In this document: piece by piece, positions 1 through 64,000 of the stretch | Layout: each line of letters opens with the position of its first letter | How positions within the stretch are numbered: the first letter of the stretch is position 1 | Virus record (IMG/VR): IMGVR_UViG_3300023202_000247 | Span: 186,001 to 250,000 of that record | Strand: one strand, 5' to 3' | DNA length: 64,000 bases | Translations under genes and position numbers: made by a program | Notes under the pieces: model-generated | Database searches by the model: none | What the model was told of the DNA's origin: nothing | Seen by the model: the letters and a program-made list of their open reading frames with translations, nothing else

Positions 1-1
1 T

Positions 2-421
2 TCTCAAATTGAAAAGGGCTTGGAAAGACTGCTTGATAGGTTGGAAAAGGTTCGTTCAACGAAGTTCAAAAGAAAAAGCAAGAAAAAGGCTTGGTATGAT
101 GTTGACGATAGTATCGTCAAAGAAGCTCAGAAATCTACAAGAATCAATGGTATTACAATAACAGTTCCATTATTTATCTCAACACTTGCTCGTACTTGTA
201 TCAACGGAATGGTGAGCGCAGGTCATGATATTGAAGATATGTTTCAAAAGCTTGCTAAGAGATACAATTTAACTCCGAGAGAAAAGGCTGAGCTAGTTCA
301 GCTTTTGAGAGATATGGGATATATGCATTCAACTTCTAGAGATAGAGGATTGGAGTTTAATGAAAAATTTGATCCGACATCGGAAGAAAACTTTGACTAT
401 GCGGCCAACTACTGGGGATAA
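2..421 (+). CDS. hypothetical protein, 5'-truncated by the window edge (probably head/packaging associated)
   Basis: The frame is open upstream of the TTG at 20 to the window start; it ends 3 nt before the next ATG and contains a VKEA motif. Confidence 0.6.
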   Translation, partial: SQIEKGLERLLDRLEKVRSTKFKRKSKKKAWYDVDDSIVKEAQKSTRINGITITVPLFISTLARTCINGMVSAGHDIEDMFQKLAKRYNLTPREKAELVQLLRDMGYMHSTSRDRGLEFNEKFDPTSEENFDYAANYWG

Positions 422-424
422 TAA

Positions 425-1081
425 ATGAGTAAAGCATTAAAAATTGATGTTCCTGTAACAAGGGATAAAAATGAAATAGAAAGATCGGGAAAGCTTAGCG
501 GTTGGCTTGCGGACTTTGCAGATCATTATAAGCAAATGGAATCGCAGCAAAAAACAGCTGTAGAAGTAAACACTGGCCCGTCTATTCAAGAGAAAATGCA
601 TGCCATTTTGAATGGCAATTCTCGCTACAACAACGTTGAAGAGGCTGTTGCGGATTTACACGAGCGCACCGGACTGAAACAATATTTGGAAGCTAAGGCT
701 TCTGATGTTTCAGATGCTGCTAAATATATTTTAGCAGATGATGAAGGTGGTGACGAAAAAAAAGCTGAAAGGCCGGCATTGCTAGAGCGAGTTCCTGCTA
801 TAGAGCATTACATTCGCAACATGGTGAACAATGGAGCTAGCTTGCCGGCAATACTATTTGGAATAGCTTCAACATTTGTACAAGATGGTGTAAGCGATCA
901 AGATATTGATGACATGGATCTTGCCAGATATATCAATCAGTTCATCATGTCCAGAGAACCATCTGAGACACCATTGGATGATCCAAACATTGGTAGAGAT
1001 GTTGGCCTCAAAGTTGATTTGCATGATGTTGATCAAAACAAAGACCCATTTGTCGGCTTGACTCCAAAAAAGGTAATGTAA
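425..1081 (+). CDS. hypothetical protein immediately upstream of large terminase (small terminase is a positional possibility only)
   Basis: 218 aa ORF, tightly packed, predicted helical; no diagnostic motif. Confidence 0.55.
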   Translation: MSKALKIDVPVTRDKNEIERSGKLSGWLADFADHYKQMESQQKTAVEVNTGPSIQEKMHAILNGNSRYNNVEEAVADLHERTGLKQYLEAKASDVSDAAKYILADDEGGDEKKAERPALLERVPAIEHYIRNMVNNGASLPAILFGIASTFVQDGVSDQDIDDMDLARYINQFIMSREPSETPLDDPNIGRDVGLKVDLHDVDQNKDPFVGLTPKKVM

Positions 1082-1112
1082 TCAATAATATGCATAATAT
1101 CAATTATTTTAT

Positions 1113-2963
1113 ATGGTTGATGTTAACATTAGTCCTTTAGATGCATTTAAAAGCAGCATTCTAAATTTAGATCCTGTTGCATTTTGCGAAAATAATTTGA
1201 CGCTTGATGGTCAACAGTTTCGTTTAACCAATAATGGTTACAAACCATTTGCTGATATTTATCGTTATATCGGCATCAAAGCTTTGGAGCCAGATGCATT
1301 GCCGGTAATTCTCGTTAAAGGCAGACAGGTGGGCGCAACTACGATGGCAGCTGCGCTTGCGTGTTATTTCATGGCCAGTAGGTTATTTGGAAATAACGGT
1401 AGGCCGCCAATGCGTGTGATTCACCTGTTTCCTACTTTGGGAATGGCAGCTGCTTATTCCAAAATGAAATTCAGCCAAATGGTTGGTTCTGCAAAGCCAG
1501 CTCCAGGTGAATTTAAAGGAAATGGTGCTCCAAAAACATATATAGAAAAAGAGCTTGATACTAGTAGCCCAGCTAATAACAACCTTCATTTCAAGAAATT
1601 TTTGGGTGATAACCAGTTGGAAATAGAAAGCACTGGTCCTGACGGAAACAGACTTCGTGGACGTACAACAGATTGTATTCTAGCTGATGAAGTTCAAGAC
1701 ATTCCACAGATAGCCCTTGGTGCTATTACCAAGACACTTACCAAGGCTCAATATGGTAAATCAGCGCAAGGTATTCAAGTTTATTTTGGAACACCAAAGC
1801 AAAAAGGTACAGCTTATTATAATATGTGGATGAAATCCACACAGCAATATTACCATTTAAAATGTGAAGAATGTGAATCTTATTTTCCGTTGTACAGACC
1901 AGATGTTGAATGGGAAAGTATATGGCTGTATGGTTACATCGTTAAATGTACCGAATGTGGACACGAGCAAGATAAGCGTGTAGCTGCTGAAAGTGGAAAG
2001 TGGATTAGTTTCAGAGCCGACGAGGAAGAGGCAAAATATGTTGGTTTTCATGTCAACCAATTATATATGCCAGATTTTACACGCGAGATGATTGACGCTC
2101 AACGTCCAGAAAACAACCCAATCAATACTGAACGTATTTATCAAAACGAGGTATTGGGTGAATTTTATGATGGTGAAGCTGCAACTATTACCAAAGAAGA
2201 GATTCACGAAAAATGTTCTGATAAGCGAAAATTTGCTAGAATTATAACTAGAATTGATAACCGTAAAGTTTATGCAGGATTTGACTGGGGTCAGCGTGGC
2301 AACCTTGATCAATTAGCCGGAAGACAAAGAGGGCAGAGTTACAGCTGTGCAGTTATTTTAACAGCTGAAAACAAGAATTTGTTTCACATTCAGTTTGCTA
2401 CAAAAATGAAAAGCGCTGATCCGGGGCACAAAGTTGAAGTTGTTGAAGAGATGTTTCGTAGATACAGCATCAATATGGCCGTTGGTGATATTGGTGATGC
2501 TCATGACTTAACACACATACTTCAAAGAAAGTGGCCTGATACATTTTTGGCAAGCCGTGCAGCTCCAAATGTCAACGGTCATATTAAATATGAAGATGAA
2601 ATATTTCCAAAAGAAATAGTTTTTGAGCGCAATTACTATATTTCAGAGTTAATTGGTTTGTTGAAAAATGGTAACATAAAATTTCCATATGGTAGTTATG
2701 AAAAAGTAATGTGGTTAGTAGAACATTGTGCAAGTATGGATGTTAAGGTTAATATAAATAGATCGGGAGATCCTGTTAAAACATATATAAAAGGACCAAC
2801 TCCAAACGATGGATTCATGGCTCTTTTAAATGCTTACATAGCGTATAAGTTTGACATCACCCAAGGTTTTCAAATTAGTCATCCTAAAGGGTTGAAATTC
2901 GATAATGCTAAGAGAAACAAAGGCGCTCCAGCGTTGTTGGGTTATATGCCAAAATGGAAATGA
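1113..2963 (+). CDS. terL: terminase large subunit (lambda gpA-like)
   Basis: Walker A-like KGRQVGATT, Walker B ILADEVQD, coupling motif GTP, Zn ribbon CEEC..CTEC, RNase H-like GFDWG and C-terminal ND; followed by the portal. Confidence 0.93.
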   Translation: MVDVNISPLDAFKSSILNLDPVAFCENNLTLDGQQFRLTNNGYKPFADIYRYIGIKALEPDALPVILVKGRQVGATTMAAALACYFMASRLFGNNGRPPMRVIHLFPTLGMAAAYSKMKFSQMVGSAKPAPGEFKGNGAPKTYIEKELDTSSPANNNLHFKKFLGDNQLEIESTGPDGNRLRGRTTDCILADEVQDIPQIALGAITKTLTKAQYGKSAQGIQVYFGTPKQKGTAYYNMWMKSTQQYYHLKCEECESYFPLYRPDVEWESIWLYGYIVKCTECGHEQDKRVAAESGKWISFRADEEEAKYVGFHVNQLYMPDFTREMIDAQRPENNPINTERIYQNEVLGEFYDGEAATITKEEIHEKCSDKRKFARIITRIDNRKVYAGFDWGQRGNLDQLAGRQRGQSYSCAVILTAENKNLFHIQFATKMKSADPGHKVEVVEEMFRRYSINMAVGDIGDAHDLTHILQRKWPDTFLASRAAPNVNGHIKYEDEIFPKEIVFERNYYISELIGLLKNGNIKFPYGSYEKVMWLVEHCASMDVKVNINRSGDPVKTYIKGPTPNDGFMALLNAYIAYKFDITQGFQISHPKGLKFDNAKRNKGAPALLGYMPKWK

Positions 2964-2979
2964 TATATTGTAGGTTAGA

Positions 2980-5900
2980 ATGAAGTCAAGAGCAGAACAG
3001 CTAATGGAGTGGAGAGCTTCAAATCCTCCACGAATTACTACAAGTAAAGGTTTGAGTGATTACAGAAAGTTTGCACTCGAACAAGATATTGAAAATGGTC
3101 GATATCAAGAAACAGCTTTTGGTAATCAACATAGAATGGGAGACCAAAATTTTCAGTTTAGCAACTACGTTTTGCCTTCCAAGCTTTCTGACTTTGCAGG
3201 AGATGGACCATCCATTGCTGGAGCCATCACATATAGCAGTAATCGAAAAAGAATAAAAAATGCTGCCGGTGGCGATGCTGGTGCATTTACAACTGATCAA
3301 TCTACATCATTAAATGGTGCAAACTCTGGCTGGAGGGGAATGACGAGCACCACTCGTCAGATACCAGAGGTTTATTCTCCATTGTGGCTCAACAGCAACC
3401 TAAACCTTCCAAGAGATAGAGCCACCATCAACGCTTGGTGCAGAACCTTTTTTGCTCTCAATCCGATCGTACAGAATGCAATCACTTTGCACTCAACATA
3501 TCCAATTGCCAAATTAAATATCAAATGTAAAGATCCTCAAAAAGAAAAGTTCTATGCTCAAATGGCAGAAGAACTTCAATTGATGAACATTTGCAGCCAA
3601 ATTGCACAAGAATTCTGGACGCTGGGAGAGTGCTTCGTATTTGCCGAGTATGATGAAAGAACGGCGAAGTGGAGCAGATTACTAATACAAAACCCAGATT
3701 ACATTACGGTTCAGCGTTCAACGCTTGCTGGAGAACCAATTATTTCGTTGCGTCCGGATGAAAACTTGAGACGTATGGTTAATTCTAATAGACCCGCTGA
3801 TATTCAACAGCGTCGACAGTTGAGCAAAGAAATAGTTGATCACGTTCGTAAAGGCGAAAACATTCCTTTGAATAATTTCAACATAAGTCATTTGGCTCGT
3901 CGCATATCACCATATGAGATTCGTGGTACCGGATTGATTGTAAATAGCTTTAGACAACTCATGTTATTTGATAAGCTTAGGGAGAGTAAATTTGCTCAAG
4001 CTGATAACATGATTAACCCACTTACACTTATTAAAATTGGTGATGTTGGTAAAGGATTTTTTCCAAACCCAAGCGATTTGCAACAATGGCGAGAGATATT
4101 TGAATGCCATGATGAAGAAACTGAGGTTTTAACAAGCGAAGGTTTCAAAAAATTAGAAGATGTTATTTCTTATGAAGAGAAGATGGATGGTACCTTTGGA
4201 ACATCTCACATAAGTAATGTATCTGCAAAACGCGGAGTAAAAATTGCGTGTTTTAATCCAGAAACAGAAAATTTGGAATATCATGAGCCATCAGAAGCAC
4301 ATATTTATAATTATCACGGTGAGATGATTCATTTCAAAAATGATAAAATGGATATCAAGGTAACACCAAATCATGATATGTGGGTTCAATCAAAGAAATT
4401 TACAGGTACTGGTAAAGATAGAACGTGGAAATGGGGAGATTGGAAAAAAATTCCTGCCGGTAAGCTTTCAGATAAACTTTGGGACAAACGTTTTAGATCA
4501 TCTGTTAAATGGGATGGCGATGATTCATTAAAAAATGTTGATGTAAGTGGTACACAAGTTCCTGCCGAATTGTATTTGGAAATGCTTGGATATGTCATCA
4601 GTGAAGGTTGCATATATTCAGATGATAACGATGCTTTTGTTGGAATTTATCAAAATACAAAATTAAACAACGGCTCTGTTAATGAACATTATCCAGTTAT
4701 GAAGCAGTGCGTTGAAAAGTTTTCATCGATTGTGAACAGTAGATACTGTTATGAAAAATGTACACCGGCATCAATAGAGAAAAACACACAGGAAAAGTGG
4801 TCATTCAGAATTCATTCCAAAGAAATATTTGCACATTTTAAAGAACAAGTTGGAACTGATGATGGGCACAAGTCAATGTTTAAAAAGGTTCCAAACTGGG
4901 TTTTGAATTTAAGTCCGAGACTTTTAAAAATATTATTGAACGCACTTGTTCGTGGAGATGGAAGTGATAATCCAAGAGAAAATTATTATACATCATCGAA
5001 AAGGCTTGCAGATGACGTATATGAAATAGCATATAAGTGTGGATATACTCCAACAATGTTTGTAAGAGATGATGACAATTATCTTTACAGATATGGTAAG
5101 TCTCAAGAGGCAAGAAATAAATTATATACGGTTTGTTGGTCAAACTCAGAAATTGGAAATTATCCAATAACTTATAAATATAATGTTGACCCACGTACGA
5201 AAGAAAAAAGAAATCTTGTTGAAAAAGTTCATTATAATGGCAAGGTATGGTGTTTTACTGTTCCAACTGGTTTATTCGTAACTAGACGAAATGGTAAAAT
5301 AACTATACAAGGAAATAGTGCACAATATGACAAAGATTTCAAGGTATTTACACATGACGGTGTAAGTGTTGAACGCATTGGATATGCTCAAGGAATTTAT
5401 GATATCAGCAATGACGTTCAGCAACTTATAAAAGAGATTTATATTGGACTCATGGTTCCATCTGTAGTCATGGATGGTTCAGATACTACTTATGCAACGG
5501 GTAGTGTTGCGCTCGATGTTTTGAGACAGCGTTACATGCAGTTTAGAAACATGTTGTCGCATTTCCTCAAAGAAAAGATTTTTGCACCAATTGCTAAACT
5601 AAACGATTTTTATGAATATGTTGATGGTGTCAAAACTTTAATCATTCCAGAGATTGATTGGAATCACATGTCTTTGTTCGACATGTCTGATTACATACAA
5701 AACATATCAAACCTTGCTCAAGGTGAAGGTCTTGCAAAGAAGGTTTCGTTGCAAACGTTATACAGAAGCCTTGGTCTAGAGTATGATGATGAGATGCGTA
5801 AAATTCGTTATGAAGATATTCAAGATACAATTCGTAGTAAAGAACTTGCCGCATTACAACAGTATCCATTGAACGAACTTCGTGCACTCGGTCGCGATGA

Positions 5901-6195
5901 TGAAATTGATGAGGTTCAAGAAGCGCCGGTGCCGGGTGAAAACCCATATGATGAACCCGATGGTGGTGACATGGGTGGCGGTATGGGTGGCGGTATGGGT
6001 GGAATGCCCGGAGGGGGCGGTGGTTCGCCTTTGGGATTGCCACCACCTCCGGGTGGCGCTCCATCTGCACCGATTGGTGGTGGCGGTGGGCGTCCACCAG
6101 GAACCGGCAGTGGACCCGCTGGAGTTCCGGGACCGCCTGGTGGTGGTACGGGAATCGGGCCCGGAAATATTCCGAAGCCACCGTCTCCAACTTGA
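2980..6195 (+). CDS. portal protein containing an intein, with a G/P-rich disordered C-terminal tail
   Basis: Follows terminase; portal-like segments (NPIVQNAITLH, LGECF, PYEIRGTGLI, IPEIDW); intein at residues 376-779. Confidence 0.85.
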   Translation: MKSRAEQLMEWRASNPPRITTSKGLSDYRKFALEQDIENGRYQETAFGNQHRMGDQNFQFSNYVLPSKLSDFAGDGPSIAGAITYSSNRKRIKNAAGGDAGAFTTDQSTSLNGANSGWRGMTSTTRQIPEVYSPLWLNSNLNLPRDRATINAWCRTFFALNPIVQNAITLHSTYPIAKLNIKCKDPQKEKFYAQMAEELQLMNICSQIAQEFWTLGECFVFAEYDERTAKWSRLLIQNPDYITVQRSTLAGEPIISLRPDENLRRMVNSNRPADIQQRRQLSKEIVDHVRKGENIPLNNFNISHLARRISPYEIRGTGLIVNSFRQLMLFDKLRESKFAQADNMINPLTLIKIGDVGKGFFPNPSDLQQWREIFECHDEETEVLTSEGFKKLEDVISYEEKMDGTFGTSHISNVSAKRGVKIACFNPETENLEYHEPSEAHIYNYHGEMIHFKNDKMDIKVTPNHDMWVQSKKFTGTGKDRTWKWGDWKKIPAGKLSDKLWDKRFRSSVKWDGDDSLKNVDVSGTQVPAELYLEMLGYVISEGCIYSDDNDAFVGIYQNTKLNNGSVNEHYPVMKQCVEKFSSIVNSRYCYEKCTPASIEKNTQEKWSFRIHSKEIFAHFKEQVGTDDGHKSMFKKVPNWVLNLSPRLLKILLNALVRGDGSDNPRENYYTSSKRLADDVYEIAYKCGYTPTMFVRDDDNYLYRYGKSQEARNKLYTVCWSNSEIGNYPITYKYNVDPRTKEKRNLVEKVHYNGKVWCFTVPTGLFVTRRNGKITIQGNSAQYDKDFKVFTHDGVSVERIGYAQGIYDISNDVQQLIKEIYIGLMVPSVVMDGSDTTYATGSVALDVLRQRYMQFRNMLSHFLKEKIFAPIAKLNDFYEYVDGVKTLIIPEIDWNHMSLFDMSDYIQNISNLAQGEGLAKKVSLQTLYRSLGLEYDDEMRKIRYEDIQDTIRSKELAALQQYPLNELRALGRDDEIDEVQEAPVPGENPYDEPDGGDMGGGMGGGMGGMPGGGGGSPLGLPPPPGGAPSAPIGGGGGRPPGTGSGPAGVPGPPGGGTGIGPGNIPKPPSPT
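4105..5316 (+). mobile_element. intein with LAGLIDADG homing endonuclease (404 aa) in the portal
   Basis: Starts CHDEETEVLTSEG; block B VTPNH; LAGLIDADG-like LGYVISEG and LVRGDG; ends VWCFTVPTGLFVTRRNGKITIQGN followed by Ser+1. Confidence 0.92.
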
Positions 6196-6212
6196 TGATT
6201 TCGCAATCTACA

Positions 6213-6231
6213 CATAATAGTCCATATCAAT
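6213..6231 (+). promoter_or_regulatory. representative of a recurring xATA-N6-YAT motif (candidate late promoter)
   Basis: The same motif begins 19 nt before the start codon at 6213, 35884, 43281, 48166, 49501 and 59031. Confidence 0.55.
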
Positions 6232-7962
6232 ATGAACTTTATTGAAAAAATTGCGAGCTTAGAAGTAGAACTAAAAAAGTTTTCATCAACCGATAATTTT
6301 CAAATGTCGGTTGATGAATTCTGTTCTTTGTCCAGATTTTTGCTCGAGTCCGATGTCGAAACTCGTTTCGTTACGGCATTGGTTGAAGTTGTTGCTAAAA
6401 ATCCAAAAATTGTAAATATGGACGATGTTTTGGAGAATTCCAATATGATTCTCAGAGCTTTGTTCGATGAGCATTTCGAGGGCAAGATGTTTACAACGGC
6501 TCAGCGTCGTAGTTTGACTCAATGGCTTGGAGAGAAAGTAAATATTCCGCGTCATCTTGCTGAAACTTTCAATAGTGAAGTTTATGGAAAGCAGATGAAT
6601 CTTCTACGTGAAGTTGATGATGTTGTTCGTGATATTGCTAAAAAGATGCGCTCAGATTTGAAAGATATGAAGCGTGCAATGAAGCAAAGAAAATATCTAG
6701 ATGTTGCCCACTTTGTTGGAAACATCAATGATAAATTGAAAGAATTCAACAATGAGCTTTCGGTATTGAATAATAATCGTTCAGATAATATAGACGATTT
6801 TTATGGTGAATACGAATATGCTGATTTAGACAGAGATTATTTTGGTGAGGCGAAAGCTGCTAAAACACCGGAGCAAATTCTAAAAGAGGCAGGGATATGG
6901 GACTCTCTTTCTAGAAGTCAAGCGGCAAAATTGTTGGAAAAAATGTACAACAAGACGCTGGCGGAACGCAAGAGAGATATGCAAAAGTTGGTTAATAATA
7001 CCGAAAAAATGGTTGAACATACTTTAGGCAAACTAAAAGATATGGGTTCTTATCGTAGTAAAGGTGATATTAGTAAATATATTGCTGCGCTCGAGGATAT
7101 TGAAAAAAAGCGTTTAGCTTTTGAATCTCAATTTAGAAATACCTATCAACAGCATATCTCTCCCATGGTTGAACGTATGCGAGAAAGAAAGCAAGAGCAG
7201 AAGGATTTGGAAAGTGTTCGTGAGCAAGATGAGAAAACCAAAGATGAGATTCCTTCATTAGATCCTGATACGGTTGATCAAGAAACTGTTGAAATGGAAA
7301 CCAGGGTCAACGATCCCGACACTGAGCCAGGCGTTGCCCCAACGGAACCCGGTACGGATAGAGAACCATTACGCGATTTGGTCGATGAAGATGAAGAAAT
7401 TGAGCTTACACAAATAAGTCCTAAATATGAACCAGAGCCGGCTACTACTCCTGCTTCGTTACCACCATCTTCTAGAGAAGAGCCTAATAATGATGTTTCG
7501 TTTTCTCGTAGAAATATTGTTCCACCCGCTCCAGATTCTCCAGTGATACACGAAGCACCGGCTGAGGGCACTTATGGTTATTATGCTGAAAGACAAACTG
7601 ATGTTCCAACATCTTCGAAATTGGCTGATCCGAATTATCAGCTAAACGAAAATGATTTTTATGGTTATTGGAAACAATATGGTGAGCCGCCAAGAGTTCC
7701 AAAGAGTAGAATGCCACAAGTTAGAGAGTTGAGATTGATTCCAGATTATTGGCCCAACCCAGCTCCGAATGCTGGGTTCGAAGGTAGAGAGTTGGAGGCA
7801 TCATTTATAAATGAGATAATAAAACAGTCCAAAGATGCTGGGCATGATGATGTCGCAATTTCTGCAACATTCAAAACATTATCAAAAAAATTGAATGAGA
7901 CGGGAAATGAAACGGCCTCATTGCAAGCCCTTGCAATTGCAGAGGGTTTCGAAGATGCATGA
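6232..7962 (+). CDS. putative head-associated coiled-coil protein
   Basis: 576 aa; located in the head module; K-x-A motifs (EKIA, LKEA). Confidence 0.55.
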   Translation: MNFIEKIASLEVELKKFSSTDNFQMSVDEFCSLSRFLLESDVETRFVTALVEVVAKNPKIVNMDDVLENSNMILRALFDEHFEGKMFTTAQRRSLTQWLGEKVNIPRHLAETFNSEVYGKQMNLLREVDDVVRDIAKKMRSDLKDMKRAMKQRKYLDVAHFVGNINDKLKEFNNELSVLNNNRSDNIDDFYGEYEYADLDRDYFGEAKAAKTPEQILKEAGIWDSLSRSQAAKLLEKMYNKTLAERKRDMQKLVNNTEKMVEHTLGKLKDMGSYRSKGDISKYIAALEDIEKKRLAFESQFRNTYQQHISPMVERMRERKQEQKDLESVREQDEKTKDEIPSLDPDTVDQETVEMETRVNDPDTEPGVAPTEPGTDREPLRDLVDEDEEIELTQISPKYEPEPATTPASLPPSSREEPNNDVSFSRRNIVPPAPDSPVIHEAPAEGTYGYYAERQTDVPTSSKLADPNYQLNENDFYGYWKQYGEPPRVPKSRMPQVRELRLIPDYWPNPAPNAGFEGRELEASFINEIIKQSKDAGHDDVAISATFKTLSKKLNETGNETASLQALAIAEGFEDA

Positions 7963-9424
7963 AATAAGAAAAATAGCTCTAGAAATTTCAGCTGCTGACA
8001 AATTAGATGTTGTCAAAGTTGCAAGTATTCTTTCGAGAATTAAAAACTGGTGGCGTGCTTTAGGAGATCCGGAGTACAAAGCTCGTGTTGAAGAGTTGAA
8101 AGAAACATCTTCCAAATTTAAAAGTTTGCTAGATGAGGTTCAGCACAGTGTTGATAAACTTCAAAAAACTATAAGCGACACTGATGTTGAAAATTATGAT
8201 TCATCTTTGGAACAAATGCGTAGTGCGTTGTTAGCATTAAATGCTGAGATAGATGATGTGGAGCGTTCGGTGTCCAATGTTGAAGATGCCGCACAACCAG
8301 CAGCAAAACGAGAGAATGTACGCTGGAACTATACCCAGGAAGAGCTTGGTGATGAAAAGGTAGTTGACGAATTAAAAAGTCAGTTTCCAGAAGGTCATGA
8401 TGTTGTCGTAAGCAATAGGATAGAGAAACCGCTCAAGTCATTTGACTGGTTTAAAAAATTTGGGCCCGAAAATATTATCATAAGCGATCGTGTAGAAAAT
8501 ATCATCAACAAACAAGTTGCTGGTGCAATTGCTAAAAAACTTGCAATGTATGGCGACTGGAAGCAAGATTACTACATGTATCTTTTAAAGATGAAAGATC
8601 CAAATGTAGAGACTGAATTTCAAAACAAGTTAAAAGATGCCATATTGAATGGTACACTTGTTGAATATAATTTTGCAAAGCCAAGTAAAGAAGTAAAACA
8701 ACGTCAAGCAAATGAAGTTCATATGAGAGTTTTAACAAAGCCATTTTCATTTTCTATAAAAAGAGATGATGGTGCTACGTTAAACGTGAATGTATTTGCC
8801 AAGTGTTTATTAAATGATATGGCCGCTGCATATGTTGGACGAGACAATCTTGATATGATGGGATTTACAAATGTTCAAGTTGATCCAAATTTAGTTGGAA
8901 TAGTTGGTCCAGAACAACAGCCCGAACCAGAGTCGGATTTACCTCCGGAGGAATTTATGGATTATGAACAACAAGAGTATCCAGATGGAGATGATGGATT
9001 TGCTGACGATTTGCTCAGTTCTGCTGGTCCGATGGAAAGAATGGTATCACAAGCTTTAGCAAGAAAAGCTTTCAAACCAGTTGATTTTACCATCACATTG
9101 AGAGGTGAATCTTTCCACGTACAAAATAGATTTGCTAGAGTTTTAACATCAGCTTTGAGAGCTGAGCTGGGAGCAGAATCATCTGTTCGTTCCGACGGGA
9201 ATAGAATAGAGGTTGAGTGTACCGTTTACGGTCCGGAAAAAACCTCTACGAGTGCGGTCAAATCTCTTACTGAAGGAATATCAGAATTATTTGTTGAACA
9301 AAAAGGTTTCAACGTAAAAGCTTCTGTATATGAAAATGTAATAAGTAAGTATGCGATTATAAAAAATGAAATGAGCGAAGAGGCTTTTAGAAAATTTGCT
9401 CTTCACAATATGAGGAAACGATGA
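7955..9424 (+). CDS. putative head-associated protein
   Basis: Probable start at ATG 7955 (MHEIRKIA), overlapping the upstream gene end; contains VKVA followed by SILSRIKNWW. Confidence 0.55.
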   Translation: MHEIRKIALEISAADKLDVVKVASILSRIKNWWRALGDPEYKARVEELKETSSKFKSLLDEVQHSVDKLQKTISDTDVENYDSSLEQMRSALLALNAEIDDVERSVSNVEDAAQPAAKRENVRWNYTQEELGDEKVVDELKSQFPEGHDVVVSNRIEKPLKSFDWFKKFGPENIIISDRVENIINKQVAGAIAKKLAMYGDWKQDYYMYLLKMKDPNVETEFQNKLKDAILNGTLVEYNFAKPSKEVKQRQANEVHMRVLTKPFSFSIKRDDGATLNVNVFAKCLLNDMAAAYVGRDNLDMMGFTNVQVDPNLVGIVGPEQQPEPESDLPPEEFMDYEQQEYPDGDDGFADDLLSSAGPMERMVSQALARKAFKPVDFTITLRGESFHVQNRFARVLTSALRAELGAESSVRSDGNRIEVECTVYGPEKTSTSAVKSLTEGISELFVEQKGFNVKASVYENVISKYAIIKNEMSEEAFRKFALHNMRKR

Positions 9425-9741
9425 GTGAGTCTTATGCTAGCTTTATAGCTAAAAAATATACTGGCAAACTGGTTGAAATATATGTTGGAGATAATGTAGG
9501 TACTCTTTATTATTCTGATTTTGACGTTTCGGAAAAAGCATATATAGTTGGAATAGTTAAAGGTTCTGAAAGCGAAGCTGTAACTGTTGAAGTTGAAATA
9601 GTTACAGGAGATGGAAATTCTCACAGGTGCGAAGTTGATATTCACTCTTGGGCTATAAAAGGGATAATGTTAAAGAAAAACAATGGTATTTCCATTATGA
9701 ATGTATTTGGGAATCAGGCGGCAAGAAAGTTGAAGAGATGA
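9421..9741 (+). CDS. small beta-rich hypothetical protein (Sm/SH3-like possible)
   Basis: ATGA overlaps on both sides. Confidence 0.6.
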   Translation: MSESYASFIAKKYTGKLVEIYVGDNVGTLYYSDFDVSEKAYIVGIVKGSESEAVTVEVEIVTGDGNSHRCEVDIHSWAIKGIMLKKNNGISIMNVFGNQAARKLKR

Positions 9742-10040
9742 CGGATTTGTACGAAATAAAAAATTTATGCAAAAAATTGAAAATTGCTGGAGAGCATGAA
9801 ATTGCTGACAAGTTATTGTTAGCATATGCTGCATTGGGTGATACCGAGTCTCCACGTGTAGATTTGAGTTATTCGTACGTAATGAGAGAGTTAAGAAAAA
9901 AAGATAAAGACAATGTGCGAAAGTTTCAAACTGTGTTTAGAGACTCTTTTTATGAAGCTTTGGACCAGGGTTTAGAAGATGCAGAAGAAATCGCATTGAT
10001 GTCTGCTTTAAAGGCAATAGATTGGAATGACGATAATTGA
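9738..10040 (+). CDS. hypothetical protein
   Basis: Likely start ATG 9738 (ATGA overlap), within the track ORF 9648..10040. Confidence 0.6.
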   Translation: MTDLYEIKNLCKKLKIAGEHEIADKLLLAYAALGDTESPRVDLSYSYVMRELRKKDKDNVRKFQTVFRDSFYEALDQGLEDAEEIALMSALKAIDWNDDN

Positions 10041-10353
10041 TAAAAATATGTTCGAGCGCAGAGTGAAGCTTGCTCAAATGACGTTGAACATGGGTGATCC
10101 GTCATTGGCTGGTCGTGGAATTGCTGACATCGTCAAATTTTTGATGCAACGTGTACCACCAGAAGATTACAAACGTTTATTGGGCAGATTGAGACAAAAA
10201 GTTCATTCTTTAAATGAAAGAGAAATTGCAAGTATAAATTTGAACTCAGGCTCTGCAATAGGACAGTCTATTACATTTATCAAAAATGTTTTGATGGGAC
10301 ATAATTCTACATACATTCGACAAGTTATAAACAATATAGTGAGAAATTTATAA
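10027..10353 (+). CDS. hypothetical helical protein
   Basis: Overlapping, coupled gene; contains VKLAQ. Confidence 0.6.
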   Translation: MTIIDKNMFERRVKLAQMTLNMGDPSLAGRGIADIVKFLMQRVPPEDYKRLLGRLRQKVHSLNEREIASINLNSGSAIGQSITFIKNVLMGHNSTYIRQVINNIVRNL

Positions 10354-11462
10354 TGCCTGTACGATTTGCAAAAGTTGATGATAATCTTTATAGGGGTGGA
10401 GCACCGTCTATAAACGAATTACACACTTTAAACAATCTAGGTATAAAAAAGATAATTAGCTTGGATGGTATAATTGGCAACGGTTTAAAGCCATTTTGTG
10501 AAAAATTTGGTATCGAACACATCATCTTACCTTTGGGTGGAGGGGCCGAGCCTGAAATGAATGCTTTGCCCGGCGAAGTTGTTCAATGGCAAAGTGGTGG
10601 TCCAACTTTTGTTCACTGTAGGCATGGAAAAGATAGAACTGGTGTTGCTATTGCTTTATATAGAATATTGGTTCAAGGTTGGAACGTTGATTCTGCCATA
10701 TCCGAAGCAAAAAGATTTGGAATTGGTGCTGGACTAGATCCTGAAAGTGCGCAGGAATATGTTGATGCGATAAGAAGACTAAGCGGCAATTCTGATTCTA
10801 ATTCTGTTAAAGACATAGTAACTACTCAAAGAGATAAAATGGATTGGGTTCAACCATCTCCCGGTGGAGATAATGCGTCAGACCCAATGTGGGAGCAGCA
10901 AAGCTTTGCACCTTTTTTGGGTAAAGATGATTATTTGAACAGACCTGCTTCTATGTTGGAAAACATGGAAAGGTTGAGAACGATTGCAATGAAAAAGCTT
11001 GCTAAAAATATGTTGGTGTTCAAGTATTGTAAACCGTCCGATGTGTACAGGTGGGATTCAATGTGGTTTACCGATATGACTGCGGCAAGAAAACAAAATG
11101 AAAATGATAAAGATGCTAGAATGTTTTCTGCTGACATAGATGATTTTAATTCAATTGAGTATCCACAAGAATATGATAAAACATTGTTGAAGTCTGCTAT
11201 CATGCATGATGCAGATGTAGTTATTTTTCAACCACGTACCGTAAATTATCAGCAGGTTTTTGCCGTGGATTCAACCGCTTTGTCAAATGTTAGGCAAATT
11301 GGCAAGCCTCCCGGAGATATAAACAATCTTCCATATGTTGGACAGCATGACAATTATACGGGAATGGCACCATTCGTGTTTCCCGGTAGTGGAGGTTCGA
11401 TGGGTGGCGGCAGTGGTGGATATGCTGGTACGGTGCAGCTACCATTCGGTAGAACTAATTGA
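10353..11462 (+). CDS. protein tyrosine / dual-specificity (Siw14-like) phosphatase domain protein
   Basis: NLYRGGAP, LGIKKIISL and the CX5R active-site loop VHCRHGKDRTG. Confidence 0.85.
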   Translation: MPVRFAKVDDNLYRGGAPSINELHTLNNLGIKKIISLDGIIGNGLKPFCEKFGIEHIILPLGGGAEPEMNALPGEVVQWQSGGPTFVHCRHGKDRTGVAIALYRILVQGWNVDSAISEAKRFGIGAGLDPESAQEYVDAIRRLSGNSDSNSVKDIVTTQRDKMDWVQPSPGGDNASDPMWEQQSFAPFLGKDDYLNRPASMLENMERLRTIAMKKLAKNMLVFKYCKPSDVYRWDSMWFTDMTAARKQNENDKDARMFSADIDDFNSIEYPQEYDKTLLKSAIMHDADVVIFQPRTVNYQQVFAVDSTALSNVRQIGKPPGDINNLPYVGQHDNYTGMAPFVFPGSGGSMGGGSGGYAGTVQLPFGRTN

Positions 11463-11533
11463 TTTTGTGGTATATTTATACATAGTAATAATGGTGTTGT
11501 CATGACAGGTGATGACTTTAAATTGGATTTCAT

Positions 11534-12166
11534 ATGCTTTTGAAAAGAGCTTATTCAGTACAGATGAGTTTCGATGTGCCCGAGGCTGAAAGGCGCATGG
11601 CTGAAAAAGCATATGAATCTTTGGAAGACTTGGTCGGTCTTTTAAAGGAATCAAACCGACATTTGGATTTAATATATGAGCCTTTTAGCAAGGTTCAAGC
11701 GTTAGATCCTAAAATAGTTGTAGAGTACAGAAAAGTACTGAGACGTTATAGAAATCAAATAAAAGAAAACTTCGAACTAGTATTGTCAAAATACAATCAC
11801 TCATTAAAGTTGTTAAAGCCTTTTGCAACTGACACTAAAACTGTTGAGATGATGCGTTCATTTATGGCAAACATAGATGATTTGAAGAAACAAGTTAACA
11901 GATTGCTACAAATTTTTGGTGATTTAGACGATGATAATTTCAAGAATTATTTGTTAAAAGCTATTGATTCTGTAAAAAAGAAAAATAATCAATTGAAACA
12001 ATTGATAAATGATAGAATTTTAGAGCATATAGACACCAATATTCTTGCAAAGAATTGGACGAGTGGAATTTCGGAACAAGAACAAGAAATTTTTTATGAT
12101 AAAGTTCCGATGGTCGTTCAGCTTTTCAAAGAGAGGCAACAAGCTTTAAGCGATGGTCAATCATGA
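11534..12166 (+). CDS. hypothetical helical protein
   Basis: 210 aa ORF starting MLLKRA. Confidence 0.6.
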   Translation: MLLKRAYSVQMSFDVPEAERRMAEKAYESLEDLVGLLKESNRHLDLIYEPFSKVQALDPKIVVEYRKVLRRYRNQIKENFELVLSKYNHSLKLLKPFATDTKTVEMMRSFMANIDDLKKQVNRLLQIFGDLDDDNFKNYLLKAIDSVKKKNNQLKQLINDRILEHIDTNILAKNWTSGISEQEQEIFYDKVPMVVQLFKERQQALSDGQS

Positions 12167-12318
12167 TAATTAAGAAGAGCAAAGTAAAAATAGTTGATGT
12201 TATCAAAGATGATGAACATGATATAGATGATGAAGGAACGCGCGATGCTATGAAACGCGCATCTGATGAATTGGAACAAGAGAAGAAAGGCGTCTCTAAA
12301 AAAGATATGGTGAATTGA
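12163..12318 (+). CDS. small acidic protein (51 aa, not in the ORF track)
   Basis: MIIKKSKVKIVDVIKDDEHDIDDEG...; ATGA overlap upstream and TGATG overlap downstream fill the gap exactly. Confidence 0.65.
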   Translation: MIIKKSKVKIVDVIKDDEHDIDDEGTRDAMKRASDELEQEKKGVSKKDMVN

Positions 12319-15300
12319 TGATTATCAAATTGGGAGAAGCTATAGCTATTGAACATAGCGATATCAAAACAGCAGATGCTGCATTGTCTGATCCGGATGT
12401 TTTGGAACGATTTAAAAAGTTCGCAAATGAACTAAAAATAATCGCGCCTCGAGCAAAAGACTTTTTATATTTTTCAGCTGTAATGATGCATGCAGCTGAA
12501 GCTTCATTATTGGATGATGAAGGCAATATTAAAAAGCTTGCTGATGGTAAAGAGGTAGAAGCTTATTGGGATAAAAAAGGCAATAGTTGGAAATGGGTTT
12601 GTAATGACCCAAATATAATGCCTTATAAGAATAGCAATAATGACATTTTTCCAGAAGAAGAGCTTTTAAAGGCTCATAAATTATGGAGAGGAAGGCCGCT
12701 CTGCTTGGATCACAAGTCATCGAGCGCCGATTTTGTCAGAGGCTTGGTTTTAGACACACTCTACGATGAGAAAAACAAAAGAGTCGTAGCCCTTTGCGCT
12801 TTGGATAAGAAACTCTATCCAGAATTGGCAAGGAAAGTACAAACTGGATATGCAACATCAGTATCGATGGGTACTGCGGTTGGCCGAGCTGTTTGTTCGG
12901 ACTGTGGAAAAGTTGCTCGCGTTGAGCGTGATTTCTGCGATCACATGCGCAAAAAGAGCTGCTACGGCGAGATTAACCTCGACCTTTCACCCATGGAATT
13001 GAGCATCGTAGTAAATGGTGCAGATCCAAAAGCAAAAATTAAGCATATTATTGCAAAAAAGGTAGAGAAGGCAACAGAACATTTGGAAGAATACTTGCAA
13101 GGTAAGCTTTCCCAAGGTGGATTGAATAAAAACGAGCTACTTCAGATTCAAGAAGAACTCAAAAATTTGTCCACCAGAGTTGCAAAACTCGCAGAGTCGG
13201 ATGAGGATTCGAATGATACCAATTATGGTACGACCGAATCAGCAAAGACGATGATGGGTCCTGGCTACGTTGATAGCGCAAACCCACCACCAAACCCACC
13301 AGAGCAAGTTGTAAGTTACAATGATAATAAATTGCTCAAAGATTTAACAAAGAAACTCTCTGAAATTCAAGCTGGCTTGAATCAATTTAAAACTACTGAT
13401 AATGAGGAATCAATGGGAAACAAAAAGAATGCATATTTCCAAGGCACAGAAGAGCCTACTCCGGGCCAGCCGCAATATCCAAAGGAAGATTACGAAACCA
13501 TTCGTGACACTCAGGACAAGCAAATGGTTGGTCAATCACCGTTTCCCGGTGTTGGACCAGTTGATGGCATGTATCCTGGTTACGATAGCTTTGGTGAAAG
13601 CGAAGAGGCACGCAAGCGTCGTCTCCAGCGCCTAGCAGAGCTAAATGAGCGTCGTTTGGTTCGTCAATCAGCTTTGGAGAAGGCCAAAGAAAATATTACC
13701 AATTCCAAGGAATCATGGTTCCAAGGTGGTGGCGATGTAAATGAGCCGAAACCACAACCAAAGGACAAGCCACGCGGAGAGCCGGGCAGCTATGACCTTC
13801 GTTATCCAAACGAGACTGATTATCGTAAAATTCGTGACACGGAAGATAAGCAAATGGTTGGTCAGAAGCCGTTTCCGGGGGTTGGAGACGTTGATGGTCT
13901 ACACCCAAGCCCAGAGTCGGTTAGTGAAAAGGATGAGGCAAAACGTAAAGAAATGCTTAGCCGTGCCAAGGTTACCGCGAAATTTGTCAAAGCCTCTGAT
14001 GACAAAGGTATCGATGACAAAGCAAATTGTCGTTGGCAGGTGTTTGCTAACAACAAGTTGATTCTCGATGCAACTGTTGATGAGATTTCACGTGGCAACG
14101 TTGACGGATTGTACGATGCAATTGCAACCCGTGATTACGGATTGAAGATTCTTGATACGATTCAGCGTCAAGGTTTTAATAAAGCAAAGGCAATGTTCAA
14201 GGGTGCACAGACTCCTGCTCAGGATATGGGTGCTCCAGGCGTTGCGCAAGACGCAATGCCAGCAATGCCAGACATGCCAGTGGAGCTTGACAAAGAGCCA
14301 AGGTTAGAGGAGCCGGAAGGCGCTGGCGATGTTGATGACAACGTTGCAGGAATTGCAGCTGATGTTCGCGACTTGGCCGATCAGGTATCTCGCCGTGCAG
14401 ATGACCTAGCAGAAGCAGCTGACAAGATGGATAACGAGGAGCTAGCTGATGTTCCTGCCGTCGAGGAAGATGCGTTTACAGAATCGATGCCAAAGGGTGC
14501 AAGTATCGATAAACTACAAGGTATGCGTAAGACTGTAAATGGTATGGTTCGCAATGCTTTGAGAGAGTCCCGCTCGCAACTTTTGTCTCACGCTGAGGAA
14601 TTGCAGTATTGCAAAGAAATCACTTCTGAAAAGAAAGCCTTTGCTAGTTTGAAGCCAGAACAACGCAAACATCTTTCTCAATTACTTTCCGAAGCTGTTG
14701 CTCATGCGAAGGCAGACTTGGATGAATCCAAGATAGCAATGGCTGCGTTCAACAAGTACGCATATGGAACACATCAGTTGGTGAAGTCGGCAGCTGCTCG
14801 TAATCGAATCATGAAGCAGGCTCAAGAAAAGGCTGAAACTATGGATGTCAAGGTCGATGACTCGAACGACATCGACGATTTGCCATCTATCGAAGAAATT
14901 TTGAACAACAAGAAACAGAATCTCTTGGATCCGAAATCAAAGCAAGAGGTTGAGGTTCCAAAGACTGATATTGGTGCAAAGAAACCAGAAGAAGATGTTC
15001 CTGCTCCGGAGCCAACAGCTTATGCAGCTGATGGAACTGTGGTTGAGCTACCAAAGGGTACTCCGGCTAAGGATTTGATAAACCTACCGGAAGGTACCAC
15101 TATAGCAAACAAGGAGTTTGATTTGAATACTAAGGAGGGTCGAGCACAATACAGGGCCAAGCAGGCTCAAACGGGCGTACAGTTCAGCGACATGATTGAT
15201 CGTGCGCACCCACAAGGCGGCCACACACCTGGCATGATGGACATCAAGCCAGAGGGTAATTTGGCAGAGGTTGAAACAATCAAGGGTACTCATGAGGGTA

Positions 15301-15860
15301 TGATGAAGGTTGTCGAGACTGAGCCAAAGGCTGCAAAGCAGGCGCAGCGCATTGCTGAGCTAGTTAGAATTGGTAAAATTTCTCATGATCAGGTTGATAA
15401 CTTGGTCTCTGAGGGAGTTGATCCAAAGGCTGTACAGTATTACAAGCAATACTGGGCCGAGGCTGGCGACAGTGAGAGCAAAGAATGGGCAGCTGATTTG
15501 GTTAAAGAAACCACTCAGAAGAAAGCCGCTGAAGAGCGCGCAGCGTATGAGGTTCGAATCAAACGTTCGTATGATCTGGCGTACCAGATGTTCAACGCAG
15601 GTCTCATTTCCGAGGCTCAGATTCCAAAGCAGGTTGAGGATATGTCCGATTGGTCTGATAGTGCATACGAGAGCACCAAGCGCATCGTTCAAAACAAGCT
15701 TGCTATGAGAAAGCAAGCACAAATGCCCAACGTTGGAATTTTGAACAACGACGGTATCATTCTGCCAGGCCAAGATTCTTTGGAAAAGACAGCTTCGGCC
15801 GAAGGGGATGTGTCTTTCAAGGAACTATTCGAGGATTATTTCGCAGCGAAGGGTCTCTGA
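12318..15860 (+). CDS. prohead protease fused to a long scaffold/core region
   Basis: N-terminal HK97/assemblin-type motifs (NSNNDIFPEEEL, PLCLDH, SVSMG, Zn ribbon CSDC..CDH, ELSIVVNGADPKAKI); charged coiled-coil C-terminus with an internal repeat DKQMVGQxPFPGVG. Confidence 0.78.
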   Translation: MIIKLGEAIAIEHSDIKTADAALSDPDVLERFKKFANELKIIAPRAKDFLYFSAVMMHAAEASLLDDEGNIKKLADGKEVEAYWDKKGNSWKWVCNDPNIMPYKNSNNDIFPEEELLKAHKLWRGRPLCLDHKSSSADFVRGLVLDTLYDEKNKRVVALCALDKKLYPELARKVQTGYATSVSMGTAVGRAVCSDCGKVARVERDFCDHMRKKSCYGEINLDLSPMELSIVVNGADPKAKIKHIIAKKVEKATEHLEEYLQGKLSQGGLNKNELLQIQEELKNLSTRVAKLAESDEDSNDTNYGTTESAKTMMGPGYVDSANPPPNPPEQVVSYNDNKLLKDLTKKLSEIQAGLNQFKTTDNEESMGNKKNAYFQGTEEPTPGQPQYPKEDYETIRDTQDKQMVGQSPFPGVGPVDGMYPGYDSFGESEEARKRRLQRLAELNERRLVRQSALEKAKENITNSKESWFQGGGDVNEPKPQPKDKPRGEPGSYDLRYPNETDYRKIRDTEDKQMVGQKPFPGVGDVDGLHPSPESVSEKDEAKRKEMLSRAKVTAKFVKASDDKGIDDKANCRWQVFANNKLILDATVDEISRGNVDGLYDAIATRDYGLKILDTIQRQGFNKAKAMFKGAQTPAQDMGAPGVAQDAMPAMPDMPVELDKEPRLEEPEGAGDVDDNVAGIAADVRDLADQVSRRADDLAEAADKMDNEELADVPAVEEDAFTESMPKGASIDKLQGMRKTVNGMVRNALRESRSQLLSHAEELQYCKEITSEKKAFASLKPEQRKHLSQLLSEAVAHAKADLDESKIAMAAFNKYAYGTHQLVKSAAARNRIMKQAQEKAETMDVKVDDSNDIDDLPSIEEILNNKKQNLLDPKSKQEVEVPKTDIGAKKPEEDVPAPEPTAYAADGTVVELPKGTPAKDLINLPEGTTIANKEFDLNTKEGRAQYRAKQAQTGVQFSDMIDRAHPQGGHTPGMMDIKPEGNLAEVETIKGTHEGMMKVVETEPKAAKQAQRIAELVRIGKISHDQVDNLVSEGVDPKAVQYYKQYWAEAGDSESKEWAADLVKETTQKKAAEERAAYEVRIKRSYDLAYQMFNAGLISEAQIPKQVEDMSDWSDSAYESTKRIVQNKLAMRKQAQMPNVGILNNDGIILPGQDSLEKTASAEGDVSFKELFEDYFAAKGL

Positions 15861-15865
15861 GTTGA

Positions 15866-15894
15866 GAGGAGGGGCTAACAGCCCCTCCCATCTC
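15866..15894 (+). promoter_or_regulatory. GC-rich hairpin after the protease/scaffold gene (terminator or stability element)
   Basis: GGAGGGGCT-AAC-AGCCCCTCC stem followed by a T-rich stretch. Confidence 0.55.
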
Positions 15895-15926
15895 ATTTGA
15901 TTTTTCCTTTCATTTTAAAGGTTAAT

Positions 15927-17165
15927 ATGTTTAAAACAAATAACAGCATAGCTGATTTAGTTGCATCGTCTATGGCAGAGCAGATGGATAGCGATGAATT
16001 CCGTAGAATTCATTCTAAGCCGCAGATTAAAACTGCTGCCAAGAAAAAAGATGACAAAGACGAAGAAGATAAAAGCAAGGGTAAGGCTAAGAGCAAGGGT
16101 AAAGGCAAAGACAAGGAAGTAGCTGATAAAGAAAAGGACAAGGATAAGAAGTCCAAGAAAAAGAAGGCTACTACCGTTGGTCGACGTGTAAAGATTGCAG
16201 TTAGTGCTTTAGACAAGCTTAGCGCTGCTTTGGACGAAATTGGTTTCGAAAAGAGCGCAACCATCACCCTTCGTGCTTTGGAGCAGTTGGTCCTCGAGGC
16301 CCAAGAGTATGTTGCTGATACTCACATGGCTGATGACAAAGAAGATAAAGACGATAAAAAGAAGGACGATGATAAAGACGACAAAGATGATGACAAGGAA
16401 GATAAAGACGACAAAGACGACAAAGACGACAAAAAGGATGATGACAAAAAAGAAAAGGATGATGACGACGATAAGAATGATGCCGGAGAAAAGAACTATT
16501 CTGATTTGACAAGTCCAGATGAGCGTCGTGAAGCCTTGGAGCGCAAGCGTGAAAAGGACAAGTCTCCTTCCGAGCATTTTGATAAAGCAAAGAACGTTCG
16601 CGAGTTTACACCGGGTAGCAAAGATGACCCAAAGAACCGCAATGATGCTGATGACAGTTGTGCTGACGATAATTGTGCAGGGGAGAAGGATCACGGGTTG
16701 GATATGAAAACTCGTCAAGATGCTTTAAACCGTAGATACAGAGGTGAGCATGATCCTTCTAAGAGCACTCCAAAAGCGAAAAACGTTCGTGAATTTACAC
16801 CAGGCGGAAAAGACGACCCAAAAAACAAAAACAAAGATAAGAGTGATGCCGCTGACGGTAGCTCAATCGAAATAAAGGTCAGAGACGTTCCGGGTTATGG
16901 CGATACCAATTACGTTGATGATCCAGATGTGGATTTCCCAGATTACAAGCCATCAGAAGATGAAGAGTTGACCAAGGATGAAATCGATGGTGGAATCGAC
17001 CTAAAGCTTGATATTGACAGTGATGACCTCGAAGAAATTTTGAGTGAGCTTGGTATTGCATATGATGGAGATGATGGAGATGATGAGCCTGATTTTGACA
17101 AAGATGATGAAGAGCCAAAAAGCCTTCATTTTGATGCAAATGATGGTGGACACCCAAAAGCGTAA
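15927..17165 (+). CDS. highly charged D/K-rich low-complexity head protein (short form)
   Basis: Likely start ATG 15927; DDK runs; internal repeat KAKNVREFTPGxKDDPKN x2. Confidence 0.7.
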   Translation: MFKTNNSIADLVASSMAEQMDSDEFRRIHSKPQIKTAAKKKDDKDEEDKSKGKAKSKGKGKDKEVADKEKDKDKKSKKKKATTVGRRVKIAVSALDKLSAALDEIGFEKSATITLRALEQLVLEAQEYVADTHMADDKEDKDDKKKDDDKDDKDDDKEDKDDKDDKDDKKDDDKKEKDDDDDKNDAGEKNYSDLTSPDERREALERKREKDKSPSEHFDKAKNVREFTPGSKDDPKNRNDADDSCADDNCAGEKDHGLDMKTRQDALNRRYRGEHDPSKSTPKAKNVREFTPGGKDDPKNKNKDKSDAADGSSIEIKVRDVPGYGDTNYVDDPDVDFPDYKPSEDEELTKDEIDGGIDLKLDIDSDDLEEILSELGIAYDGDDGDDEPDFDKDDEEPKSLHFDANDGGHPKA

Positions 17166-17419
17166 CTGCCAGTGATAAAGACCGCGGGGGATTCATATTC
17201 CCCGCGTCTCATCCAAAGGTAAAAAAGGGAGATCATTTTCCCATAAATACTGAGGGTAGGGCACGCAATGCGCTGGCAAGAGCAAATCAATATAGTAGCG
17301 CTCCAGATTGGTGGAGTGGTTCGTTGAGTGAATTAGTTAATGCTGTTGCAAGGGCTGTGAAAAAAAAGTATCCGGGCATAGATGTCAGCGAAAAATCAAA
17401 GAAGCCAGGTAAAGGATGA
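17153..17419 (+). CDS. -1 frame extension (88 codons) of the preceding gene, encoding a HFPINTEGRARNALARANQY domain
   Basis: Open frame with no in-frame ATG, entered at the C CCA AAA heptamer; its TGA overlaps the ATG of the next gene. Confidence 0.7.
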   Translation, partial: PKSVTASDKDRGGFIFPASHPKVKKGDHFPINTEGRARNALARANQYSSAPDWWSGSLSELVNAVARAVKKKYPGIDVSEKSKKPGKG

Positions 17420-17634
17420 TAAAATTTAAACAAAGTGAAAGTGCTGATTTAATTGCAGAAGCTATGAGAAGAGTTGAGCTCGAGTCTAAAGCTGAAACAG
17501 CAACACATGCAAACAAAATATCAAGAGCATATGAGTGTTTAAATGAGGCCGCCGAATTGTATGAAAATTTGGGCAATCATGAAATGGCAAAATATATAAC
17601 TGATGCAATGCATTATTTTCAAGGTGGAAAATGA
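17416..17634 (+). CDS. small helical protein
   Basis: ATGA overlaps; LNEAAELYE resembles LSEAAANFE of the next gene. Confidence 0.6.
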   Translation: MIKFKQSESADLIAEAMRRVELESKAETATHANKISRAYECLNEAAELYENLGNHEMAKYITDAMHYFQGGK

Positions 17635-17975
17635 GCGTAAAGTGGTTGCAAAATAACTTCGAAGATGAGATTGTCGATACATTCGAATCGTGTTTGGAAA
17701 AAGTTGCAAACGAATTCGAAACAAGAGATAAGAAAACAGAACTGAAGGCTATGGAGTTGCTATCAGAAGCAGCAGCAAATTTTGAGCTATCTGGTAAAAA
17801 TAAAGAGGCAAATATAGTTAAAGTTTTGATTGCGACTACATGTAAAGTAGAGAATCCAAAAAACCCAGGTAAAACAAAAAAAGAAAAAGAAATGTATAAA
17901 TTCTTTGGTTATAACAATGCAAAAGATAAAGACATTGATGATGCCGATGATGAGGAATATTGGGAAGACGACTAA
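17631..17975 (+). CDS. small helical protein with acidic tail
   Basis: ATGA overlap; followed by a terminator. Confidence 0.6.
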   Translation: MSVKWLQNNFEDEIVDTFESCLEKVANEFETRDKKTELKAMELLSEAAANFELSGKNKEANIVKVLIATTCKVENPKNPGKTKKEKEMYKFFGYNNAKDKDIDDADDEEYWEDD

Positions 17976-18001
17976 ATTTGACAATAAAGATAATACAAAA
18001 T

Positions 18002-18034
18002 AAAAGCACATGCAAATGCATGTGCTTTTTTTTT
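18002..18034 (+). terminator. rho-independent terminator
   Basis: AAAAGCACATGC-AAAT-GCATGTGCTTTT plus a T run. Confidence 0.8.
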
Positions 18035-18083
18035 ATAAATAATCTCATATATTTATGGATATATTGTTTTGAGAGGTTATTGA

Positions 18084-18776
18084 ATGTCACTAAAAATAGT
18101 ACAAGCGGGATATGCATTACCAACGGAGTTTCCGGTTGATCCGAATGCTCAGTTCGAGCCGGGCAACATAGGGCAACTTGGTGTAAATGGTAATAACATC
18201 GTATGTGGTGTTAGCGACGGAACGGCTCCAATAGGAATAATTGATGACATAAAAACTGTTGCTTTTACTGCACAATCAATAGATGAAGAGGTAATTGCAC
18301 CGGCAGTTGGTGTAGAATCACATGGTGAAATTGTTTCAGCAATGGATGTGAAACAAGAGTTGAGAAATCCCAATGTTGTCAAATCTAGTTTCGTAACCAA
18401 CCCTGTCAATGTTATTTTGATTCCTAGAAACGGAATGATTATTTTCCCAGCCGGTACGCCTTTAAATATAGATTTGGATGGAGATGGTATTCCAGATGCT
18501 ATTCGCACGATTGTGAGCTATTCATATCAAGTTCCAAACATTCCCGGCGATGACAGCACACAAGCAAGCGGAAAGGTTACCATTTGGTTTCAAAGAATGT
18601 TTGCTCAAACAGATAGATTCGAAGCAAACCAACGTTACCCAATCAACGCTAACTTGTTTGTAAATGAGAGTGGTTTGTTGACTACCAGGCAACCAACGGA
18701 GACACATCCTGGTGTTGCAATAGTAACAGGTTCCCCAGGACCAATATTTGATAGTTTAGAGTTTATGTGGCTTTGA
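18084..18776 (+). CDS. capsid decoration/cement-like protein (paralogue 1)
   Basis: Shares PxGxIDD, ASGKxTxW and LxxxxxGLLT motifs with 26068..26757. Confidence 0.6.
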   Translation: MSLKIVQAGYALPTEFPVDPNAQFEPGNIGQLGVNGNNIVCGVSDGTAPIGIIDDIKTVAFTAQSIDEEVIAPAVGVESHGEIVSAMDVKQELRNPNVVKSSFVTNPVNVILIPRNGMIIFPAGTPLNIDLDGDGIPDAIRTIVSYSYQVPNIPGDDSTQASGKVTIWFQRMFAQTDRFEANQRYPINANLFVNESGLLTTRQPTETHPGVAIVTGSPGPIFDSLEFMWL

Positions 18777-19180
18777 TGTTTAAAATAGTTGATGGTATTA
18801 CAGATCCTGTTAAAATGTTCGTAGCGCCCGGCGTTAGATTCGAGCCGGGATGCATCGTTGAGTTTAAGGAAATTGACGGTATATTTGTTGCTGATTTGAG
18901 CCACAACTGTGGAACATCCATCGGTATAATTTCAGAGTCAATTTTTATCGATGATAATAAAGTAAGTCTTCATCCAGAAGATAGAGCATCTGTTTTTATA
19001 GAACGAATGGTTTTTAGAACAAATAACTGTGAACCTGGAGATTATAGAACTGGTGATAAATTATATGTTAGCAGTAATGGTTTATTCACTTTGGAAGAGC
19101 CACAAGAAGACTCACCATTTGTTGGAAGAGTTATAAGTAAATTAAAAAAAGACAATGTATTTGAAGCGTTGTGGCTGTAG
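18776..19180 (+). CDS. capsid decoration-like protein (paralogue 2, short)
   Basis: FEPG, GDKLYVSSNGLFT and C-terminal ExxWL shared with the upstream gene. Confidence 0.55.
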   Translation: MFKIVDGITDPVKMFVAPGVRFEPGCIVEFKEIDGIFVADLSHNCGTSIGIISESIFIDDNKVSLHPEDRASVFIERMVFRTNNCEPGDYRTGDKLYVSSNGLFTLEEPQEDSPFVGRVISKLKKDNVFEALWL

Positions 19181-19248
19181 TTCAACAAGGCATAAACAAG
19201 CATTTATTTGTATTTAGCATCTCTCTGGTGAGAGAATAGGAGAACTAC

Positions 19249-19569
19249 ATGGTTGATGAGCAAACCTGGCGTGCGTGTATGGATTCGGAGATATTTTGTA
19301 ATTATCTAGCTGGTGAAATCAACAAAGAGGCGCGCGCAGATATCATCAAAGAACAAGAGCGCATCGCAGCTTTTGAGGCTCGTATCGATGAAGAAACAAA
19401 AGCTGCAAAAGCTTTTGATGAACTAAACGAAAAAATCAAAAGCAACCCAGAGCTTTTAAATTATTACAGACGTGTAAAGTCTGCATTGATTAACGATCCA
19501 GAGTTGAAAAAAAGCACCGATAGCGTTTTTGTCGAAAGCATCATGATGCTTGATTTAGGGGAATACTGA
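19249..19569 (+). CDS. small helical head protein
   Basis: AGGAG Shine-Dalgarno; DSEIF motif similar to the N-termini of its neighbours. Confidence 0.6.
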   Translation: MVDEQTWRACMDSEIFCNYLAGEINKEARADIIKEQERIAAFEARIDEETKAAKAFDELNEKIKSNPELLNYYRRVKSALINDPELKKSTDSVFVESIMMLDLGEY

Positions 19570-19570
19570 T

Positions 19571-22500
19571 ATGACTTTGAAGCATGTAAAATTTCACCAA
19601 AGCGAAGTGATGCGCGAGTTGGAAAGACAAGCAACTCGTAAAGGCCACTTCGAACCATCTCCAAAAGAAACTGTTGATGCAGCTGCAAACAAAGCAGCGC
19701 AAAGCTTCATACCAACCAGAACTGGTAATTGGTATAATGATACGATGAACTTAGTTACCGCTCTTCGCAATGCTGGTTATGAAAAATCAGCTGCGGATAT
19801 CGAGGAGAAGGCTACGAACATGAAATTTGCCGAAGTTCATTTGTACAAGGCAATTGATGAAGATGGCGATGCTTTCATGGATTATGCTCATCCGGAAGGC
19901 GACACGGAGATAATTCCGGCTCAAGACGGGCGAGGAAAAGTTGAAAGAACAACCACAACTCATGACAAGATGCTGGATGTTTTGCACAAAAAGCCAACTG
20001 GAAAGCTTTCTGGAGAGGCTAATTTTGTTTTGAATCGTGAGGTCAAAGAAGCCGCTTTGGATGTTTTAAAAACGGCCCAAGATGTGGGTGTGATTGACAA
20101 GATTAAAAAAAAATTTGAATCTATTCAAAATATAATAAACAATGCTGGTAGTATCGTATCTGATATATCATTAAATTTTGGAAATATAATAAATAAAATA
20201 TTTCATGGTAATGCATCTGCCGTTGCATTGTATGTAAAGTATTCAGATGCTACGATGCAACAACTGCAAAATTTAATATACGCTTATAGATTCTTTTATT
20301 GGAATGGTTCCAAGTATGTAGTTAATACAAAGCAAGCAAACAGTGTAATTAGCTCACATGCTTTAAAGAATCAAAATGCATTGAGAGCAGCTTGCAAAGC
20401 TGTAGGTGTTGATGCTGATCCATATCTCAGAGCGCCTGATGGTTCAGGCTCGGTACCTCTCACATCTGCAAATAAGGCGGCAGAACTTGCTGGTAAGGTA
20501 TTGGCAGGTACCAATCATCTTTGGAACATGACATTTGGAGACTCTATTGTTAGAGAGGCAAATGAAAACTTGAAGAAAGTTTATAATGCTTTTGTTGCAG
20601 AGATGAAAACAAGTTTGCCAGTAACATCAGAGGGTATTTTTGATCGTGGTGAAATTAACTATTCTGTAGCTGTGAATAAACTAAGAAATGCAAGAAAATC
20701 ACTAGATTCAGTTTATGAACAGGGAAGCAATGCATCCAAGTTGTTTGAAATATACGAGGTATTTTCGGCGGATGAGGCGATGAATTTGCAAAAGATATTT
20801 ACCGATTTGAAGTCCAATATCGATGAAGCATTGAAGCTCATCGTAACTCAAAGCAAACAATATGGAAAAACATTCGAAGGTATCAACAGCTGGATATCTC
20901 AGGTTGCGCGTCTAAAGAAATTGTCTTTGGAGCAACGCGCAGCTTTGCCCGAAGGTTCCGAGGAACGCAAGGCAGCATATACCAACTATATAGCTGCAAA
21001 AAAAATGGAAAGCATTCTCAATGGTTTGAAAGGTAAGAGCTGGCTCGAGATTCGTTCTGTTTTGCAAGAGAACTATCAACTATATGAAACGCCAGAAGAC
21101 TTTCAAAAAGATATCGATTCCTTCAAGGCAAAGGTTTTGGGAAAAGGTGAGTCAGCAGAGGCTTCTGACGGACTTGCAACAGTTGCATCTTTGGTAAAAG
21201 CAGCCGGAGCATTTGGTGATCAGGCAAAAACTATAAAGCCTGTTTCAACAAAAACAGAACCAAAAGCAGCTCCAAAATCCACACCGGGGCAGTCGGTTCA
21301 ACGCAAAGGTCCGGTAGCAACATCTGCGGTTCCAGAAGAGGAGCAACGAGCGGTTGCACAAATGCAAAAGGTTCTCACCGAGATTTCAACTCAAATGACG
21401 CAAAATGCTGAAAACATCGCGCGTGATTTGGCACCGATGCATGACCAATCATTGCGCGGATTAACACCCGATCAGGTAAGACAGAGTGCTGCTGTAATTG
21501 GAGCAACCGGCAAGGGAACTGGTACACCTTTCGATGGTCTATGGGGTCCAAAAACTATTCGTGCTTTAGAAGAAGTAAATAGTTATGTCCAACGTGTAAA
21601 CAAATTGGAAGGTAAAAATTTACCAGCTGTGCTTCCCGGTAGCCATTATCGTCAAACAGACACCAGTAAAACGCTAGAAGATGCTGATGCGAATGTTACT
21701 GCTTTACTTGAATTTAGCAAAACAATGGGATTCAGTGTTACTGGTCCAGATGGTAGCAAGACTGAAATATCTGATTACGATCATATTCCGCAAACGTTGA
21801 CTCGCCAAAATGTTTTGGATACTGGTGATTTGACTGTTCGAAGTGTTGATGTTCAATCTTTGGAAGCATTTTATGCGTTTCTCGAGCACACCATCAATCG
21901 TACAGCAAACACAAATGCAGAGTTGGTATCCAAGGGACAGTATGGTGAAATTACTGATACTGATCAATCTGGAAAGAAAACAACTCATACCATTCGCACA
22001 ACACTTGATGATGAGCCAAAACAAGAGGGGTTTGGAACAGTTACTTGGAGACAGTTTAATGACTATCTAAAGTGGTTCGCTTATCGTGTAAACATGTTGT
22101 ATAGCAAAGCAAAGCGTGAAGGCGCTGATGCTGCTGATGTTCAAAGACTAACAGCATACAAAGATTCAATCGATGCTTTGAGTATCAAATGGTTGAAGCT
22201 CAAGCGTTGGCTCGAGCAAAACAGAGTTGATTTGGATAAATCATACGTTAGCTTTGAAGCTTTGAAAATTGTTGATACTCACCTTGGACGAAGCGGTCGC
22301 GGTCGTGAAGTTGGTGTAGGTAGAGGTAGAGGTAGAGGTAGAGGTAGAGGTAGAGGTAGAGGTAGAGGTAGAGGTAGAGGTGAAGGAGATATGGAGGGTT
22401 ACCAATATTATGATCCGGGTGTTGTCGGTGGAAGAAGCGGGCCGCTTTATGCTCCATTTTCAAATAATATGAATATGATTCAAATTGCTAAAGATTTTGG

Positions 22501-22849
22501 TTTGAATGACAGTGAAAAATTCTATGATAGAATGGCAAATCCGGTCATCAACTATGACTCGTTTGGTGGTCGGATTGATTCACTCATTAGAATGTATTTG
22601 CCAGAAGATTTGCTTGCACAAGTTGATGCAGGACAAAGAGACCCGCGTCAATTCTTGCTAAGCATGATCCGAAGATTGACTATTGATTTCAACAAAATAT
22701 ACAAAACTTGGATTCAAGAAGCTCAAACCAAGCTTCCGAAAGGTGAAAGGGTTAGCGCTTTGATGAAGAATCAAAGAGGTAACTATAATGCATGGCATCG
22801 TAGATTAGATTACTTGGAGAAGCGTATAAGGCGCAACATGGAGAGCTGA
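19571..22849 (+). CDS. large putative internal virion protein with a peptidoglycan-binding-like motif and an RG repeat
   Basis: DGLWGPKTIRAL resembles the PG_binding_1 consensus; (GR)10; multiple K-x-A sites. Confidence 0.6.
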   Translation: MTLKHVKFHQSEVMRELERQATRKGHFEPSPKETVDAAANKAAQSFIPTRTGNWYNDTMNLVTALRNAGYEKSAADIEEKATNMKFAEVHLYKAIDEDGDAFMDYAHPEGDTEIIPAQDGRGKVERTTTTHDKMLDVLHKKPTGKLSGEANFVLNREVKEAALDVLKTAQDVGVIDKIKKKFESIQNIINNAGSIVSDISLNFGNIINKIFHGNASAVALYVKYSDATMQQLQNLIYAYRFFYWNGSKYVVNTKQANSVISSHALKNQNALRAACKAVGVDADPYLRAPDGSGSVPLTSANKAAELAGKVLAGTNHLWNMTFGDSIVREANENLKKVYNAFVAEMKTSLPVTSEGIFDRGEINYSVAVNKLRNARKSLDSVYEQGSNASKLFEIYEVFSADEAMNLQKIFTDLKSNIDEALKLIVTQSKQYGKTFEGINSWISQVARLKKLSLEQRAALPEGSEERKAAYTNYIAAKKMESILNGLKGKSWLEIRSVLQENYQLYETPEDFQKDIDSFKAKVLGKGESAEASDGLATVASLVKAAGAFGDQAKTIKPVSTKTEPKAAPKSTPGQSVQRKGPVATSAVPEEEQRAVAQMQKVLTEISTQMTQNAENIARDLAPMHDQSLRGLTPDQVRQSAAVIGATGKGTGTPFDGLWGPKTIRALEEVNSYVQRVNKLEGKNLPAVLPGSHYRQTDTSKTLEDADANVTALLEFSKTMGFSVTGPDGSKTEISDYDHIPQTLTRQNVLDTGDLTVRSVDVQSLEAFYAFLEHTINRTANTNAELVSKGQYGEITDTDQSGKKTTHTIRTTLDDEPKQEGFGTVTWRQFNDYLKWFAYRVNMLYSKAKREGADAADVQRLTAYKDSIDALSIKWLKLKRWLEQNRVDLDKSYVSFEALKIVDTHLGRSGRGREVGVGRGRGRGRGRGRGRGRGRGRGEGDMEGYQYYDPGVVGGRSGPLYAPFSNNMNMIQIAKDFGLNDSEKFYDRMANPVINYDSFGGRIDSLIRMYLPEDLLAQVDAGQRDPRQFLLSMIRRLTIDFNKIYKTWIQEAQTKLPKGERVSALMKNQRGNYNAWHRRLDYLEKRIRRNMES
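22319..22381 (+). repeat. perfect (GGTAGA)10 microsatellite encoding (Gly-Arg)10
   Basis: Directly visible in the sequence. Confidence 0.95.
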
Positions 22850-24033
22850 TGAATGATGGTATTTTACAGTACTATTCAGATACGCTTCTAATAGAGAAGT
22901 GGGCAAATGTTGATGCGGCATTGGACATGCGCAAAAGCGCAGGTGTGCTTGATTCAATCGTATCAGGCGCAAAAGGTTTTATAGAAAACTTCGTTGTTGA
23001 TAGATTGGACAAAAGCTCTCCATTAGCTTTTGGTGAAAGTGTATTAAAGCTATTAGCTCCAAGTATTTTGTTTAGACTTTGGCCACCACTTGGTTTGTTG
23101 GAAACAGCAGGTCAAATGCTTTTTGGAATGAGCGTTGTCGATATAATCAAATCTATAGTTTCTGCACTTGCTCCTAAAATTAGCTCAAGTGAAATTATCA
23201 CACCAGAAGAGGTTAACCAAGCAGGTGTGCAGGCAGCGGGCGGTGATTTGCTCGTTAGTGCAAGTACAGATTTGTTGTATCCACTACGCGAATTGGAAAG
23301 AAACGACTCTATAGTTAAAGCGGCTCAAGCCGGCTCTAGAAGCTACAGAGGTTTTCTTGGAGGTAGAAGTCCAGCTGGCGGTGCATTTTTGCGCCCTCAA
23401 AAGGGAACCCCTGCTCTCTATCGAATGCTTGGTTTTTTGGGACCACGAAAAGGTAAAACATTAATTGTAGGTTTTATTGTATGGCTAATCAAAACTGTTC
23501 TAGCAAGTGCAGGTTTGCTCGCTGGTGGAAGCATCATTTCGGGATTGTTTGGCAAGGACAAAGAAAAAGAAACTGAACAAGAGGTTGTTGTTGAAAAATC
23601 AGAGAAAGAGCCGCGACCTTGGGCAGCACCATATCAACAAGATGGTCGTAAAGTATGGAACGTGTCTGAGACAACTCCGGCATCTTATCAAAGACCTGTT
23701 AGATTGCCAAGTGGTAGTTCGCATAATTTGAAACCAAGTGGTGCTGGTGAGAAATTCAACAAAAACGATAGCGCTACTATTTGGATTGTTCCACTGAAAG
23801 GTGGAGTGGAAAACACGGTGTTGAGCTGGGCAACTACTGTATATCCAGAGCTTCAGGGTCATGAAAATGCGATTAGACGCTCACCTTCATTCAATAGAAC
23901 TGTAAATATATTAGAGGGTCATACGGATCCACGCTCACCAAACTACTTATCGATGCCTTCAGGAGTAAACAAGATACGAGATGTTGTAGACTCTTTCGCC
24001 GGAGATGTTGCATCTAAAATTCCAAAAGGATAA
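22849..24033 (+). CDS. putative internal virion/ejection protein with hydrophobic helices
   Basis: Hydrophobic segment LIVGFIVWLIKTVLASAGLLAGGSIISGLFG; RKSA and VKAA motifs. Confidence 0.55.
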   Translation: MNDGILQYYSDTLLIEKWANVDAALDMRKSAGVLDSIVSGAKGFIENFVVDRLDKSSPLAFGESVLKLLAPSILFRLWPPLGLLETAGQMLFGMSVVDIIKSIVSALAPKISSSEIITPEEVNQAGVQAAGGDLLVSASTDLLYPLRELERNDSIVKAAQAGSRSYRGFLGGRSPAGGAFLRPQKGTPALYRMLGFLGPRKGKTLIVGFIVWLIKTVLASAGLLAGGSIISGLFGKDKEKETEQEVVVEKSEKEPRPWAAPYQQDGRKVWNVSETTPASYQRPVRLPSGSSHNLKPSGAGEKFNKNDSATIWIVPLKGGVENTVLSWATTVYPELQGHENAIRRSPSFNRTVNILEGHTDPRSPNYLSMPSGVNKIRDVVDSFAGDVASKIPKG

Positions 24034-24035
24034 AA

Positions 24036-25100
24036 ATGCCAATTATTGAATCAGAAGTATTTGAAGAATATTTAAAGCAATCGGAAAGTGAAGGTCTGGT
24101 AAAAAAGGCAGATTATTCTGAAGCACGCATAGGCTCTGACAATGATGATGTTATATCGCTACTCTATGGTATCAAACCAAACGATAAGGAAGATGACAAA
24201 AGTATTGTTGAAAAGGCTCATTCAGAAACAGCTGTTGTTGGTCCTGCTTATGATGCAATGAATGCAATTGTTGAAAATGTTCAACAGCGTCAAAACATGA
24301 TGGCTTATATTGCGCACAAAACTCCAAGTGGTGATTTGACGATGCGCAGATATGTAAAAGCAAAATCTGAGTTAATTGATTCTATCGTTAGAGCAGGTTT
24401 CGAGCTGGACAATGATAACAACGTTGATTTGATGAAATTCGCAGATCAATGTGTTGGAGACGTAACGAAGCAAGCAGCTTTCTGGATTCCAATTGCAGGA
24501 GCGGCTTTGGCGTTACTTGGCACTGTAGCATGGATAAATAACACAGATGATGTTGTTCAAAACATATACGCAAACTCTGAAAGAGTTATTAACGAGTTAG
24601 AGGATATACAAGAAGAATTTCCAAAGGTATCTTATATCATAAAAGATTTGCGTAATCTACAATCCAAATATGAAAAATATGTTCCGGCAAAACAGAATCT
24701 TTCCGTTTTAGCTTCTGGCGTTGGAAGTGCTGATGATTTAGTTGCAATTGCTGCTGAAGGCAAAGATAGCATTGCTGTTATAGAAGATTATGTGAATGAG
24801 CTTCAGAAAATCAAACCAAGACTAATCCGTTTTGCTTCGATGTTAAATAGCATGCCTCAAAAAGAATGGACGTATGATTGGTTGGCAAAATTAGACGAGG
24901 TTCGTAAGTATCTCGTTCCAGATGACTATAAAGATGTTATTTTGTCAATAAATGGTCTTGTGTCAACAATTGATGTTTCTTTGAAAAATGCTCAGCAGGC
25001 TATGAGTATAGCTTCTCGTTATTCTCATCAAATAAATGATGCTGCTAAAAATGTTGAAGAAGGTAATGTTGGTTCATTCGTAAATGAATATGAGGTTTGA
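24036..25100 (+). CDS. putative internal virion/ejection protein with one TM-like helix
   Basis: TKQA followed directly by AFWIPIAGAALALLGTVAWI; shares an N-terminal module with 19571. Confidence 0.55.
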   Translation: MPIIESEVFEEYLKQSESEGLVKKADYSEARIGSDNDDVISLLYGIKPNDKEDDKSIVEKAHSETAVVGPAYDAMNAIVENVQQRQNMMAYIAHKTPSGDLTMRRYVKAKSELIDSIVRAGFELDNDNNVDLMKFADQCVGDVTKQAAFWIPIAGAALALLGTVAWINNTDDVVQNIYANSERVINELEDIQEEFPKVSYIIKDLRNLQSKYEKYVPAKQNLSVLASGVGSADDLVAIAAEGKDSIAVIEDYVNELQKIKPRLIRFASMLNSMPQKEWTYDWLAKLDEVRKYLVPDDYKDVILSINGLVSTIDVSLKNAQQAMSIASRYSHQINDAAKNVEEGNVGSFVNEYEV

Positions 25101-25969
25101 TGCCTGATGCAAATACAAATAATGAACAACTCGTAAAATCTTGGCAGAATTATTTACGCCAAGCACCGTTCGGGGTTTCATATTCTGGAGGTACACCTGG
25201 GATATCAGATCAAAATCTGATAAACGCAATAAAAAATCTAGCAAACCGTGCAGGTCAAGTTACAGGTACATTTGTTATTAACAAGTTATTATCTGGTAAT
25301 AATATAGTTGGTGATCCATCAGTAATACAAGCAATTATAAAAGAGCATGGTGTTGGTCAGCCAAAAAAACCGAACGTTGAACAAACTGTTGTTGAGACTA
25401 ATCAACCAGTAACAACAGATGGTAAAGTATCTAATTTCAAACAATGGTTAACCAAATATGGTTTATACAAAGGTGATATTAACAATGAAACTGATAATAA
25501 GTTTGTAGAAGCCTTGCGTAAAATTGAGCGTTCAATCAGTAAATCATTGGAGACATTGGCAGATGTACCAGCAAATAGCGCGCATAATTTGATTTGGACT
25601 GGCAGTCAAATCAACCCGCGTACATCTCCAAATGATATTGAAAAGGCAATAAATCTAATAAAATCTTTCAAGGAATCACAAGCCAAAAAATCTGAAGGGC
25701 AGGTAAACAGTATCTGGCCTTCGGATGCCTGGGATCCGGAAGAGCCAGTGCCGATGTCGATGAAATTTGTTCCGACAAAGGATGATACGGGCATTCAATT
25801 CGAAAGTGCTGACTATGTAAACACACAGCAAATAGGTGAGATGCAACCCAAGATTCCTGCCGATATGAGTGCTCAAGTACCTGAAGAGGTACTCGAGGAA
25901 GAGAAAAAGAGTAAATTAGATGACAGAATTGTTGATTTAGCAAAGTTTTTTCAAAAATTCTTTCAATAG
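25100..25969 (+). CDS. putative protein with degenerate peptidoglycan-binding repeats
   Basis: VKSWQNYL..YSG and FKQWLTKYGLYKGDINN resemble PG-binding helices. Confidence 0.45.
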   Translation: MPDANTNNEQLVKSWQNYLRQAPFGVSYSGGTPGISDQNLINAIKNLANRAGQVTGTFVINKLLSGNNIVGDPSVIQAIIKEHGVGQPKKPNVEQTVVETNQPVTTDGKVSNFKQWLTKYGLYKGDINNETDNKFVEALRKIERSISKSLETLADVPANSAHNLIWTGSQINPRTSPNDIEKAINLIKSFKESQAKKSEGQVNSIWPSDAWDPEEPVPMSMKFVPTKDDTGIQFESADYVNTQQIGEMQPKIPADMSAQVPEEVLEEEKKSKLDDRIVDLAKFFQKFFQ

Positions 25970-26067
25970 AAATGCATAAATTTTGACATCGTGAATTACG
26001 ATGAAAGAAAGATAAGATGTAAGACAATAATTCACGTCAATAATTTAACGTGAGATTGGAATAAAAA

Positions 26068-26757
26068 ATGGCTTTACGTTTACAACAACCAGGCATTCAG
26101 CCTCTCGGACAATTTGATGGTTACGACGCCGATTACTTGAACGTTCTCGGTGGTGAGGTTGGTAGCTTTATTGGAGTCGATGTTAGCGGAACTGATATTG
26201 CTGCTGTTGATGCTGATGGTTCTGACGGTTACGTCGGATTGCCACCAGCTAACACTCGTCCAGCAATCACTGTTCAGTTGGCATCTGGAATGCGTCCGCT
26301 TGGCCTAATCGATGATGGTACTCTCCATTACGGAACCCTATTCGGTCAGGTTGTAGGTGGAGTTGCTGGAAAGGTAGTTACTGGCGGCGCAGTTCTCGGC
26401 CCACACACCGCGGCTGCTTCTGGCAAGCTAACTTTCTGGGACAAGCCAGGAACTTACGCTGTAACTTTGGATGCTGTCGACACCGATTCGGATGGTCTCG
26501 TACCAAGCAACGGTTCGTTGGCAGTTGGCGACGCTCTTTATGCAACCAGTGCGGGTCTATTGACTCCTGCTTCTGCAAAGAGCTTCGAGGCTGGTCCTGC
26601 TATAGTTGTTGCTCGATTCCTCGAGTTCACAACTGATCAGAGCTTGGTCACCACTCCAAATTACCTAGTTTCTGCTTTGAACTCCCCATCTGGTTCAGGT
26701 GCACAGCAGTTGAACTTCACACAAGCAATCATTCACTTCCACCCACCGGGTTCCTGA
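26068..26757 (+). CDS. head decoration (cement) protein
   Basis: Directly upstream of the major capsid; G/A/V-rich; codon bias of a highly expressed gene; VGDALYATSAGLLT motif. Confidence 0.7.
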   Translation: MALRLQQPGIQPLGQFDGYDADYLNVLGGEVGSFIGVDVSGTDIAAVDADGSDGYVGLPPANTRPAITVQLASGMRPLGLIDDGTLHYGTLFGQVVGGVAGKVVTGGAVLGPHTAAASGKLTFWDKPGTYAVTLDAVDTDSDGLVPSNGSLAVGDALYATSAGLLTPASAKSFEAGPAIVVARFLEFTTDQSLVTTPNYLVSALNSPSGSGAQQLNFTQAIIHFHPPGS

Positions 26758-26771
26758 TAGCTGAATGAAAA

Positions 26772-26805
26772 CGGGGCACCCGCCCAGGGTGCCCCATTTA
26801 TTTTT
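26772..26805 (+). terminator. terminator-like hairpin between the decoration and major capsid genes
   Basis: GGGGCACCC-GCCCA-GGGTGCCCC followed by ATTTATTTTT. Confidence 0.65.
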
Positions 26806-26908
26806 ACTTTAGATTTATATATTGCTCGTTTCGGCGAGATAATAATAAAACAAAATGGCTATTGATTTCAATCGGATAGTCTCACCCCAACAACAATACG
26901 GAGAATAA

Positions 26909-27922
26909 ATGAGTTTATTTACCCAATCAGGCGAGTCGAATGGAGTTAGCGTAAAGGACGCTCTCGACACTCTCGTCAAATATGCAGCAATTATTGAAGA
27001 GAATCAGCCGTCCAATGCGGCTCTCGCTGGTCGTCCAAGTTTGAACGACGACAAGCGTGATGAGTTGATTTCTCGCGCAATCCTAACTAACGAGGGTAAG
27101 GTTGCTCTTGCTCAGGCAATGGCCAACCCAATTCGTCGCAACCTTGATTACCAGGGTATTGCACGTCGTGCCCTAGTCGTTGATCCACTACCACAGGGTG
27201 CAACTCCAACATATGACCGTGATATCGACGTTGCGGCAGTTGTGGTTTCCAGCAATGGTGCTGGTCCTGAGAGCCGTGTGTTCGGCGACCGCGTGGTTGT
27301 TCCAACATTCGAGCTTTTGTCGAACCCAACCGTTCGTATCTCTGAGGTACGTCGTCGTAGGTTCAACGTAATTGACCGTGCCGTTCAGAAGGCGCGTCAA
27401 GAGATCATGGCGCAAGAGGACGCGAACATTTTCGCAGCTCTTGATAACGCTGGTACCGTCGAAAACACCGCACAGGATATTTCGGATGGTGGTCTGTTGA
27501 AGCGTGACCTTGTTGAAATCAAGGTCCAGATTGATCGCTGGGACCTTGTAACAACCAAGTTCTTCATGAACATCAATGAGTTTACTGATATCCTCAACTG
27601 GGGATCCGGCGGTGGTCAGGGACCAACCGGTGGTGAGGTAGACCCGGTTACTCAGCGTGAAATTCTACAGACTGGTTTGTACGCTCACATCTGGGGCGCG
27701 GACCTCATGGTCTCGAAGATCGTTCCACCTGGCACTGTTTACGGTTGTGCAGACCCAGAGTTTGTGGGTGTGATGCCGATTCGCCAGGACATTGAGGTTA
27801 TGCCTGCGGACGAGCCGAAACAGCTAAAACTAGGTTGGGTTGTTTCCGAGGAAATCGGAATCGGCATCGTCAACGCTCGCGGTGTTGCTCTTGGTCGCAA
27901 GAGCACCGTAGTTGGCGCGTAA
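26909..27922 (+). CDS. major capsid protein (HK97 fold)
   Basis: GGAG SD; LDYQGIARRALVVDPLPQG..YD, IMAQED, TGLYAHIWGADLMVSKIVPPGTVY; biased codon usage; followed by a terminator. Confidence 0.9.
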   Translation: MSLFTQSGESNGVSVKDALDTLVKYAAIIEENQPSNAALAGRPSLNDDKRDELISRAILTNEGKVALAQAMANPIRRNLDYQGIARRALVVDPLPQGATPTYDRDIDVAAVVVSSNGAGPESRVFGDRVVVPTFELLSNPTVRISEVRRRRFNVIDRAVQKARQEIMAQEDANIFAALDNAGTVENTAQDISDGGLLKRDLVEIKVQIDRWDLVTTKFFMNINEFTDILNWGSGGGQGPTGGEVDPVTQREILQTGLYAHIWGADLMVSKIVPPGTVYGCADPEFVGVMPIRQDIEVMPADEPKQLKLGWVVSEEIGIGIVNARGVALGRKSTVVGA

Positions 27923-27970
27923 TCTGAGTAAAAACGGCTAGTTAGACGGCTAGTTAGCAAAATTAGCTAG

Positions 27971-28010
27971 AAAAAGGGTCGGTGTTGAAACACCGACCCT
28001 TTTTCGTTTT
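27971..28010 (+). terminator. rho-independent terminator after the major capsid gene
   Basis: AAAAAGGGTCGGTGT-TGAA-ACACCGACCCTTTTT. Confidence 0.85.
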
Positions 28011-28074
28011 TCCACACACCCAAATGAACCCAAACAATTTGTCGAGTCATATTATATTATCATGTATATATTGT

Positions 28075-30048
28075 ATGAATTTAGATGAGGTAAAATATCT
28101 AGTTGAAAATGGTATGTCGGTGAGTAAAATTGCCGTACAACATAATTGTAAAACAAATGATATTAAAGATATAATATCGAAATATAATTTATCCTTAGTA
28201 AAAGAGAGCTTTTCTGATGATAAAATTGATGAGATATGTCATTTATATAAACTTGGAGTGAGTGCAAAGCAACTTGGTAAAAAATTTTCAATAGATAAGC
28301 GTAGGATTCAGCGTTGGGTTAAAGAGCGCGGAATTTTGAGAAATAAAAATGATAGTCATCGTATCAAGTTTTTTAATCAAAATTATTTTGATAAAATAGA
28401 CTCAGCAGCAAAAGCTTATTGGCTTGGTTTTTTCTATGCTGACGCTTATAATTCAATCAAAATAAATACATTTTCAATTTCATTGAAACGTGAAGACAAA
28501 GCGCATCTTGAAAAATTATGTAACATATTGAATTTAACTACTGAAAATATATTTGACGGCTATATGTCAGGACATCCATATTCAATATTAAAGCTTTACA
28601 GCAAGCATATTTGTTTAAAAATGACAGAGCTTGGATGTCCGGTTGCGAAAAGCTTTATCATAACATATCCGAACTGGATGCCAAAAAAACTTGAACATCA
28701 TTTTATACGAGGATATTTTGATGGAGATGGTAGCTTAAATTTCACTTTAAATAAATTTAAAAATAAAGAGTGGAAAGTTTCTATTGTGTCAACAGACACA
28801 TTTTGCGAATCGATTTCCAATATATTGCTTCATCAAAATATAAAATTTTCAATAAATAACATATCAAAAACCGGAAAAAATACTAGTAATATAGAAATTA
28901 AAGGAAATGATCAAACTTTTAAATTAATGAATTGGCTATATAATAATTCAAATCAAAATATTAGATTAGATCGAAAATATCAATTATTTTTAGATTTAAA
29001 AAACCAAATGTTTATTAAAAATAACAACATCAGTTTACAACTTGGAAATTTAATTGAAATTGATGGACAAAAATTATCCGCGAAATATATTAAACAATTA
29101 AACAAGAATGAACGTGAATCATTGGTAATGCCAATTTATAACCACTTCAGAAAAACTGGATGGCAATATCCAAAAGTACATAAAGACATTTTAATTAGAG
29201 ATTATCAAAAGCTTATTGATAAAGAGATAGATATTGATAACGTTTATTTAAACAATAATGACAGAGTTTGTACAAATATATGTCATCATTTTTGTGAGTC
29301 ATATTATAGAGCTGGAACTAGAAGTATAATTGATGTGTGGAATGATGATGAAAAATTCTTATCAGTCATAAGAAACAGACTTGTATTAGATTGGCAATCA
29401 AAAACCAATGAAACATTTAATATTACTGGAAGAATGATGATTCAGGGAATTAAAAGTATGATGCTAAGTAACCCTATAAGTATATTTAAGCCGGTCATAG
29501 CAAAATACATTTGTATGAAATATTCTAATCCTGGAGAGTTAGTTGGAGATTATTCGGCCGGATTTGGTGGAAGATTACTTGGTGCTACATCGTGCGGACG
29601 CAGATATATCGGAACAGACCCCTTAACCGTTCCTGATTTAATAGATATGGTTAAATTTTATAATTTAGAAGAAACGGTAAGGCTTCATCAAGTGTGTTCA
29701 GAAAATTTTGCATTGGAAAAAAACTCAGTTGATTTATATTGGAGTAGCCCTCCATACTTTGATAAAGAAAGATATTCTGATGAAGAGTCTCAAGCTTATA
29801 ATCGTGGTGAAAATTATTTTTTTGATGTGTATTGGAAAAATACATTAAAAAATGTATATCATGCACTAAAGCCAAACAAATGGTTCGGATTAAATGTAAA
29901 AGATGTGCCTCTTATGGTTGATATGGCAAAACAATTTTTTGGCGAACCAAAAGAAATTATATATCTCTATACTAGAAGAAATCACTTAAACAAATCTTCA
30001 AATAAATATAAATTAGAACCAATTTACATGTTTTACAAAAATGCGTGA
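28075..30048 (+). CDS. HTH-LAGLIDADG homing endonuclease fused to an amino (N4C/N6A) DNA methyltransferase
   Basis: KAYWLGFFYADA and HFIRGYFDGDG; C-terminal DYSAGFGGRLLG (SAM binding) and SSPPYF (catalytic); very AT-rich; likely start ATG 28075. Confidence 0.85.
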   Translation: MNLDEVKYLVENGMSVSKIAVQHNCKTNDIKDIISKYNLSLVKESFSDDKIDEICHLYKLGVSAKQLGKKFSIDKRRIQRWVKERGILRNKNDSHRIKFFNQNYFDKIDSAAKAYWLGFFYADAYNSIKINTFSISLKREDKAHLEKLCNILNLTTENIFDGYMSGHPYSILKLYSKHICLKMTELGCPVAKSFIITYPNWMPKKLEHHFIRGYFDGDGSLNFTLNKFKNKEWKVSIVSTDTFCESISNILLHQNIKFSINNISKTGKNTSNIEIKGNDQTFKLMNWLYNNSNQNIRLDRKYQLFLDLKNQMFIKNNNISLQLGNLIEIDGQKLSAKYIKQLNKNERESLVMPIYNHFRKTGWQYPKVHKDILIRDYQKLIDKEIDIDNVYLNNNDRVCTNICHHFCESYYRAGTRSIIDVWNDDEKFLSVIRNRLVLDWQSKTNETFNITGRMMIQGIKSMMLSNPISIFKPVIAKYICMKYSNPGELVGDYSAGFGGRLLGATSCGRRYIGTDPLTVPDLIDMVKFYNLEETVRLHQVCSENFALEKNSVDLYWSSPPYFDKERYSDEESQAYNRGENYFFDVYWKNTLKNVYHALKPNKWFGLNVKDVPLMVDMAKQFFGEPKEIIYLYTRRNHLNKSSNKYKLEPIYMFYKNA

Positions 30049-30051
30049 ATA

Positions 30052-30112
30052 GCTAGTTAGCAATAATTAGCAAGAAGAGATGCTGGTGTTTAGACACCAG
30101 CATTTTTCGTTT
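30052..30112 (+). repeat. diverged second copy of the post-capsid element including the terminator (copy 1 at 27949-28010)
   Basis: GCTAGTTAGCAA(T)AATTAGC...GGTGT-loop-ACACC...TTTTCGTTT, with compensatory changes in the stem. Confidence 0.8.
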
Positions 30113-30165
30113 ATATATATAAGATAAAATAGTCGAGTGATACCTGCATTTGAGCCATATAAAAT

Positions 30166-30414
30166 ATGTCAAAAAAGATATCCGATATTAAAGTTCATAA
30201 AATTTTAACTTTATATGCTGATGGCAATTCGACGCATGATGTATCTAAGCTTACTGATGTTTCTCAAACGCAAGTAAGAAGAATATTAAAGAAAAACAAT
30301 ATGAATATACGTCAAGTTAAAACCAGTAAAGATATTGAAAGACAAATTTGTGCATTATATGATTCAGAAGAATCATCTGAAAAATTGCCGCATATATGCA
30401 ATAAAAGTATATAA
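30166..30414 (+). pseudogene. truncated HTH N-terminus of a homing endonuclease-like gene
   Basis: LYADGNSTHDVSKLTDVSQTQVRRILKKNN, then a second HTH start that breaks off. Confidence 0.55.
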
Positions 30415-30420
30415 ATATGT

Positions 30421-31947
30421 ATGACCACTTCTGGATTTAACACCGGTAAAAAAAACTTTACAGTAAACTTTACTGTAAAAAATGTTTCATCCAAAAATAT
30501 TAGAGTTTTTGGATTTCCAATTCCACCAGGAAGACAACGCGATCTTCTAGCTATTCCATACGTTGGCGAAGATGATATACGATCTTCTTTGATAAAAGGA
30601 GAATTGTATAATAAATTACAATCTGGTGAAATAAATGTTGTTACAAGTAGCAATAATCTAGTAACATTTGATGATTCTTTTAAAAATTATCTTGGATCGC
30701 GTGGAGTATCTGGAATTACTATTGCTTTACCCGACACGAGCCAGGCGACGTGGTTCATCGACGCGGTGAACGGCGACGATGTGAACGACGGCGCGACTGC
30801 GGCCACCGCACTGGCCTCGTGGGGCGAGTTGGTCGAGCGGCTGGGCCCGAACCCGGTGTTCGCTAACAACAATGTGGCGATCATCATCCTGTCCGATCTT
30901 GAGGAGGTCATCGGCTTCACGAACATGGCTTGTGAATCGGTGCAAGTGTCTTTAACTGGCAATCCCATCGTAACGGCTAGTGGCACTCTCACCGGCGCTT
31001 CCAACGTCAACCGAACGGGAGGATCCGCCGCTCGGCAAGAAATCGAGCAAGCTGCATTTGATTGGACGCCTTACGTGGGCATGTTGATCCGGTTGAGCAA
31101 TGGCGCAATGGCATGGATCGATGAGGTCGATCCCACTGGTGGAGGCGTTTCGACGGCCAGCACGTCACGTTTCTATGACGTTCCTTCGTTCTCAGCATAC
31201 AGCCCGGTCGGAAACGAAACTTGGGAAGTTTTACGGCTCCCCAAGGTTGAGGGGATGGCTCTAAGCGGTAATGCGTTCGACTTCACTCCATCCTTCGATG
31301 CGCCCTTGTCCATCGAATTGCTGGACTTCGAGCCGACGGGCGGATCGGTGTTCGGCCGAGCCTGCTACCAGCTTGAATTTGGGGGAGGAGCATTCCCCGT
31401 CGTCATGAACAATTGCCGAATCAATACTGACTGGTTACGGTTCGGGCAAACGCCTGTTTCTTGCTCGAACGTGTTTCTGACCGATTCTGGAACATCCGTA
31501 TCCATTATTGGCAACAACGCGGTATCCTTCACAGCTGGGCTCATTAGCACGGGGACCCTGTTAGCCTACACGTCGAACATGTCTCATAGTACAGACATGC
31601 TAACGCGCGCGAAAATCGCTTTGCAGCCGGGAAGCACGATAACTGTGCAGGGCAATGGACTAGGAAGTTTCGTGAGCGGTGGAAACGCATTCACCGTATC
31701 GCCGGGCTGTACGTTGAATTGCGGAGATAGAGGCATATATGGTACCGGGGCTGCGCTGGCGTTCAAAAACCAGCCGGGAGGCACGATAACCTACGCCACC
31801 AATCCGCCCACCGGTATCCAAAGTGTGGCCGACCCGGCCAATACGCAAAATGGCGACGCAGCAAACACGCTCACCTATGCCGGCGGTGCGCCCGACTGGG
31901 CCACGGGCGACGTCAATCGCGGCGCTATCGTGCAGCCGGTATTCTAG
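30421..31947 (+). CDS. virion appendage/fibre-like protein: AT-rich N-terminal anchor plus GC-rich beta-rich cargo
   Basis: The first ~95 aa are paralogous to 34602; abrupt GC rise at ~30730; WFIDAVNGDDVNDG motif typical of beta-helix starts. Confidence 0.7.
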   Translation: MTTSGFNTGKKNFTVNFTVKNVSSKNIRVFGFPIPPGRQRDLLAIPYVGEDDIRSSLIKGELYNKLQSGEINVVTSSNNLVTFDDSFKNYLGSRGVSGITIALPDTSQATWFIDAVNGDDVNDGATAATALASWGELVERLGPNPVFANNNVAIIILSDLEEVIGFTNMACESVQVSLTGNPIVTASGTLTGASNVNRTGGSAARQEIEQAAFDWTPYVGMLIRLSNGAMAWIDEVDPTGGGVSTASTSRFYDVPSFSAYSPVGNETWEVLRLPKVEGMALSGNAFDFTPSFDAPLSIELLDFEPTGGSVFGRACYQLEFGGGAFPVVMNNCRINTDWLRFGQTPVSCSNVFLTDSGTSVSIIGNNAVSFTAGLISTGTLLAYTSNMSHSTDMLTRAKIALQPGSTITVQGNGLGSFVSGGNAFTVSPGCTLNCGDRGIYGTGAALAFKNQPGGTITYATNPPTGIQSVADPANTQNGDAANTLTYAGGAPDWATGDVNRGAIVQPVF

Positions 31948-31964
31948 CCTTCTCTACTCACGCT

Positions 31965-32500
31965 CCGTGCGGAGAACTAGATTCTGGCCAGAAGTTGCAT
32001 CTACTAGCGATAAATTTGTTAGAATTGTAGGAACACAACTTGGCGGTGCGTTTCCATTAGCAGAATTATCACATGAGGGTCATGCTGGTTTTACATCACA
32101 ATAGTTACGAAGTGGTATAAATAATTGGTCAGAAAATTTAGAATATACACCAACTCAAATTTTAATTTATGCTGGTACAAATAATTATCAAAATGGTGAT
32201 AGTGAAGCTGAAGCTGCTAGTGATATTGAAGGTTTATTAAATGATGTTGCTGAATTATTTCCTTCCGCTGATTTATTTTTATCAACGCTTCAGCCAAGTA
32301 CAGATGGTTCTAGAAATACGTGGCATTCTAATTTAAATACATTACTTTCAACGGTTGCATCAAACACTGGAGCAACTTTAATAGATATACAGTCTGGTCC
32401 TAGTGCAATATCATCAGGAGAAATTAGTGGAGATGGTATTCATCCGGATTCTTCTGGTTACCAATTGATTACAGAAACTTTTGGTTCAAATTTACTATAA
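31965..32500 (+). pseudogene. SGNH/GDSL hydrolase remnant
   Basis: HEGHAGFTSQ*LR...LIYAGTNN...DGIHPDSSGY in one frame, with an internal TAG at 32102; the N-terminal GDS motif is missing. Confidence 0.8.
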
Positions 32501-32640
32501 TCATAATGGTCATATATGGTAAGTTAGAATATATGCAGATTGGCATTCTGATGCTATGGTTGAAGATATAGAAAACCGTTTAGCGATATAGTATACTATT
32601 ATTTTCGGTTTATTATGAGTTACCATAGCATGGAGTTTTC

Positions 32641-32946
32641 ATGGTCAATACTATTACATATGGCGTAGATTTTAACTATTACAAAAGTTTTGTAGTAGCC
32701 AGTACAGAGTTTAAAACAAAAGCTGATGTACAATTTAGATTTCGTGGCCAATCGGGTTTTTCTCTTATGAATATGGGAGATAATGTTATTGAATATTCAT
32801 TCAATGGTACGAAAGTGCACGGCACGTTGGTTCCCGACACCGCAAGCGAGGCAATTCAATGGGATTTGAGAAGAGTAGACCACATATGGTTTAGAGTCCC
32901 ATCAGGATCTAGTGAAGTACGTATAGAAGCATGGGCCGGCCTTTGA
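32641..32946 (+). CDS. small beta-sandwich virion protein
   Basis: GGAG SD; the whole protein is paralogous to the N-terminus of the next gene (YSFNGTxVHG, RRVDHIWFR). Confidence 0.7.
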   Translation: MVNTITYGVDFNYYKSFVVASTEFKTKADVQFRFRGQSGFSLMNMGDNVIEYSFNGTKVHGTLVPDTASEAIQWDLRRVDHIWFRVPSGSSEVRIEAWAGL

Positions 32947-32962
32947 TATATAAGGGATAAGA

Positions 32963-34012
32963 ATGGTTGGACCAATAACATATGGAAAAGATGACTCATT
33001 TTTTGATCAATTAACATTTGCAAACACAACTTTTAAACAAAAAGCAGATGTTGTTGTCAACGTAAAATATGTTGATAGCTTTTATATGATTAATACTGGT
33101 GATGAAGTAATTCAGTATTCATTCAACGGTACGGACGTGCATGGTGACATGACACCTGGAAAAGGTAGTGAAGCTTTATCATTTTCAAATCGAAGAGTGG
33201 ATCATATATGGTTTAGGTCTCCAAGCGGAAATAGTGCTAGCGTCTCAGTTGGTGGCTGGGCTGGCGGCGGTAAATTCAAGCTTCGCACATCTAGCAATAG
33301 TGGTCACATCGCCTCTAAGTTTGGAAGCGCCGTCGCTGTTTGGGAGTTGGATGACCCCAATGTTGAACTGAACGGCTCCGATGTATCCAAGGTGCCGAAT
33401 CGGATCAGCCCTGGCACTTATGACTTGGTCCAGACGACGGCCGCGGACCAGCCGCTCTATGAGGCCACCGGGTGGGACGGCTCCGCACCGAGCATGCTCT
33501 TCGACGGCGTTTCGGACTTCATGGAGAGCACTGTTGGGGCCGCCCTCGGAGGCACGGATACTCCGTGGACCATCATCGCAGCTATACAGATCGTTACGGC
33601 TACGGCAGCGTCCAACCAGAGCCTCTGGGCGTTGGGGGACAGCTCTAGCAACACACCTTTTGAGATGACTTTACTTGGTACGACATCTATCTGGACCTTT
33701 AAAAGGGATGATCTCTACACGCAAGATTACTTCAATTATGGTCATAGCTACACGACGTCCCGATCGACTCTCTGTACGGTCACCAGCGGGACGAGCTACG
33801 ATCTCTATGTGGACGGTTCGCTTTCGAGCGGAGGCACGGTAAATGTCGGAGACATGACCGTCGATACGTTGGCCATCGGCATCCTCAAGAGGATCAGCAC
33901 TGGCAATCCGGCCAACATCCGAGTGGGGGCCATCTGGGTCTACGATGAGGAGCTGGATTCCACGGCCATCGCTGACGCTCACGCTGCGATGACCCAGAGG
34001 TGGGCAGTATAA
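32963..34012 (+). CDS. anchor domain plus GC-rich LamG/concanavalin-like cargo domain
   Basis: N-terminus paralogous to 32641; FDGVSDFM, LYVDG, IWVYDEELDS; GC rises after ~33290. Confidence 0.7.
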   Translation: MVGPITYGKDDSFFDQLTFANTTFKQKADVVVNVKYVDSFYMINTGDEVIQYSFNGTDVHGDMTPGKGSEALSFSNRRVDHIWFRSPSGNSASVSVGGWAGGGKFKLRTSSNSGHIASKFGSAVAVWELDDPNVELNGSDVSKVPNRISPGTYDLVQTTAADQPLYEATGWDGSAPSMLFDGVSDFMESTVGAALGGTDTPWTIIAAIQIVTATAASNQSLWALGDSSSNTPFEMTLLGTTSIWTFKRDDLYTQDYFNYGHSYTTSRSTLCTVTSGTSYDLYVDGSLSSGGTVNVGDMTVDTLAIGILKRISTGNPANIRVGAIWVYDEELDSTAIADAHAAMTQRWAV

Positions 34013-34088
34013 CTCGTAAGCAGCAACCTAAGCGTGCAGGTGATGAACCAACAAAACTCTCTAAGTCCAGGGAGAAGTACACGGGCAA

Positions 34089-34210
34089 ATAATGCCAGAA
34101 CATGTTCATTTATTCATTCAAGTCGGTCCTTTGGACCGACCGAATGATATATCAAAAACGTTAAAGAGCATATCAGCAGTACATATATTCGGAAAGTTTC
34201 CTAAATTTTT
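34089..34210 (+). mobile_element. tnpA: IS200/IS605 TnpA (Y1 HUH transposase) fragment
   Basis: IMPEHVHLFIQ..PNDISKTLKSISAVHIFGKFP matches the HUH region; both ends are missing. Confidence 0.7.
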
Positions 34211-34231
34211 AGATGAGTATATTCTGCCTTA

Positions 34232-34561
34232 TATGTCAAATGTATTTGTAACATCAAACAATAGAACATATGAAGAAGATTTTATAAATGCATATGAGAC
34301 TCCTGGATGGGGCATAATAACAATTTATAATAAAAAAGTTTAGATGATGTTGTTTATTACAATCCATCGGAAACATTATCTGTTGGAGATTATTATGAGA
34401 TATCCAGTGTACAAAATCCAACAAAAGTATTGAAGAGAGATTTTTATGATGGAAAAGCTATTCCATTTTAAATGGGAAATGCGCCAATGCCTCCAATTGG
34501 TGGTAGTATTTTAGCAAAGTATTATATTGGTAAAATAATAGATGCATTTTTAGTTAGATAG
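34232..34561 (+). pseudogene. decayed gene (frameshift in an A-run near 34335 and an in-frame TAA near 34469)
   Basis: MSNVFVTSNN... continues in another frame as SLDDVVYYNPSETL...KAIPF*MGNAPMPP... Confidence 0.4.
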
Positions 34562-34601
34562 AAAAGTTTTTGCTAAGAAAAAAGTTGATAATGGTGTTCA
34601 G

Positions 34602-35879
34602 ATGACAAATTTAAGCTCAGGTGTAAAGAAGTTTCCAATAAACTTTACCGTAAAAAATATATCATCTAAAAAACTTAAAATTTTTGGATATCCAATAGAG
34701 CCAGGAAGACAACGCGACTTATTGGCAATTCCATATGTTAGCGAAGAAGACATCAAACTGTCTTGGATAAAAGGTGACCTTTATGTCAAACGTCAAGCTA
34801 AAGAAATATCGATAGTTTCAAGTTCAATTAATCTCATAACATTTGATGCAGATTTTCAGTCTTATCTTCATAACAATGGTGTTGCAGCTGGTACTGAACT
34901 TGACCTATCTCCAATTCAAGAAAATAAATTAGATAGAAGTTATGATAGATACATCAACGTAGAAGATTTTGGAGCAGTTGGTGATGGCGAAACTGATGAT
35001 ACGGTTGCAGTACAAGATGCAATAAATGCTGCAAATGGTCAACCAGTTATTTTTACTGGTGGAAAGATATATTATTGTCCATCAGCACCATTGACTATAA
35101 CAAAATCATCATCACTTATTGGTATGGGTTTTCCACGTGCAAGATTGGATGGATATGTTATATATGATGCACCATCTGATCAAACCGAGTTGCAGTTGGA
35201 AAACTTATGGATACGCGGAACTGATGAAATATGTTTACTTTTGAAATCTCCAATAAGTAGAAGAAGTATATTTAGAGATTTAGAGTTTGATGGAGGTACT
35301 GATGCTGCTATTAGGATAAATAATAGTTGTATAGGTACGAGTTGGCAAAACATTCTTATTCGCAATGCTCCAAATTATGGTGTTAGAGTTGATGAAACTG
35401 TAAATATTAATGCAACACAATGGCGCAGTTGTAGATTCGTTGGTACTAAAATTGCTGGGTTTAGAGCCGGTAGCACTAAAGGATCGTTGTATGAGATTCA
35501 ATTTCACGGGTGCTTGTTTGAGGGTAACTATGGTACTGGTTTAGATATTGAATGTGGAGTTAACTTTAATGTAACAGGGTGTCATTTTGAACAAAATGAT
35601 GGATATGATATTATAATGGGAAGCAATAACGGTATAGTTGCGTGTAGGCTTAGATTGGTAGACACAGTATTTTCTGCTCAGGGAGATGATAACCCGCCCC
35701 CGCGCAGAATATTATTTAGAAATCATCATTCTGTGTTGATATTAGACAATGCTCATAGTGGCGCAAGTGTAGATGGTCAAAATCAAACGGCAGGTTCTAT
35801 AATTCACATATTAAATTATTTTGGCAGTATATTAATTGATAATTTTCCTGCTGAGAAAATAAAACAATGGCCAGAATAA
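34602..35879 (+). CDS. anchor domain plus pectate-lyase-like beta-helix (tailspike-like) protein
   Basis: INVEDFGAVGDGETDDTVAVQDAINAA (pectate_lyase_3 start) and beta-helix repeats; N-terminus paralogous to 30421. Confidence 0.8.
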   Translation: MTNLSSGVKKFPINFTVKNISSKKLKIFGYPIEPGRQRDLLAIPYVSEEDIKLSWIKGDLYVKRQAKEISIVSSSINLITFDADFQSYLHNNGVAAGTELDLSPIQENKLDRSYDRYINVEDFGAVGDGETDDTVAVQDAINAANGQPVIFTGGKIYYCPSAPLTITKSSSLIGMGFPRARLDGYVIYDAPSDQTELQLENLWIRGTDEICLLLKSPISRRSIFRDLEFDGGTDAAIRINNSCIGTSWQNILIRNAPNYGVRVDETVNINATQWRSCRFVGTKIAGFRAGSTKGSLYEIQFHGCLFEGNYGTGLDIECGVNFNVTGCHFEQNDGYDIIMGSNNGIVACRLRLVDTVFSAQGDDNPPPRRILFRNHHSVLILDNAHSGASVDGQNQTAGSIIHILNYFGSILIDNFPAEKIKQWPE

Positions 35880-35902
35880 TTGCAATATTTTAACATATCA
35901 TC

Positions 35903-36880
35903 ATGGCTCTTCCTGAAAAAAAATTGCTTAAATTAAAGCAAAAATATCAAAATATTCTTGCTAAATTTAAAGTAAAACATCTTTGGAAATCTGCTGTTGA
36001 ACTCATCCATTCCGATCCCTCAAAGGGTAAATTTAGAAACTGGATGCTAACTCAATTAAAAAATGGATATGATATTGAAGATATTTTACCAACAGTAAAA
36101 TATCTTCATCAACATCAAAAATCTTTCAAAGATATTAACGAATACTCTGATCTGAAAGAATTAGAAGATGAAATAAAAGAAAGAGAGTTAAAAAAACAAA
36201 AAGATGTAAATGTAAAAAAATCTGGAAGAACTAAAATATGGGAAAACGACTCTTGGACCCTACTAAGAATAAATTCTAAAGCTGCGGCTCAGAAATATGG
36301 TAAGGGGTCTAGATGGTGTATTACCATGCATGATGCTTCGTATTATGAACAATACAAAGCATCAAATATCATATTTTATTACTTAGTACCAAAGTTTGAA
36401 ACAAATGAAAAATATGCTTTTGCTGTAAAAAGAAATTTCGATAATGAAATTATCGAAATTGAAATATTTGATGAAAATGATAATGTTGTAGATTCTGCAC
36501 CAGATTATTCTGAATATGAAAATTTGATGAAACAAGATGCTGAATCTCAGCCTGAAGCTGAGATCAGCAAAATAAAGAGAAAGAACTCAAAATATTTAAA
36601 GTTTATTAATGAAAATTTTAATTTTCATCCAATGTTAATATCATCATTATATGAAAAATATGATGATATTGGATCAATTATTGTTAATAACCCAAATACA
36701 CCTCCTGAAATTTTAGATAAACTTAGTAATGATGAAGATGTACATGTTAGAATGCATGTTGCTGGAAATCCAAATAATAAACAGCAACAAGAGCAACAAG
36801 AGCAACAAGAGCAACAAGAGCAACAAGAGCAACAAGAGCAAGTTCCAAAAATTAAACAGTATTATTCTTCTATTTATTGA
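35903..36880 (+). CDS. protein with YGxGxxWC motif (PcfJ-related), one LRV repeat and a QQE tail
   Basis: KYGKGSRWCIT; NPNTPPEILDKLSNDEDVHVRMHVAGNPN. Confidence 0.6.
   Translation: MALPEKKLLKLKQKYQNILAKFKVKHLWKSAVELIHSDPSKGKFRNWMLTQLKNGYDIEDILPTVKYLHQHQKSFKDINEYSDLKELEDEIKERELKKQKDVNVKKSGRTKIWENDSWTLLRINSKAAAQKYGKGSRWCITMHDASYYEQYKASNIIFYYLVPKFETNEKYAFAVKRNFDNEIIEIEIFDENDNVVDSAPDYSEYENLMKQDAESQPEAEISKIKRKNSKYLKFINENFNFHPMLISSLYEKYDDIGSIIVNNPNTPPEILDKLSNDEDVHVRMHVAGNPNNKQQQEQQEQQEQQEQQEQQEQVPKIKQYYSSIY
36783..36842 (+). repeat. 9-bp tandem repeat (AGCAACAAG) x~6.5 encoding QQE
   Basis: Directly visible in the sequence. Confidence 0.95.
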
Positions 36881-36884
36881 AGGA

Positions 36885-37202
36885 ATGGTTTTTCCTGAAA
36901 ATATTGATGAAAAAGAAAATGTTTATATTTTAGCAAAATATCCAAATCTTAATATTGAGCAAATTCATGGTTTATTAAAATTTAACGATGAGATCATCAA
37001 TCAAATTTTGATTGATAATCCATCTGTTCCTGAAGATATAAAACAAATTTTAAAAACGGAAGAGTATGTTGAGAAATATGATTCATTATATGAAGATGTG
37101 TTGAGGATGGCAAGTATATATGAAGAGTTATGTAATGATAAGAAAAGGTTATTAAGGTTGCCAAATATGTATGAATATTTGGCAACAAATCTAAATTACT
37201 GA
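36885..37202 (+). CDS. small degenerate LRV-like protein with a VLRMASIYE tag
   Basis: Likely start ATG 36885 within the track ORF 36729..37202. Confidence 0.55.
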   Translation: MVFPENIDEKENVYILAKYPNLNIEQIHGLLKFNDEIINQILIDNPSVPEDIKQILKTEEYVEKYDSLYEDVLRMASIYEELCNDKKRLLRLPNMYEYLATNLNY

Positions 37203-37251
37203 AATTTTGCGTAACTGAATAGCTAGACTTTGATATATAATTAAATGGCAA

Positions 37252-38247
37252 ATGAAAGCTGTAATTCTGTCCGGTGGCGCGAGTAAAGGTGCATTTCAAG
37301 TAGGAGTTCTTCGAGAACTCTTGAAACAAGATCCGGATTATGATGCTGACATTTGGGCAGGTATCAGCGTTGGTGCACTCAATGCTAGTTTACTTGCAAC
37401 AGATGAGATGAAAAAATCTTTGCCCAAACTCGAATCTATTTGGTTCGACAAAGTAAAGGGTAATCGCTCCATTTGGAATCATCATCTGTTGAAGTATATA
37501 TTGATTGGTATCATTGTAATACTACTATTTACCATAGCAGCATTTGTATCATTTATATTAACATCTCCAAAATGGCTAACATTGATATTTGGTGTATTAG
37601 CAGTAGCTGCATTTTATTTGCCATATTACTCATTGACGCATACTCATTCTATTTATGATACAGCTCCACTCAAAAAGCTCGTTAATGAAGATTTAGATTT
37701 GAGCAAACTTAGAAGTAGTGGTAAAAAGTTAATAGTTGGAGCCGTATCTTTTACATCTGGAAGATATAAATCAGTTAGAGAAACTGAACATGAGATAAAG
37801 AAATGGATCATTGCATCTAGTGCATTTCCAGTATTCTTTCCAATGGTAAAGATAGATGATGAATATTGGACGGATGGTGGTGTCATAGATATCGCACCAT
37901 TTACCGACGCATTGAGATTGGGCGCAACCGACATAGATATCATATTAACTAGTCCAATCAAATCTGGAAACTTTTATGGTAACCCAGGTATCATTCCAAA
38001 ACAATTGATGAGAAACATAGATATAATGTCATCTGAAATATTGAGAAATGATATTGAGGCGAAATGTTTCGATAAAGATATCAAAGTTAGAATATTCATG
38101 CCCGACCACCAACTAACAAGTAACTCTTTGAATTTTGACCCAGTTAGAATAAGAGTCATGTATGATAAAGGTAGAGAAGTTGCCAGGTCTGTATTGGAAG
38201 AAAAAGTCGAGACGCTGGTTGTAGCGAAAAGAAGAATTGATGTTTAA
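37252..38247 (+). CDS. patatin-like phospholipase with a two-helix membrane insertion
   Basis: LSGGASKG, GISVG (GxSxG), ASSAFP and DGG motifs; two hydrophobic helices at ~aa 82-125. Confidence 0.9.
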   Translation: MKAVILSGGASKGAFQVGVLRELLKQDPDYDADIWAGISVGALNASLLATDEMKKSLPKLESIWFDKVKGNRSIWNHHLLKYILIGIIVILLFTIAAFVSFILTSPKWLTLIFGVLAVAAFYLPYYSLTHTHSIYDTAPLKKLVNEDLDLSKLRSSGKKLIVGAVSFTSGRYKSVRETEHEIKKWIIASSAFPVFFPMVKIDDEYWTDGGVIDIAPFTDALRLGATDIDIILTSPIKSGNFYGNPGIIPKQLMRNIDIMSSEILRNDIEAKCFDKDIKVRIFMPDHQLTSNSLNFDPVRIRVMYDKGREVARSVLEEKVETLVVAKRRIDV

Positions 38248-39319
38248 TTTATACTTAGATGCAAACGCTCATTTACCAATGACTCATGCCGCTCTGGCAT
38301 CATTTACGAAGGTCAACAATGGCCAGATGGGTCATGGTCATCCAATGAGTCCCGGTGTAACAGGTAGAGCTGCGGCATGGGCAATCGAGGAGGCTCGTGG
38401 AAATATTGCAAATTATTTGGGATGTAAGTCGAATCAAATCATTTTTACATCGACGTGTAGTCAGGCATGTGAGTGGGGAATCAAAATTGCAAGCAAATTA
38501 GCTCGAAATTTTTTTGTGTCAAAAGCAGAACATCCGGCTGTAAAACAGTCAGTGAGTCGATATATAGACAGGTATGAGAGTATGGAAATAGACTCTCACG
38601 GTCTTTGCAAAATTAATCAAGATTTAGGTGCAGACACTGGAGTCGTTTGTATTCACGTTCAGAATGAAACGGGAGTGATTCAGGATGCACCAACAAAATT
38701 TTCAGAGAATTTGCTATTCTCTGATATGTGTCAAACACCCGGCAAGTTACCCATTAACCTGGGTCAGCTTGACGTTGACATAGCGCCCTTTGCGGCGCAC
38801 AAATTTGGCGGTCCAGCTAGTGTTGGCTTTTTGTATCTCAAAAACATCGAATGGTGGGAAGAGTTCGGAGCCGGCAGCCGGTACTTCACCGACCGAGCAG
38901 GCACGCCAGACGCAGCATCCGTCGTAGCAACAGCTACGGCATTGGGTGAGGCGGTAGCTACGCTCCAAGAACGGTCTGAAAGAGGAAAGAGCTTTCAAAA
39001 GTTTTTGGAAGACGGTCTCGAGGACATGAGTTTAGAAATCGTATCGAAAGATGCTCCGAGGGTATGGAACACGACATTCGTGCACATGCCGGATGGAGCC
39101 GGAATCAAAACCATGTTGAGCTTGGGAGAAAAAGGGATTCATGTGGGATTGGGCAGCGCATGCGGCTCAGCTTACACGGGTACCAGTCCATTAATGCAAA
39201 GTATGAACCGAACGGGTGGTCCTCATGATTACATGAGGATAAGTCAATTTGGTGAATACGGAATAACTGAAGCAAAGCATTTCTTAAAAGTTTTCAAAGA
39301 ATGCTACAAACAACAATAG
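38240..39319 (+). CDS. iscS: cysteine desulfurase (IscS/NifS class V PLP enzyme)
   Basis: YLDANA, EHPAV, QNETGVIQ, AAHKFGGP (PLP Lys), RAGT, GSAC (catalytic Cys), RIS. Confidence 0.88.
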   Translation: MFNLYLDANAHLPMTHAALASFTKVNNGQMGHGHPMSPGVTGRAAAWAIEEARGNIANYLGCKSNQIIFTSTCSQACEWGIKIASKLARNFFVSKAEHPAVKQSVSRYIDRYESMEIDSHGLCKINQDLGADTGVVCIHVQNETGVIQDAPTKFSENLLFSDMCQTPGKLPINLGQLDVDIAPFAAHKFGGPASVGFLYLKNIEWWEEFGAGSRYFTDRAGTPDAASVVATATALGEAVATLQERSERGKSFQKFLEDGLEDMSLEIVSKDAPRVWNTTFVHMPDGAGIKTMLSLGEKGIHVGLGSACGSAYTGTSPLMQSMNRTGGPHDYMRISQFGEYGITEAKHFLKVFKECYKQQ

Positions 39320-39326
39320 GTGAGAT

Positions 39327-40199
39327 ATGAAAAATTATCAATTGGAACTACTGAGCGAAAGCAGGCGCAACAAAGGTAGCGTCTTCCGCGCATTTGATGT
39401 CAATGACGAGAAAATCATCGGAGTACACGATGGTGAACCGTTTTCCATCAAATTTAGAAACAACTCGTATGAGAGAGTTCAGGTTAAATTGAGCCTGGAC
39501 GGAACTGACATTTTAACTGGAGATCCGGCATCACTCGAACCATCTGGCAAGATGTGGATGGTTGAGCCGTATGGAATCCTTCATCTCAAGGCGTGGCCAG
39601 AATCAGATGAAGGTGGAGCACAATTTGTTTTCACAGATGCTGAAAGCGGAGTTGCTGTTCATACTCATGGTGTAAAAGAAGGCATCGGAACAATAGGTGC
39701 TGCTATTTATACGGAGGGTCACGTGCAACAATATTTGGGCCCATATACAACTAGTAATCCTTATAATAACATATGGCCAAAAACAAGAATACACAATAAT
39801 TGCAAACCATGTGAGTTTAAACCAGATACTCTTGGTCAAGATGGTATAGTTTATGAATCACATACTGTTTCAACTACTGATTTACGTACAAGAGGTCTTT
39901 CTAGCTGTGTACCATCTGGAGCAAATGAAGTTAGGTTGATTTCTGAGAATTCTTCGAAGAATCTGGCTATCGGAGCTGGCAGCAACGTTATGCAAAAAAT
40001 TTCGCATTCAACAGGTTTGATTAAACCAGAGTTGAGTGGAATGATTCAATTGAAATACGAACCATGGTCCGTTTTGAGAAAGAAATTGGAAAAACAAGTT
40101 GTTGTCAAGACAGCTTTTCCTGGTGACAAGCGTGTTAATCTCAAGGGAGTACCGCGAGTGGACACGGATGAAAATATAAGCATTCCAAGGTTCATGTGA
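39327..40199 (+). CDS. conserved-looking hypothetical beta-sandwich protein
   Basis: FSIKFRNN..VKLSLDG..FVF..GTIGAAIY; function not recognised. Confidence 0.6.
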   Translation: MKNYQLELLSESRRNKGSVFRAFDVNDEKIIGVHDGEPFSIKFRNNSYERVQVKLSLDGTDILTGDPASLEPSGKMWMVEPYGILHLKAWPESDEGGAQFVFTDAESGVAVHTHGVKEGIGTIGAAIYTEGHVQQYLGPYTTSNPYNNIWPKTRIHNNCKPCEFKPDTLGQDGIVYESHTVSTTDLRTRGLSSCVPSGANEVRLISENSSKNLAIGAGSNVMQKISHSTGLIKPELSGMIQLKYEPWSVLRKKLEKQVVVKTAFPGDKRVNLKGVPRVDTDENISIPRFM

Positions 40200-40534
40200 T
40201 GAAAAAAGCTCCTTCACAAATTAGAAAGCGTCCGAAGGAGCAGTGTGAAGTGTGCGGTGAGAGCAACGTAAAGTTGCTCCATCGTCACCACATCGTTGAA
40301 AGGACAGAAGATAATTCTGACAATGATGATTTCAACATAGCAATTCTTTGTGCAAATTGTCATACGTTGACACATGCTGGTGAATTGCGTATAGTAGGAG
40401 TTTTCCCTAGCACCAAGCCACCAACTGGTAGAATGTTGGTATATATACTAAATGGTAAATGTAATGTTCCTGGAATGGAAGATGCTGAACCATATTATGT
40501 TCCTAAAAACAAAAGTATGAAATATTATGGCTAA
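40199..40534 (+). CDS. HNH endonuclease
   Basis: CEVC..HRHHI..N..LCANCHTLTH. Confidence 0.85.
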   Translation: MKKAPSQIRKRPKEQCEVCGESNVKLLHRHHIVERTEDNSDNDDFNIAILCANCHTLTHAGELRIVGVFPSTKPPTGRMLVYILNGKCNVPGMEDAEPYYVPKNKSMKYYG

Positions 40535-40856
40535 AAGAAAACCAAGAATAATTGGAAAAACTCAAGAAGGCAATAAAGTTATATGCGAGCAAGACACTCG
40601 TATGAAAATTTTGACAATGGCCCGCCGGCTTGGAGGCGAAGATTCAGTAACCGAAGTCAAACAAATTTTACATAAATATGATGAAGCGTTGAAAAAATGT
40701 ACCAATGAAGTTGAACGAAAGCATATTGGTCAGGTTGGAGCGGCAGAGCTTCATAGATATTTCTATTGTAGCGGACCTTTGGTACTGGACGGAGAAGTGA
40801 TAATTCCAGGAGAAACGCCAGAAGATGAGAGCAGTGGAAAAATAAAACTGGCATAA
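40527..40856 (+). CDS. hypothetical protein
   Basis: Coupled 109 aa ORF. Confidence 0.6.
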   Translation: MAKRKPRIIGKTQEGNKVICEQDTRMKILTMARRLGGEDSVTEVKQILHKYDEALKKCTNEVERKHIGQVGAAELHRYFYCSGPLVLDGEVIIPGETPEDESSGKIKLA

Positions 40857-40887
40857 TTTGCCATGCATATTCTTTCATCAATTTAAT

Positions 40888-41112
40888 ATGGAAGAAAAGT
40901 TTGTTGGAAAAGTAATTTGGTTCAATAACACTCTTAACTTTGGTTTTATAAAACAACAGAACGGTGAACCAGATATGTTCGTTCATTATTCTGATATCGT
41001 TTGTGAAGGATTTAAAACCTTAAAAGAAGGTCAGACTGTTGCATACTCAATTGGAGTAAATCATAAAGGACAACCAAAAGCAACTGAAGTGGTAATAGTT
41101 GAAAATGAATAG
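40888..41112 (+). CDS. cspA: cold-shock domain protein
   Basis: GKVIWFN, FGFI (RNP1), MFVHYSDI (RNP2), GFKTLKEGQTV. Confidence 0.9.
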   Translation: MEEKFVGKVIWFNNTLNFGFIKQQNGEPDMFVHYSDIVCEGFKTLKEGQTVAYSIGVNHKGQPKATEVVIVENE

Positions 41113-41317
41113 TAAATTTGAGCAAGCTCTTTCTGAATTTAATTGTATACCACATTTTACAAATTTTAACATTGAAGATGTTCAATTTGATCATGAACTT
41201 TATTGGCTTATAGTTAGAGGGGCCAATTGTTTGGAGTCAGTTGATAACTTCGAAGAGTGGTATAAAGAGGCTAAAGAAACTAAATGCCAATTGAAAAGAA
41301 AAAAGAATTTTGGGTAA
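41105..41317 (+). CDS. small hypothetical protein resembling part of the 42129 neck protein
   Basis: ALSEFNCIPHFTNFNIED versus SLCEFNETPHFTNFTFED in 42129..43025. Confidence 0.55.
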   Translation: MNSKFEQALSEFNCIPHFTNFNIEDVQFDHELYWLIVRGANCLESVDNFEEWYKEAKETKCQLKRKKNFG

Positions 41318-41748
41318 CCAACGTAAGAAGAGATAAAGACATATCTATTGGCGATTTGCGCGTCACGATTCGCGCTGGAAAATCAGTCAACTTGTTGGAT
41401 GATAAACACTATCATTACACAGAAGAACAGTTGATGAAATCGCTAGAAAGCGGAAGCATCAAGTTGAAAAGTCGTTGGATAAAAGTAAACTTTTTTGCGC
41501 CACAACATCGTGTCAAGCCTGGTTTAGCTGTAGCTAAAACGATGAGATTTGCACCAAAACCACGTAGCATGGTAGATGTTGAATATAAACAGTACGATGA
41601 AATTGATGGTGAACTTGGTATAGATGATGAAGATGATTACAAGTTCGCAGAAGAAGAATCAGATATGGTGCTAGAAGATAACGTTCCAGCTCTTGCCGTT
41701 GATAAGGTGTACAAAAAACCACCCAAGTTAGAAGGTGAAGAAGAATAA
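41284..41748 (+). CDS. protein with a distant copy of the appendage anchor domain and an acidic tail
   Basis: FWVTNV..TIRAGKSVNLL..TEEQLMKSLESGSI resembles FTVKNV..IPPGRQRDLL..EDDIRSSLIKGEL. Confidence 0.5.
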   Translation: MPIEKKKEFWVTNVRRDKDISIGDLRVTIRAGKSVNLLDDKHYHYTEEQLMKSLESGSIKLKSRWIKVNFFAPQHRVKPGLAVAKTMRFAPKPRSMVDVEYKQYDEIDGELGIDDEDDYKFAEEESDMVLEDNVPALAVDKVYKKPPKLEGEEE

Positions 41749-41781
41749 TTATTGCTCTGGATATTATAGTATAGATATGTA

Positions 41782-42120
41782 ATGAATGTATCTATGTTTG
41801 CAAATCCAGGGCAGTCCTTATTGCTTCCGGTTCAAACCACCGATGGTTATACTGGAGAGCGAACGGACGGCTATGTGCCCAGAGTTACTAGTGTTTTTAA
41901 CCCATCATTAACAGAACTCATGTCTACACCAGTGGACATGACGAGAATTGGATTGGGACAATATGTATTTGCGTTCAATCTTCCGAGTGGGGTAACATCA
42001 ATAGGCACATACATCGTTAGTGCTTTATATGTTGAACCCGGAACTGGTAAGGAAGTCTGGAATATGTTTACAATAAATGTTGCATTACCTTTTGGTAATA
42101 GTAGCGTTTCGCCACTTTGA
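41782..42120 (+). CDS. small Ig-like virion protein
   Basis: Beta-rich; GxYxxxF..GTY pattern shared with the next gene; two DGY motifs. Confidence 0.6.
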   Translation: MNVSMFANPGQSLLLPVQTTDGYTGERTDGYVPRVTSVFNPSLTELMSTPVDMTRIGLGQYVFAFNLPSGVTSIGTYIVSALYVEPGTGKEVWNMFTINVALPFGNSSVSPL

Positions 42121-42128
42121 GGTATCAA

Positions 42129-43025
42129 ATGACTACCGTACCTAGATCATCAGTTGTACAACCGTCACAATCGGTTCAATTACGCGCACAATTTAGCGGG
42201 CCGGATGGTGAACCAGCAGACCTCGATGCGTTTCCCGAAATCACCATCGTGCAACCACCGGGGCTCGTAGTTTTGGGGCCAACCAGCACCGGTGTATATC
42301 GTGAAAGTGTTGGAACATACGGATATGTTTTTGATGTTGGTTTACAGCCAAACATAGGAACATGGACAGATATTTGGGCTGGCACGTTAAATGGTTTCGA
42401 AGTTAGAGGTGAATTCAATTTCACCGTTTACACAACTCAAGTTCCTGCAATAAACACTGATGGATACAAATCTCTTGGAGACGATCCTGGATTTTGTTTT
42501 TCTCAAATTGCTATTTGTAACATCAATGATATGCTGAAGTTACTAAGGGCAAGGTTGAAGAGTCGAGGCTTACACGTAACAACTGATGAATTCGGTAACA
42601 AGATTTATACTGACTGTGACATTTACACAACCGATGAATTGGTTTCATTTTTGGTTATGTCACTTTGTGAATTCAATGAAACGCCGCATTTTACCAACTT
42701 CACATTTGAAGATACCAGTGTAATGCAGTTGTTTTGTGGAATCATTACCCAAGGAGCAGTATTGATGGCACTATCGAGCCAAGCATTAATTGAACGTGGT
42801 AGAGAATGGCAAATCAATGATAATGGTACAGCATTCACTCCTCCGACAATGAGCGAACTGCTCAACTCACAATGGGGCACCGAGCTACAAAATTGGTACG
42901 ATCGTGTGAAAATGATTAAGCACACGATGAAACCAGCTCCACTTGGCCTTGGAACATTGAGACCTTTGGCTGCATCGCCACAGTTTCGTAGACTTAGACA
43001 CTTGAGGGCCAGAAGAATTTACTGA
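42129..43025 (+). CDS. putative head-tail adaptor/neck protein with an N-terminal Ig-like domain
   Basis: Position, Ig-like N-terminus, and helical C-terminus with a basic tail. Confidence 0.55.
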   Translation: MTTVPRSSVVQPSQSVQLRAQFSGPDGEPADLDAFPEITIVQPPGLVVLGPTSTGVYRESVGTYGYVFDVGLQPNIGTWTDIWAGTLNGFEVRGEFNFTVYTTQVPAINTDGYKSLGDDPGFCFSQIAICNINDMLKLLRARLKSRGLHVTTDEFGNKIYTDCDIYTTDELVSFLVMSLCEFNETPHFTNFTFEDTSVMQLFCGIITQGAVLMALSSQALIERGREWQINDNGTAFTPPTMSELLNSQWGTELQNWYDRVKMIKHTMKPAPLGLGTLRPLAASPQFRRLRHLRARRIY

Positions 43026-43050
43026 GAGCCCGTCGAATATACTAATATAG

Positions 43051-43236
43051 AAAAAACCTATTAGAAAAAACAGCGTTATACATATTTTAGAGTATGGTGG
43101 AAATAATGTGTCAAGAAGCATATCTGACTATTTATATGAAAACTCATCAGTATTTCTAGCACGTAAGAAAAGCATTATAGATTTGCATTATAGATGTGGC
43201 AAATCCAATAAGTGGAACTGTCAATCCGAATCGTAA
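43051..43236 (+). pseudogene. C-terminal remnant of a LAGLIDADG homing endonuclease
   Basis: Start-less frame ILEYGGNNVSRSISDYLYENSSVFLARK resembles IEIKGNDQTFKLMNWLYNNSNQNIRLDRK in 28075..30048. Confidence 0.6.
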
Positions 43237-43299
43237 AACTGGCATTTATTGTGGCGTATTTCTCATTCGTAAAACGCCTGCATAACTGGATATTATTAC

Positions 43300-45954
43300 A
43301 TGAGTAAGCCAGATATATCTAATATCGATCAGGCGTCACTTCGTCCTTTGATTGATAAGGTAAAAAAGCGAATAAAGAACGATCCAACTATAAAAGAAAT
43401 GTTGGATAAATATGATGTTGACTCTGAGGAGATTGATTTGGTTCCGATGTGTTTTGCTCACATCGATGTATCAGCTCGAACGGATCATGGAATCATCTAT
43501 TTCAACGTTAAACTTGTTGAAGATGGAAACTTCGATAATGACGATCATTATCTAGTGCATGAGTTAACTCATTATTTTCAACAAACTACAGGAAACCAAG
43601 CGACGCAGGGTGCAAATGAAGGCGATTACTTGGAAAATGAAGATGAAATTGAAGGATTTCAAAATCAAACAAAATATCTGAGCGAGACTCGTAGCGAAGA
43701 AGATGCTGAAGAATATGTTGATCAAGTTTTGGACCATCATGAGGTTTCGGACGAAGATGAGCGCGAGGATAAAAAAGAAGAACTTTTGAGTGAAGCTCAG
43801 CTGGAAACTAGAAATTTGACAGCGTTAAGAATGGCTTCGATAAAATCATTTGCAAATGATTTTATCAAATATGCTGGATTAAACGAATTTCTTGCATCTC
43901 TTGGAGTAAATGAAGATGTTATAGCCTTTCTTGATACTCTTCCTAATGACCAAAAACAATATTACGTATCTACACTAAGACAAAATCCAACTCTGTCACT
44001 TGAGGAATTGCAACAATCTGTTGCAATTCCTCAAAAAAAAGATCCCTATACTGACGAAGAAAAAACTCTCGTCTCTGATCTAAACCAAAATCTAGCTGAA
44101 TGGTACCTCATACAACTTAGAAAAAATAGAAATAACCAAAATTATAACTGGCTATACAACAATATAGACCATGTTGCTAGTTGGTATAGTCAGAAAAATC
44201 CCGACTTGCCCAACCATGATCTTGAAGATGTACAGTTTGAGGTTGAGCTGATGAAATCAGCTCAACCAAATCCTCAACTAGATTCATATCTTAGTAGAAT
44301 TAATGAACCTTTACGCTCTTACCTCTACACTATAATACCTCAGCTAACCCCACAAGATTTTGCAACTAATCCTGGACAACTAGAACAAATACAAGCAGAA
44401 GGTAAAGAGTATATAGATCATCTAATGCGTATGTCTATAGATAGTGTATCAGACTATTTCAAACATAACAATATCAAATTGAGAAACTTTGGTTTAGATA
44501 AAGAGAACTTTAAACAGTTATTGGATAATGTTGAACATTGGCATAGAATGCAATGTTCAACATATCCAAGTAATGATTATGATCCCCTAAACCCCGACTT
44601 AGTTGTATATGGACCTAAAGATAATGGCTATTTCATAGTAGAATTAATATCAGAAAATGATCTGATGGTAGAAGGAAAGAAGCTAGAGCACTGTGTTGGT
44701 AGTTATGCAAAAGCAGTTGAGTCTGGAAATTCCAGAATCTTCTCATTGAGAGATTCTGGAAATAACCCACATATAACAATAGAAACTAATCCTGCTGCAA
44801 GTATAATTAGACAGATATATGGTCGTAACAATACTAAGCCTAATGAAGAGGAACAAGCATTAATAGATGACTGGCTAAGTGTATTTAAGCAAGACATAGA
44901 TTTTGATAAGTTAACAGATGATGATAAACTTGATTTAGCAAGAAACTCAGAAACATCTGCTGAGATATTGGATAAGCTTAGCAATAATGAAGATTCAAGT
45001 GTTAGATATTATGTTGCTCAAAATCCAAACACATCTGCCGAAACTTTAGATAAGCTAAGTAATGATGAAGATGCAAGTGTTAGATATTATGTTACTATAA
45101 ATACAAATACATCTGCTGAAACTTTGGATAAACTTAGTAATGATGAAGATGCAAATGTTAGAATGTATGCTGCTGAAAATACAAATATATCTGCTGAAAC
45201 TTTAGATAAACTTAGTAATGATGAAGATGCAAGTGTTAGAGCGTATGTTGCTCAAAATCCAAACACATCTGCCGAAACTTTAGATAAGCTAAGTAATGAT
45301 GAATATGCAAGTGTTAGATATTATGTTACTAGAAATACAAATACATCTGCTGAAACTTTGGATAAACTTAGTAATGATGAAGATGTAAATGTTAGAATGT
45401 ATGTTGCTAGAAATCCAAATACATCTCCTGAAACTTTAGATAAACTTAGTAATGATGAAGATGCAAATGTTAGATGGTATGTTGCTAAAAATCCAAATAC
45501 ATCTCCTAAGATATTGGATAAACTTAGCAATGATGAAAATGTAAATGTTAGAATGTATGTTGCTAAAAATCCAAATACATCTCCTAAGATATTGGATAAA
45601 CTTAGCAATGATGATCGTGAAAGTGTTAGAGAACATGTTGCTAAAAATCCAAATACATCTGCCGAAACTTTAGATAAGCTAAGTAATGATGAAGATGTAA
45701 ATGTTAGAGTAAATGTTGCTAAAAATCCAAATACATCTCCTGAAATTTTAGATAAGTTAAGTAATGATGAATATGCAAATGTTAGACAATATGCTGCTAG
45801 AAGAAATGCTATTGCTAATCTAAATCAACAACAATCACAACAAAGTTTTGATAAAGTATTAAAAATGGCAAGTATATATGAAAAATTTGCTGGTGAAACT
45901 CAGCAGGAAACTAGAAATTTGACGGTCTTAGATGGCTTCGAAGGCCATGCATGA
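43300..45954 (+). CDS. composite protein: HExxH zincin-like domain, PcfJ-like domain and 11 LRV/HEAT-like repeats
   Basis: LVHELTH..E; LMVEGKKLEHCVGSY..IFSLRD..PHITIE; 26-aa repeats. Confidence 0.75.
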   Translation: MSKPDISNIDQASLRPLIDKVKKRIKNDPTIKEMLDKYDVDSEEIDLVPMCFAHIDVSARTDHGIIYFNVKLVEDGNFDNDDHYLVHELTHYFQQTTGNQATQGANEGDYLENEDEIEGFQNQTKYLSETRSEEDAEEYVDQVLDHHEVSDEDEREDKKEELLSEAQLETRNLTALRMASIKSFANDFIKYAGLNEFLASLGVNEDVIAFLDTLPNDQKQYYVSTLRQNPTLSLEELQQSVAIPQKKDPYTDEEKTLVSDLNQNLAEWYLIQLRKNRNNQNYNWLYNNIDHVASWYSQKNPDLPNHDLEDVQFEVELMKSAQPNPQLDSYLSRINEPLRSYLYTIIPQLTPQDFATNPGQLEQIQAEGKEYIDHLMRMSIDSVSDYFKHNNIKLRNFGLDKENFKQLLDNVEHWHRMQCSTYPSNDYDPLNPDLVVYGPKDNGYFIVELISENDLMVEGKKLEHCVGSYAKAVESGNSRIFSLRDSGNNPHITIETNPAASIIRQIYGRNNTKPNEEEQALIDDWLSVFKQDIDFDKLTDDDKLDLARNSETSAEILDKLSNNEDSSVRYYVAQNPNTSAETLDKLSNDEDASVRYYVTINTNTSAETLDKLSNDEDANVRMYAAENTNISAETLDKLSNDEDASVRAYVAQNPNTSAETLDKLSNDEYASVRYYVTRNTNTSAETLDKLSNDEDVNVRMYVARNPNTSPETLDKLSNDEDANVRWYVAKNPNTSPKILDKLSNDENVNVRMYVAKNPNTSPKILDKLSNDDRESVREHVAKNPNTSAETLDKLSNDEDVNVRVNVAKNPNTSPEILDKLSNDEYANVRQYAARRNAIANLNQQQSQQSFDKVLKMASIYEKFAGETQQETRNLTVLDGFEGHA
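43790..45941 (+). repeat. ~50-bp direct repeats (43790-43840 and 45893-45941) flanking the PcfJ/LRV segment
   Basis: GTGAARCTCAGCWGGAAACTAGAAATTTGAC...ATGGCTTCGA, with an 18-nt perfect core. Confidence 0.85.
44950..45800 (+). repeat. 78-bp (26-aa) coding tandem repeat x11
   Basis: LDKLSNDExxxVRxxVxxNPNTSxET units at 78-bp spacing. Confidence 0.95.
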
Positions 45955-45970
45955 AAACGCATAACAGTGA

Positions 45971-47575
45971 ATGTCGTGCTTTCATCCGCTTCCAGTATAT
46001 GCCAATGACAAGATAAAAGGCATCCAATTCGCCGGCTCCAGAGGAGATGGTTACACCATTGATCTACGTTGGGCTCAGGCAAAGCCTAGTCTAACTGGCT
46101 ATTCCGTTGCTTACAATATATATTGGTCTACAAATCGAGAAGATGTATTTTCCGATGGTGTAAAGTTCGTCATTACAGATGCTAGTGCGACAACGGTTTC
46201 CATTGGTGGATTTACACCTGGAGATGTATACTATTTTGCCGTGCGCGCTACGATGTATCAAAGCGAGTTGTATAGCTTATCGCAACTAACAGTAACTCCA
46301 GACGGATGTCAGATTTACCCAGAGGCTCCGCTTACATCCGATATAACAGCTGACTCTTTACTTGTTCCCATTGATGATATCGATTTATTTCCTGCTACTG
46401 GCATCGTTCAAATCGGTGCGGAATTCATCAGGTATACATCAAAAGATATGCCGGCCGGCAACCTAATTGTTGGAAGTCCGTCGAATAGGGGATTTTACGG
46501 TACTGATCCTAGGCTTCATACAATAGACGGATATGATGGTTATCGTACATATGATAACCCATTTGTAAGATTCTTTTCTGGATTTGATGATTTGAACATT
46601 GGCGTTCAACTCGAAGAGAATAAATTTGACTATCCGAATTATGCTCGTACCGATGCTGATGGTTACAGAGTTCGTAAAGATATTTTAACGACAGACCTTT
46701 CGAGCACTGATGCTGATCAGGAAGGTTTTCCTGCTTTTGACTTTGCTGGATGGTATAGAAATGATCCTCGAGATATTTTGGATGGTAAGTGCGTTGGTTC
46801 ATACTTTGGTGGAGAATATAACTGCGCTGATGGGTATGGGGGCATTGGACGTCGTGTTCGTGGTTACAGTGTTGATGATGTAAATAATATGCGTGAAGAG
46901 GTTCTTCTTCAAAACACAGGCGAACCTGTTGTGCTTGTTCGTAGACTATGGAAGGGAATTACATGTTCATGTGTAAACTCTTCCCGAGAAACACCAGAAT
47001 ACAGATGCGCTTGTTGTTTCGGTACCGGTTTGGTAACCGGATACGAACAGTTTTACAATCCGCGTCGTAGTGACGGACGTATATTGGTTCGCTTCGATCC
47101 AGCTGTTGAAAATTTCACCCGTAACGAACCTGGCCTAGAAAACGAATACAAACCAAACTCTTGGACTCTTAGTATTCCATCTATAAAAGATGGAGACTTT
47201 TTAATTCGTTTTAATAAAGATGGAACTGAAGAATTTAGATATGAAGTTTTAGATGTAACTAGAAATAAGATAGTTGAAAACAATTATGGTAGACAACAGT
47301 TATCTCTTACTAGAGTTCGTAAAACAGACCCTATTTATATGTGGAGATCAATTAGGGATACATCTACTATGCCACAAGAGTTGATGACGACATTGGGAAT
47401 GGTTCCTGGTCCTGGTGGTATTCCTCCGCACACACACACTATAGTTATAAATGAAAATATAGTTTCATTGGTTCAAATAAATCAAACAACTAGTGTAGAT
47501 CAGGACCATAATCATCCTATAGAGAACGGTGTTGTGATTCCGGTGTTGGGGCACCAGCATTTGATCATTTTATAA
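45971..47575 (+). CDS. putative neck/head-closure protein with FN3-like N-terminus and Zn finger
   Basis: AYNIYWS..YYFAVRA (FN3-like); CSC..CACCFGTG..GY; His-rich C-terminus. Confidence 0.6.
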   Translation: MSCFHPLPVYANDKIKGIQFAGSRGDGYTIDLRWAQAKPSLTGYSVAYNIYWSTNREDVFSDGVKFVITDASATTVSIGGFTPGDVYYFAVRATMYQSELYSLSQLTVTPDGCQIYPEAPLTSDITADSLLVPIDDIDLFPATGIVQIGAEFIRYTSKDMPAGNLIVGSPSNRGFYGTDPRLHTIDGYDGYRTYDNPFVRFFSGFDDLNIGVQLEENKFDYPNYARTDADGYRVRKDILTTDLSSTDADQEGFPAFDFAGWYRNDPRDILDGKCVGSYFGGEYNCADGYGGIGRRVRGYSVDDVNNMREEVLLQNTGEPVVLVRRLWKGITCSCVNSSRETPEYRCACCFGTGLVTGYEQFYNPRRSDGRILVRFDPAVENFTRNEPGLENEYKPNSWTLSIPSIKDGDFLIRFNKDGTEEFRYEVLDVTRNKIVENNYGRQQLSLTRVRKTDPIYMWRSIRDTSTMPQELMTTLGMVPGPGGIPPHTHTIVINENIVSLVQINQTTSVDQDHNHPIENGVVIPVLGHQHLIIL

Positions 47576-47601
47576 TTTTTTTTGATATATACCTTCATGA
47601 C

Positions 47602-47994
47602 ATGAAAAATAAAAACAAAATAAAAGCACAAAGAGCATATTTCAAATATTATTTGGACAATCCAGGAAGACAGGCTGGTCATACAACTAGAATGCTGGAT
47701 TCCGCAGCAGACATTTTAAGGGACGGGAAAAGATGTGCAATCATAACACACAGCATTGATAATGCCAAAAGATTAAGAAGTCTTTTAAACAAACGAACAT
47801 CTTTCTTCGAGTATCCAAAAGAAAATTTGAGAGTATTGTCTTTATCAGAATATAATAGATTGAAAGGGTTACAGCAGTATATCCTTCTTTTTGACAATGT
47901 TGCCTTATCAGCATTGTTTGAAGATGTTAAAGAGAAAGAATGCGATCAGGCATTCTACATAGAAGCAACATCTAAGAATTCATCAGAGCTTTGA
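47602..47994 (+). CDS. small degenerate P-loop-like protein
   Basis: GRQAGHTT and LLFDN resemble decayed Walker A and B motifs. Confidence 0.45.
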   Translation: MKNKNKIKAQRAYFKYYLDNPGRQAGHTTRMLDSAADILRDGKRCAIITHSIDNAKRLRSLLNKRTSFFEYPKENLRVLSLSEYNRLKGLQQYILLFDNVALSALFEDVKEKECDQAFYIEATSKNSSEL

Positions 47995-48184
47995 AGGTGA
48001 TGTTACAGTAGATAAATACAAAAATCTTGTTAAATTCGAAAGTCTCTTGCAAGACCGTTTTATTGGAGAAACTATTTGTGCTTTAAGTAAATTACTTGAT
48101 ACTGAAGATGAAACTGAATTCAATGATAAAATTAACCAAATATTTTACGATTGATAACATTTGGTGATATTTACACATTTTTAT

Positions 48185-48865
48185 GTGAAAAGTAATCTTC
48201 TAAAACTGCTTGATATTTATCAAAGATTAGTATCTGAAGCGGTTGCGACTCCTGAAGCTCCAGAGTGGGCACCGTTCGGCGAATATGCTTGGGCACCTCA
48301 TCGAGAAGGAGTGCCCGCTGAGCCAGACAATGCCTTGGAAAAAATCATATTTAAACAGTTGAGCGATCATTTTGGTGATTATCACAATCGTCGAAATGGT
48401 TTGCCACAGATGACATCCAATTTTTTGCTGACGTTGGTTGAGACTGGTTGGTACAAAAAAGTATTGCATCCTCCTCCGCACAAGACATTGTATCGTGGGT
48501 TATTCTTCAAAACATCAAAAGAATTGGCAAAATTTCTCGGCATAACTGAAACTGAGGTTAAAGAGGAAAAATGCAAAGTTTTTGTGCCACCAAAGGTATT
48601 TAAAAACAAAAATGGCTGGAGCACATCTTGGTCATATAAGAAAAACGTGACGCGCGATTTTTCAGAGTCTGGCAAAAAAGGTTGGGCAATAACATTAATT
48701 GCTGATGTCAAAGACAATCCAAACAGATTTCTTGCAGGGCCTGGAGGCTTGTATGATGTGCGTGGTATAAGTGAATTTCACTTGGAAAAGGAAACTGTGG
48801 GGCTCGAGCCGATAAATGTTAGGCGTGTAGAGTGGAAAGAAATTAATAAATTAAAGAAATATTGA
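48185..48865 (+). CDS. putative ADP-ribosyltransferase (R-S-E type)
   Basis: LYRGL, STSWS and EKE in the expected order; likely GTG start at 48185. Confidence 0.6.
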   Translation: MKSNLLKLLDIYQRLVSEAVATPEAPEWAPFGEYAWAPHREGVPAEPDNALEKIIFKQLSDHFGDYHNRRNGLPQMTSNFLLTLVETGWYKKVLHPPPHKTLYRGLFFKTSKELAKFLGITETEVKEEKCKVFVPPKVFKNKNGWSTSWSYKKNVTRDFSESGKKGWAITLIADVKDNPNRFLAGPGGLYDVRGISEFHLEKETVGLEPINVRRVEWKEINKLKKY

Positions 48866-48890
48866 ATCAATATCAAAGCATAAGATTGTT

Positions 48891-49505
48891 ATGAAAAAAG
48901 TTTATAAATTAGCAGCAATTTTCGCAAAATTGGCTCAAACTTTTGAAGATGAGTATGAAACTCCTGAAAGCGAACTTGATTTTCAAGAACACATCGATGA
49001 AACATTCGAGCATAACAAAGAAGTGGATCCTTCGATGCAAGAATTTGAGCTGGGAGAAGTTCCAAATTCTTTGAATGAATCTTTAAATTCAGCAATTGCT
49101 CCTTTGATGGGTTTTTATAGAGGCTCAGATTTAGAAGCCCATCCTGGAAGTACGCGCGAAGGAAACTCTCAAACGATGGGGCTTCTCGGCTTGATAAACG
49201 ATTATGCCGGAAAGCTTTTGGAAAAAATTGATAGCGATGATGGATTTGATAATGATGAGTCCGATGATGTTTCTGTTATAACGGGTACTATTGCACATTT
49301 AAATGAATTATCAGAAAAACTAGAATTAAAATTTGGAGACCCGAGTAAGTTTTGGTCTTCATTAAAGGGTATTGATTTGAGTTATTTAAATACTACGAAT
49401 CCAAACTCAAAATTTTTAGAATTTAAAAAATTCACAGAAGTAGAAGTTAATCCTGGATTGGTTCAGATTGTTATGAGTTTAGAGTCTAAGCTTGATGATG
49501 AATAA
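48891..49505 (+). CDS. acidic hypothetical protein with N-terminal KVYKLAAIFAKLAQ tag
   Basis: 204 aa ORF. Confidence 0.6.
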   Translation: MKKVYKLAAIFAKLAQTFEDEYETPESELDFQEHIDETFEHNKEVDPSMQEFELGEVPNSLNESLNSAIAPLMGFYRGSDLEAHPGSTREGNSQTMGLLGLINDYAGKLLEKIDSDDGFDNDESDDVSVITGTIAHLNELSEKLELKFGDPSKFWSSLKGIDLSYLNTTNPNSKFLEFKKFTEVEVNPGLVQIVMSLESKLDDE

Positions 49506-49519
49506 TTTACCATAATCGT

Positions 49520-52500
49520 ATGGTAAAGAAATTCATAGGTTCCGGCCGTGCCAGAGAGGGTGGCTTGGCAGCGGTACATCGCCAAGATTTCAAGGCTCAC
49601 ACGACCGGCGGTGATTGGCGTCACAAAGCCAAACAGATCGACATGAGTCCTGGTATCAGCACGTTCAACAACGTGTTCAATTCCTCGACGGTTCAAGGAA
49701 CCTTGGAGAAAATGGCCAGCGTCATCAGCACGCTCGGACAAGGTTATATCACCATTGGTGATGGTTATGATACTGGCATATACAACGCACCACCATTGGA
49801 TCAAGCATTTGCTGATGCTCTAACAAATTCACGTTTGCAAAGTGGCGGCGTTATTCTTGTTAAAGCTGGTGTTTATTATTTGAGTGAAACTGTAAACATA
49901 CCAGCTGGAATAACCGTAATGGGCGAGCCAGGAGGAACATACATTTTTGGTCAAATGAATGAAAAGCCAATGTTTCATTTGAGAACCGGAAATGATAGAT
50001 TCAACTTGGCCGGCGGTTCTTTTGGTACCATTCGTAATGTTGAGCCAATTGATCAGATTAAATTTTACAATCTAGTACTTGGTGACAATACAGATGGCTA
50101 TTTCGAATCTAGTGGCGTTGCAATTCCGACAATGACAACTACTGGTTTTCTAGAGTGTGAAGTTGGATCCAATGTTGTTGTTGAGGATTGTACGTTTTTA
50201 GGAAGGGTAAATCCAACGTTTCCACCATTAGAAATTACGAAGCGCGGCATTTTCTATGCTGGGACAAACCCTGGTAAACCAACAGCACTGTTCGTCAAAG
50301 ATTGTTATTTTGATATGCTTCAGAGTGCTGTTGAGTTCGATGGTCCAACGGAAGGTAATACTGACTCTCTTCGTGTCGAAAGTTGCCGTGCAAGATTGTT
50401 TGGAGATACTACGAGCAGCAACAGGGAAGACGTTTGTTTCGTATCTTTCAATCTGTGTAATGCTCACTTTGAAAGCAACTTACATACAGCTGCATCAAAT
50501 AACTTTCAAACAACATGTTTTTACTTGAAAAATACAGTTGTTTCTAATCCAGAACGTGTACGTGTTAGCATGGTAAACAACACTGGCGGAATTACCAATA
50601 GCACATCAACATATTCCACAAATGAGCTTTTAAATTTCTTTTACAATGATTATACTACAACTGATTTTGAAGCTGTAAAGATAGGTAATAGTTGGGGTAG
50701 AGATTATAATAGTTCTTGGTTTTTCACCGTTGGAGATGGAACAAGCAGCGTTGGCGATCTCAATGGATCAAATGCTTTGGAAATTGCATTTCAACGTTCC
50801 GATATTGGAAATATCACAACGGGTGAGGGAACCCAGGATGTTTGCATAGTAAATCCTGGTACTTACACGTTGACAACCGGTGGAACTTCCAACATGATCA
50901 AACTAGTTGGAAACGACCGTAACGGTGTAAAACCAGTTATAAATTTAAACTCTGGTAGTGGGACTGATGCTAATAGTAATCCAACAACATCAGTTGGTCA
51001 TTTGGTGAAGAATATTGAATTTGCATCAAATGGTGCAAGTTTCAATACGATTACTGTGATTGCAGGTTCTACATCTTCAAATAGATATGCGCTGGTTGAA
51101 AATTGTAAGTTCAGCAATTCTGGTATAGATTTTGATGGAATGAATGGAAGCATAGACAATGTCGTTGATATTGAAGTAAAAGATACTCAATTTGATCAGG
51201 ATGGAACGTACAACGATAATATCGGAATGTATTCTTCTGGAAATGCTTCAAGCATTTTGCTCGAACGTTGTAGCTTCACAAATCTCGGTTATGCGTTGCA
51301 AATATCTAGTGGGTCATCTGTGCGTGATAGTCAAATCACATTGAGAGATTGTAATTTAAATCAAAACCCATATTCAACACCTGCTGAAAAAATTGGAAAT
51401 GCTAGTCCGTCAGGCAATGACAATTATGTATACATAAGCGATACGAATGCAAGAGTGTTGTTGGAAAACACTACCATATTGTGTAACGCACCAGGATTCT
51501 TTTCTACATCCAGGATAAATTCATCATTGGCAGTTTTAGGAGATTTTGATAAGTATATTTATATATTTGCAAGAGATATTATAATTGAAAGTTCTGAGCT
51601 GACAGGACCAGCTCAAACATTTTCCGATGGTGGAACACCATATGCATTACCAACGTTGAGCGTGACACCCGGAAGGTTTTTAACCGTTTCCAACTCTGAT
51701 TTGACTGGTTCTCTTGCATTGCAACTAACAGGTTCTGCTTTTACAAATATTGGCGGAACAGATACAACTGGTATCAAGTTTCATAATTCTAGGTTTAATG
51801 GAACCGGTCTTGGAAGTGTTGATGGAACGTGTGTCGATTTGGATTGTCCAGATTATGTGGTTGGTTCCAGCGATTTTAGAAGACCAACCATATCTATAAG
51901 CAATTGCTTCGTAGATAACAAAAATGGATCAAACACTGGTTTGGGAGTTCGCCATACGAATCAGACTACTGCCAAAGGGTATGATGCCGGTGGTGCTTTG
52001 CAAGTATATGCTCCTGGATGGCAAGTTTTTTGTGATAGCATGTATTGTGCTGCGGAATTTAACGGAACTTCCACAGCAACAGGTATCGTTCAGCTTGGCG
52101 CAGCTGTTTTTGATGTTATAGGTGATGCATCAACGGCCAACTTCAATTTTGCTTCGGTAGAGTTGTCCAATAATGAATTTTTACTTGATAGGTTTGCAAG
52201 CGCTGGTTTGGCAGAAAGCACCAATGTCGTTACGAGAGCACCATATATAAACATCAATGGTAATTCGTTTTTCAGAGATCCAAATGCTTCTAGCGCAACC
52301 AATCCAAATAATTATCTGGAAATTTGGAACAATCCTGTATCCACTGGTGGATCGGGTTGTACCGTCACCGGAAATATATTTAGCAATAGAAACGCTACTG
52401 GTGGTCTCGGACTACAAGCAATATTCGTTGCATCTGGAAGTGGTGAGAATGGAATCATAACAGATAATGTTTTTGACTCACCTTATGTTAATAGCACCAG

Positions 52501-53080
52501 TGTTACAACTTTGATAACTGGTGATTTGACCGGGTGGATTGTTGAAAGAAACAAAAACCAAACGGTAACCACCGAAATTCGTACGGGTTCCGTTGGAACG
52601 CATGCTGTTCACAACCCGTTGAACGATCCATTATTTGTTGGTTCCGGAGTTGTAGACCTCAACTTCCGTGGTGTTGATGGTGATGAAAGTGTGATAAATC
52701 CAATGACCATAAATTTTCTGAGCAGCGGTTCTGTTTTGAGAGCTTTATGGTCGGTATCACTCAACGATGTTCTTCCAAATGATACATACGTTGTTAGTTT
52801 GAATATCAATACGAGATGTACCGTGAACCCAACAGACGGAGATGCAACTCTTTCGTTGGCCAATCAGGGTTCATCCACTTTAACTGATACTGTGGATTTT
52901 ACATCAGGAGCTGGTTATACACCAGCTGCGGTTGAAAACCTCATAATCACACCAGGCACACCCACGGATTATAGAATTTCAGCCTCGGAGCAAACTACGG
53001 TTATTTTTGCAGCTGATGGTCAAGACGGTTCCAACTTTATTATATATGGCGGAAACCTTTCGATAACATATAGATGGTAA
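49520..53080 (+). CDS. large beta-helix (pectin-lyase-like) fibre/spike protein
   Basis: GGVILVKAGVYYLSETVNIPAGITVMG; many N/S/T-rich beta-helix rungs; two ITIGDG/FTVGDG units. Confidence 0.75.
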   Translation: MVKKFIGSGRAREGGLAAVHRQDFKAHTTGGDWRHKAKQIDMSPGISTFNNVFNSSTVQGTLEKMASVISTLGQGYITIGDGYDTGIYNAPPLDQAFADALTNSRLQSGGVILVKAGVYYLSETVNIPAGITVMGEPGGTYIFGQMNEKPMFHLRTGNDRFNLAGGSFGTIRNVEPIDQIKFYNLVLGDNTDGYFESSGVAIPTMTTTGFLECEVGSNVVVEDCTFLGRVNPTFPPLEITKRGIFYAGTNPGKPTALFVKDCYFDMLQSAVEFDGPTEGNTDSLRVESCRARLFGDTTSSNREDVCFVSFNLCNAHFESNLHTAASNNFQTTCFYLKNTVVSNPERVRVSMVNNTGGITNSTSTYSTNELLNFFYNDYTTTDFEAVKIGNSWGRDYNSSWFFTVGDGTSSVGDLNGSNALEIAFQRSDIGNITTGEGTQDVCIVNPGTYTLTTGGTSNMIKLVGNDRNGVKPVINLNSGSGTDANSNPTTSVGHLVKNIEFASNGASFNTITVIAGSTSSNRYALVENCKFSNSGIDFDGMNGSIDNVVDIEVKDTQFDQDGTYNDNIGMYSSGNASSILLERCSFTNLGYALQISSGSSVRDSQITLRDCNLNQNPYSTPAEKIGNASPSGNDNYVYISDTNARVLLENTTILCNAPGFFSTSRINSSLAVLGDFDKYIYIFARDIIIESSELTGPAQTFSDGGTPYALPTLSVTPGRFLTVSNSDLTGSLALQLTGSAFTNIGGTDTTGIKFHNSRFNGTGLGSVDGTCVDLDCPDYVVGSSDFRRPTISISNCFVDNKNGSNTGLGVRHTNQTTAKGYDAGGALQVYAPGWQVFCDSMYCAAEFNGTSTATGIVQLGAAVFDVIGDASTANFNFASVELSNNEFLLDRFASAGLAESTNVVTRAPYININGNSFFRDPNASSATNPNNYLEIWNNPVSTGGSGCTVTGNIFSNRNATGGLGLQAIFVASGSGENGIITDNVFDSPYVNSTSVTTLITGDLTGWIVERNKNQTVTTEIRTGSVGTHAVHNPLNDPLFVGSGVVDLNFRGVDGDESVINPMTINFLSSGSVLRALWSVSLNDVLPNDTYVVSLNINTRCTVNPTDGDATLSLANQGSSTLTDTVDFTSGAGYTPAAVENLIITPGTPTDYRISASEQTTVIFAADGQDGSNFIIYGGNLSITYRW

Positions 53081-53116
53081 GCTCGGCATAATCATATATC
53101 TAATTGAGGTAAAAAT

Positions 53117-53494
53117 ATGGATAATCTCTCACAGCTATTAACTCTTGCAAACTTCGTTTTCGCTTTGATAATTTGGGCTCTGGTTTGGGTTCAAAGGAAA
53201 GTGGTGAAATTTTTCTGGAAAGATGCAGAAAATAATAAATATTGGAGAGAGCTTCTTTTACCGCTGGGACCACTTTTTACAGGTGGTTTCTTGGGTCTTT
53301 TGGTTACGAACTATCCATATCCAGAAGATTTCAGTAGCGGTCCTGCAAGAGTTTTCTTTGGTATTGTTTGTGGTTTGCTCAGTGCACATCTATACAAGAT
53401 GGTCAAAGGATTCGTTAAAAAGAAGTTGGAAGAGGCAAATGACGGACAGGGTCCAGATTTGCTTCCAGAGTTAACTGATAAATCTGAAAAGTAA
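53117..53494 (+). CDS. membrane protein with about 3 TM helices (holin-like)
   Basis: Three hydrophobic segments, charged C-terminus, GAGG SD. Confidence 0.55.
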   Translation: MDNLSQLLTLANFVFALIIWALVWVQRKVVKFFWKDAENNKYWRELLLPLGPLFTGGFLGLLVTNYPYPEDFSSGPARVFFGIVCGLLSAHLYKMVKGFVKKKLEEANDGQGPDLLPELTDKSEK

Positions 53495-53503
53495 AGGTAA
53501 TAC

Positions 53504-56500
53504 ATGACGGTTTACCCGTTTGATTTCGATGATGATGAGACAATCATCAGAATCGATGATAACATCAGCCAGCTTGGTGGCACAGCAATAAACCAGATTC
53601 GTGATGCTATTTTTGCGATGCAGCAAGAATATGGCATCAATCCCGCTGGTAGCGCTGGAAGTGTAGCTAATAGACTAAATAAAAGCCTAGATGCAAATGG
53701 AAACATAAAGGCATCTGCTCTTACGTCCATAGGCTTAGCTACACTTCCAATAGTTGACAATCAAGTTGCATCCAATGCCGGAATAAAAGAAACAAAATTG
53801 TCATTGGATTTTAGCACCGGTGACTTGAAAACTCTAATAACGACAAACAAAGCGTTAATTGACTCATTAGTTACTTTTACATCAACAACTAACGGTAACT
53901 TACTTACACACATAGCTGGTGGTACACTTCTTGCAAATGGAGACCCAGCTCGTCACGTTGCCAGTCAGATTGATTTGAATGTAGTTCCAACGGATCCTAG
54001 AGATACATCGTATTCATGGACCGGCCTATTGGATAAGGATGGTATTCAACGTGCGGCGACACAGGTTGCCCAAGCATTGCTTTTGATAAACAATGCGTTG
54101 GTAACACACGAAAATCTTATATCAAATGGTGAGGCTCATCCGGCAGCAGCTATCAGTGTTGATACTGATCCATTTACTGAAATTCCGGTAACAGCCACTA
54201 CGGTTCAGTCGGCATTGGAAGCGATTGATGATTCCGATCGTTTGACGATGGGTGTTCACAGAGCAAGCATGCACTCGAATGGAGTGATGAAAGAGGTTCG
54301 CAGTGAATCACTCGTATTACCAGATGGTTACAGTCAAAATATCGTTCCACCAACACCGGTAAGTGCCTTCTTGGTAAAGTCACCAGCAAACACGCCCATA
54401 GACAACAATGTCACTGGTGATGACGTTGTTGTATTTAATCCAAATAATAGTGGATTTATATTTGACGGATATTTTGCAGCAGTACAGCCAGGCGATTATC
54501 TACGCATCAATTATGGTGACGGTTTCGAAGCTCTTTACATGATTGAGTCCAAGCGCTTTCAGCCAGATACGGAATGGGTTGTTAGACTCAACGGTGTCAA
54601 TATATCGAGTACGGATGGTTATGATGGCTATGCTAGAATAGATAGACGCTTGTATGACAATAACACCGCTGGTGTTCTTGCATGTGCAGCTGCAAATAAT
54701 GATATAGACAGTTCCATTCGTGGTAGCGTTGTAGTTGGAAATCCAAGAGCTGCAAATGCTTTGGGCATAGGGTTCGAACCAAACCAGCTCGATGCAGATC
54801 ATTACAAACTTTACCTACATTTATACCCATCTGGAAATCCAGTAGATAAGGTAATTGAACTTCCAGCTATCGATGTTACTGGTAACGCCGGTGCAACACC
54901 TGGACAGTATACGCTCGAAAGAGTTGTTGCGGCAACCAATGATGGTTTGAGAGCAGCTGGTTATAATTATAGATTCCTTGCATATGGTCACAATGGTGAA
55001 TTTGGTATCATGTTAACTGATACTATAAATAATGCAGGCTTTTCAATAGTTAGCGGTATTCTCTCTGGTGCTACATTGGGAATAGGTTCGTTTACTGAAA
55101 ATGTGGTTGGAGATGCCAATGATGGATTGGATCCATTGGGCTTCGGTAGTTCCAGGGCAGGCATTGCAAGTCCGAAGTTTACACCAACGTTTAGTAGTGA
55201 ACTTGGTGCGGCAAATCTTCCGACCATTGTTATTCCGCCATTAAAAAATAGATTTTATGTTGCAGATGGAACAAGGCTCGACACATTTGCAGACACATAC
55301 CTTGCAAATGAAGATGGCTACTGGGATGCAAATCTAACCGCTCGCACTCCAGTTGGAACTACAACTGTTGAAGTTACATATATCGTAGAACTCGGATTAG
55401 AAGCAGCAGGTCTTGCCCCTGGTAAAACAATTACAGTTGCTCCAGCGGTTGATTTTGATAACTCGCTTTATCGTGATGTTGATTATGGTAGATTCATAAT
55501 CAAAGATGTTACATTTCCAAAGCCATGCCCACCAGGATCGGACGGCCAAACTATCATTACGGTTATAAATGGTATTCATGCTGCGGCAGCTCCGGTGACA
55601 ACTTCGTCATCACCAACTGTACCGGTTAGATTGTATTTTGGTGAAGATTCGGTTGGATTCAATGAGTTGAATATCATAAACAATGTCCAACCGGGCGTTG
55701 ACTATTTGAGATATCATGAAGTTTATATAGATAAAAATGGTAATACATTTAGTCATGAGCGTGCTCGATTGCCAGAGCAAGATGAAAGCTCAGAGCTTTT
55801 GGAAACAAACTCTAATTGGACCATCAAAAACGTTTCACCAAAGTTACTTGGTTGGCGTGATAGCAGCACATCGTCTTCATTTAGACGCTATGTTAGATTT
55901 TATGTATTAGATTATGATACAATTAGCGGAGAGTTTGACGGCTATATTGGTAGACGTGTTAGTGGATCGCCAAATGTAACCGATACTGGCCCAGTTGTTA
56001 GAGCGCGTAAGAATCAAACCACTCGATTCTATGATGGGTCAAATATAGATTTTGTAGAATTGGAGTTCTTTGATGATGACGTTTCACCCGGAACCGATAT
56101 CATGTTAACATCATCACCAAGATATGTTGATATAGAGTTGTTTCCAAGCTTAGCACTGGATGATGAACTCTTCTTGCTGGCCAGTTGTGAAGTAGAAGAC
56201 AATGTTGTTCAGTGTGTTACGGACCGTAGAGAATTTGGAAACACGAGTGAACAGAACTTTACAGAATCTGCCAAGAATTTCATAGAAGCTGGAGAACGTT
56301 ATCTACATGCGAATGGTGTGATTCGTGGACTTGGGTTCCGTGGAACGGATTCTAGCAACGATGGAGTGCTGTTGTTCGATGGTGGACTTGCAGTTGTTAA
56401 CGGAAAATTTATAGCTATTAACTCTCAAAGTGTTGAGATACCACAAATCAGTGAAGATGGTGTGTCACTACCGGATCAGGTTGACTGGGCAATATGTATC

Positions 56501-58690
56501 AATGAACATGGTTTGTATGAGCCAGTAATCATCACACCAGACAAGATACAGTTTTTTGCGTTGCTTGGTGGTGCTGGAACCAGTTACTATGTTCCATCCG
56601 TTACATTTAACGAACTAATTACAAAAAGAAAAGACCTGACCCCGGTTGCATTTGCAACTGTAACGATTGCATCAATAACAATCAATCAGGTTCTAGATGC
56701 TAGAAGATTCGTTACTGATGAAACAGCAAGCATTCCATTTAGCTGGGTGCCAGTATTGGATGATGATTCTTCATTTTCCAGATTAGAAGAGGTTATTGGT
56801 CACTTCAAATCATTCGAAGCGGTTCGAACGTGGGTTAACAATTATGGAGCTATAAACAACACTATCATTGTTCGCGGCCAACATACATTTGCATCAACAC
56901 TTGACTTATCTTTACTCGAGCAGGGAGTTAAATTTGTCGGAGATGGTTATGATGTTGAATGGTTATTAAGAGGAAATGCTGGTGTTACTCTTGGCAGCAA
57001 TGTTTCTATGGAAGGCATTAAGTTTATTTATTCTCCGGATAGTCCAACCACTACCGGCGGAGATTTCGTTAATGCAACAAATGGTGAAGGAGCATTAACT
57101 AGTACATCTGGTAACTTGGTTAATGTTTCTATAACAAATTGCAAATTTGAAATTGCAGAGTCGCTACACCCACCATTCATCAACATAGCGGGTGCATCTG
57201 GAGAATTACTGGAAAATATTGTAATAGATAACAACTATTTCTGGGACGATCCAGACAGTCTTGCAAGTGAAGAAGATTTAACTGGAGCTATTGTTATAGC
57301 TTGTACGAGCGCCGGAGGCTCAACTCCAGCTGTTGCATCCAATGTTAGAATAACAAATAATAGATGTAATCTTTCACAGGGAATTTATGTTACATCATGG
57401 GATTATACAGACCCTGGATTATCATGTATCGATGTTCTAGTTGAAGGCAACGCATGTGGAAATATCGGTTATCTTACAACGAGTGAACCAAATGATGATG
57501 TAATTTATCCTGGTAGAAATTCGAGCTTGGGTATAGCTCATGCACCCAATTTGACAATCCGGGGCAATACTTGCCGTCTGATACAGACATGTATTGCAAC
57601 GGGTGTCGCGACACTTGATGCAACAACATATGGGTGCGGTCATGTAACCATAACAGAAAACTCTGCAAACTGGATATTTACAGAGAATAGAAATGATTCT
57701 GGTATAGATGGATACTCTAGCTGTAATGTAAGCAACAACAAACTACAAGCTTTTGATGATACTTATGTTACACAATTCAACTCAGCAATGGGTCTGGTGA
57801 ACGCAGCTATCTTTACAAATGGAACTAGTGATTCAACTGATACAGCAGTTGTTCACGGCAATAACATTTGTGGTGGTACATTAAGCGGATCAACATATAC
57901 TTATGGCTACGGAATTTACGCTAGAAGTGGCGGTCCGGTAACGGATAACACCATTAGAGATTTTACTACTTCTGGTATTACGTTTGCATTTGGAGCGGAT
58001 GGTTATACGGTATGTACCGGTAATATCATTGATAGAAAAAATATTTCAATATCTTCATACATTGCCTATGGCGCTGGCTCCGGTCTTATTGTGAACAATG
58101 TTTTCAGCAGTCCAACGATTGATGGAAGCAGCACAGCCACGTTGAGCAATGTTGGTGGCGGCTCATTCGTTGCTGAAAAGAACAAGAATCAAACCGTTGA
58201 GGTAAATGTATCTGCATCATCTATAGGCACGTGGTCGCTAGAGAAATTCAACGATGGATTTGCATATATTTTAAACCCATCAAACTATAGTTCTTCTATT
58301 TATAGATCGACATTTGGAGCAACAGCATTACTGTATGCACAGGCCGATGCAGATGCAAGTGAAAGAATGATTTTCCAATGGTCTGTACCATTATCTGCAA
58401 TCATTCCTCAAGGAACACGAGTCATTGGTGTATCGGTTGATATTGCGAACATCGGCGCAATATCAGTGCCACCCGGTTATGGCGTTTCGTTGGCTCTGAG
58501 AGAGTTTGATGGAGTGCCCGTTGATTCAGTAGCTGATTCTTTTGACAATACGGATCATACGGTAACGTTGTCATCTTTGACCCAGACCTGGACGGCTGAA
58601 AATAACGAGCTTGTGTTTACAGCTGATGGCGATCAAGCTATCACATTTAGGGGATTTGTTTATCAGTTTATAGTAACTTGTCGTTGGTAA
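53504..58690 (+). CDS. very large virion structural protein (collar/fibre) with a C-terminal beta-helix
   Basis: N-terminal YP..D..INQIRDAIFAMQ motif; beta-helix C-half; C-terminal module shared with 49520; nine DGY motifs. Confidence 0.72.
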   Translation: MTVYPFDFDDDETIIRIDDNISQLGGTAINQIRDAIFAMQQEYGINPAGSAGSVANRLNKSLDANGNIKASALTSIGLATLPIVDNQVASNAGIKETKLSLDFSTGDLKTLITTNKALIDSLVTFTSTTNGNLLTHIAGGTLLANGDPARHVASQIDLNVVPTDPRDTSYSWTGLLDKDGIQRAATQVAQALLLINNALVTHENLISNGEAHPAAAISVDTDPFTEIPVTATTVQSALEAIDDSDRLTMGVHRASMHSNGVMKEVRSESLVLPDGYSQNIVPPTPVSAFLVKSPANTPIDNNVTGDDVVVFNPNNSGFIFDGYFAAVQPGDYLRINYGDGFEALYMIESKRFQPDTEWVVRLNGVNISSTDGYDGYARIDRRLYDNNTAGVLACAAANNDIDSSIRGSVVVGNPRAANALGIGFEPNQLDADHYKLYLHLYPSGNPVDKVIELPAIDVTGNAGATPGQYTLERVVAATNDGLRAAGYNYRFLAYGHNGEFGIMLTDTINNAGFSIVSGILSGATLGIGSFTENVVGDANDGLDPLGFGSSRAGIASPKFTPTFSSELGAANLPTIVIPPLKNRFYVADGTRLDTFADTYLANEDGYWDANLTARTPVGTTTVEVTYIVELGLEAAGLAPGKTITVAPAVDFDNSLYRDVDYGRFIIKDVTFPKPCPPGSDGQTIITVINGIHAAAAPVTTSSSPTVPVRLYFGEDSVGFNELNIINNVQPGVDYLRYHEVYIDKNGNTFSHERARLPEQDESSELLETNSNWTIKNVSPKLLGWRDSSTSSSFRRYVRFYVLDYDTISGEFDGYIGRRVSGSPNVTDTGPVVRARKNQTTRFYDGSNIDFVELEFFDDDVSPGTDIMLTSSPRYVDIELFPSLALDDELFLLASCEVEDNVVQCVTDRREFGNTSEQNFTESAKNFIEAGERYLHANGVIRGLGFRGTDSSNDGVLLFDGGLAVVNGKFIAINSQSVEIPQISEDGVSLPDQVDWAICINEHGLYEPVIITPDKIQFFALLGGAGTSYYVPSVTFNELITKRKDLTPVAFATVTIASITINQVLDARRFVTDETASIPFSWVPVLDDDSSFSRLEEVIGHFKSFEAVRTWVNNYGAINNTIIVRGQHTFASTLDLSLLEQGVKFVGDGYDVEWLLRGNAGVTLGSNVSMEGIKFIYSPDSPTTTGGDFVNATNGEGALTSTSGNLVNVSITNCKFEIAESLHPPFINIAGASGELLENIVIDNNYFWDDPDSLASEEDLTGAIVIACTSAGGSTPAVASNVRITNNRCNLSQGIYVTSWDYTDPGLSCIDVLVEGNACGNIGYLTTSEPNDDVIYPGRNSSLGIAHAPNLTIRGNTCRLIQTCIATGVATLDATTYGCGHVTITENSANWIFTENRNDSGIDGYSSCNVSNNKLQAFDDTYVTQFNSAMGLVNAAIFTNGTSDSTDTAVVHGNNICGGTLSGSTYTYGYGIYARSGGPVTDNTIRDFTTSGITFAFGADGYTVCTGNIIDRKNISISSYIAYGAGSGLIVNNVFSSPTIDGSSTATLSNVGGGSFVAEKNKNQTVEVNVSASSIGTWSLEKFNDGFAYILNPSNYSSSIYRSTFGATALLYAQADADASERMIFQWSVPLSAIIPQGTRVIGVSVDIANIGAISVPPGYGVSLALREFDGVPVDSVADSFDNTDHTVTLSSLTQTWTAENNELVFTADGDQAITFRGFVYQFIVTCRW

Positions 58691-58764
58691 TAAAAGTATT
58701 TATCATATTCGGGCGCGGGCCACGACATCAAGATTTCCCATAATATTTTCTTGAAAAGCTACCA

Positions 58765-58862
58765 GCTACTCAGCTCACTGCGTTCGCTTCGTAGCAGTAT
58801 TACTGTGTAGTTACTCATATTTGTTTCTCAACTCGAGCTGAGCGAACGAAGTGAGCGAAGCT
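58765..58862. repeat. GC-rich inverted repeat pair
   Basis: GCTCACTGCGTTCGCT (58773-58788) versus AGCGAACGAAGTGAGC (58841-58856), 15/16 complementary. Confidence 0.8.
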
Positions 58863-58910
58863 TGTCAGAAAAGGAATATATCCAGCTGGCCCGCTGGCTG
58901 ATAGCGATTT

Positions 58911-59010
58911 TTGTAATTTGATGTACTCAAATGTAAAAGATTGTAATTTGTGTCATCAAATGTCTGCGAAATGTAAAAGAATGTAATCTGGTATCACCAT
59001 AATGTAATTG
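58911..59010. repeat. 10-bp-phased TGT(A/C) motif array
   Basis: Motifs start at 58912, 58922, 58932, 58942, 58951, 58961, 58972, 58982 and 59003. Confidence 0.8.
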
Positions 59011-59049
59011 CCACGCCGGCCGGTTCTTGGAATAAAATTGTAAACTTAT

Positions 59050-59853
59050 GTGGTAGCCACTGGTAATAAATATAAATCTGATCTTTATTTACTAAATAAC
59101 ATAGTTCAAAATACTCAACTGACATATCCAAAAGAGTTGATTATTGGTTTGTTGAGGGATGAGTTTAGTAAAGATTCATACTATCACTATGTAAAAGATC
59201 CGTGGGGATTTCCTTTAACCCCAGATCATACTGATTTACCGTCTGATGCTGGTATAGAAGATGATACTACAACGCGCGTTTATATAGGCGAAGTATATCG
59301 TAATGATGTGGTTTTTTATCCAGCGCTCATAGTAAGAAATACTGGCAGTACATATAATCCGATTTCTTTCAATAGAAACCGTGAAACTGTCAAATATGGG
59401 ACAACATTTTTTGTTGACGGGTACGGCAACAAAACCGTCATGACCACGCCCACACATTATGTGTTTGCCGGAGCGTGGGATGGTTCATTTGCCATTGATG
59501 TTTACGCCAGGGGAATTAGAGCCAGAGATGATTTAGCAGAATTAACATCTTTGATAATGGCACACCTTCGTCATGACGAAATGTTGCGTTCCGGATTGTT
59601 GATAAAGGGGGTTTCGCTTAGCAGCAGCACCGAGACAGAGGACCGCGGCAATGAAAAACTTCACAAACAGACAGTTAATTTACAGGTGAGAAGTGAGTGG
59701 AGAGTGGAAATACCAGTAGAAAGCGTTGTTGATGCTATAAATATATGTGTAGATTTTGGAAATTTGAAGGAAGAGCCGCCAGTATTTGCTCCAAATATAA
59801 GTATAAATACAATCGTAAATCTACAAGAGTCTATAGTGGAGGTAGAGGCATAA
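59050..59853 (+). CDS. putative tail completion/terminator protein
   Basis: Directly upstream of the sheath; YPALIV..FAIDVYA..RDDLAE pattern. Confidence 0.6.
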   Translation: MVATGNKYKSDLYLLNNIVQNTQLTYPKELIIGLLRDEFSKDSYYHYVKDPWGFPLTPDHTDLPSDAGIEDDTTTRVYIGEVYRNDVVFYPALIVRNTGSTYNPISFNRNRETVKYGTTFFVDGYGNKTVMTTPTHYVFAGAWDGSFAIDVYARGIRARDDLAELTSLIMAHLRHDEMLRSGLLIKGVSLSSSTETEDRGNEKLHKQTVNLQVRSEWRVEIPVESVVDAINICVDFGNLKEEPPVFAPNISINTIVNLQESIVEVEA

Positions 59854-59945
59854 AAGCCTATAACTATATGAAAGGGTTATTGCTTGTAAAGGTAATAATT
59901 CAACATCTTAAATGAAATCATTTTACAAATTCAATAGGATTATAA

Positions 59946-62405
59946 ATGGCAGCTAACTTTCCAGGCGCAGGTAACGCAGTACCTCAATCAGTTGTTCAGG
60001 TTGATACTCTGAGTCAAGGCGCAAGTATTCCGAGCGGCTCACGAACCGCAGCAATCATGGGTGAAGGTCTTCGAGAAGAAACTTTGGTTCTAGATGCAGT
60101 TGGTGGTGGTAACGACGGTTTGAATCCATCTTACACATCAACAAATGGCTCTGATGGTCGTCACTTTGCCACAAGTGTTTTTCCTTTGATATCAAATAGA
60201 ACACGTTTGTTCAAAAATGGTATCGAGTTAAATCTTTTAGAAGACTCGATAAACTCCAATTCATTTGATGGTAGATTCGACGCGAGAGTTGAAATATCAA
60301 CTGGTCATATTGAGCTTCAGAGAGCACACCTCGTAGATCAAGGTGGTGAATATTTCAGAGCTAGTGGTTCTAATGTTGGTGACGGCACCATATCAAACCT
60401 AACATTGGTTGACAACAATGCTCCAGCTGAAACATGGACGGTTAGATGTTCAACCGTTAGGCGTGACGGATATGGAAATCCAATTGATGGCTATGCAATT
60501 TTTACAGTTCGTGGCAGTGTTAGTGGTGTAATTTTAGATGGATATGGTAATCAAATTACTTGGCAGTCAAATGGTACACTAACTAGCAATGGAATATTAC
60601 AGTTCTCAATTGGAGAAGGCTCTGTTGCTTTTAGAGAAGGTGATACTTTCATCATCGAAACTGATGACGGTGCATTGGTAGAAGGTGATAGTCTTACAGT
60701 GCGTTACATAGCAAGCACTGATATAGATGATCCAGAGTTTTTTACAGATGTTAATGTTCTTGCTGCAAAACACGGTAGAGCTTCTTTGGACAATACTTTG
60801 GCACTTGGTGCTCAACTTGCCTTTGCAAACGGGACTCCCGGCGTTTGGGCGATTCAAGCTGCACCAGCTTTGCCGAGACGTGTTTCATATACTCTCGTTA
60901 CCAGCGCAAATGGTGAAGATGATGAAGAAGATTTGACATTCAATCTTCCACTCAATGTCACACCGGATGTTGATTCTCGAATCAACTTCTTCGTAACAGA
61001 TCCTGTTACTGGTGTAGAAAGTCAAATATTACCAAACAAAGTTGACTTTTATGATCCGGCTATTACTTCCAGCCCATCAAGCTTCATTTTTGGTCCATCA
61101 TATTCGTATTCTTATACAGTTATCTTGGATGATGCTGTTGTAAAGAGTGCAAATGATGGAGTATTGACATCTGTAACTGGTACCACTGCTACATTGAGTA
61201 GTGCAACGGTTGCATTTGGTATTGATGATTTGAGTGGTACCAGAAGCATTCGCATTAAAAATTCTGGCTCTGGAAATGATGGAACTTATAGTATTGTGTC
61301 TATTTCCAACGGTGTGTTGACCATCAGTGATGCTGGAGGATTTGTCACCGAAAGTTCAGTTGAGTTCGAGGTATTGGACAGTGTTGCAACAAGTGCAAGA
61401 ATATTGTTTACAGATGACTTGGCGTTGAGCCTTGGTCAGTCACTTCGCGCAACTGTTGTTGATAACAAAGATGCTGATTTCTTTGATGCTGGTTGGACCA
61501 ACGCATACGCATCTGCTGAGAAGATTGAAACAAGCATGATTGTTCCGCTTCCAAAGCAGACAATTAGCGTAATCTTCCAAAATGGAAAAATTCACGTTGA
61601 GAAGATGAGTCAAATCAAGCAGAAGCGTGAGCGTTTGTTGTTCATTGGAGCAATTAGCGGATTGACCCCGGCCAATGTTATTGGAACCGAGCCAGCGGCT
61701 GTAGAAGATATCGGAATTTTGGAGGGAATCCAGGGAGACGATGTTGAAGAGATTTTAAGCGGAAGCATCGAAGACTTGGCCGATTATGGTGTGCAGGATG
61801 CATTTGGCGATTCATTTAGGGTTGTTTACTTCTATCCGGACCAAATCGTTGTTCAGGTTGGGTCGAGTCAAGAATTGATTGACGGCTTCTATCTAGCAGC
61901 AGCGGCAGCTGGTTGGTTTAGTGGCAAGAGCCAAATCAACTTGCCATTGACGAACAAAACGCTGTCTGGGTTTACAATTTTGAGAGATAAATTGTTTGCT
62001 CCAATAACTGTTGAGAATATCACAGCAGCTGGAATTACTTTGCTACAACCGGTAATTGGTGGTGGTAGGGTTATCTGGGGCAAGACAACTACAACAAGTG
62101 GTTTTGCGGAAGAAGAGGAAATTAGTGTTGTATTTATCAGAGACGCCATTGCTCGAGACCTGAGAAATACATTTAGAGGGTTCATTGGTCAACCTGAGAG
62201 TCCAACGTTCCAGTCAACGCTTTATGCACGTGCTGTTGATGCTATGCAAGCATTTCTCTCTAGGCGTTTGATTACAGATTATCGAGACTTGGTTGTTGTA
62301 CAGGATTCATCTGAGCCTCGTCAATGGAACATTAGAGTTGGTGTACAGCCGGTGTTCCCAGTGAACTGGATTTATATCCGCGTTGATTTTGGATTCTTCG
62401 GATAA
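59946..62405 (+). CDS. contractile tail sheath protein
   Basis: N-terminal P.SVVQV; C-terminal EISVVFIRD..FIGQP..WNIRVGVQPVFPVNWIYIRV. Confidence 0.88.
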   Translation: MAANFPGAGNAVPQSVVQVDTLSQGASIPSGSRTAAIMGEGLREETLVLDAVGGGNDGLNPSYTSTNGSDGRHFATSVFPLISNRTRLFKNGIELNLLEDSINSNSFDGRFDARVEISTGHIELQRAHLVDQGGEYFRASGSNVGDGTISNLTLVDNNAPAETWTVRCSTVRRDGYGNPIDGYAIFTVRGSVSGVILDGYGNQITWQSNGTLTSNGILQFSIGEGSVAFREGDTFIIETDDGALVEGDSLTVRYIASTDIDDPEFFTDVNVLAAKHGRASLDNTLALGAQLAFANGTPGVWAIQAAPALPRRVSYTLVTSANGEDDEEDLTFNLPLNVTPDVDSRINFFVTDPVTGVESQILPNKVDFYDPAITSSPSSFIFGPSYSYSYTVILDDAVVKSANDGVLTSVTGTTATLSSATVAFGIDDLSGTRSIRIKNSGSGNDGTYSIVSISNGVLTISDAGGFVTESSVEFEVLDSVATSARILFTDDLALSLGQSLRATVVDNKDADFFDAGWTNAYASAEKIETSMIVPLPKQTISVIFQNGKIHVEKMSQIKQKRERLLFIGAISGLTPANVIGTEPAAVEDIGILEGIQGDDVEEILSGSIEDLADYGVQDAFGDSFRVVYFYPDQIVVQVGSSQELIDGFYLAAAAAGWFSGKSQINLPLTNKTLSGFTILRDKLFAPITVENITAAGITLLQPVIGGGRVIWGKTTTTSGFAEEEEISVVFIRDAIARDLRNTFRGFIGQPESPTFQSTLYARAVDAMQAFLSRRLITDYRDLVVVQDSSEPRQWNIRVGVQPVFPVNWIYIRVDFGFFG

Positions 62406-62422
62406 GGATAAAAAGGTAACAA

Positions 62423-63046
62423 ATGGTAGCACCAAATACACAATCAATTATTGAGGATCAGGACGGTAGAAACCGCACTGGTACTTCTGTCAGCACTAAT
62501 ATAATCATCGAGGTTGATGGTAATCCCGTTGGAGCAATCAAATCATTGAGTGTTGATGAAAGTCGAACGATTACTCAAATAGATGAGGTTAGTACTGACG
62601 GCCATATTGACTCCGTACCAAGTAAATCTACAAATATAGGTGGAAGTTGTCAACGTGTTAGATATGATAACTTGAGAATTGCTGCGGCATTTAGCAGACC
62701 ATTCATTCATGTTGCTGCCCAAAGAATACCATTTAATATCGTAATTAAAGATATTTTTGCGTCGAGTGATCCTAACACAGTTTTGATAACTACTATTAAA
62801 AATGTATGGATTAGTAAAATAAGTTATACATATAGCGCAGATGATTTTGTAATTATCGAAAATATGGATTGGGAAGCAGAAACTATTTACTCTCAAATTA
62901 ACAACAACAACGCAGTTACCAACGTTAATGGTGCTCGTAACCTACCGCTTCAGACAGTCAACCCATTCGAGTTGGCAGCTGACCGTGGAGACCGTCGTGG
63001 TGCTTTGGATGCTGCTGGTCTGTTGGTTGCAATTAACGAAGCATAA
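62423..63046 (+). CDS. tail tube protein
   Basis: Follows the sheath; VGAIKSLS..R..TTIKNVWISKISYTY pattern. Confidence 0.82.
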   Translation: MVAPNTQSIIEDQDGRNRTGTSVSTNIIIEVDGNPVGAIKSLSVDESRTITQIDEVSTDGHIDSVPSKSTNIGGSCQRVRYDNLRIAAAFSRPFIHVAAQRIPFNIVIKDIFASSDPNTVLITTIKNVWISKISYTYSADDFVIIENMDWEAETIYSQINNNNAVTNVNGARNLPLQTVNPFELAADRGDRRGALDAAGLLVAINEA

Positions 63047-63068
63047 TCTAGTTGATATATAGTTTAAT

Positions 63069-63752
63069 ATGGGAAAAATAGAAAGTGATATTGGTGGCCG
63101 CTCTTTCGAGGGCGGCGGCCAGAGAACATTTACTGTAAGCGATGAAACTGAAATTTCGGATGCTGAGTTGAAACAAATGATTGCTGATCGTCATGCAGCG
63201 CGTGCTGTACATGCTCAGCAACAAGCTTCTATTCCAGAAGGTGCAGTTGAACATACACCGGAAGAATTCAATGCGATGAGACGCAACAAGGTGATGCAAG
63301 ATAAAGTTGCGACACCTGATGTTAAACAACGTATTGAGATGTTGACTGGTATCGGTCGTATGACGAAGAATGTTCCAGTTAATACTGGGGATCAAGTAAT
63401 AACATTTACTTTGAAGACTTTAAAAAGTAAAGAGTCAAAAGCATTGGCTAAAAAATCAACAGAGATTGCTAACAGCGGAGATGCTTCTCAAATTTATGAT
63501 ATTCGCGCTCTTGCACTTGCATTTTCTATAGAAAAGATAGATGGTGTAGACGTTGATGATGTTTTAGGCATTGGTGATGTTCAAGACACATTCAATGCTC
63601 GCTTCATGTTTATCAATGAATTAGATGAAACCGTTTGTACTTATTTGATGAATGAGTATCAAAAAATGGTAAGTGATAATAAAAAACGTTTCGGAATTGA
63701 AACGGCTGAGGATGCCAAGGAGGTTGCTCAGCAGATGAACAAAAGTAGCTAA
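63069..63752 (+). CDS. tail assembly chaperone
   Basis: Follows the tube; FTLKTLK..LAFSIEKIDG..YLMNEY. Confidence 0.7.
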   Translation: MGKIESDIGGRSFEGGGQRTFTVSDETEISDAELKQMIADRHAARAVHAQQQASIPEGAVEHTPEEFNAMRRNKVMQDKVATPDVKQRIEMLTGIGRMTKNVPVNTGDQVITFTLKTLKSKESKALAKKSTEIANSGDASQIYDIRALALAFSIEKIDGVDVDDVLGIGDVQDTFNARFMFINELDETVCTYLMNEYQKMVSDNKKRFGIETAEDAKEVAQQMNKSS

Positions 63753-64000
63753 CGATCCTGAGCATCAGTTTTTATATCATTTATGTGAAAAATGGAATGT
63801 ATTGCCGGATGATCCATTGTTTGAGGAAATGGATCCATTCATAAAACTATGGCTTTATGAAGGATGGCTAAATAAAGAAAAAAGACATCATGAAGCTTTG
63901 AGACATCAAGCAATCTTGATTGGTTCGTTTACCAATCCAGAAATGGCAAATAAGATGGTCAAACGTGAAAATCCTGACCATTATTCTACAGACGAAGAGT
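63739..64000 (+). CDS. overlapping +1-frame ORF (gpGT-like chaperone extension), runs off the window
   Basis: TKVANDPEHQFLYHLCEKWNVLPDDPLFEEMDPFIKLW... is open from 63739 to the end. Confidence 0.65.

What the first reader, a model, noticed from the sequence alone, without database searches (positions are those of the whole stretch)
20..27100. Pervasive K-x-A motif in head proteins: candidate prohead-protease processing code
Seen: (hydrophobic)-K-x-A recurs densely in head-module proteins, often at domain boundaries. Examples: IVKEA, IKNA, EKIA, LKEA, VKVA, VKLA, LKRA, KKNA-YFQG, FKGA, PKGA, VKSA, KQA-Q four times in the scaffold, EKTA, IKTA, EKSA, LKTA, VKAA twice, RKSA, VKKA, TKQA, and VKYA near the capsid N-terminus. 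Established: T4 gp21 and phiKZ gp175 process many head proteins at short motifs ending in Glu. Inference: the protease at 12318 cleaves after K-x-A, a different specificity, removing propeptides and exposing new N-termini (for example the hydrophobic helix directly after TKQA in 24036).
Basis: partly seen in the sequence, partly recalled or inferred. Interest (0 to 1): 0.65.

Follow-up and report, generated by a model that had tools for sequence, protein, structure and literature searches.

The report
Head-protein K-x-A processing motif
In this giant phage, a relative of Bacillus phage G, head proteins carry a conserved lysine-x-alanine tag near their start and around the head protease, most likely the site where that protease trims them, and this specificity differs from those known in other phages.

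Summary
The window is the head and tail module of a 321-kb megaphage related to Bacillus phage G. The K-x-A observation holds, but most listed instances are chance.

- **Overall excess:** head proteins have 82 K-x-A against 56 expected (z about 3.8). The rest of the window has 29 against 31, and the rest of the genome is close to expectation.
- **Where the excess sits:** 14 of about 20 head-module proteins have K-x-A within their first 45 residues, against 4.9 expected. It ranks first of 902 motifs (family-wise p about 0.01). About 15 sites are conserved in families that are only 24-38% identical.
- **Who lacks it:** terminase, the decoration protein, a phosphatase-domain protein and three others.
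- **Extended consensus:** hydrophobic (P5), x, K, x, A (rarely G), then A/Q/E/G.
- **Replication:** phage G head genes show 60 against 35 (z 4.6). Only portal, protease and capsid protein are detectably homologous between the two phages.
- **Anatomy:** sites flank the protease domain and pepper its fused scaffold.

Best reading: a recognition and cleavage motif of the prohead protease, a new specificity variant of a known mechanism. Cleavage itself is not shown, and the fold model and complex model gave nothing usable. Semi-specific re-analysis of phage G virion mass spectra would decide it.

The parts
12315..15860 (+). 1181-aa protease-scaffold fusion protein. The protease domain spans about residues 40-250, with invariant His133, Ser184 and Asp206 and a CCCH zinc knuckle (C194, C197, C208, H210). 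It is followed by a helical hairpin, P/G/Q-rich repeats carrying N-K-x-[AG]-Y-[FY]-Q-G, an acidic linker and a K/A/Q-rich scaffold-like C-terminal half.
   Evidence: PHROG 18299 'head maturation protease' E 7.7e-13. 33% identity to phage G gp19. Invariant columns in A1. hhalign places T4 gp21 H85 and S140 on H133 and S184, at E 0.1. 21 K-x-A against 11.7 expected.
12417..12425 (+). K35-F-A37, a conserved site N-terminal to the protease domain (F-K-K-F-A).
   Evidence: K and A both kept in 91% of 35 orthologues. P5 is Phe in 100%.
13185..13193 (+). K291-L-A293, the site just after the protease domain and its helix. Candidate C-terminal self-cleavage site.
   Evidence: 40 of 60 relatives have K-[LIFM]-A-[DE] at the end of the equivalent helix, just before a hypervariable stretch. 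Phage G gp19 has EKVA|S and LKIA|S in the same place. The window's own copy aligns elsewhere because of an insertion.
13425..13433 (+). K371-N-A373 in the repeat N-K-x-[AG]-Y-[FY]-Q-G. A second copy of the repeat at residues 465-471 reads K-E-S-W-F-Q-G.
   Evidence: K 100%, P1 G 50% / A 47%, then Y-F/Y-Q-G in 97-100% of orthologues.
14199..14207 (+). K629-G-A631|Q, a conserved site in a poorly conserved linker.
   Evidence: K and A both kept in 86%, against 16% mean residue conservation in the flanks.
14754..14792 (+). K814-Y-A816 and K824-S-A826, two conserved sites at the start of the scaffold-like domain.
   Evidence: K and A both kept in 97% and 100%.
15159..15167 (+). K949-Q-A951|Q, scaffold site.
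   Evidence: Kept in 100% of orthologues.
15336..15344 (+). K1008-Q-A1010|Q, scaffold site.
   Evidence: Kept in 100% of orthologues, with flanks at 29%.
15711..15719 (+). K1133-Q-A1135|Q, scaffold site.
   Evidence: Kept in 71%.
26978..26986 (+). K24-Y-A26 in the major capsid protein (26909-27922). It lies in a 41-residue N-terminal extension that phage G gp27 lacks. The predicted mature N-terminus is Ala27.
   Evidence: L-V-K-Y-A is kept in nearly all of 80 related capsid proteins, with K replaced by R in two. Phage G gp27 aligns only from window residue 45 and has no K-x-A. The whole N-terminus is conserved, so this site alone is not diagnostic.
3256..3264 (+). K93-N-A95|A in the portal protein (2980-6195), in the N-terminal S/G-rich linker before the conserved portal core.
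   Evidence: Most sampled relatives (15 of 18 rows) have K-x-[AG] at about residue 70-100 of the portal, usually followed by Q, in low-complexity sequence. Phage G portal has QRKMA|S at residue 55. This is positional, not column-exact, conservation.
6247..6255 (+). K6-I-A8 at the N-terminus of the 576-aa head protein (6232-7962).
   Evidence: 88% of 49 orthologues at a median 24% identity have K-x-A in the first 45 residues, mostly M-[QDN]-K-x-A-Q, against 27% expected.
6883..6891 (+). K218-E-A220|G, an internal conserved site in the same protein.
   Evidence: K and A both kept in 89%, flanks at 25%.
8015..8023 (+). K41-V-A43|S in the 7895-9424 protein. This is residue 21 if the true start is the Met at ORF residue 21.
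   Evidence: The three relatives sharing this N-terminus read IVKVA|G, LVKLA|G and IIKVS|G.
10066..10074 (+). K14-L-A16|Q in the 108-aa protein (10027-10353).
   Evidence: Kept in 100% of 11 orthologues, flanks at 23%.
551..559 (+). K43-T-A45|V in the 218-aa protein (425-1081).
   Evidence: 5 of 6 orthologues at 26-33% identity carry K-x-A at the equivalent place.
19691..20077 (+). K41-A-A43|Q, K85-F-A87 and K167-T-A169|Q in the N-terminal part of the 1092-aa head protein (19571-22849).
   Evidence: 81% of 21 orthologues have an N-terminal K-x-A against 39% expected, typically [IV]-[VI]-K-x-A-[AS]. K85 is kept in 67% and K167 in 57%, with flanks at 17-27%.
22933..22941 (+). K29-S-A31|G in the 394-aa head protein (22849-24033). 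This is the clearest case.
   Evidence: In alignment A2 (33 sequences, 27% mean column identity) K29 is the only invariant column, and A31 is kept in at least 90%. The two exceptions read K-x-G.
23317..23325 (+). K157-A-A159|Q, a second conserved site in the same protein.
   Evidence: K and A both kept in 79%, flanks at 14%.
24102..24110 (+). K23-K-A25|D in the 354-aa protein (24036-25100).
   Evidence: All 47 orthologues have an N-terminal K-x-A, usually F-V-K-I-A at residue 10-15. The window has K-Q-S at that column and a new V-K-K-A nine residues downstream, which is motif turnover.
24468..24476 (+). K145-Q-A147, immediately followed by a conserved hydrophobic helix of about 20 residues (AFWIPIAGAALALLGTVAWI).
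   Evidence: K and A both kept in 77% after a linker variable in length and sequence. The hydrophobic helix follows in all 16 rows shown.

Best explanation
K-x-A, more fully hydrophobic(P5)-x-K(P3)-x-A(P1) followed by a small or polar residue, is the recognition motif of this phage's prohead protease (protease domain of the 12315-15860 protein).

Proposed sequence of events:
1. Head-interior and shell proteins are made with N-terminal propeptides that end in the motif. These include the portal, the capsid protein, the protease-scaffold protein and several proteins of unknown function.
2. After prohead assembly the protease cuts after the Ala and removes the propeptides.
3. It frees itself from the fused scaffold, and cuts the scaffold at its many internal sites so the fragments can leave.
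4. This exposes new N-termini, for example a hydrophobic helix in the 24036 protein.

Shown here: the motif is over-represented only in head-module proteins, concentrated at their N-termini, conserved as an island in otherwise divergent orthologues, placed around the protease domain and throughout the scaffold, and over-represented again in the head genes of phage G.

Inferred: that the motif is cut, that this protease does it, and that the scissile bond follows Ala. The last point rests on the P5/P3/P1 alternation expected of a substrate bound as an extended strand, and on the P3-x-P1 layout of the T4, phiKZ and herpesvirus motifs.
For: - **Head-specific excess:** 82 against 56, z 3.7-3.8, rank 2 of about 1200 motifs. 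The rest of the window has 29 against 31. The genome profile peaks at the head module.
- **N-terminal concentration:** 14 of 20 proteins against 4.9 expected, with 13 control motifs flat. The rest of the genome has 51 of 272 against 49.5. Rank 1 of 902 motifs, family-wise p about 0.01.
- **Proteins without an N-terminal K-x-A:** terminase, the decoration-protein homologue (26068), a phosphatase-domain protein (10353), a weak peptidoglycan-binding hit (25097), and 18084 and 18767.
- **Orthologue retention at low identity:** 88% against 27% expected, 91% against 18%, 100% against 37%, and 81% against 39% in four families at 24-34% median identity.
- **Clearest case:** K29 is the only invariant column in A2.
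- **Pair retention:** K-x-A pairs are kept twice as often as seven other K/A spacings (0.247 against 0.111, p 0.007).
- **Extended logo:** P5 is L/F/I/M/V in 86%, P3 is K in 94%, P1 is A in 88%. The excess lies in the hydrophobic-x-K-x-A subset: 29 against 13.3, z 4.4. The non-hydrophobic subset has 46 against 40, and the rest of the genome 98 against 90.
- **Phage G gp1-27:** K-x-A 60 against 35 (z 4.6) and hydrophobic-x-K-x-A 26 against 9.6 (z 5.5). gp28-65 show nothing. Only portal, protease and capsid protein are BLAST-homologous to the window.
- **Phage G protease gp19** carries LVKTA|A and VVKIA|P before the domain and EKVA|S and LKIA|S after it.
- **Precedent:** N-terminal propeptides, scaffold shredding and protease C-terminal self-cleavage in T4, phiKZ and SPN3US.
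Against: - No proteomic or biochemical data on any of these proteins could be reached.
- The phage G capsid paper with virion mass spectrometry is not held.
- The protease assignment rests on a PHROG match and a non-significant hhalign. Pfam and PDB sequence searches found nothing. The AlphaFold model was poor, with pLDDT 57.6.
- The protease-substrate complex prediction gave no verdict.
- Some conserved K-x-A lie in well-conserved helices or strands and may be structural. Examples are K-I-A-P before the protease core and the capsid N-terminal helix.
- Phage G's N-terminal test alone is weak (8 of 22 against 4.5, p 0.047), and its capsid protein has no propeptide.
- The distant relative Rctr197k shows the excess only in its protease-scaffold protein.
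Confidence: 0.62

Rival explanations
1. K-x-A is a head-specific docking or capsid-targeting signal, bound by scaffold, portal or shell during prohead assembly. It is not itself cleaved, or the cut lies elsewhere, for example after the Lys.
For: The N-terminal position and head restriction fit a targeting sequence as well as a cleavage site. T4 internal proteins use N-terminal capsid-targeting sequences. No cleavage data exist here.
Against: - In T4 the N-terminal sequences of the internal proteins are removed as propeptides by gp21, so targeting and cleavage coincide.
- Many conserved sites lie inside the scaffold domain and flank the protease domain, where a targeting role makes little sense.
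- The P5/P3/P1 alternation is what a protease substrate strand would show.
Confidence: 0.17
2. The excess is a structural or compositional by-product. Head and scaffold proteins are rich in amphipathic helices where hydrophobic-x-K-x-A arises without any dedicated function, and conservation merely reflects descent.
For: Several conserved sites lie in regions that are well conserved overall, with flank conservation of 0.4-0.9. K and A are both helix formers. The aggregate ranking over 80 related loci is only 78th of 1252.
Against: - Shuffling within 30-residue windows, or within the N-terminal 45 residues, keeps local composition and the excess persists.
- Seven other K/A spacings are not enriched or retained.
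- Islands such as K29/A31 sit in 12-27% conserved surroundings.
- Motif turnover is seen in the 24036 family.
- The excess recurs in phage G proteins that are not detectably homologous.
- The rest of the genome, which also holds helical proteins, shows none.
Confidence: 0.1
3. The motif is cut or modified by another enzyme: a host protease, another phage protease, or a lysine-modifying or cross-linking activity acting on the invariant Lys.
For: The invariant residue is a Lys, which is a common modification or cross-link site. Phage G encodes ClpP/ClpX that are found in particles.
Against: - The motif is restricted to genes clustered around the prohead protease.
- It brackets that protease's own domain in both the window phage and phage G.
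- Nothing in the window resembles a second protease.
Confidence: 0.06

Closest known systems
T4 gp21 prohead protease and its (L/I)-x-E cleavage motif
   Same: - A three-residue P3-x-P1 motif.
- N-terminal propeptides on shell, vertex and internal proteins.
- The scaffold is cut into fragments.
- The protease gene lies between portal and capsid genes next to the scaffold.
- hhalign puts T4 His85 and Ser140 on the invariant His133 and Ser184 here.
   Different: - P1 is Ala (rarely Gly), not Glu. P3 is Lys, not Leu/Ile. There is an extra hydrophobic P5.
- The protease is fused to a scaffold-like protein of about 900 residues and carries a CCCH zinc knuckle.
- Sequence similarity to gp21 is not statistically significant (E 0.1).
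phiKZ gp175, 201phi2-1 and SPN3US gp245 (MEROPS S80) with (S/A/G)-x-E or A-x-E motifs
   Same: - A giant-phage setting with many head proteins processed.
- Almost all cuts give N-terminal propeptides, plus a C-terminal self-cleavage of the protease.
- Extra motif copies occur inside propeptides.
   Different: - Those enzymes cut after Glu. Here the conserved residue at that place is Ala and the P3 residue is Lys.
- No detectable sequence match.
- A different phage lineage (phage G-like, HK97-type capsid protein with a lambda-like decoration protein).
Herpesvirus assemblin, maturational and release sites (V/L/I)-x-A|S (from memory of the literature, not checked here)
   Same: - Ala at P1, with a P3 determinant two residues upstream and a small residue after the cut.
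- The protease is fused to the scaffold and frees itself by self-cleavage.
- The same protease superfamily as phage prohead proteases.
   Different: - P3 is hydrophobic in herpesviruses but Lys here.
- P1' is not restricted to Ser.
- Many substrates rather than the protease-scaffold alone.
Bacillus phage G gp19 (candidate prohead protease) and its head module
   Same: - 33% identical protease domain and the same zinc-knuckle cysteines.
- The same motif before and after the domain.
- The same head-specific K-x-A excess.
   Different: - In phage G the protease (300 aa) is a separate gene from the scaffold candidates.
- The capsid protein has no N-terminal extension and no K-x-A.
- The other head genes are not detectably homologous.

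Membership tests
Prohead (head maturation) serine protease, HK97 gp4 / T4 gp21 / herpesvirus assemblin superfamily | Significant match to a curated family model | tested here: inconclusive
   PHROG 18299 'head maturation protease' E 7.7e-13 over residues 118-214. tblastn hits to genes annotated as prohead core or head maturation protease in Dickeya JA29 (3e-7) and Pseudomonas HRDY3 (1e-5). No Pfam family, even at E 10. No PDB sequence match with protein or profile.
Prohead (head maturation) serine protease, HK97 gp4 / T4 gp21 / herpesvirus assemblin superfamily | Catalytic His and Ser (plus Asp/His/Glu) conserved and alignable with a solved member | tested here: inconclusive
   His133, Ser184 and Asp206 are invariant or at least 90% conserved in 25 relatives. 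hhalign to T4 gp21 aligns them with T4 His85 and Ser140, but at E 0.1 and probability 0.6%.
Prohead (head maturation) serine protease, HK97 gp4 / T4 gp21 / herpesvirus assemblin superfamily | Assemblin-like fold | tested here: inconclusive
   AlphaFold2 model has mean pLDDT 57.6. Foldseek found nothing at E <= 0.001; T4 gp21 5jbl (E 0.47), HCMV protease (E 1.3) and pseudorabies protease (E 1.5) appear only among weak hits. The VIA-align list is filled by the helical hairpin.
Prohead (head maturation) serine protease, HK97 gp4 / T4 gp21 / herpesvirus assemblin superfamily | Gene lies in the head module between portal and major capsid protein, next to or fused with the scaffold | tested here: met
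   Terminase 1113-2963, portal 2980-6195, protease-scaffold 12315-15860, capsid protein 26909-27922.
Prohead-protease cleavage-motif systems (T4, phiKZ, SPN3US type) | Short P3-x-P1 motif recurring in many head proteins and not elsewhere | tested here: met
   for the window's genome. for phage G.
Prohead-protease cleavage-motif systems (T4, phiKZ, SPN3US type) | Motif bounds N-terminal propeptides, flanks the protease C-terminus and recurs in the scaffold | tested here: met
   14 of 20 N-termini. A site after the protease domain in 40 of 60 relatives and in phage G. Five conserved sites in the scaffold half. This is positional evidence only.
Prohead-protease cleavage-motif systems (T4, phiKZ, SPN3US type) | P1 residue is glutamate | tested here: not met
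   The conserved third position is Ala 88% and Gly 6%. E-x-A and hydrophobic-x-E-x-A are not enriched. So it works like these systems but is not a member of the Glu-specific group.
Prohead-protease cleavage-motif systems (T4, phiKZ, SPN3US type) | Mature virion proteins begin at the residue after the motif | not testable with these tools
   Needs virion mass spectrometry or N-terminal sequencing. No supplementary peptide data are held, and the phage G capsid paper is not held.
Herpesvirus assemblin-type specificity (V/L/I)-x-A|S | Ala at P1, hydrophobic P3, Ser at P1' | tested here: not met
   P1 Ala is shared, but P3 is Lys in 94% and P1' is A/Q/E/G rather than Ser. The herpesvirus consensus is quoted from memory.

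The most novel reading that the evidence does not exclude
Hydrophobic-x-K-x-A is a clade-wide head-processing code of phage G-like megaphages. It would let the packaged, and possibly ejected, head proteome and its mature termini be read from sequence alone. One substrate family (24036) would be a latent membrane-inserting protein whose hydrophobic helix is unmasked only by this cleavage inside the capsid.
Probability: 0.35. Interest if true: 0.7.

Novelty: new variant of a known kind. Interest (0 to 1): 0.6.

Why it matters
Head maturation by a prohead protease is well known, but its cleavage code has been read for only a few lineages (T4, phiKZ-like phages, HK97, herpesviruses). Those read for giant phages (T4, phiKZ-like) cut after Glu.

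A Lys/Ala code in the phage G lineage, the largest cultured phage and its many uncultured soil and sediment relatives, would have four consequences:
- It would show that specificity in this protease superfamily has shifted towards the herpesvirus-like Ala P1.
- It would give a sequence-only way to pick head-interior proteins and their mature ends among hundreds of unannotated megaphage genes.
- It would flag candidate ejection proteins.
- It can be tested directly with phage G virions and existing mass-spectrometry data.

Tried and rejected
- **Nucleotide search:** megablast of 18 kb against 50,697 phage records found nothing.
- **Family and sequence searches on the protease:** Pfam gave no family for the protease or for most head proteins. 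PDB sequence searches with protein and profile gave nothing relevant.
- **Protease structure:** the AlphaFold2 model of the protease domain had pLDDT 57.6. Foldseek against PDB gave no significant match. VIA-align wide was dominated by the post-domain helical hairpin. The fold is therefore not established.
- **Complex prediction:** protease domain with the 22849 N-terminus gave no verdict, score 0.01. This is neither for nor against binding.
- **Aggregate motif ranking over 80 related loci:** K-x-A ranks 78 of 1252. This was rejected as a test because conserved homologous residues dominate the counts.
- **Distant relative Rctr197k:** K-x-A excess appears only in its protease-scaffold protein (13 against 7.9) and there is no clear N-terminal pattern. 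Inconclusive.
- **Literature:** no paper in the library has 'K-X-A' with capsid, protease and phage. A jumbo-phage review has nothing on maturation proteases. The phage G capsid and mass-spectrometry paper (JMB 2020) is not held. The 2025 phage G multi-omics paper has no held supplements. An earlier report of this specificity therefore cannot be excluded.
- **Signal peptidase reading:** considered and dropped, because no hydrophobic signal peptide precedes the sites.
- **Translation-start codon bias:** this could only touch the two sites within the first 8 residues. Twelve of 20 proteins keep a site beyond that.

Full report
**What the window is**

All long ORFs lie on the + strand. The window is bases 186001-250000 of a 321-kb IMG/VR virus record estimated 75% complete.

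Its capsid protein (26909-27922) is 55% identical to the major head protein gp27 of Bacillus phage G. It is 24-34% identical to capsid proteins of other large phages.

The head module reads as follows:
- large terminase, 1113-2963
- portal, 2980-6195
- a 1181-aa protein at 12315-15860, whose residues 106-214 match PHROG 18299 'head maturation protease' at E 7.7e-13
- several proteins without annotation
- a homologue of the phage G decoration-protein position, 26068-26757
- the capsid protein

About 190 related uncultured contigs, several of 340-480 kb, carry the same protease or capsid gene.

K-x-A is short, and composition alone predicts about 56 copies in these proteins.

The observed number is 82:
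- z is 3.7 with whole-protein shuffles and 3.8 with shuffles confined to 30-residue blocks.
- With local shuffles K-x-A ranks second of about 1200 gapped dipeptides.
- A-x-K, K-A, A-K, K-x-x-A, K-x-x-x-A, R-x-A and E-x-A are all at expectation.
- The remaining genes of the window have 29 against 31.

In 20-kb bins across the genome, the bin containing the start of the head module has the highest observed/expected ratio, 1.69. Elsewhere the ratio is 0.8-1.26, with one bin at 1.53.

So the excess is about 26 sites.

**Where the excess sits**

The excess is concentrated at N-termini.
- 14 of 20 head-module proteins of at least 100 aa have K-x-A in their first 45 residues.
- Only 4.9 are expected when just those N-terminal residues are shuffled, and 0 of 3000 shuffles reach 14.
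- None of 13 control motifs is enriched.
- The other 272 proteins of the genome show 51 against 49.5.
- In an unbiased scan of 902 motifs on 21 proteins, K-x-A is first at z 5.08, at about the 99th percentile of the shuffled maximum. L-K, V-K and K-x-x-Q also appear in the top ten.

The six proteins without an N-terminal site are:
- the terminase
- the decoration-protein homologue (26068)
- a tyrosine-phosphatase-domain protein (10353)
- a protein with a weak peptidoglycan-binding hit (25097)
- the 18084 and 18767 proteins

Some of these, such as the terminase and the decoration protein, would not be expected inside a prohead.

**Conservation in relatives**

I called ORFs in 160 related loci and grouped them by BLAST to the window's proteins. 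The N-terminal motif is kept in families that have otherwise diverged strongly:

| Family | Median identity | With N-terminal K-x-A | Expected |
|---|---|---|---|
| 6232 | 24% | 88% | 27% |
| 22849 | 25% | 91% | 18% |
| 24036 | 33% | 100% | 37% |
| 19571 | 34% | 81% | 39% |
| 425 (n = 6) | 29% | 5 of 6 | 1 of 6 |

The terminase, 18084, 18767, 25097 and 27982 families stay at or below expectation.

- In the tool-made alignment of the first 70 residues of 33 members of the 22849 family (27% mean column identity), K29 is the only invariant column. A31 is kept in at least 90%. The two exceptions read K-x-G.
- In the 24036 family the window has lost the usual F-V-K-I-A and gained V-K-K-A nine residues further on. 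This is turnover typical of short linear motifs.
- Portals of most sampled relatives carry K-x-[AG], usually followed by Q, at about residue 70-100, in an S/G-rich stretch ahead of the conserved core. The window has I-K-N-A|A at residue 93.
- Across all head families, both residues of a window K-x-A pair are kept in orthologues twice as often as for seven other K/A spacings (0.247 against 0.111; 24% against 10% of sites kept in at least half; p 0.007).
- About 15 sites stand out as islands. Examples are K629 of the protease protein (86% kept, flanks 16%) and K157 of the 22849 protein (79%, flanks 14%).

**The motif**

At 15 conserved sites the weighted logo is:
- P5: L/F/I/M/V, 86%
- P4: often V, R or I
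- P3: K, 94%
- P2: any residue
- P1: A 88%, G 6%
- P1': A, Q, E or G

The enrichment in the window's head proteins lies almost wholly in the hydrophobic-x-K-x-A subset: 29 against 13.3, z 4.4. K-x-A without a hydrophobic P5 gives 46 against 40. In the rest of the genome hydrophobic-x-K-x-A is at expectation, 98 against 90.

Determinants at P5, P3 and P1 point to one face of an extended strand. This is how substrates lie in serine protease clefts (general knowledge, inference).

**Independent replication in phage G**

Using the motifs fixed beforehand:
- Phage G gp1-gp27 have 60 K-x-A against 35.1 (z 4.6).
- They have 26 hydrophobic-x-K-x-A against 9.6 (z 5.5).
- Eight control motifs are flat.
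- gp28-gp65 next door show 24 against 21.8.

Only portal, protease and capsid protein of phage G are BLAST-detectable homologues of window proteins. The excess in gp4, gp5, gp7, gp9, gp11, gp13, gp20 and gp21 is therefore not inherited from shared sites.

The phage G protease gp19 reads LVKTA|A and VVKIA|P before its domain and EKVA|S and LKIA|S after it.

The N-terminal test alone is weaker in phage G (8 of 22 against 4.5, p 0.047). Its head region is interrupted by non-head genes. Its capsid protein lacks the 41-residue extension of the window's protein and has no K-x-A.

**The protease-scaffold protein**

Relatives have the same roughly 1200-aa architecture. The layout is:
- The protease core has invariant His133, Ser184 and a nearly invariant Asp206.
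- Four invariant zinc-knuckle residues are C194, C197, C208 and H210.
- A helix after the core ends in K-[LIFM]-A-[DE] in 40 of 60 relatives, just before hypervariable sequence.
- Two repeats follow with N-K-x-[AG]-Y-[FY]-Q-G.
- A linker contains the K629 island.
- A K/A/Q-rich scaffold-like half has sites at 814, 824, 949, 1008 and 1133, kept in 71-100% of orthologues.

This layout matches what a self-releasing protease fused to a scaffold destined for degradation would need. It parallels T4, phiKZ and SPN3US, where the protease removes N-terminal propeptides, shreds core proteins and trims its own C-terminus.

**How firm is the protease assignment?**

- Pfam and PDB sequence searches gave nothing.
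- The AlphaFold2 model was poor, pLDDT 57.6.
- Structure searches were uninformative. T4 gp21 and two herpesvirus proteases appeared only among non-significant Foldseek rows. The VIA-align list was dominated by a helical hairpin.
- hhalign of the family profile against T4 gp21 is not significant (E 0.1). It does place T4 His85 and Ser140 on the invariant His133 and Ser184.

I take the assignment as likely but not proven.

**Verdict**

The interpretation passes every test available here, but cleavage itself is inferred.

- The best explanation is a prohead-protease recognition and cleavage motif, hydrophobic-x-K-x-A|small/polar (confidence about 0.6).
- The main rival is a non-cleaved targeting signal.
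- A purely structural by-product is unlikely, given local-composition controls, spacing controls, turnover and replication in non-homologous phage G proteins.

Compared with known systems, it works like the T4 and phiKZ motifs but fails their defining Glu at P1. It shares Ala at P1 and the protease-scaffold fusion with herpesvirus assemblin, but has Lys rather than a hydrophobic residue at P3.

I found no report of this specificity in the searchable library. The phage G capsid paper that includes virion mass spectrometry could not be read, so priority cannot be judged with certainty.

The complex prediction gave no verdict and is not used as evidence.

Noticed in passing
window 4105-5316 (portal residues 376-779): The portal gene carries an insertion of about 404 residues, absent from most relatives, whose portals have a median length of about 619 aa. 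It begins C-H-D-E-E-T-E-V-L-T and ends I-Q-G-N followed by Ser. It contains two LAGLIDADG-like blocks (LLEMLGYVISEG, LLNALVRGDGS). This looks like an intein with a homing endonuclease. Some relatives have portals of 1137-1411 aa with a similar insert. Pfam gave no hit. The K421-I-A site lies inside it and should not be counted as a head-protein site.
   Followed up: partly
window 12894-12944 (protease residues 194-210): An invariant C-x-x-C ... C-x-H cluster (C194, C197, C208, H210) is inserted in the protease domain between the candidate catalytic Ser184 and the end of the core. It is also present in phage G gp19 (CSICG...FCDH). It is probably a zinc knuckle, and I know of no counterpart in T4 gp21.
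   Followed up: partly
window 10353-11462: A 369-aa protein in the middle of the head module has an N-terminal tyrosine-phosphatase-family domain (PF03162, E 1e-13). It lacks the N-terminal K-x-A.
   Followed up: no
window 24477-24536 (24036 protein residues 148-167): A conserved hydrophobic helix of about 20 residues follows the K145-Q-A147 site directly in all 16 aligned family rows shown. It is preceded by a linker variable in length. If cleaved there, the mature protein would start with a membrane-like helix, which makes it a candidate ejection or pore protein.
   Followed up: partly
window 13422-13445 and 13701-13727: Two copies of a repeat N-K-x-[AG]-Y-[FY]-Q-G (KKNAYFQG and SKESWFQG) are each followed by P/G/Q-rich sequence with RDT-[QE]-DKQMVGQ-x-PFPGVG. 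The Y-F-Q-G part is 97-100% conserved in relatives. Its role is unknown.
   Followed up: no
window 1-421 and genome 160000-186000 (upstream of the window): The first ORF of the window is the end of a 310-aa gene that starts 512 bases upstream of the window (genome 185489). The K-x-A excess continues upstream: 64 against 46.5, and hydrophobic-x-K-x-A 22 against 12.3, in genome 160-186 kb. The clearest cases are the proteins at genome 178493-180133, 181629-183536 and 184909-185460. The head module probably begins before the window.
   Followed up: partly
window 27982-30048: A 688-aa ORF directly after the capsid gene combines helix-turn-helix hits, a LAGLIDADG domain (PF14528, E 8e-6) and a weak DNA methylase match at its C-terminus. 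It may be a mobile endonuclease element inserted between head and tail genes.
   Followed up: no
window 7895-9424: The longest ORF overlaps the previous gene by 68 bases. Relatives align from its residue 21 (MHEIRKIA...), so the true start is probably at 7955. The C-terminal part is shared with many shorter proteins that have different N-termini, which suggests a modular family.
   Followed up: no
L001 (phage G) 23289-24137 compared with window 26909-27031: Phage G's capsid protein starts 41 residues later than the window's, with stop codons just upstream in frame, and contains no K-x-A. The two phages appear to differ in whether the capsid protein has a propeptide.
   Followed up: partly

What the first reader, a model, noticed from the sequence alone, without database searches (positions are those of the whole stretch)
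17141..17419. Hidden -1 programmed frameshift appends a folded domain to the D/K-rich head protein
Seen: the gene ends CAC CCA AAA GCG TAA, containing the X XXY YYZ heptamer C CCA AAA (17153-17159). The -1 frame is closed just upstream (TGA 17141), has no ATG, and runs 88 codons (PKSVTASDKDRGGFIFPASHPKVKKGDHFPINTEGRARNALARANQYSSAPDWWSG...KKKYPGI...) to a TGA that overlaps the next ATG. Seven nt after the heptamer, TGCCAGTG (17167-17174) can pair with CGCTGGCA (17271-17278), enclosing a strong CGCGGGG/CCCCGCG hairpin (17183-17206) and a weaker one (17227-17242), which would form a multi-branch stimulator. Established: CCCAAAA drives -1 shifts in structural genes of Lactobacillus phage A2. Inference: two protein isoforms are made at a fixed ratio.
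Basis: partly seen in the sequence, partly recalled or inferred. Interest (0 to 1): 0.7.

Follow-up and report, generated by a model that had tools for sequence, protein, structure and literature searches.

The report
Programmed -1 frameshift in jumbo-phage head gene
A charged head-module protein of a 321-kb uncultured phage most likely gets an extra 86-residue folded domain in a fraction of its copies, because ribosomes slip back one base at C CCA AAA just before the stop codon; it is a well-supported new example of a known trick, conserved in relatives.

Summary
The gene at 15927-17165 ends CAC CCA AAA GCG TAA. The heptamer C_CCA_AAA (17153-17159) is in the register needed for a -1 slip. The -1 frame is open from 17144 to TGA 17417-17419. 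It has no ATG, GTG or TTG before 17323. It encodes a DUF6582-like domain that has 181 homologues.

Four run-specific assemblies, one at about 215x, and a variant strain from another study give the same junction, so it is not an assembly indel.

Homologues of the upstream protein come in two forms. In some the domain is fused in frame (L011, L012, L039, L053). In others it sits in the -1 frame with no usable start, and there is always an in-register slippery heptamer 1-3 codons before the stop: C_CCA_AAA in L040, L051 and L002/3, T_TTA_AAA in L052, C_CCT_TTT_TTC in L046/7, A_AAA_AAG in L048/9.

The start-less frame is under strong purifying selection (window vs L002: pN 0.15, pS 0.94).

A stable RNA structure begins 7-9 nt after the heptamer in the window, L040, L051 and L052 (z -4.4 to -5.0). 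It shows compensatory changes. It is absent from 32 of 33 fused or stand-alone loci.

Verdict: a genuine, conserved -1 programmed frameshift, and a new member of a known kind. Slip efficiency and the domain's function are untested.

The parts
15927..17165 (+). 0-frame gene: a 412-aa Asp/Lys-rich protein (the short product). ATG 15927 is the likely start, because homologues begin at the equivalent M-x-K.
   Evidence: ORF and translation. Family alignment A2 with L040, L002, L011, L012 and P0125. Shared mid-protein motif of the type ISAALDEIGFEKSA.
17141..17143 (+). TGA that closes the -1 frame upstream. It limits any productive shift to 17144-17162.
17153..17159 (+). Slippery heptamer C_CCA_AAA in X_XXY_YYZ register. 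The predicted junction is ...GGHPK|SVTAS...
   Evidence: Sequence. Register check. The same heptamer in the same register occurs in L040, L051 and L002/L003.
17163..17165 (+). 0-frame stop TAA, one codon after the heptamer.
   Evidence: In all -1 type relatives the stop lies 1-3 codons after the heptamer.
17159..17419 (+). -1 frame extension: 86 codons from AGC 17159 to TGA 17417-17419. It encodes a DUF6582-like domain. The long product is about 497 aa.
   Evidence: Translation P0001. 181 homologues. Pfam DUF6582 E 0.013, with 10 of 33 family members hitting it. Protein-atlas nearest clusters are DUF6582. dN/dS. AlphaFold2 model.
17167..17174 (+). 5' arm of the outer helix of the predicted stimulator. 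It starts 7 nt after the heptamer.
   Evidence: MFE fold. In L040, two substitutions (17166 C>T, 17272 G>A) extend and strengthen this helix.
17271..17278 (+). 3' arm of the outer helix.
17183..17206 (+). Strong 9-bp GC-rich hairpin inside the outer helix, over the codons for R-G-G-F-I-F-P-A.
   Evidence: L052 keeps it with two C-G to A-U compensatory pairs.
17227..17242 (+). Second, weaker hairpin, over the codons for G-D-H-F-P.
   Evidence: Present, and longer, in L051 and L052.
17416..17634 (+). Next gene (72 aa). Its ATG overlaps the TGA of the -1 frame (ATGA).
   Evidence: The same arrangement occurs in L040.

Best explanation
This is a programmed -1 ribosomal frameshift. Most ribosomes translating the Asp/Lys-rich gene (15927-17165) stop at TAA 17163 and make a 412-aa protein. 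With CCA in the P site and AAA in the A site, a fraction slip back one base on C_CCA_AAA (17153-17159). They then read AGC GTA ACT and onward in the -1 frame to TGA 17417. This gives a protein of about 497 aa whose last roughly 75 residues form a small DUF6582-like domain of two short strands and two helices with a basic tail.

A stable multi-branch RNA structure starts 7 nt after the heptamer, and the 0-frame stop lies one codon downstream. Both probably raise slip efficiency.

The result would be two forms of a scaffold-position head-module protein, one with and one without a C-terminal binding module, in a ratio set by the slip efficiency.

Shown here: the sequence architecture, its reproducibility across assemblies, its conservation in relatives, purifying selection on the start-less frame, and the locus-specific RNA structure.

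Inferred: that slippage actually occurs, how often it occurs, and what the domain binds.
For: 1. Architecture. The heptamer is in register. The productive window is only 7 codons. The -1 frame has no start codon before the domain core.

2. The extension is a real protein. It has 181 homologues and belongs to DUF6582 by weak Pfam hits and protein-atlas neighbours. The AlphaFold2 model has pLDDT 78.6.

3. Purifying selection acts in the -1 frame, in lineages that all lack a start. Window vs L002: pN 0.147, pS 0.94, and 55 of 76 differences fall at third positions. Reading the same alignment in the other two frames gives pN > pS. Window vs L040: dN/dS 0.18.

4. Orthologues of the upstream protein carry the domain fused in frame in L011, L039, L012 and L053. 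So the trans-frame product reproduces a natural architecture.

5. Six lineages have the domain in the -1 frame. None has a start that would give the whole domain: four have none at all, and the GTG codons in L046/7 and L048/9 would cut off its start. All have an in-register slippery heptamer 1-3 codons before the stop:
- window and L040: C_CCA_AAA
- L051: C_CCA_AAA
- L002/L003: C_CCA_AAA
- L052: T_TTA_AAA
- L046/L047: C_CCT_TTT_TTC
- L048/L049: A_AAA_AAG
. L046 and L052 carry the family's mid-protein motif; L048/9's upstream gene is cut off by the contig end and was not assigned to the family. Three of these pairs come from two separate samples each.

6. The background rate of in-register heptamers is about 1% per codon.

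7. The codon before CCA varies in amino acid (His, Tyr, Ser, Cys) but always ends in C, and Pro is always CCA. Meanwhile synonymous sites between these lineages are saturated.

8. RNA structure. The z-scores for the homologous 131-nt segment are -5.0 (window), -4.4 (L040), -4.8 (L051), -4.4 (L052) and -3.1 (L048). The medians of 15 fused and 18 stand-alone loci are -0.1 and -0.5, and only 1 of those 33 falls below -2. The helices begin 7, 8 and 9 nt after the heptamer in the window, L052 and L051. On alignment A3, 5 pairs change on both sides, a count reached by 0 of 500 shuffles.

9. There is no assembly indel.
Against: There is no direct evidence of the trans-frame protein. No proteomics, ribosome profiling or reporter data exist, and no RNA run holding the locus was listed.

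The heptamer may partly reflect an ancestral D-P-K-A motif at the start of the domain. The in-frame fused L011 and L026 also have C_CCA_AAA there without needing it, and 8 of 32 non-frameshift loci have some in-register heptamer in the 24 codons before the domain.

The RNA structure is not universal. L002 and L046 show none (z +0.3 to +0.7). A rank test of z-scores across all frameshift-type against other loci is only p = 0.067.

The strongest hairpin lies 23 nt from the heptamer. Only the long-range outer helix gives the canonical 7-nt spacing. The covariation rests on 4 sequences, 2 of them near-identical.

In L002 the -1 frame begins with GTG 4 nt after GAGG, so independent initiation is conceivable there.

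Elsewhere the domain occurs as a stand-alone gene in non-structural neighbourhoods (L004, L050). Its role in the head is therefore a guess.
Confidence: 0.8

Rival explanations
1. The domain is made as a separate small protein. It would arise by non-canonical initiation, or by termination-reinitiation after TAA 17163, and not as a fusion.
For: Most homologues are stand-alone genes of 100-120 aa with their own ATG. In L002 the -1 frame opens with GTG preceded by GAGG. In L046 and L048 gene callers used a GTG at the conserved Val just before R-x-R-G.
Against: The -1 frame of the window and of L040 has no ATG, GTG or TTG before 17323, which is past the invariant H-F-P...A-R-N-A-L-A-R core. The only near-cognate candidate (ATA 17195) would remove the conserved R-G-x-F-I-F-P strand. 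The stand-alone homologues all carry an extra N-terminal helix that is missing here. This rival explains neither the obligatory in-register heptamer in six lineages nor the in-frame fused orthologues.
Confidence: 0.07
2. The frame is corrected at the RNA level. RNA polymerase slippage (transcriptional realignment) would add or drop a base in the A run, rather than the ribosome slipping.
For: Some relatives have long homopolymers at the junction: A9 in L048/L049, T6 in L046/L047, A9 in L054 and A11 in L050. In the last two the domain is in the +1 frame. Transcriptional slippage on such runs is known (review PMC5009743).
Against: The run in the window is only four A's, far shorter than known slippage-prone tracts (my own knowledge). 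L051, L002 and L052 likewise have A4. The downstream RNA structure at 7-9 nt spacing fits a ribosomal mechanism.
Confidence: 0.04
3. This is a frameshift mutation that merely truncated a formerly fused gene. The downstream frame would then be an untranslated remnant, or the indel would be an assembly or sequencing error.
For: In-frame fused orthologues exist (L011, L012, L039, L053), so a single-base indel after the D-P-K-A motif would produce exactly this picture.
Against: The frame has stayed open and under purifying selection across lineages whose synonymous sites are saturated. The arrangement recurs with different heptamers. Four run-specific assemblies and a variant strain agree at the junction. 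The stop of the -1 frame overlaps the next gene's start (ATGA) in both the window and L040.
Confidence: 0.03

Closest known systems
Lactobacillus phage A2 major head protein gp5A/gp5B, and A2-like phages such as BH1
   Same: A -1 ribosomal frameshift near the end of a head gene yields a C-terminally extended second product (PMC5009743). A CCCAAAA slippery sequence is reported in the major head gene of the A2-like phage BH1 (PMC6950654). From memory, the A2 site is C_CCA_AAA with a downstream stem-loop.
   Different: Here the shifted gene is not the major capsid protein, which is at 26909-27922. It is a charged, low-complexity protein in the scaffold position. The extension is DUF6582-like, not Ig-like. 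The phage is a jumbo phage of more than 320 kb, distantly related to Bacillus phage G. No sequence homology to A2 was sought or found.
T3/T7 capsid proteins 10A/10B and the lambda-like tail chaperones G/GT
   Same: These are conserved -1 frameshifts in phage structural genes. The slip site is close to the 0-frame stop, the two products appear in a fixed ratio, and the shift is conserved across relatives while the heptamer sequence varies (PMC5009743; Xu et al. 2004 as cited in PMC7260188).
   Different: The gene family and the module differ. Here orthologues alternate between in-frame fusion and frameshift, and stand-alone versions of the domain also exist.
CsoS2A/CsoS2B of alpha-carboxysomes
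   Same: It works alike. CsoS2 is needed to form a capsid-like shell and is made in two forms by -1 frameshifting (PMC5009743). That it is a disordered, highly charged scaffold whose two forms differ in a C-terminal shell-binding region is from my own knowledge.
   Different: It is a bacterial organelle protein, not a phage protein. In csoS2 the frameshift gives the shorter form, whereas here it gives the longer one. There is no homology.
Pfam DUF6582 (PF20223)
   Same: The extension and 10 of 33 close homologues match this model. The best E-value among the homologues is 2e-4, and the window's own is 0.013. One homologue carries a precomputed PF20223 hit. The nearest protein-atlas clusters are DUF6582.
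   Different: The window's score of 16.3 bits is below the gathering cut-off of 27.3. The family has no known function, no solved structure and no paper in the library.

Membership tests
-1 programmed ribosomal frameshift site | An X_XXY_YYZ slippery heptamer in register with the upstream (0) frame | tested here: met
   C_CCA_AAA lies at 17153-17159 and its first base is a third codon position.
-1 programmed ribosomal frameshift site | An overlapping -1 frame that is open from the site, lacks its own initiation codon and encodes a functional polypeptide | tested here: met
   The frame is open from 17144 to 17419 and has no ATG, GTG or TTG before 17323. It has 181 homologues and is under purifying selection.
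-1 programmed ribosomal frameshift site | A stimulatory element, normally an RNA structure 5-9 nt downstream (or an upstream SD-like element) | tested here: met
   This rests on prediction only. The helix starts 7 nt after the heptamer and the fold has z -4.7. Equivalent structures occur at 8 and 9 nt in L052 and L051. The structure is specific to frameshift-type loci. Compensatory pairs are seen. The window's upstream GGTGGA is only 2 nt from the heptamer, which is too close to be a dnaX-type stimulator.
-1 programmed ribosomal frameshift site | Conservation of the recoding arrangement in related genomes | tested here: met
   Six lineages show the arrangement with four different slippery heptamers, and other orthologues are fused in frame.
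-1 programmed ribosomal frameshift site | Detection of the trans-frame protein, and dependence on the heptamer | not testable with these tools
   This needs mass spectrometry or a reporter assay. No RNA run holding the locus was listed.
Pfam DUF6582 (PF20223) | A whole-protein score at or above the gathering cut-off (27.3 bits) | tested here: not met
   The score is 16.3 bits, E 0.013. Ten of 33 aligned homologues hit at E <= 0.01, and the protein-atlas neighbours are DUF6582. It is therefore best called a divergent DUF6582-like branch.
Phage scaffolding or internal head protein | The gene lies in the head module between the maturation protease and the major capsid protein, and the protein is present in proheads | tested here: inconclusive
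   Position is met. The gene order is terminase 1113-2963, portal 2980-6195, a protease-like domain in 12315-15860, this gene, then the major head protein 26909-27922. There is no sequence or fold match to any known scaffold. Presence in proheads was not testable.

The most novel reading that the evidence does not exclude
The junction between the charged protein and the DUF6582-like domain could be a recoding hot spot across a whole clade of huge phages. The same domain is attached by in-frame fusion, by -1 slippage on at least four different heptamers, possibly by +1 or transcriptional slippage on A9-A11 runs (L054, L050), or is encoded alone. On this reading, selection acts on the stoichiometry of a still-unknown binding module (for capsid, portal or DNA) inside giant capsids. 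The frameshift would have arisen repeatedly by 'rescuable' indels next to a pre-existing slippery D-P-K codon pair.
Probability: 0.4. Interest if true: 0.65.

Novelty: new member of a known kind. Interest (0 to 1): 0.5.

Why it matters
Standard gene callers miss this domain, or miscall it from a spurious GTG. As a result, a conserved protein isoform of huge phages is absent from annotations.

If confirmed, it adds a frameshift in a scaffold-position gene to the short list of recoding events in phage head assembly.

It also gives DUF6582, a widespread domain with no known function or structure, its first functional handle: a module whose dosage relative to its carrier protein is controlled.

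Finally, the natural set of fused, frameshifted and stand-alone versions is a ready-made comparison for studying how frameshift sites and their RNA stimulators arise.

Tried and rejected
- DNA search of 15800-18800 against cultured phages found no match. tblastn of the domain found only one weak hit, in Streptomyces phage Frankenweenie in a non-structural neighbourhood, which was uninformative.
- Pfam and PHROGs gave nothing for the Asp/Lys-rich protein.
- The PDB sequence-profile search and the Foldseek searches of PDB and AFDB clusters with the domain model gave no significant or named match. The fold and function remain unknown.
- Bacillus phage G is the nearest cultured relative by major head protein (55% identity). 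It has no detectable homologue of the Asp/Lys-rich gene or of the domain.
In viral contigs it found only distant family members without the domain.
- P0125 is a family member whose next gene overlaps it by 34 nt in the -1 frame.
- An upstream SD-like stimulator was looked for. It is plausible in L002 (GAGGA, 12 nt upstream) and L046 (GAGGAG, 14 nt upstream), but not in the window, where GGTGGA is 2 nt upstream. This comes from reading.
- hhalign of the family's mid-protein helix against the N-terminal helix of stand-alone domain proteins gave only a weak match (probability 24%). It is not used as evidence.
- An alternative genetic code was rejected. The 0-frame stop is TAA, and TGA is used as a stop with an ATGA overlap to the next gene.
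- No RNA run was listed.
- The two original phage A2 papers are not held.
- No complex prediction was run, because no specific binding partner is claimed.
Full report
**Context**

The window is bases 186001-250000 of a 321,461-bp IMG/VR virus record. The region is a head-morphogenesis module, with all genes on the + strand:
- large terminase, 1113-2963;
- portal, 2980-6195;
- a tyrosine-phosphatase-like gene, 10353-11462;
- a 1181-aa protein whose N-terminus matches head maturation proteases, 12315-15860 (phrog_18299, E 8e-13);
- the gene in question;
- several small genes;
- a 1092-aa protein;
- the major head protein, 26909-27922 (phrog_2522, E 1e-74).

The nearest cultured relative is Bacillus phage G, at 55% identity for the major head protein. 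The standard genetic code applies. The 0-frame stop is TAA, and TGA ends the -1 frame in an ATGA overlap with the next start.

**The observation**

The gene 15927-17165 encodes a 412-aa protein rich in Asp and Lys. It ends ...GGT GGA CAC CCA AAA GCG TAA.

C_CCA_AAA (17153-17159) is in X_XXY_YYZ register. The -1 frame is closed by TGA 17141-17143 and then open for 91 codons to TGA 17417-17419. It holds no ATG, GTG or TTG before 17323. A productive shift can therefore occur only within seven codons, and the heptamer is the only slippery site there.

The heptamer on its own is not remarkable:
- There are 8 copies in the window against 11.7 expected.
- In-register heptamers occur at 0.8% per codon.
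- A second in-register copy sits at 16817 in the same gene, but its -1 frame closes after five codons.

Among all in-register heptamers of the window, only this one lies next to a stop and leads into a long frame that has no start of its own.

**Not an artefact**

Run-specific Logan contigs of X1 (about 215x), X2 and X3 cover 16900-17450 with no difference and no gap. X4 agrees. X5, from another study, holds a variant with four substitutions and an in-frame 9-nt deletion inside a 9-nt tandem repeat (17062). Its junction is identical.

**The -1 frame encodes a real domain**

P0001 has 181 homologues at E <= 0.01. It matches DUF6582 weakly: Pfam E 0.013, and 10 of 33 relatives hit at up to E 2e-4. 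The nearest protein-atlas clusters are DUF6582.

The AlphaFold2 model (pLDDT 78.6) shows two short strands, two helices and a basic tail. Nothing in PDB or among the AFDB clusters gives a named match.

Selection acts in the -1 frame:
- Window vs L002: pN 0.147 and pS 0.94, with 55 of 76 differences at third positions. The same alignment read in the other two frames gives pN > pS.
- Window vs L040: dN/dS 0.18.

**Comparative evidence for recoding**

The upstream protein belongs to a recognisable family. Its marks are an N-terminal M-x-K...KTAAKK, a charged low-complexity region, and a conserved helix of the type ISAALDEIGFEKSA.

In L011, L039, L012 and L053, members of this family carry the domain fused in frame.

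In six other lineages the domain is in the -1 frame. None has a start that would give the whole domain: four have none at all, and the GTG codons in L046/7 and L048/9 would cut off its start. Each has an in-register slippery heptamer 1-3 codons before the stop:

| Locus | Junction in the 0 frame |
|---|---|
| L040 (93% identical protein, another run) | TAC CCA AAA GCG TAA |
| L051 | AGC CCA AAA GCA TAA |
| L002/L003 | TGC CCA AAA GTC AAA AAG TAA |
| L052 | GAT TTA AAA GAC TGA |
| L046/L047 | CGC CCT TTT TTC GCA AGA TAA |
| L048/L049 | TCA AAA AAA AAG GGT TAG |

.

Three of these were seen in two separate samples each. L048/9's upstream gene is cut off by the contig end, so its membership of the family was not checked.

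With about 1% in-register heptamers per codon and overlap windows of 4-31 codons, finding one in all six lineages by chance is very unlikely. My own arithmetic puts it at roughly 1e-6.

The codon before CCA changes its amino acid (His, Tyr, Ser, Cys) yet always ends in C, and Pro is always CCA. Synonymous sites between these lineages are otherwise saturated.

The heptamer sits at the family's conserved D-P-K-A motif, which opens the domain. The fused L011 and L026 already read GAC/TCC CCA AAA there. A likely origin is therefore an indel just after a pre-existing slippery codon pair, rescued by slippage and then refined. This is inference.

**RNA structure**

L040 keeps it (z -4.9). Two of the 12 substitutions between L040 and the window fall in the outer helix, and both improve pairing.

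L052 and L051 have equally stable, differently built structures (z -5.0 and -5.95). Their first helix starts 8 and 9 nt after the heptamer. L052 keeps the strong hairpin with two C-G to A-U compensatory pairs.

I folded the homologous 131-nt segment of 41 loci:
- Five of eight start-less loci have z <= -3.1.
- Only 1 of 33 fused or stand-alone loci is below -2.
- Counting window and L040 as one lineage, that is 4 of 7 against 1 of 33, and a Fisher test by my own arithmetic gives p of about 0.002.
- A rank test over all loci is weaker, at p = 0.067.

L002 and L046 show no structure. They do have GAGGA or GAGGAG 12-14 nt upstream of the heptamer, which could act as a dnaX-type stimulator or, in L002, as a ribosome-binding site for a GTG start.

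**Mechanism and function**

The best explanation is a -1 programmed ribosomal frameshift that gives a 412-aa product and a product of about 497 aa.

The function of the domain is unknown. It also occurs as a stand-alone gene of 100-120 aa with an N-terminal helix, and at the C-terminus of other large acidic proteins. Some of these lie outside structural modules.

The gene sits after the protease gene and its product is charged and low in complexity. That suggests a scaffold-like or internal head protein whose C-terminal module is needed on only a fraction of the copies. The closest analogue in how it works is CsoS2A/B of carboxysomes. The closest in kind are the capsid frameshifts of phages A2, T3 and T7 and the tail chaperone G/GT (PMC5009743, PMC6950654).

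**Rivals**

- Independent initiation is not possible for the window or L040 without losing conserved structure.
- Transcriptional slippage is unlikely on an A4 run. It is a live option for the A9-A11 junctions of L048, L054 and L050.
- A dead remnant is excluded by the evidence of selection.
- An assembly error is excluded by the independent assemblies.

**Verdict**

It is a new member of a known kind. The trans-frame protein, its ratio to the short form, and the role of the domain remain to be shown experimentally.

Noticed in passing
window 16817-16823: There is a second in-register C_CCA_AAA in the same gene. It lies inside the second copy of an 18-aa repeat, KNVREFTPG(S/G)KDDPKN(R/K)N (16590-16643 and 16779-16832). 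A -1 slip here would terminate after 5 codons, at 16838. It could be a wasteful off-target slip site, or it may be silent for lack of a stimulator.
   Followed up: partly
L054 about 310-330; L050 about 2495-2515: In two relatives the domain is in the +1 frame behind an A9 run (L054, no start) or an A11 run (L050, own ATG directly after the stop). Orthologues of L050's upstream gene (L015, L016, L019, L020, L022) are fused in frame. This could be transcriptional slippage, a +1 shift, or a homopolymer sequencing error.
   Followed up: partly
window 12315-15860: This 1181-aa protein has a prohead-protease-like N-terminal domain (residues about 106-214). The motif DKQMVGQxPFPGVGxVDG is repeated at 13515-13568 and 13845-13898. 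The homologue in L002 has the same repeats. They might be maturation cleavage or docking sites.
   Followed up: no
window 22318-22381: A perfect (AGGTAG)x10.7 tandem repeat encodes (Gly-Arg)10 near the C-terminus of the 1092-aa protein at 19571-22849.
   Followed up: no
window 27982-30048: Directly after the major head protein gene lies a low-GC stretch (28.5% in 28001-30000). It holds a 688-aa ORF with endonuclease, LAGLIDADG and HTH hits, and is probably a homing-endonuclease insertion. The relative L002 also has a LAGLIDADG gene, a little downstream of its frameshift locus.
   Followed up: no
window 10344-10350 and 10353-11462: An in-register AAATTTA heptamer lies two codons before the stop of the ORF that precedes the tyrosine-phosphatase-like gene. 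That gene is in the -1 frame but has its own ATG, so this is probably coincidence. A phosphatase-like gene in the head module is conserved in L002.
   Followed up: no
window 17062-17085: The 9-nt tandem repeat (ATGATGGAG x2.7) encodes DGDDGDD. A variant strain in run X5 lacks one unit (a 9-nt in-frame deletion).
   Followed up: yes
L009 37-2727; L010 1927-5748; L030 1-3543: The DUF6582-like domain also occurs inside very long acidic ORFs of other huge-phage contigs. It appears twice in one ORF of about 900 aa (L009) and in the middle of an ORF of about 1270 codons (L010).
   Followed up: no
L059 10866-12535 (Bacillus phage G, record 19865-21534): The phage G record annotates its endolysin as two CDSs with the same start. 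One is joined from two pieces, which looks like an annotated recoding or splicing event in the head-proximal region.
   Followed up: no

Follow-up and report, generated by a model that had tools for sequence, protein, structure and literature searches.

An Asp-Gly-Tyr tripeptide enriched in the outer tail proteins of uncultured jumbo phages, and its possible role as a glycosylation sequon

Why should a three-residue motif recur in protein after protein along the tail locus of a huge phage? The question was raised by a 64,000-nucleotide stretch of DNA (positions 186,001 to 250,000 of IMG/VR record IMGVR_UViG_3300023202_000247; hereafter the window), in which an initial annotation had counted 27 Asp-Gly-Tyr (DGY) motifs in nine predicted external structural proteins against one or two expected by chance, and none in the terminase, portal, protease, internal head, major capsid and tube proteins. 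From this it was proposed that DGY is either a recognition sequon for a virion-wide modification (Tyr glycosylation, phosphorylation or sulfation, or Asp-Gly isomerisation) or a docking site for a small decorating protein. We find that the observation is real and stronger than was claimed, whereas the interpretation built upon it is only partly supported. Here, we detail the distribution of the motif, its conservation, and the readings that remain plausible.

A tripeptide excess restricted by protein class

Our set of open reading frames (ORFs) for the window comprises 53 plus-strand ORFs (20,049 aa), among which we find 28 in-frame DGY, all at or after position 26068 (Table 1). The 27 sites listed by the initial annotation are all correct, protein by protein; the single site it missed lies in a LAGLIDADG homing-endonuclease ORF and is probably a chance occurrence. 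Per-protein composition predicts 3.35 sites for the window (Poisson P 6.6e-17) and 1.3 for the nine proteins. DGY ranks first among all 8,000 tripeptides, the next being KLS at 1.5e-7, and 5,000 within-protein shuffles yield a mean of 3.38 (sd 1.83) and a maximum of 11. DGF, NGY, EGY and SGY are not enriched in this window. Moreover, the DNA pattern GAYGGNTAY occurs 28 times in frame, but only once in another frame and once on the minus strand, and codon choice at the sites matches overall usage. As the initial annotation supposed, selection acts on the peptide rather than on the DNA, and the sites are not copies of one domain.

Table 1. DGY-bearing ORFs of the window and contrasting ORFs without the motif. 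G004 is a complete relative of this genome; positions are those of the window.
Coordinates (strand)	Feature	DGY sites	Evidence and conservation
26068..26757 (+)	229-aa Gly-rich protein just upstream of the major capsid gene	aa 17, 53 (nt 26116-26124, 26224-26232)	Both sites conserved in the G004 orthologue at 57% identity; no PHROG or Pfam family hit, leaving the earlier label "decoration" unsupported
27982..30048 (+)	LAGLIDADG homing endonuclease / partial DNA methylase ORF; probably not part of the virion set	aa 192 (nt 28555-28563)	Site not conserved in G004
34602..35879 (+)	425-aa pectate-lyase-like beta-helix tailspike-type protein	aa 183, 333 (nt 35148-35156, 35598-35606)	Pfam Pect-lyase_RHGA_epim E 5.9e-10; PHROG tail-spike hits; sites not conserved in G004
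41782..42120 (+)	112-aa protein	aa 21, 29 (nt 41842-41850, 41866-41874)	Site 29 conserved in G004 at 39% identity
42117..43025 (+)	302-aa protein (start given as 42129 in the initial annotation)	aa 115 (nt 42459-42467)	Site conserved in G004
45971..47575 (+)	534-aa protein	aa 26, 186, 189, 230, 287, including DGYDGY (nt 46526-46543)	Weak fn3 and virion-structural hits; four of five sites conserved in G004, whose orthologue carries 7 DGY
49520..53080 (+)	1186-aa protein of unknown family	aa 81, 192 (nt 49760-49768, 50093-50101)	Both sites conserved in G004 although overall identity is only 31%
53504..58690 (+)	1728-aa protein of unknown family	aa 274, 321, 371, 374, 604, 812, 1147, 1402, 1499, including DGYDGY	In 14 orthologues site 274 is invariant (14/14), sites 371 and 604 are kept in 11/14 and site 812 in 9/14; many other DGY are lineage-specific, including insertions carrying 4 DGY
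59050..59853 (+)	267-aa protein just upstream of the sheath gene	aa 123 (nt 59416-59424)	DGY in 17 of 18 distinct orthologues
59946..62405 (+)	Tail sheath, 819 aa	aa 174, 181, 198 (nt 60465-60473, 60486-60494, 60537-60545), in an inserted beta-domain	Sheath Pfam and PHROG hits over the C-terminal third; DGY in 44, 52 and 56 of 73 distinct sheaths, with 9-12 synonymous 9-mers per site; residues 127-240 resemble the FlgL/FlgK outer domain (Z 8-9) and a gpD-like fold
26909..27922 (+)	Major capsid protein, 337 aa	none	phrog_2522 E 1.4e-74; no Ser/Thr-rich C-terminal tail
62423..63046 (+)	Putative tail tube, 207 aa	none	Position after the sheath gene; 47-63% identity across the clade; weak virion-structural hit
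1113..25969 (+)	Head-module ORFs of the first 26 kb (about 9,000 aa): terminase, portal and protease identified, the others unnamed	none	Composition predicts 1.3; a tenfold enrichment would give about 13

The excess is confined to one class of virion proteins, although the term "external" is an inference for most of them. In the 212-279 kb block of the genome, DGY occurs 49 times against 3.7 expected, while its composition-identical permutations are scarce (DYG 2, GDY 4, GYD 12, YDG 5 and YGD 3), and the probability that Tyr follows Asp-Gly is 28% in this block against 3.2% elsewhere. By contrast, the tube, the 1653-aa tape measure, and the gp25-like and gp6-like baseplate core have none, and the rest of the genome carries 14 against 10 expected. 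Accordingly, the motif is not virion-wide, as had been proposed.

The excess is also a property of a large clade of uncultured huge myoviruses that probably infect Bacteroidota. Across about 380 related IMG/VR huge phages the total is 630 against 61.6 expected, and every related locus tested shows about 4-28 fold excess. The complete relative G004 has 84 against 22.9, with DGY again the top tripeptide and the excess confined to its tail blocks. Controls are near 1 (phage G, 3 against 2.2; LE2-3, 4 against 3.2; unrelated viral loci, 8 against 6.8), with the exception of a mild excess in T4 (10 against 2.7). About half of the 45 (DGY)3 pattern matches in IMG/VR are in frame, and most of these lie in contigs with homology to this genome or carrying the clade sheath, apart from one low-GC family. 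No (DGY)3 match was found in 301 Bacteroidota genomes.

Conservation, turnover and the character of the tyrosines

Fifteen of the 28 sites are conserved in G004, whose orthologues are 31-63% identical, while other sites turn over with the count per protein staying similar. Sheaths that lose a site carry DGY at new columns and keep 2-4 per protein, and changes from NGT to DGY and from DGV/DGE to DGY occur at turn positions. Relatives carry tandem runs of up to (DGY)5. Selection therefore appears to act on the motif itself. However, in distant sheaths the three conserved sites read DSY, DEY and DDY, which shows that a structural D-x-Y-G element, independent of Gly, underlies some sites.

The DGY tyrosines behave as exposed residues for which Phe is not an accepted substitute. 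Replacements at DGY Tyr columns are 71% polar and 12% Phe, against 14% polar and 57% Phe at other Tyr columns, though these substitution counts are not corrected for phylogeny. DGY columns also lie nearer indels, and the sheath sites lie in an outer insertion domain. Structure models are of low confidence (pLDDT 53-58), such that exposure rests on indirect evidence; in the model of the 1728-aa protein, four of the five motif locations (274, 371/374, 604 and 812) sit at loop-to-strand starts, whereas site 321 falls in a predicted helix.

A downstream glycan cluster and competing readings of the motif

Just beyond the window, directly downstream of the DGY-rich fibre genes and on the same strand, lies a clade-conserved, syntenic 24-kb cluster encoding about nine glycosyltransferases and GDP-sugar enzymes. 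It includes GT4, four GT2, GT11, a GT1-like enzyme and a probable GT4-like 700-aa protein, together with GDP-mannose 4,6-dehydratase (E 2e-123), epimerases, an aminotransferase, an acyltransferase and a methyltransferase. No plus-strand terminator-like site was found in the first 3.2 kb of the cluster locus. GT2 clusters lie about 33-40 kb downstream of the sheath gene in the five long relatives (G001-G005), and two further relatives (G006 and G007) also carry GT2 genes, at other distances. The core genes of the cluster are conserved in G004, with GT4 at 61%. Searches for Pkinase, PCMT and Sulfotransfer_3 homologues found none. Of the modifications proposed at the outset, glycosylation is the only one with an enzyme set encoded in the genome.

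Our best reading, held tentatively, is that DGY is a short linear recognition motif displayed on exposed turns of the outer tail proteins (sheath insertion domain, fibres, spike-like and peripheral proteins) and serves as the acceptor sequon of a phage-encoded cytoplasmic virion-glycosylation system. The analysis itself establishes the motif excess, its peptide-level, class-restricted and clade-wide nature, its conservation together with turnover, the exposed-like and Phe-intolerant tyrosines, and the syntenic glycan cluster; that the cluster acts on virion proteins, that DGY is its sequon and that Tyr is the acceptor are inferences, with no direct evidence of any modification. Several considerations weigh against this reading. 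No bacterial or phage glycosyltransferase is known to us to use a DGY or Tyr sequon, and Tyr O-glycosylation is rare. The cluster may instead remodel the host envelope, which is the published reading for similar bS21 phages (PMC9723584; 10.64898/2026.10.24.761521), or may modify DNA. Motif and cluster are both clade-wide traits, and their co-occurrence consequently counts as one phylogenetic event rather than as independent contrasts. Finally, non-virion proteins show no DGY avoidance, which a promiscuous cytoplasmic enzyme might be expected to impose.

The rival that survives best, though we regard it as somewhat less likely still, is that DGY is purely structural and unmodified: an Asx/type-I' Asp-Gly turn followed by a Tyr whose hydroxyl hydrogen-bonds locally, similar to a tyrosine corner or stapling a hairpin, and reused by the beta-rich tail proteins of this clade. 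In the low-confidence models most of the motif locations sit at loop-to-strand transitions, several sites are invariant over deep divergence, the persistence of D-x-Y-G in distant sheaths indicates that D and Y matter there without the full motif, a hydrogen-bonding Tyr would also resist replacement by Phe, and T4 shows its mild excess. However, a generic fold-level propensity should not be specific to one clade, controls other than T4 are near 1, and other beta-rich virion proteins of the same genome have no DGY. Moreover, a lost Tyr is replaced mostly by polar or small residues, which is typical of exposed positions, counts are kept while positions turn over, and tandem (DGY)3-5 runs are not hairpin turns.

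It is possible, but doubtful, that DGY is an unmodified multivalent docking or adhesion motif, in which exposed Asp and Tyr would bind a common partner such as a host-surface polysaccharide, a small decorating or chaperone protein, or other DGY-bearing tail parts (for example, holding fibres against the sheath). The specificity to clade and protein class, the turnover with kept counts, the tandem runs and the exposed-like, hydroxyl-dependent Tyr would suit any trans-acting partner. Asp plus an aromatic residue is a common sugar-binding pair, and the DGY-rich proteins include a lectin-like Laminin_G_3 fibre and a beta-helix spike. Nevertheless, no candidate partner was identified, a tripeptide in many different folds makes a poor protein epitope, and a single ligand is unlikely since the hosts of the clade are probably diverse, member GC ranging from 30 to 56%. 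This reading also leaves the conserved adjacent glycan cluster unexplained.

A different covalent chemistry (Tyr sulfation or phosphorylation, Asp-Gly isomerisation, Asp hydroxylation or Tyr-Tyr cross-linking) is very unlikely. A weak Sulfotransfer_1-like ORF (E 2e-4, below the family cutoff) and a PhyH-family dioxygenase do lie in the glycan cluster, and Asp-Gly is prone to isomerisation; but neither ORF has an orthologue in G004, where the motif is present, the Pkinase, PCMT and Sulfotransfer_3 searches were negative, and known Tyr-sulfation sites favour Asp directly before Tyr. Least likely is an artefact of residue or dipeptide bias or of shared ancestry, in which the tail proteins would be mosaics of one ancient DGY-bearing module too diverged for BLAST to detect, since shuffles and permutations rule out composition, lineage-specific gains occur at new alignment columns and in insertions, and, although the 693-aa and 974-aa proteins share one DGY-bearing domain (E 1e-5) and remote homology cannot be excluded with BLAST, the other 45 sites show no mutual similarity.

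DGY in the context of other glycosylation systems

Virion O-glycosylation in mycobacteriophages (Freeman et al. 2023, as summarised in PMC12619734) likewise involves phage-encoded glycosyltransferases that add glycans to virion proteins in the cytoplasm, with a proposed shielding role. There, however, the glycans sit on the C-termini of the capsid and tail-tube subunits, whereas here the capsid and tube lack both the motif and any Ser/Thr-rich tail, the candidate sites are internal DGY turns in sheath, fibre and peripheral tail proteins, the cluster is far larger, and the proposed glycosylation is inferred from sequence alone. The general O-glycosylation system of Bacteroidota is discussed in PMC8698959. 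Its sequon, D-(S/T)-(A/I/L/V/M/T), also has three residues, starts with Asp and has a hydroxyl residue as acceptor, in the phylum that probably hosts these phages; yet that system acts in the periplasm on Ser or Thr at position 2, while DGY has Gly at position 2 and Tyr at position 3 and would have to be used in the cytoplasm. The D[ST][AILVMT] motif is not enriched in the tail proteins (59 against 85.6 expected). Chloroviruses and giant viruses are large viruses whose own multi-enzyme glycan pathways glycosylate capsid or fibril proteins at non-canonical motifs independently of host machinery, but these are eukaryotic viruses with Asn-linked glycans on the major capsid protein, whereas here the virus is a tailed phage, the motif is tail-restricted and Tyr is the putative acceptor. 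Tyrosine O-glycosylation of S-layer proteins in Paenibacillus and Thermoanaerobacter (PMC2943079) is a bacterial precedent for glycans linked through a tyrosine hydroxyl on a surface array protein, although it depends on a membrane oligosaccharyltransferase acting outside the cytoplasm, is not known to us to use a DGY sequon, and occurs in unrelated organisms. EF-hand/dockerin DxDxDG calcium-binding loops offer a resemblance of another kind, as the 974-aa fibre outside the window has dockerin-type loops reading DVNGDGYINDAD and DVDGDGYITSTD (Pfam Dockerin_1, E 3.5e-10), in which Tyr occupies the loop position after Gly. However, only 2 of 49 DGY in the tail block of this genome, and 6 of 630 in the clade, have the [DN]x[DN]xDG context.

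In the model we tentatively favor, a glycosyltransferase would recognise the Asp-Gly turn and glycosylate the tyrosine hydroxyl on folded or folding tail proteins, the best candidate for that enzyme being the conserved GT4 gene immediately after the last fibre gene. The neighbouring GT2, GT4-like, GT1-like and (in this genome) GT11 enzymes would then extend the glycan, using GDP-sugars made by the cluster's own GDP-mannose dehydratase and epimerases. DGY may thus be the tag that directs sugars onto the virus particle, and the result would be a glycan coat on the tail periphery.

The DGY excess and its genomic setting

The analysed stretch comprises bases 186,001-250,000 of a single 321,461-bp viral contig with 40.6% GC, and it carries the plus-strand late module of an uncultured jumbo myovirus. 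From the terminase to the putative tube, this module follows the order given in the table below, with a run of mostly unnamed proteins between the homing-endonuclease ORF and the tail sheath gene. Beyond it lie the tape measure (1653 aa), gp25-like and gp6-like baseplate proteins, two very large fibre-type proteins (2226 and 974 aa) and then a sugar-gene cluster. The genome encodes ribosomal protein bS21, which links it to the bS21-encoding huge phages predicted to infect Bacteroidetes (PMC9723584), and sheath relatives occur in MAGs labelled Bacteroidales, Chitinophagales and Hydrogenedentes. No cultured relative was found, with sheath hits being at most 34% identical over a fifth of the protein and TerL hits about 25%.

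Coordinates of the features considered in the phage genome and in related or control sequences (L numbers are our labels for retrieved loci)
Feature	Coordinates	Locus coordinates	Remarks
Terminase	window 1113-2963
Portal	window 2980-6195		Unusually long (1071 aa); portal match at aa 127-375; weak hits in aa 371-783 to segments of RNR, thymidylate-synthase and PhoH PHROGs, a pattern suggesting an inserted intein or homing element
Protease-containing protein	window 12315-15860		1181 aa
Head-module protein	window 15897-17165		422 aa; 21% aspartate; no family hit; may be an acidic scaffold or internal head protein
Major capsid protein	window 26909-27922
LAGLIDADG endonuclease ORF	window 27982-30048		Immediately after the major capsid gene; combines LAGLIDADG homing-endonuclease, HTH and partial N6/N4 DNA-methylase domains; the only DNA-level hit to a known phage (a crAss-like cr6_1 endonuclease, 84% over 62 nt)
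Tail sheath	window 59946-62405		Inserted beta-domain at aa 127-240
Conserved aromatic column of the sheath core	window nt about 61881-61889		Sheath aa 646
Putative tube	window 62423-63046
MORN-like paralogue family	genome 26,644-76,843		Six ORFs; small repeat proteins sharing the block REDGPAxEHADGYKEWYVNG
Ribosomal protein bS21 gene	genome 141,025-141,165		Pfam E 1e-15
Tail block	genome 212-279 kb
Glycan-biosynthesis cluster	genome 278,991-302,687	L094:91-19368, L095:288-4687	About 24 kb
GT4 gene (candidate transferase)	genome 278,991-280,145	L094:91-1245
Tubulin/TubZ-like (PhuZ-type) gene	genome 302,707-304,086	L095:4707-6086
Ribonucleotide reductase large subunit	genome 310,040-313,747	L095:12040-15747	Interrupted by an intein with a LAGLIDADG domain
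Low-complexity tandem DGY runs in relatives' large tail proteins		L137:15-1706, L111:1308-10976	Related IMG/VR contigs
Phage T4 control	72-121 kb	L032

The initial annotation had listed 27 Asp-Gly-Tyr (DGY) tripeptides in this stretch, and its observation is confirmed: all 27 are present, and there is one more in the homing-endonuclease ORF. Per-protein composition predicts 3.35 occurrences in the window's 20,049 aa, such that the observed 28 gives a Poisson P of 6.6e-17 and makes DGY the most over-represented of all tripeptides by ten orders of magnitude. Five thousand within-protein shuffles never exceeded 11. All of the window sites lie at or after position 26068, and the first 26 kb (about 9,000 aa) has none. 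The DNA pattern GAYGGNTAY occurs 28 times in the coding frame, once in another frame and once on the opposite strand, and codon choice at the sites equals general usage. Selection therefore acts on the peptide, and a DNA-level motif such as a methylation site, restriction site or repeat was rejected. The excess is also specific to DGY, in that within this window DGF occurs 7 times against 4.2 expected, NGY 3 against 3.1, EGY 1 against 2.8 and SGY 0 against 3.6, although across relatives DGF shows a weaker excess (49 against 19.7). In the tail block DGY occurs 49 times, while its five composition-identical permutations occur 2-12 times. Together with the shuffles, this rules out composition or dipeptide bias.

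Genome-wide there are 63 DGY in 98,337 aa, of which 49 fall in the tail block, against 3.7 expected. The rest of the genome is at expectation (14 against 10), and six of those 14 belong to the MORN-like paralogue family. Within the tail module, the tube, the tape measure, the gp25-like and gp6-like core baseplate proteins and several others have none, whereas the sheath, the 693-aa, 2226-aa and 974-aa proteins and the large proteins upstream of the sheath are rich in the motif. In this block 28% of Asp-Gly dipeptides are followed by Tyr, against 3.2% elsewhere, and 60% of Gly-Tyr dipeptides are preceded by Asp, against 8% elsewhere.

Distribution across the clade and among sites

The motif is a hallmark of a clade rather than a general property. 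A sheath profile finds 334-380 relatives in IMG/VR, with contigs up to 459 kb and locus GC of 30-56%, and a profile of the most distant sheaths, used to search for an outgroup, returned the same clade. Every locus retrieved shows an excess of about 4-28 fold, amounting to 630 against 61.6 in total. In the complete 458,729-bp relative G004 (sheath 63% identical), DGY is again the top tripeptide genome-wide (84 against 22.9, P 8e-23), with the excess confined to the tail blocks and the first 240 kb having 8 against about 10. Controls are near expectation for the phage G tail region (3 against 2.2), Eggerthella phage LE2-3 (4 against 3.2) and about 18 unrelated viral loci (8 against 6.8). Phage T4 shows an unexplained mild excess of 10 against 2.7, or 3.7-fold, far weaker than in the clade studied, with its sites spread over gp7, gp8, gp12, gp18, gp27, gp28, three Seg endonucleases and UvsW. 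A general property of beta-rich phage tail proteins was accordingly rejected as the main cause. A search of IMG/VR for the DNA of three tandem DGY found 45 stretches, about half of which read DGYDGYDGY in frame; most of those are in contigs that share proteins with this genome or carry the clade's sheath, with one low-GC family as an exception. The same pattern was not found in the 301 Bacteroidota genomes searched (about 1 Gb), which led us to reject the possibility that the motif was borrowed from the host.

The sites are independent of one another, and are both conserved and renewed. All-against-all BLAST of windows of 50 aa either side of the 49 tail-block sites found one related pair of proteins, the 693-aa and 974-aa proteins, which share one domain, and nothing else significant; a single repeated domain was thus rejected at the level that BLAST can detect. 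No flanking residue is strongly preferred. Fifteen of the 28 window sites are DGY at the aligned position in G004, including both sites of a protein that is only 31% identical. Site 274 of the 1728-aa protein is invariant in 14 orthologues, site 123 of the 267-aa protein is kept in 17 of 18, and the three sheath sites are kept in 44, 52 and 56 of 73 distinct sheaths, through 9-12 different synonymous 9-mers. Sites are also gained: sheaths that lack DGY at position 174 carry two new DGY in an insertion near position 410, and the distant subclade that lacks sites 174 or 181 has DGY at positions 68 and 146, such that each sheath keeps 2-4. At such columns the alternatives are NGT, DGT, DGV, DGE and DGA, and an existing turn therefore acquires Asp and Tyr. 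Relatives also carry low-complexity tandem runs such as CDGYDGYDGYGGDGYDGYGTDGY, and (DGY)5 in a 3222-aa protein, with one such run reading (DGY)5-FGY-(DGY)2. These are nevertheless unlike a collagen-like repeat, with its long uninterrupted runs bearing Gly at every third residue, as most sites are isolated and the longest run seen is (DGY)5.

Structural context and the adjacent glycan cluster

The evidence on what kind of position the motif occupies is indirect but consistent. By sequence, no solved-structure homologue was found for the sheath or the 1728-aa protein; a Foldseek search with the whole sheath model was uninformative, and the two AlphaFold models are of low confidence (pLDDT 58 and 53). 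In the model of the 1728-aa protein, four of the five motif locations sit at loop-to-strand starts, while the sheath sites fall in the coil stretches between short strands. DGY columns lie closer to indel-prone columns than average, the median distance in the sheath being 3 against 10. The sheath sites lie in the inserted beta-domain, which resembles the outer domains of FlgL and FlgK (Z 8-9) and a lambda gpD-like fold (TM 0.49), whereas the recognisable sheath core is the C-terminal third. At nine Tyr columns where DGY is the majority, the non-Tyr residues are Phe 7, other hydrophobic 10 and polar or small 41, while at 60 other Tyr-majority columns of the same alignments they are Phe 259, Trp/His 55, hydrophobic 74 and polar 64 (Fisher 3e-11, from sequence counts that are not phylogenetically independent). 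The DGY tyrosines thus behave like exposed residues whose hydroxyl group matters. At a buried-type aromatic column of the sheath core (position 646), Asp pairs only with Phe or Leu and Tyr pairs only with Pro or Ser, with counts among 73 sheaths of DGF 45, PGY 12, SGY 5 and DGY 0. This may indicate avoidance of the motif at a buried site, or may reflect only one or two evolutionary events.

The last fibre gene is followed by a small 2H-phosphoesterase gene and then, on the same strand, by the glycan-biosynthesis cluster. The cluster encodes a GT4, four GT2, a GT11 fucosyltransferase, a GT1-like enzyme and a probable GT4-like 700-aa protein, as well as a methyltransferase, a hexapeptide acyltransferase, a PhyH dioxygenase, WbqC, a DegT aminotransferase, GDP-mannose 4,6-dehydratase (GMD; E 2e-123) and two further epimerase/dehydratases. 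No plus-strand terminator-like site lies in the first 3.2 kb of the cluster locus, which covers the first GT genes. GT2 clusters lie about 33-40 kb downstream of the sheath gene in the five long relatives G001-G005, and two further relatives, G006 and G007, also carry GT2 genes, at other distances. In G004 the cluster core is syntenic directly after the orthologous fibre gene, with GT4 61% identical, GT2s 44-56% and GMD 71%, but the fucosyltransferase, aminotransferase, acyltransferase, methyltransferase, dioxygenase and sulfotransferase-like genes are not shared. No Pkinase, PCMT (isoaspartyl methyltransferase) or Sulfotransfer_3 homologue was found in this genome, which is estimated to be 75% complete. 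A search of sequencing runs for evidence of co-expression returned only runs labelled DNA. Published work on similar phages notes many polysaccharide genes and reads them as envelope remodelling (PMC9723584; 10.64898/2026.10.24.761521), and neither text, as searched, considers virion glycosylation for them.

Interpretation and comparison with other systems

A motif that is clade-specific, independent of fold, limited to peripheral tail proteins, both conserved and renewed, tolerated in tandem and apparently dependent on an exposed tyrosine hydroxyl is most simply explained by a trans-acting partner that reads it. Over-representation on parts inferred to be exposed, and movement in position while the count is kept, are also what is expected of a short linear motif in sequon-directed protein glycosylation. 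The only partner for which the genomes offer a conserved, adjacent candidate is the glycosylation cluster, within which the GT4, whose sequence by itself reveals no specificity, is the candidate transferase. We therefore tentatively rank first, though with less than even confidence, the hypothesis that DGY is a sequon for cytoplasmic virion glycosylation with Tyr as the likely acceptor. What the analysis demonstrates is the DGY excess and its extension to a large clade, together with a syntenic glycan cluster; that the cluster acts on virion proteins, that any of its enzymes recognises DGY, and that glycans are attached to the tyrosine are all inferred. The link is circumstantial, as motif and cluster are both clade-wide, so that their co-occurrence is one event, and some sites, such as the three sheath sites that read DSY, DEY or DDY in distant members, clearly have a structural D-x-Y-G basis. 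The interpretation offered in the initial annotation, a recognition sequon for modification of the virion or a docking site, is supported only in part and remains unproven.

Among the rivals, a purely structural turn followed by a hydrogen-bonding Tyr ranks highest, although we consider it unlikely, and it draws support from the D-x-Y-G element of the sheath sites. The motif does not correspond to the tyrosine corner of Greek-key beta-barrels, in which Tyr lies three to five residues after the turn residue it hydrogen-bonds, with consensus LxPGxY or DxGxY: here Tyr directly follows Gly, no Pro or Leu context is enriched around 103 non-redundant sites, and replacements of the Tyr are mostly polar. 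A non-covalent docking or adhesion motif is somewhat less likely still. Calcium-binding loops of the DxDxDG or EF-hand type, with Asp or Asn at positions -4 and -2 before Asp-Gly, explain only about 1-4% of sites (2 of 49 in the genome's own tail block and 6 of 630 in the clade), though they do account for the dockerin-like DVNGDGYINDAD loops of the 974-aa fibre, the only part where this criterion holds. Other covalent chemistries appear improbable, as does hidden shared ancestry of the sites.

The nearest precedents differ from the present case in several respects. Mycobacteriophage virion glycosylation likewise involves phage-encoded glycosyltransferases, which here are linked to the structural gene module, but it targets the C-termini of the capsid and tail-tube subunits, and in this phage the capsid protein and the putative tube have neither DGY nor a Ser/Thr-rich C-terminal extension. 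The Bacteroidota O-glycosylation sequon D-(S/T)-(A/I/L/V/M/T) is periplasmic and uses Ser or Thr, and that motif is not enriched in the tail proteins of this genome, being somewhat under-represented there (59 against 85.6 expected) but not in the rest of the genome (208 against 196). Further precedents are giant-virus self-encoded capsid glycosylation at atypical sequons and tyrosine-linked S-layer glycans. Relative to these, the present case would represent a tail-restricted, Tyr-containing three-residue tag in huge phages.

In its boldest form, which we regard as doubtful but which the evidence does not rule out, a whole clade of huge Bacteroidota phages (about 380 members in IMG/VR) would coat the outside of its tail with a self-made glycan, attached in the cytoplasm to tyrosine in a previously unknown three-residue sequon. 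This would be the first sequon defined for a tailed phage and a new Tyr-directed protein glycosyltransferase specificity, and a soluble enzyme of this kind with a three-residue tag would be a useful glyco-engineering tool. If DGY is a glycosylation sequon, it would show that tailed phages, like giant viruses, can build sequon-directed glycan coats, and it would give a sequence rule for predicting modified sites and exposed surfaces in hundreds of uncultured huge phages. It would also reassign the abundant glycosyltransferase “auxiliary metabolic genes” of huge phages, read until now as envelope-remodelling genes, to virion construction. Literature searches for a DGY or Asp-Gly-Tyr motif in phages found no description of such a phenomenon. 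Even if no modification exists, this is a tripeptide under strong, clade-specific selection that is independent of fold, in the parts of the virion that contact the host, and it points to an unknown trans-acting partner.
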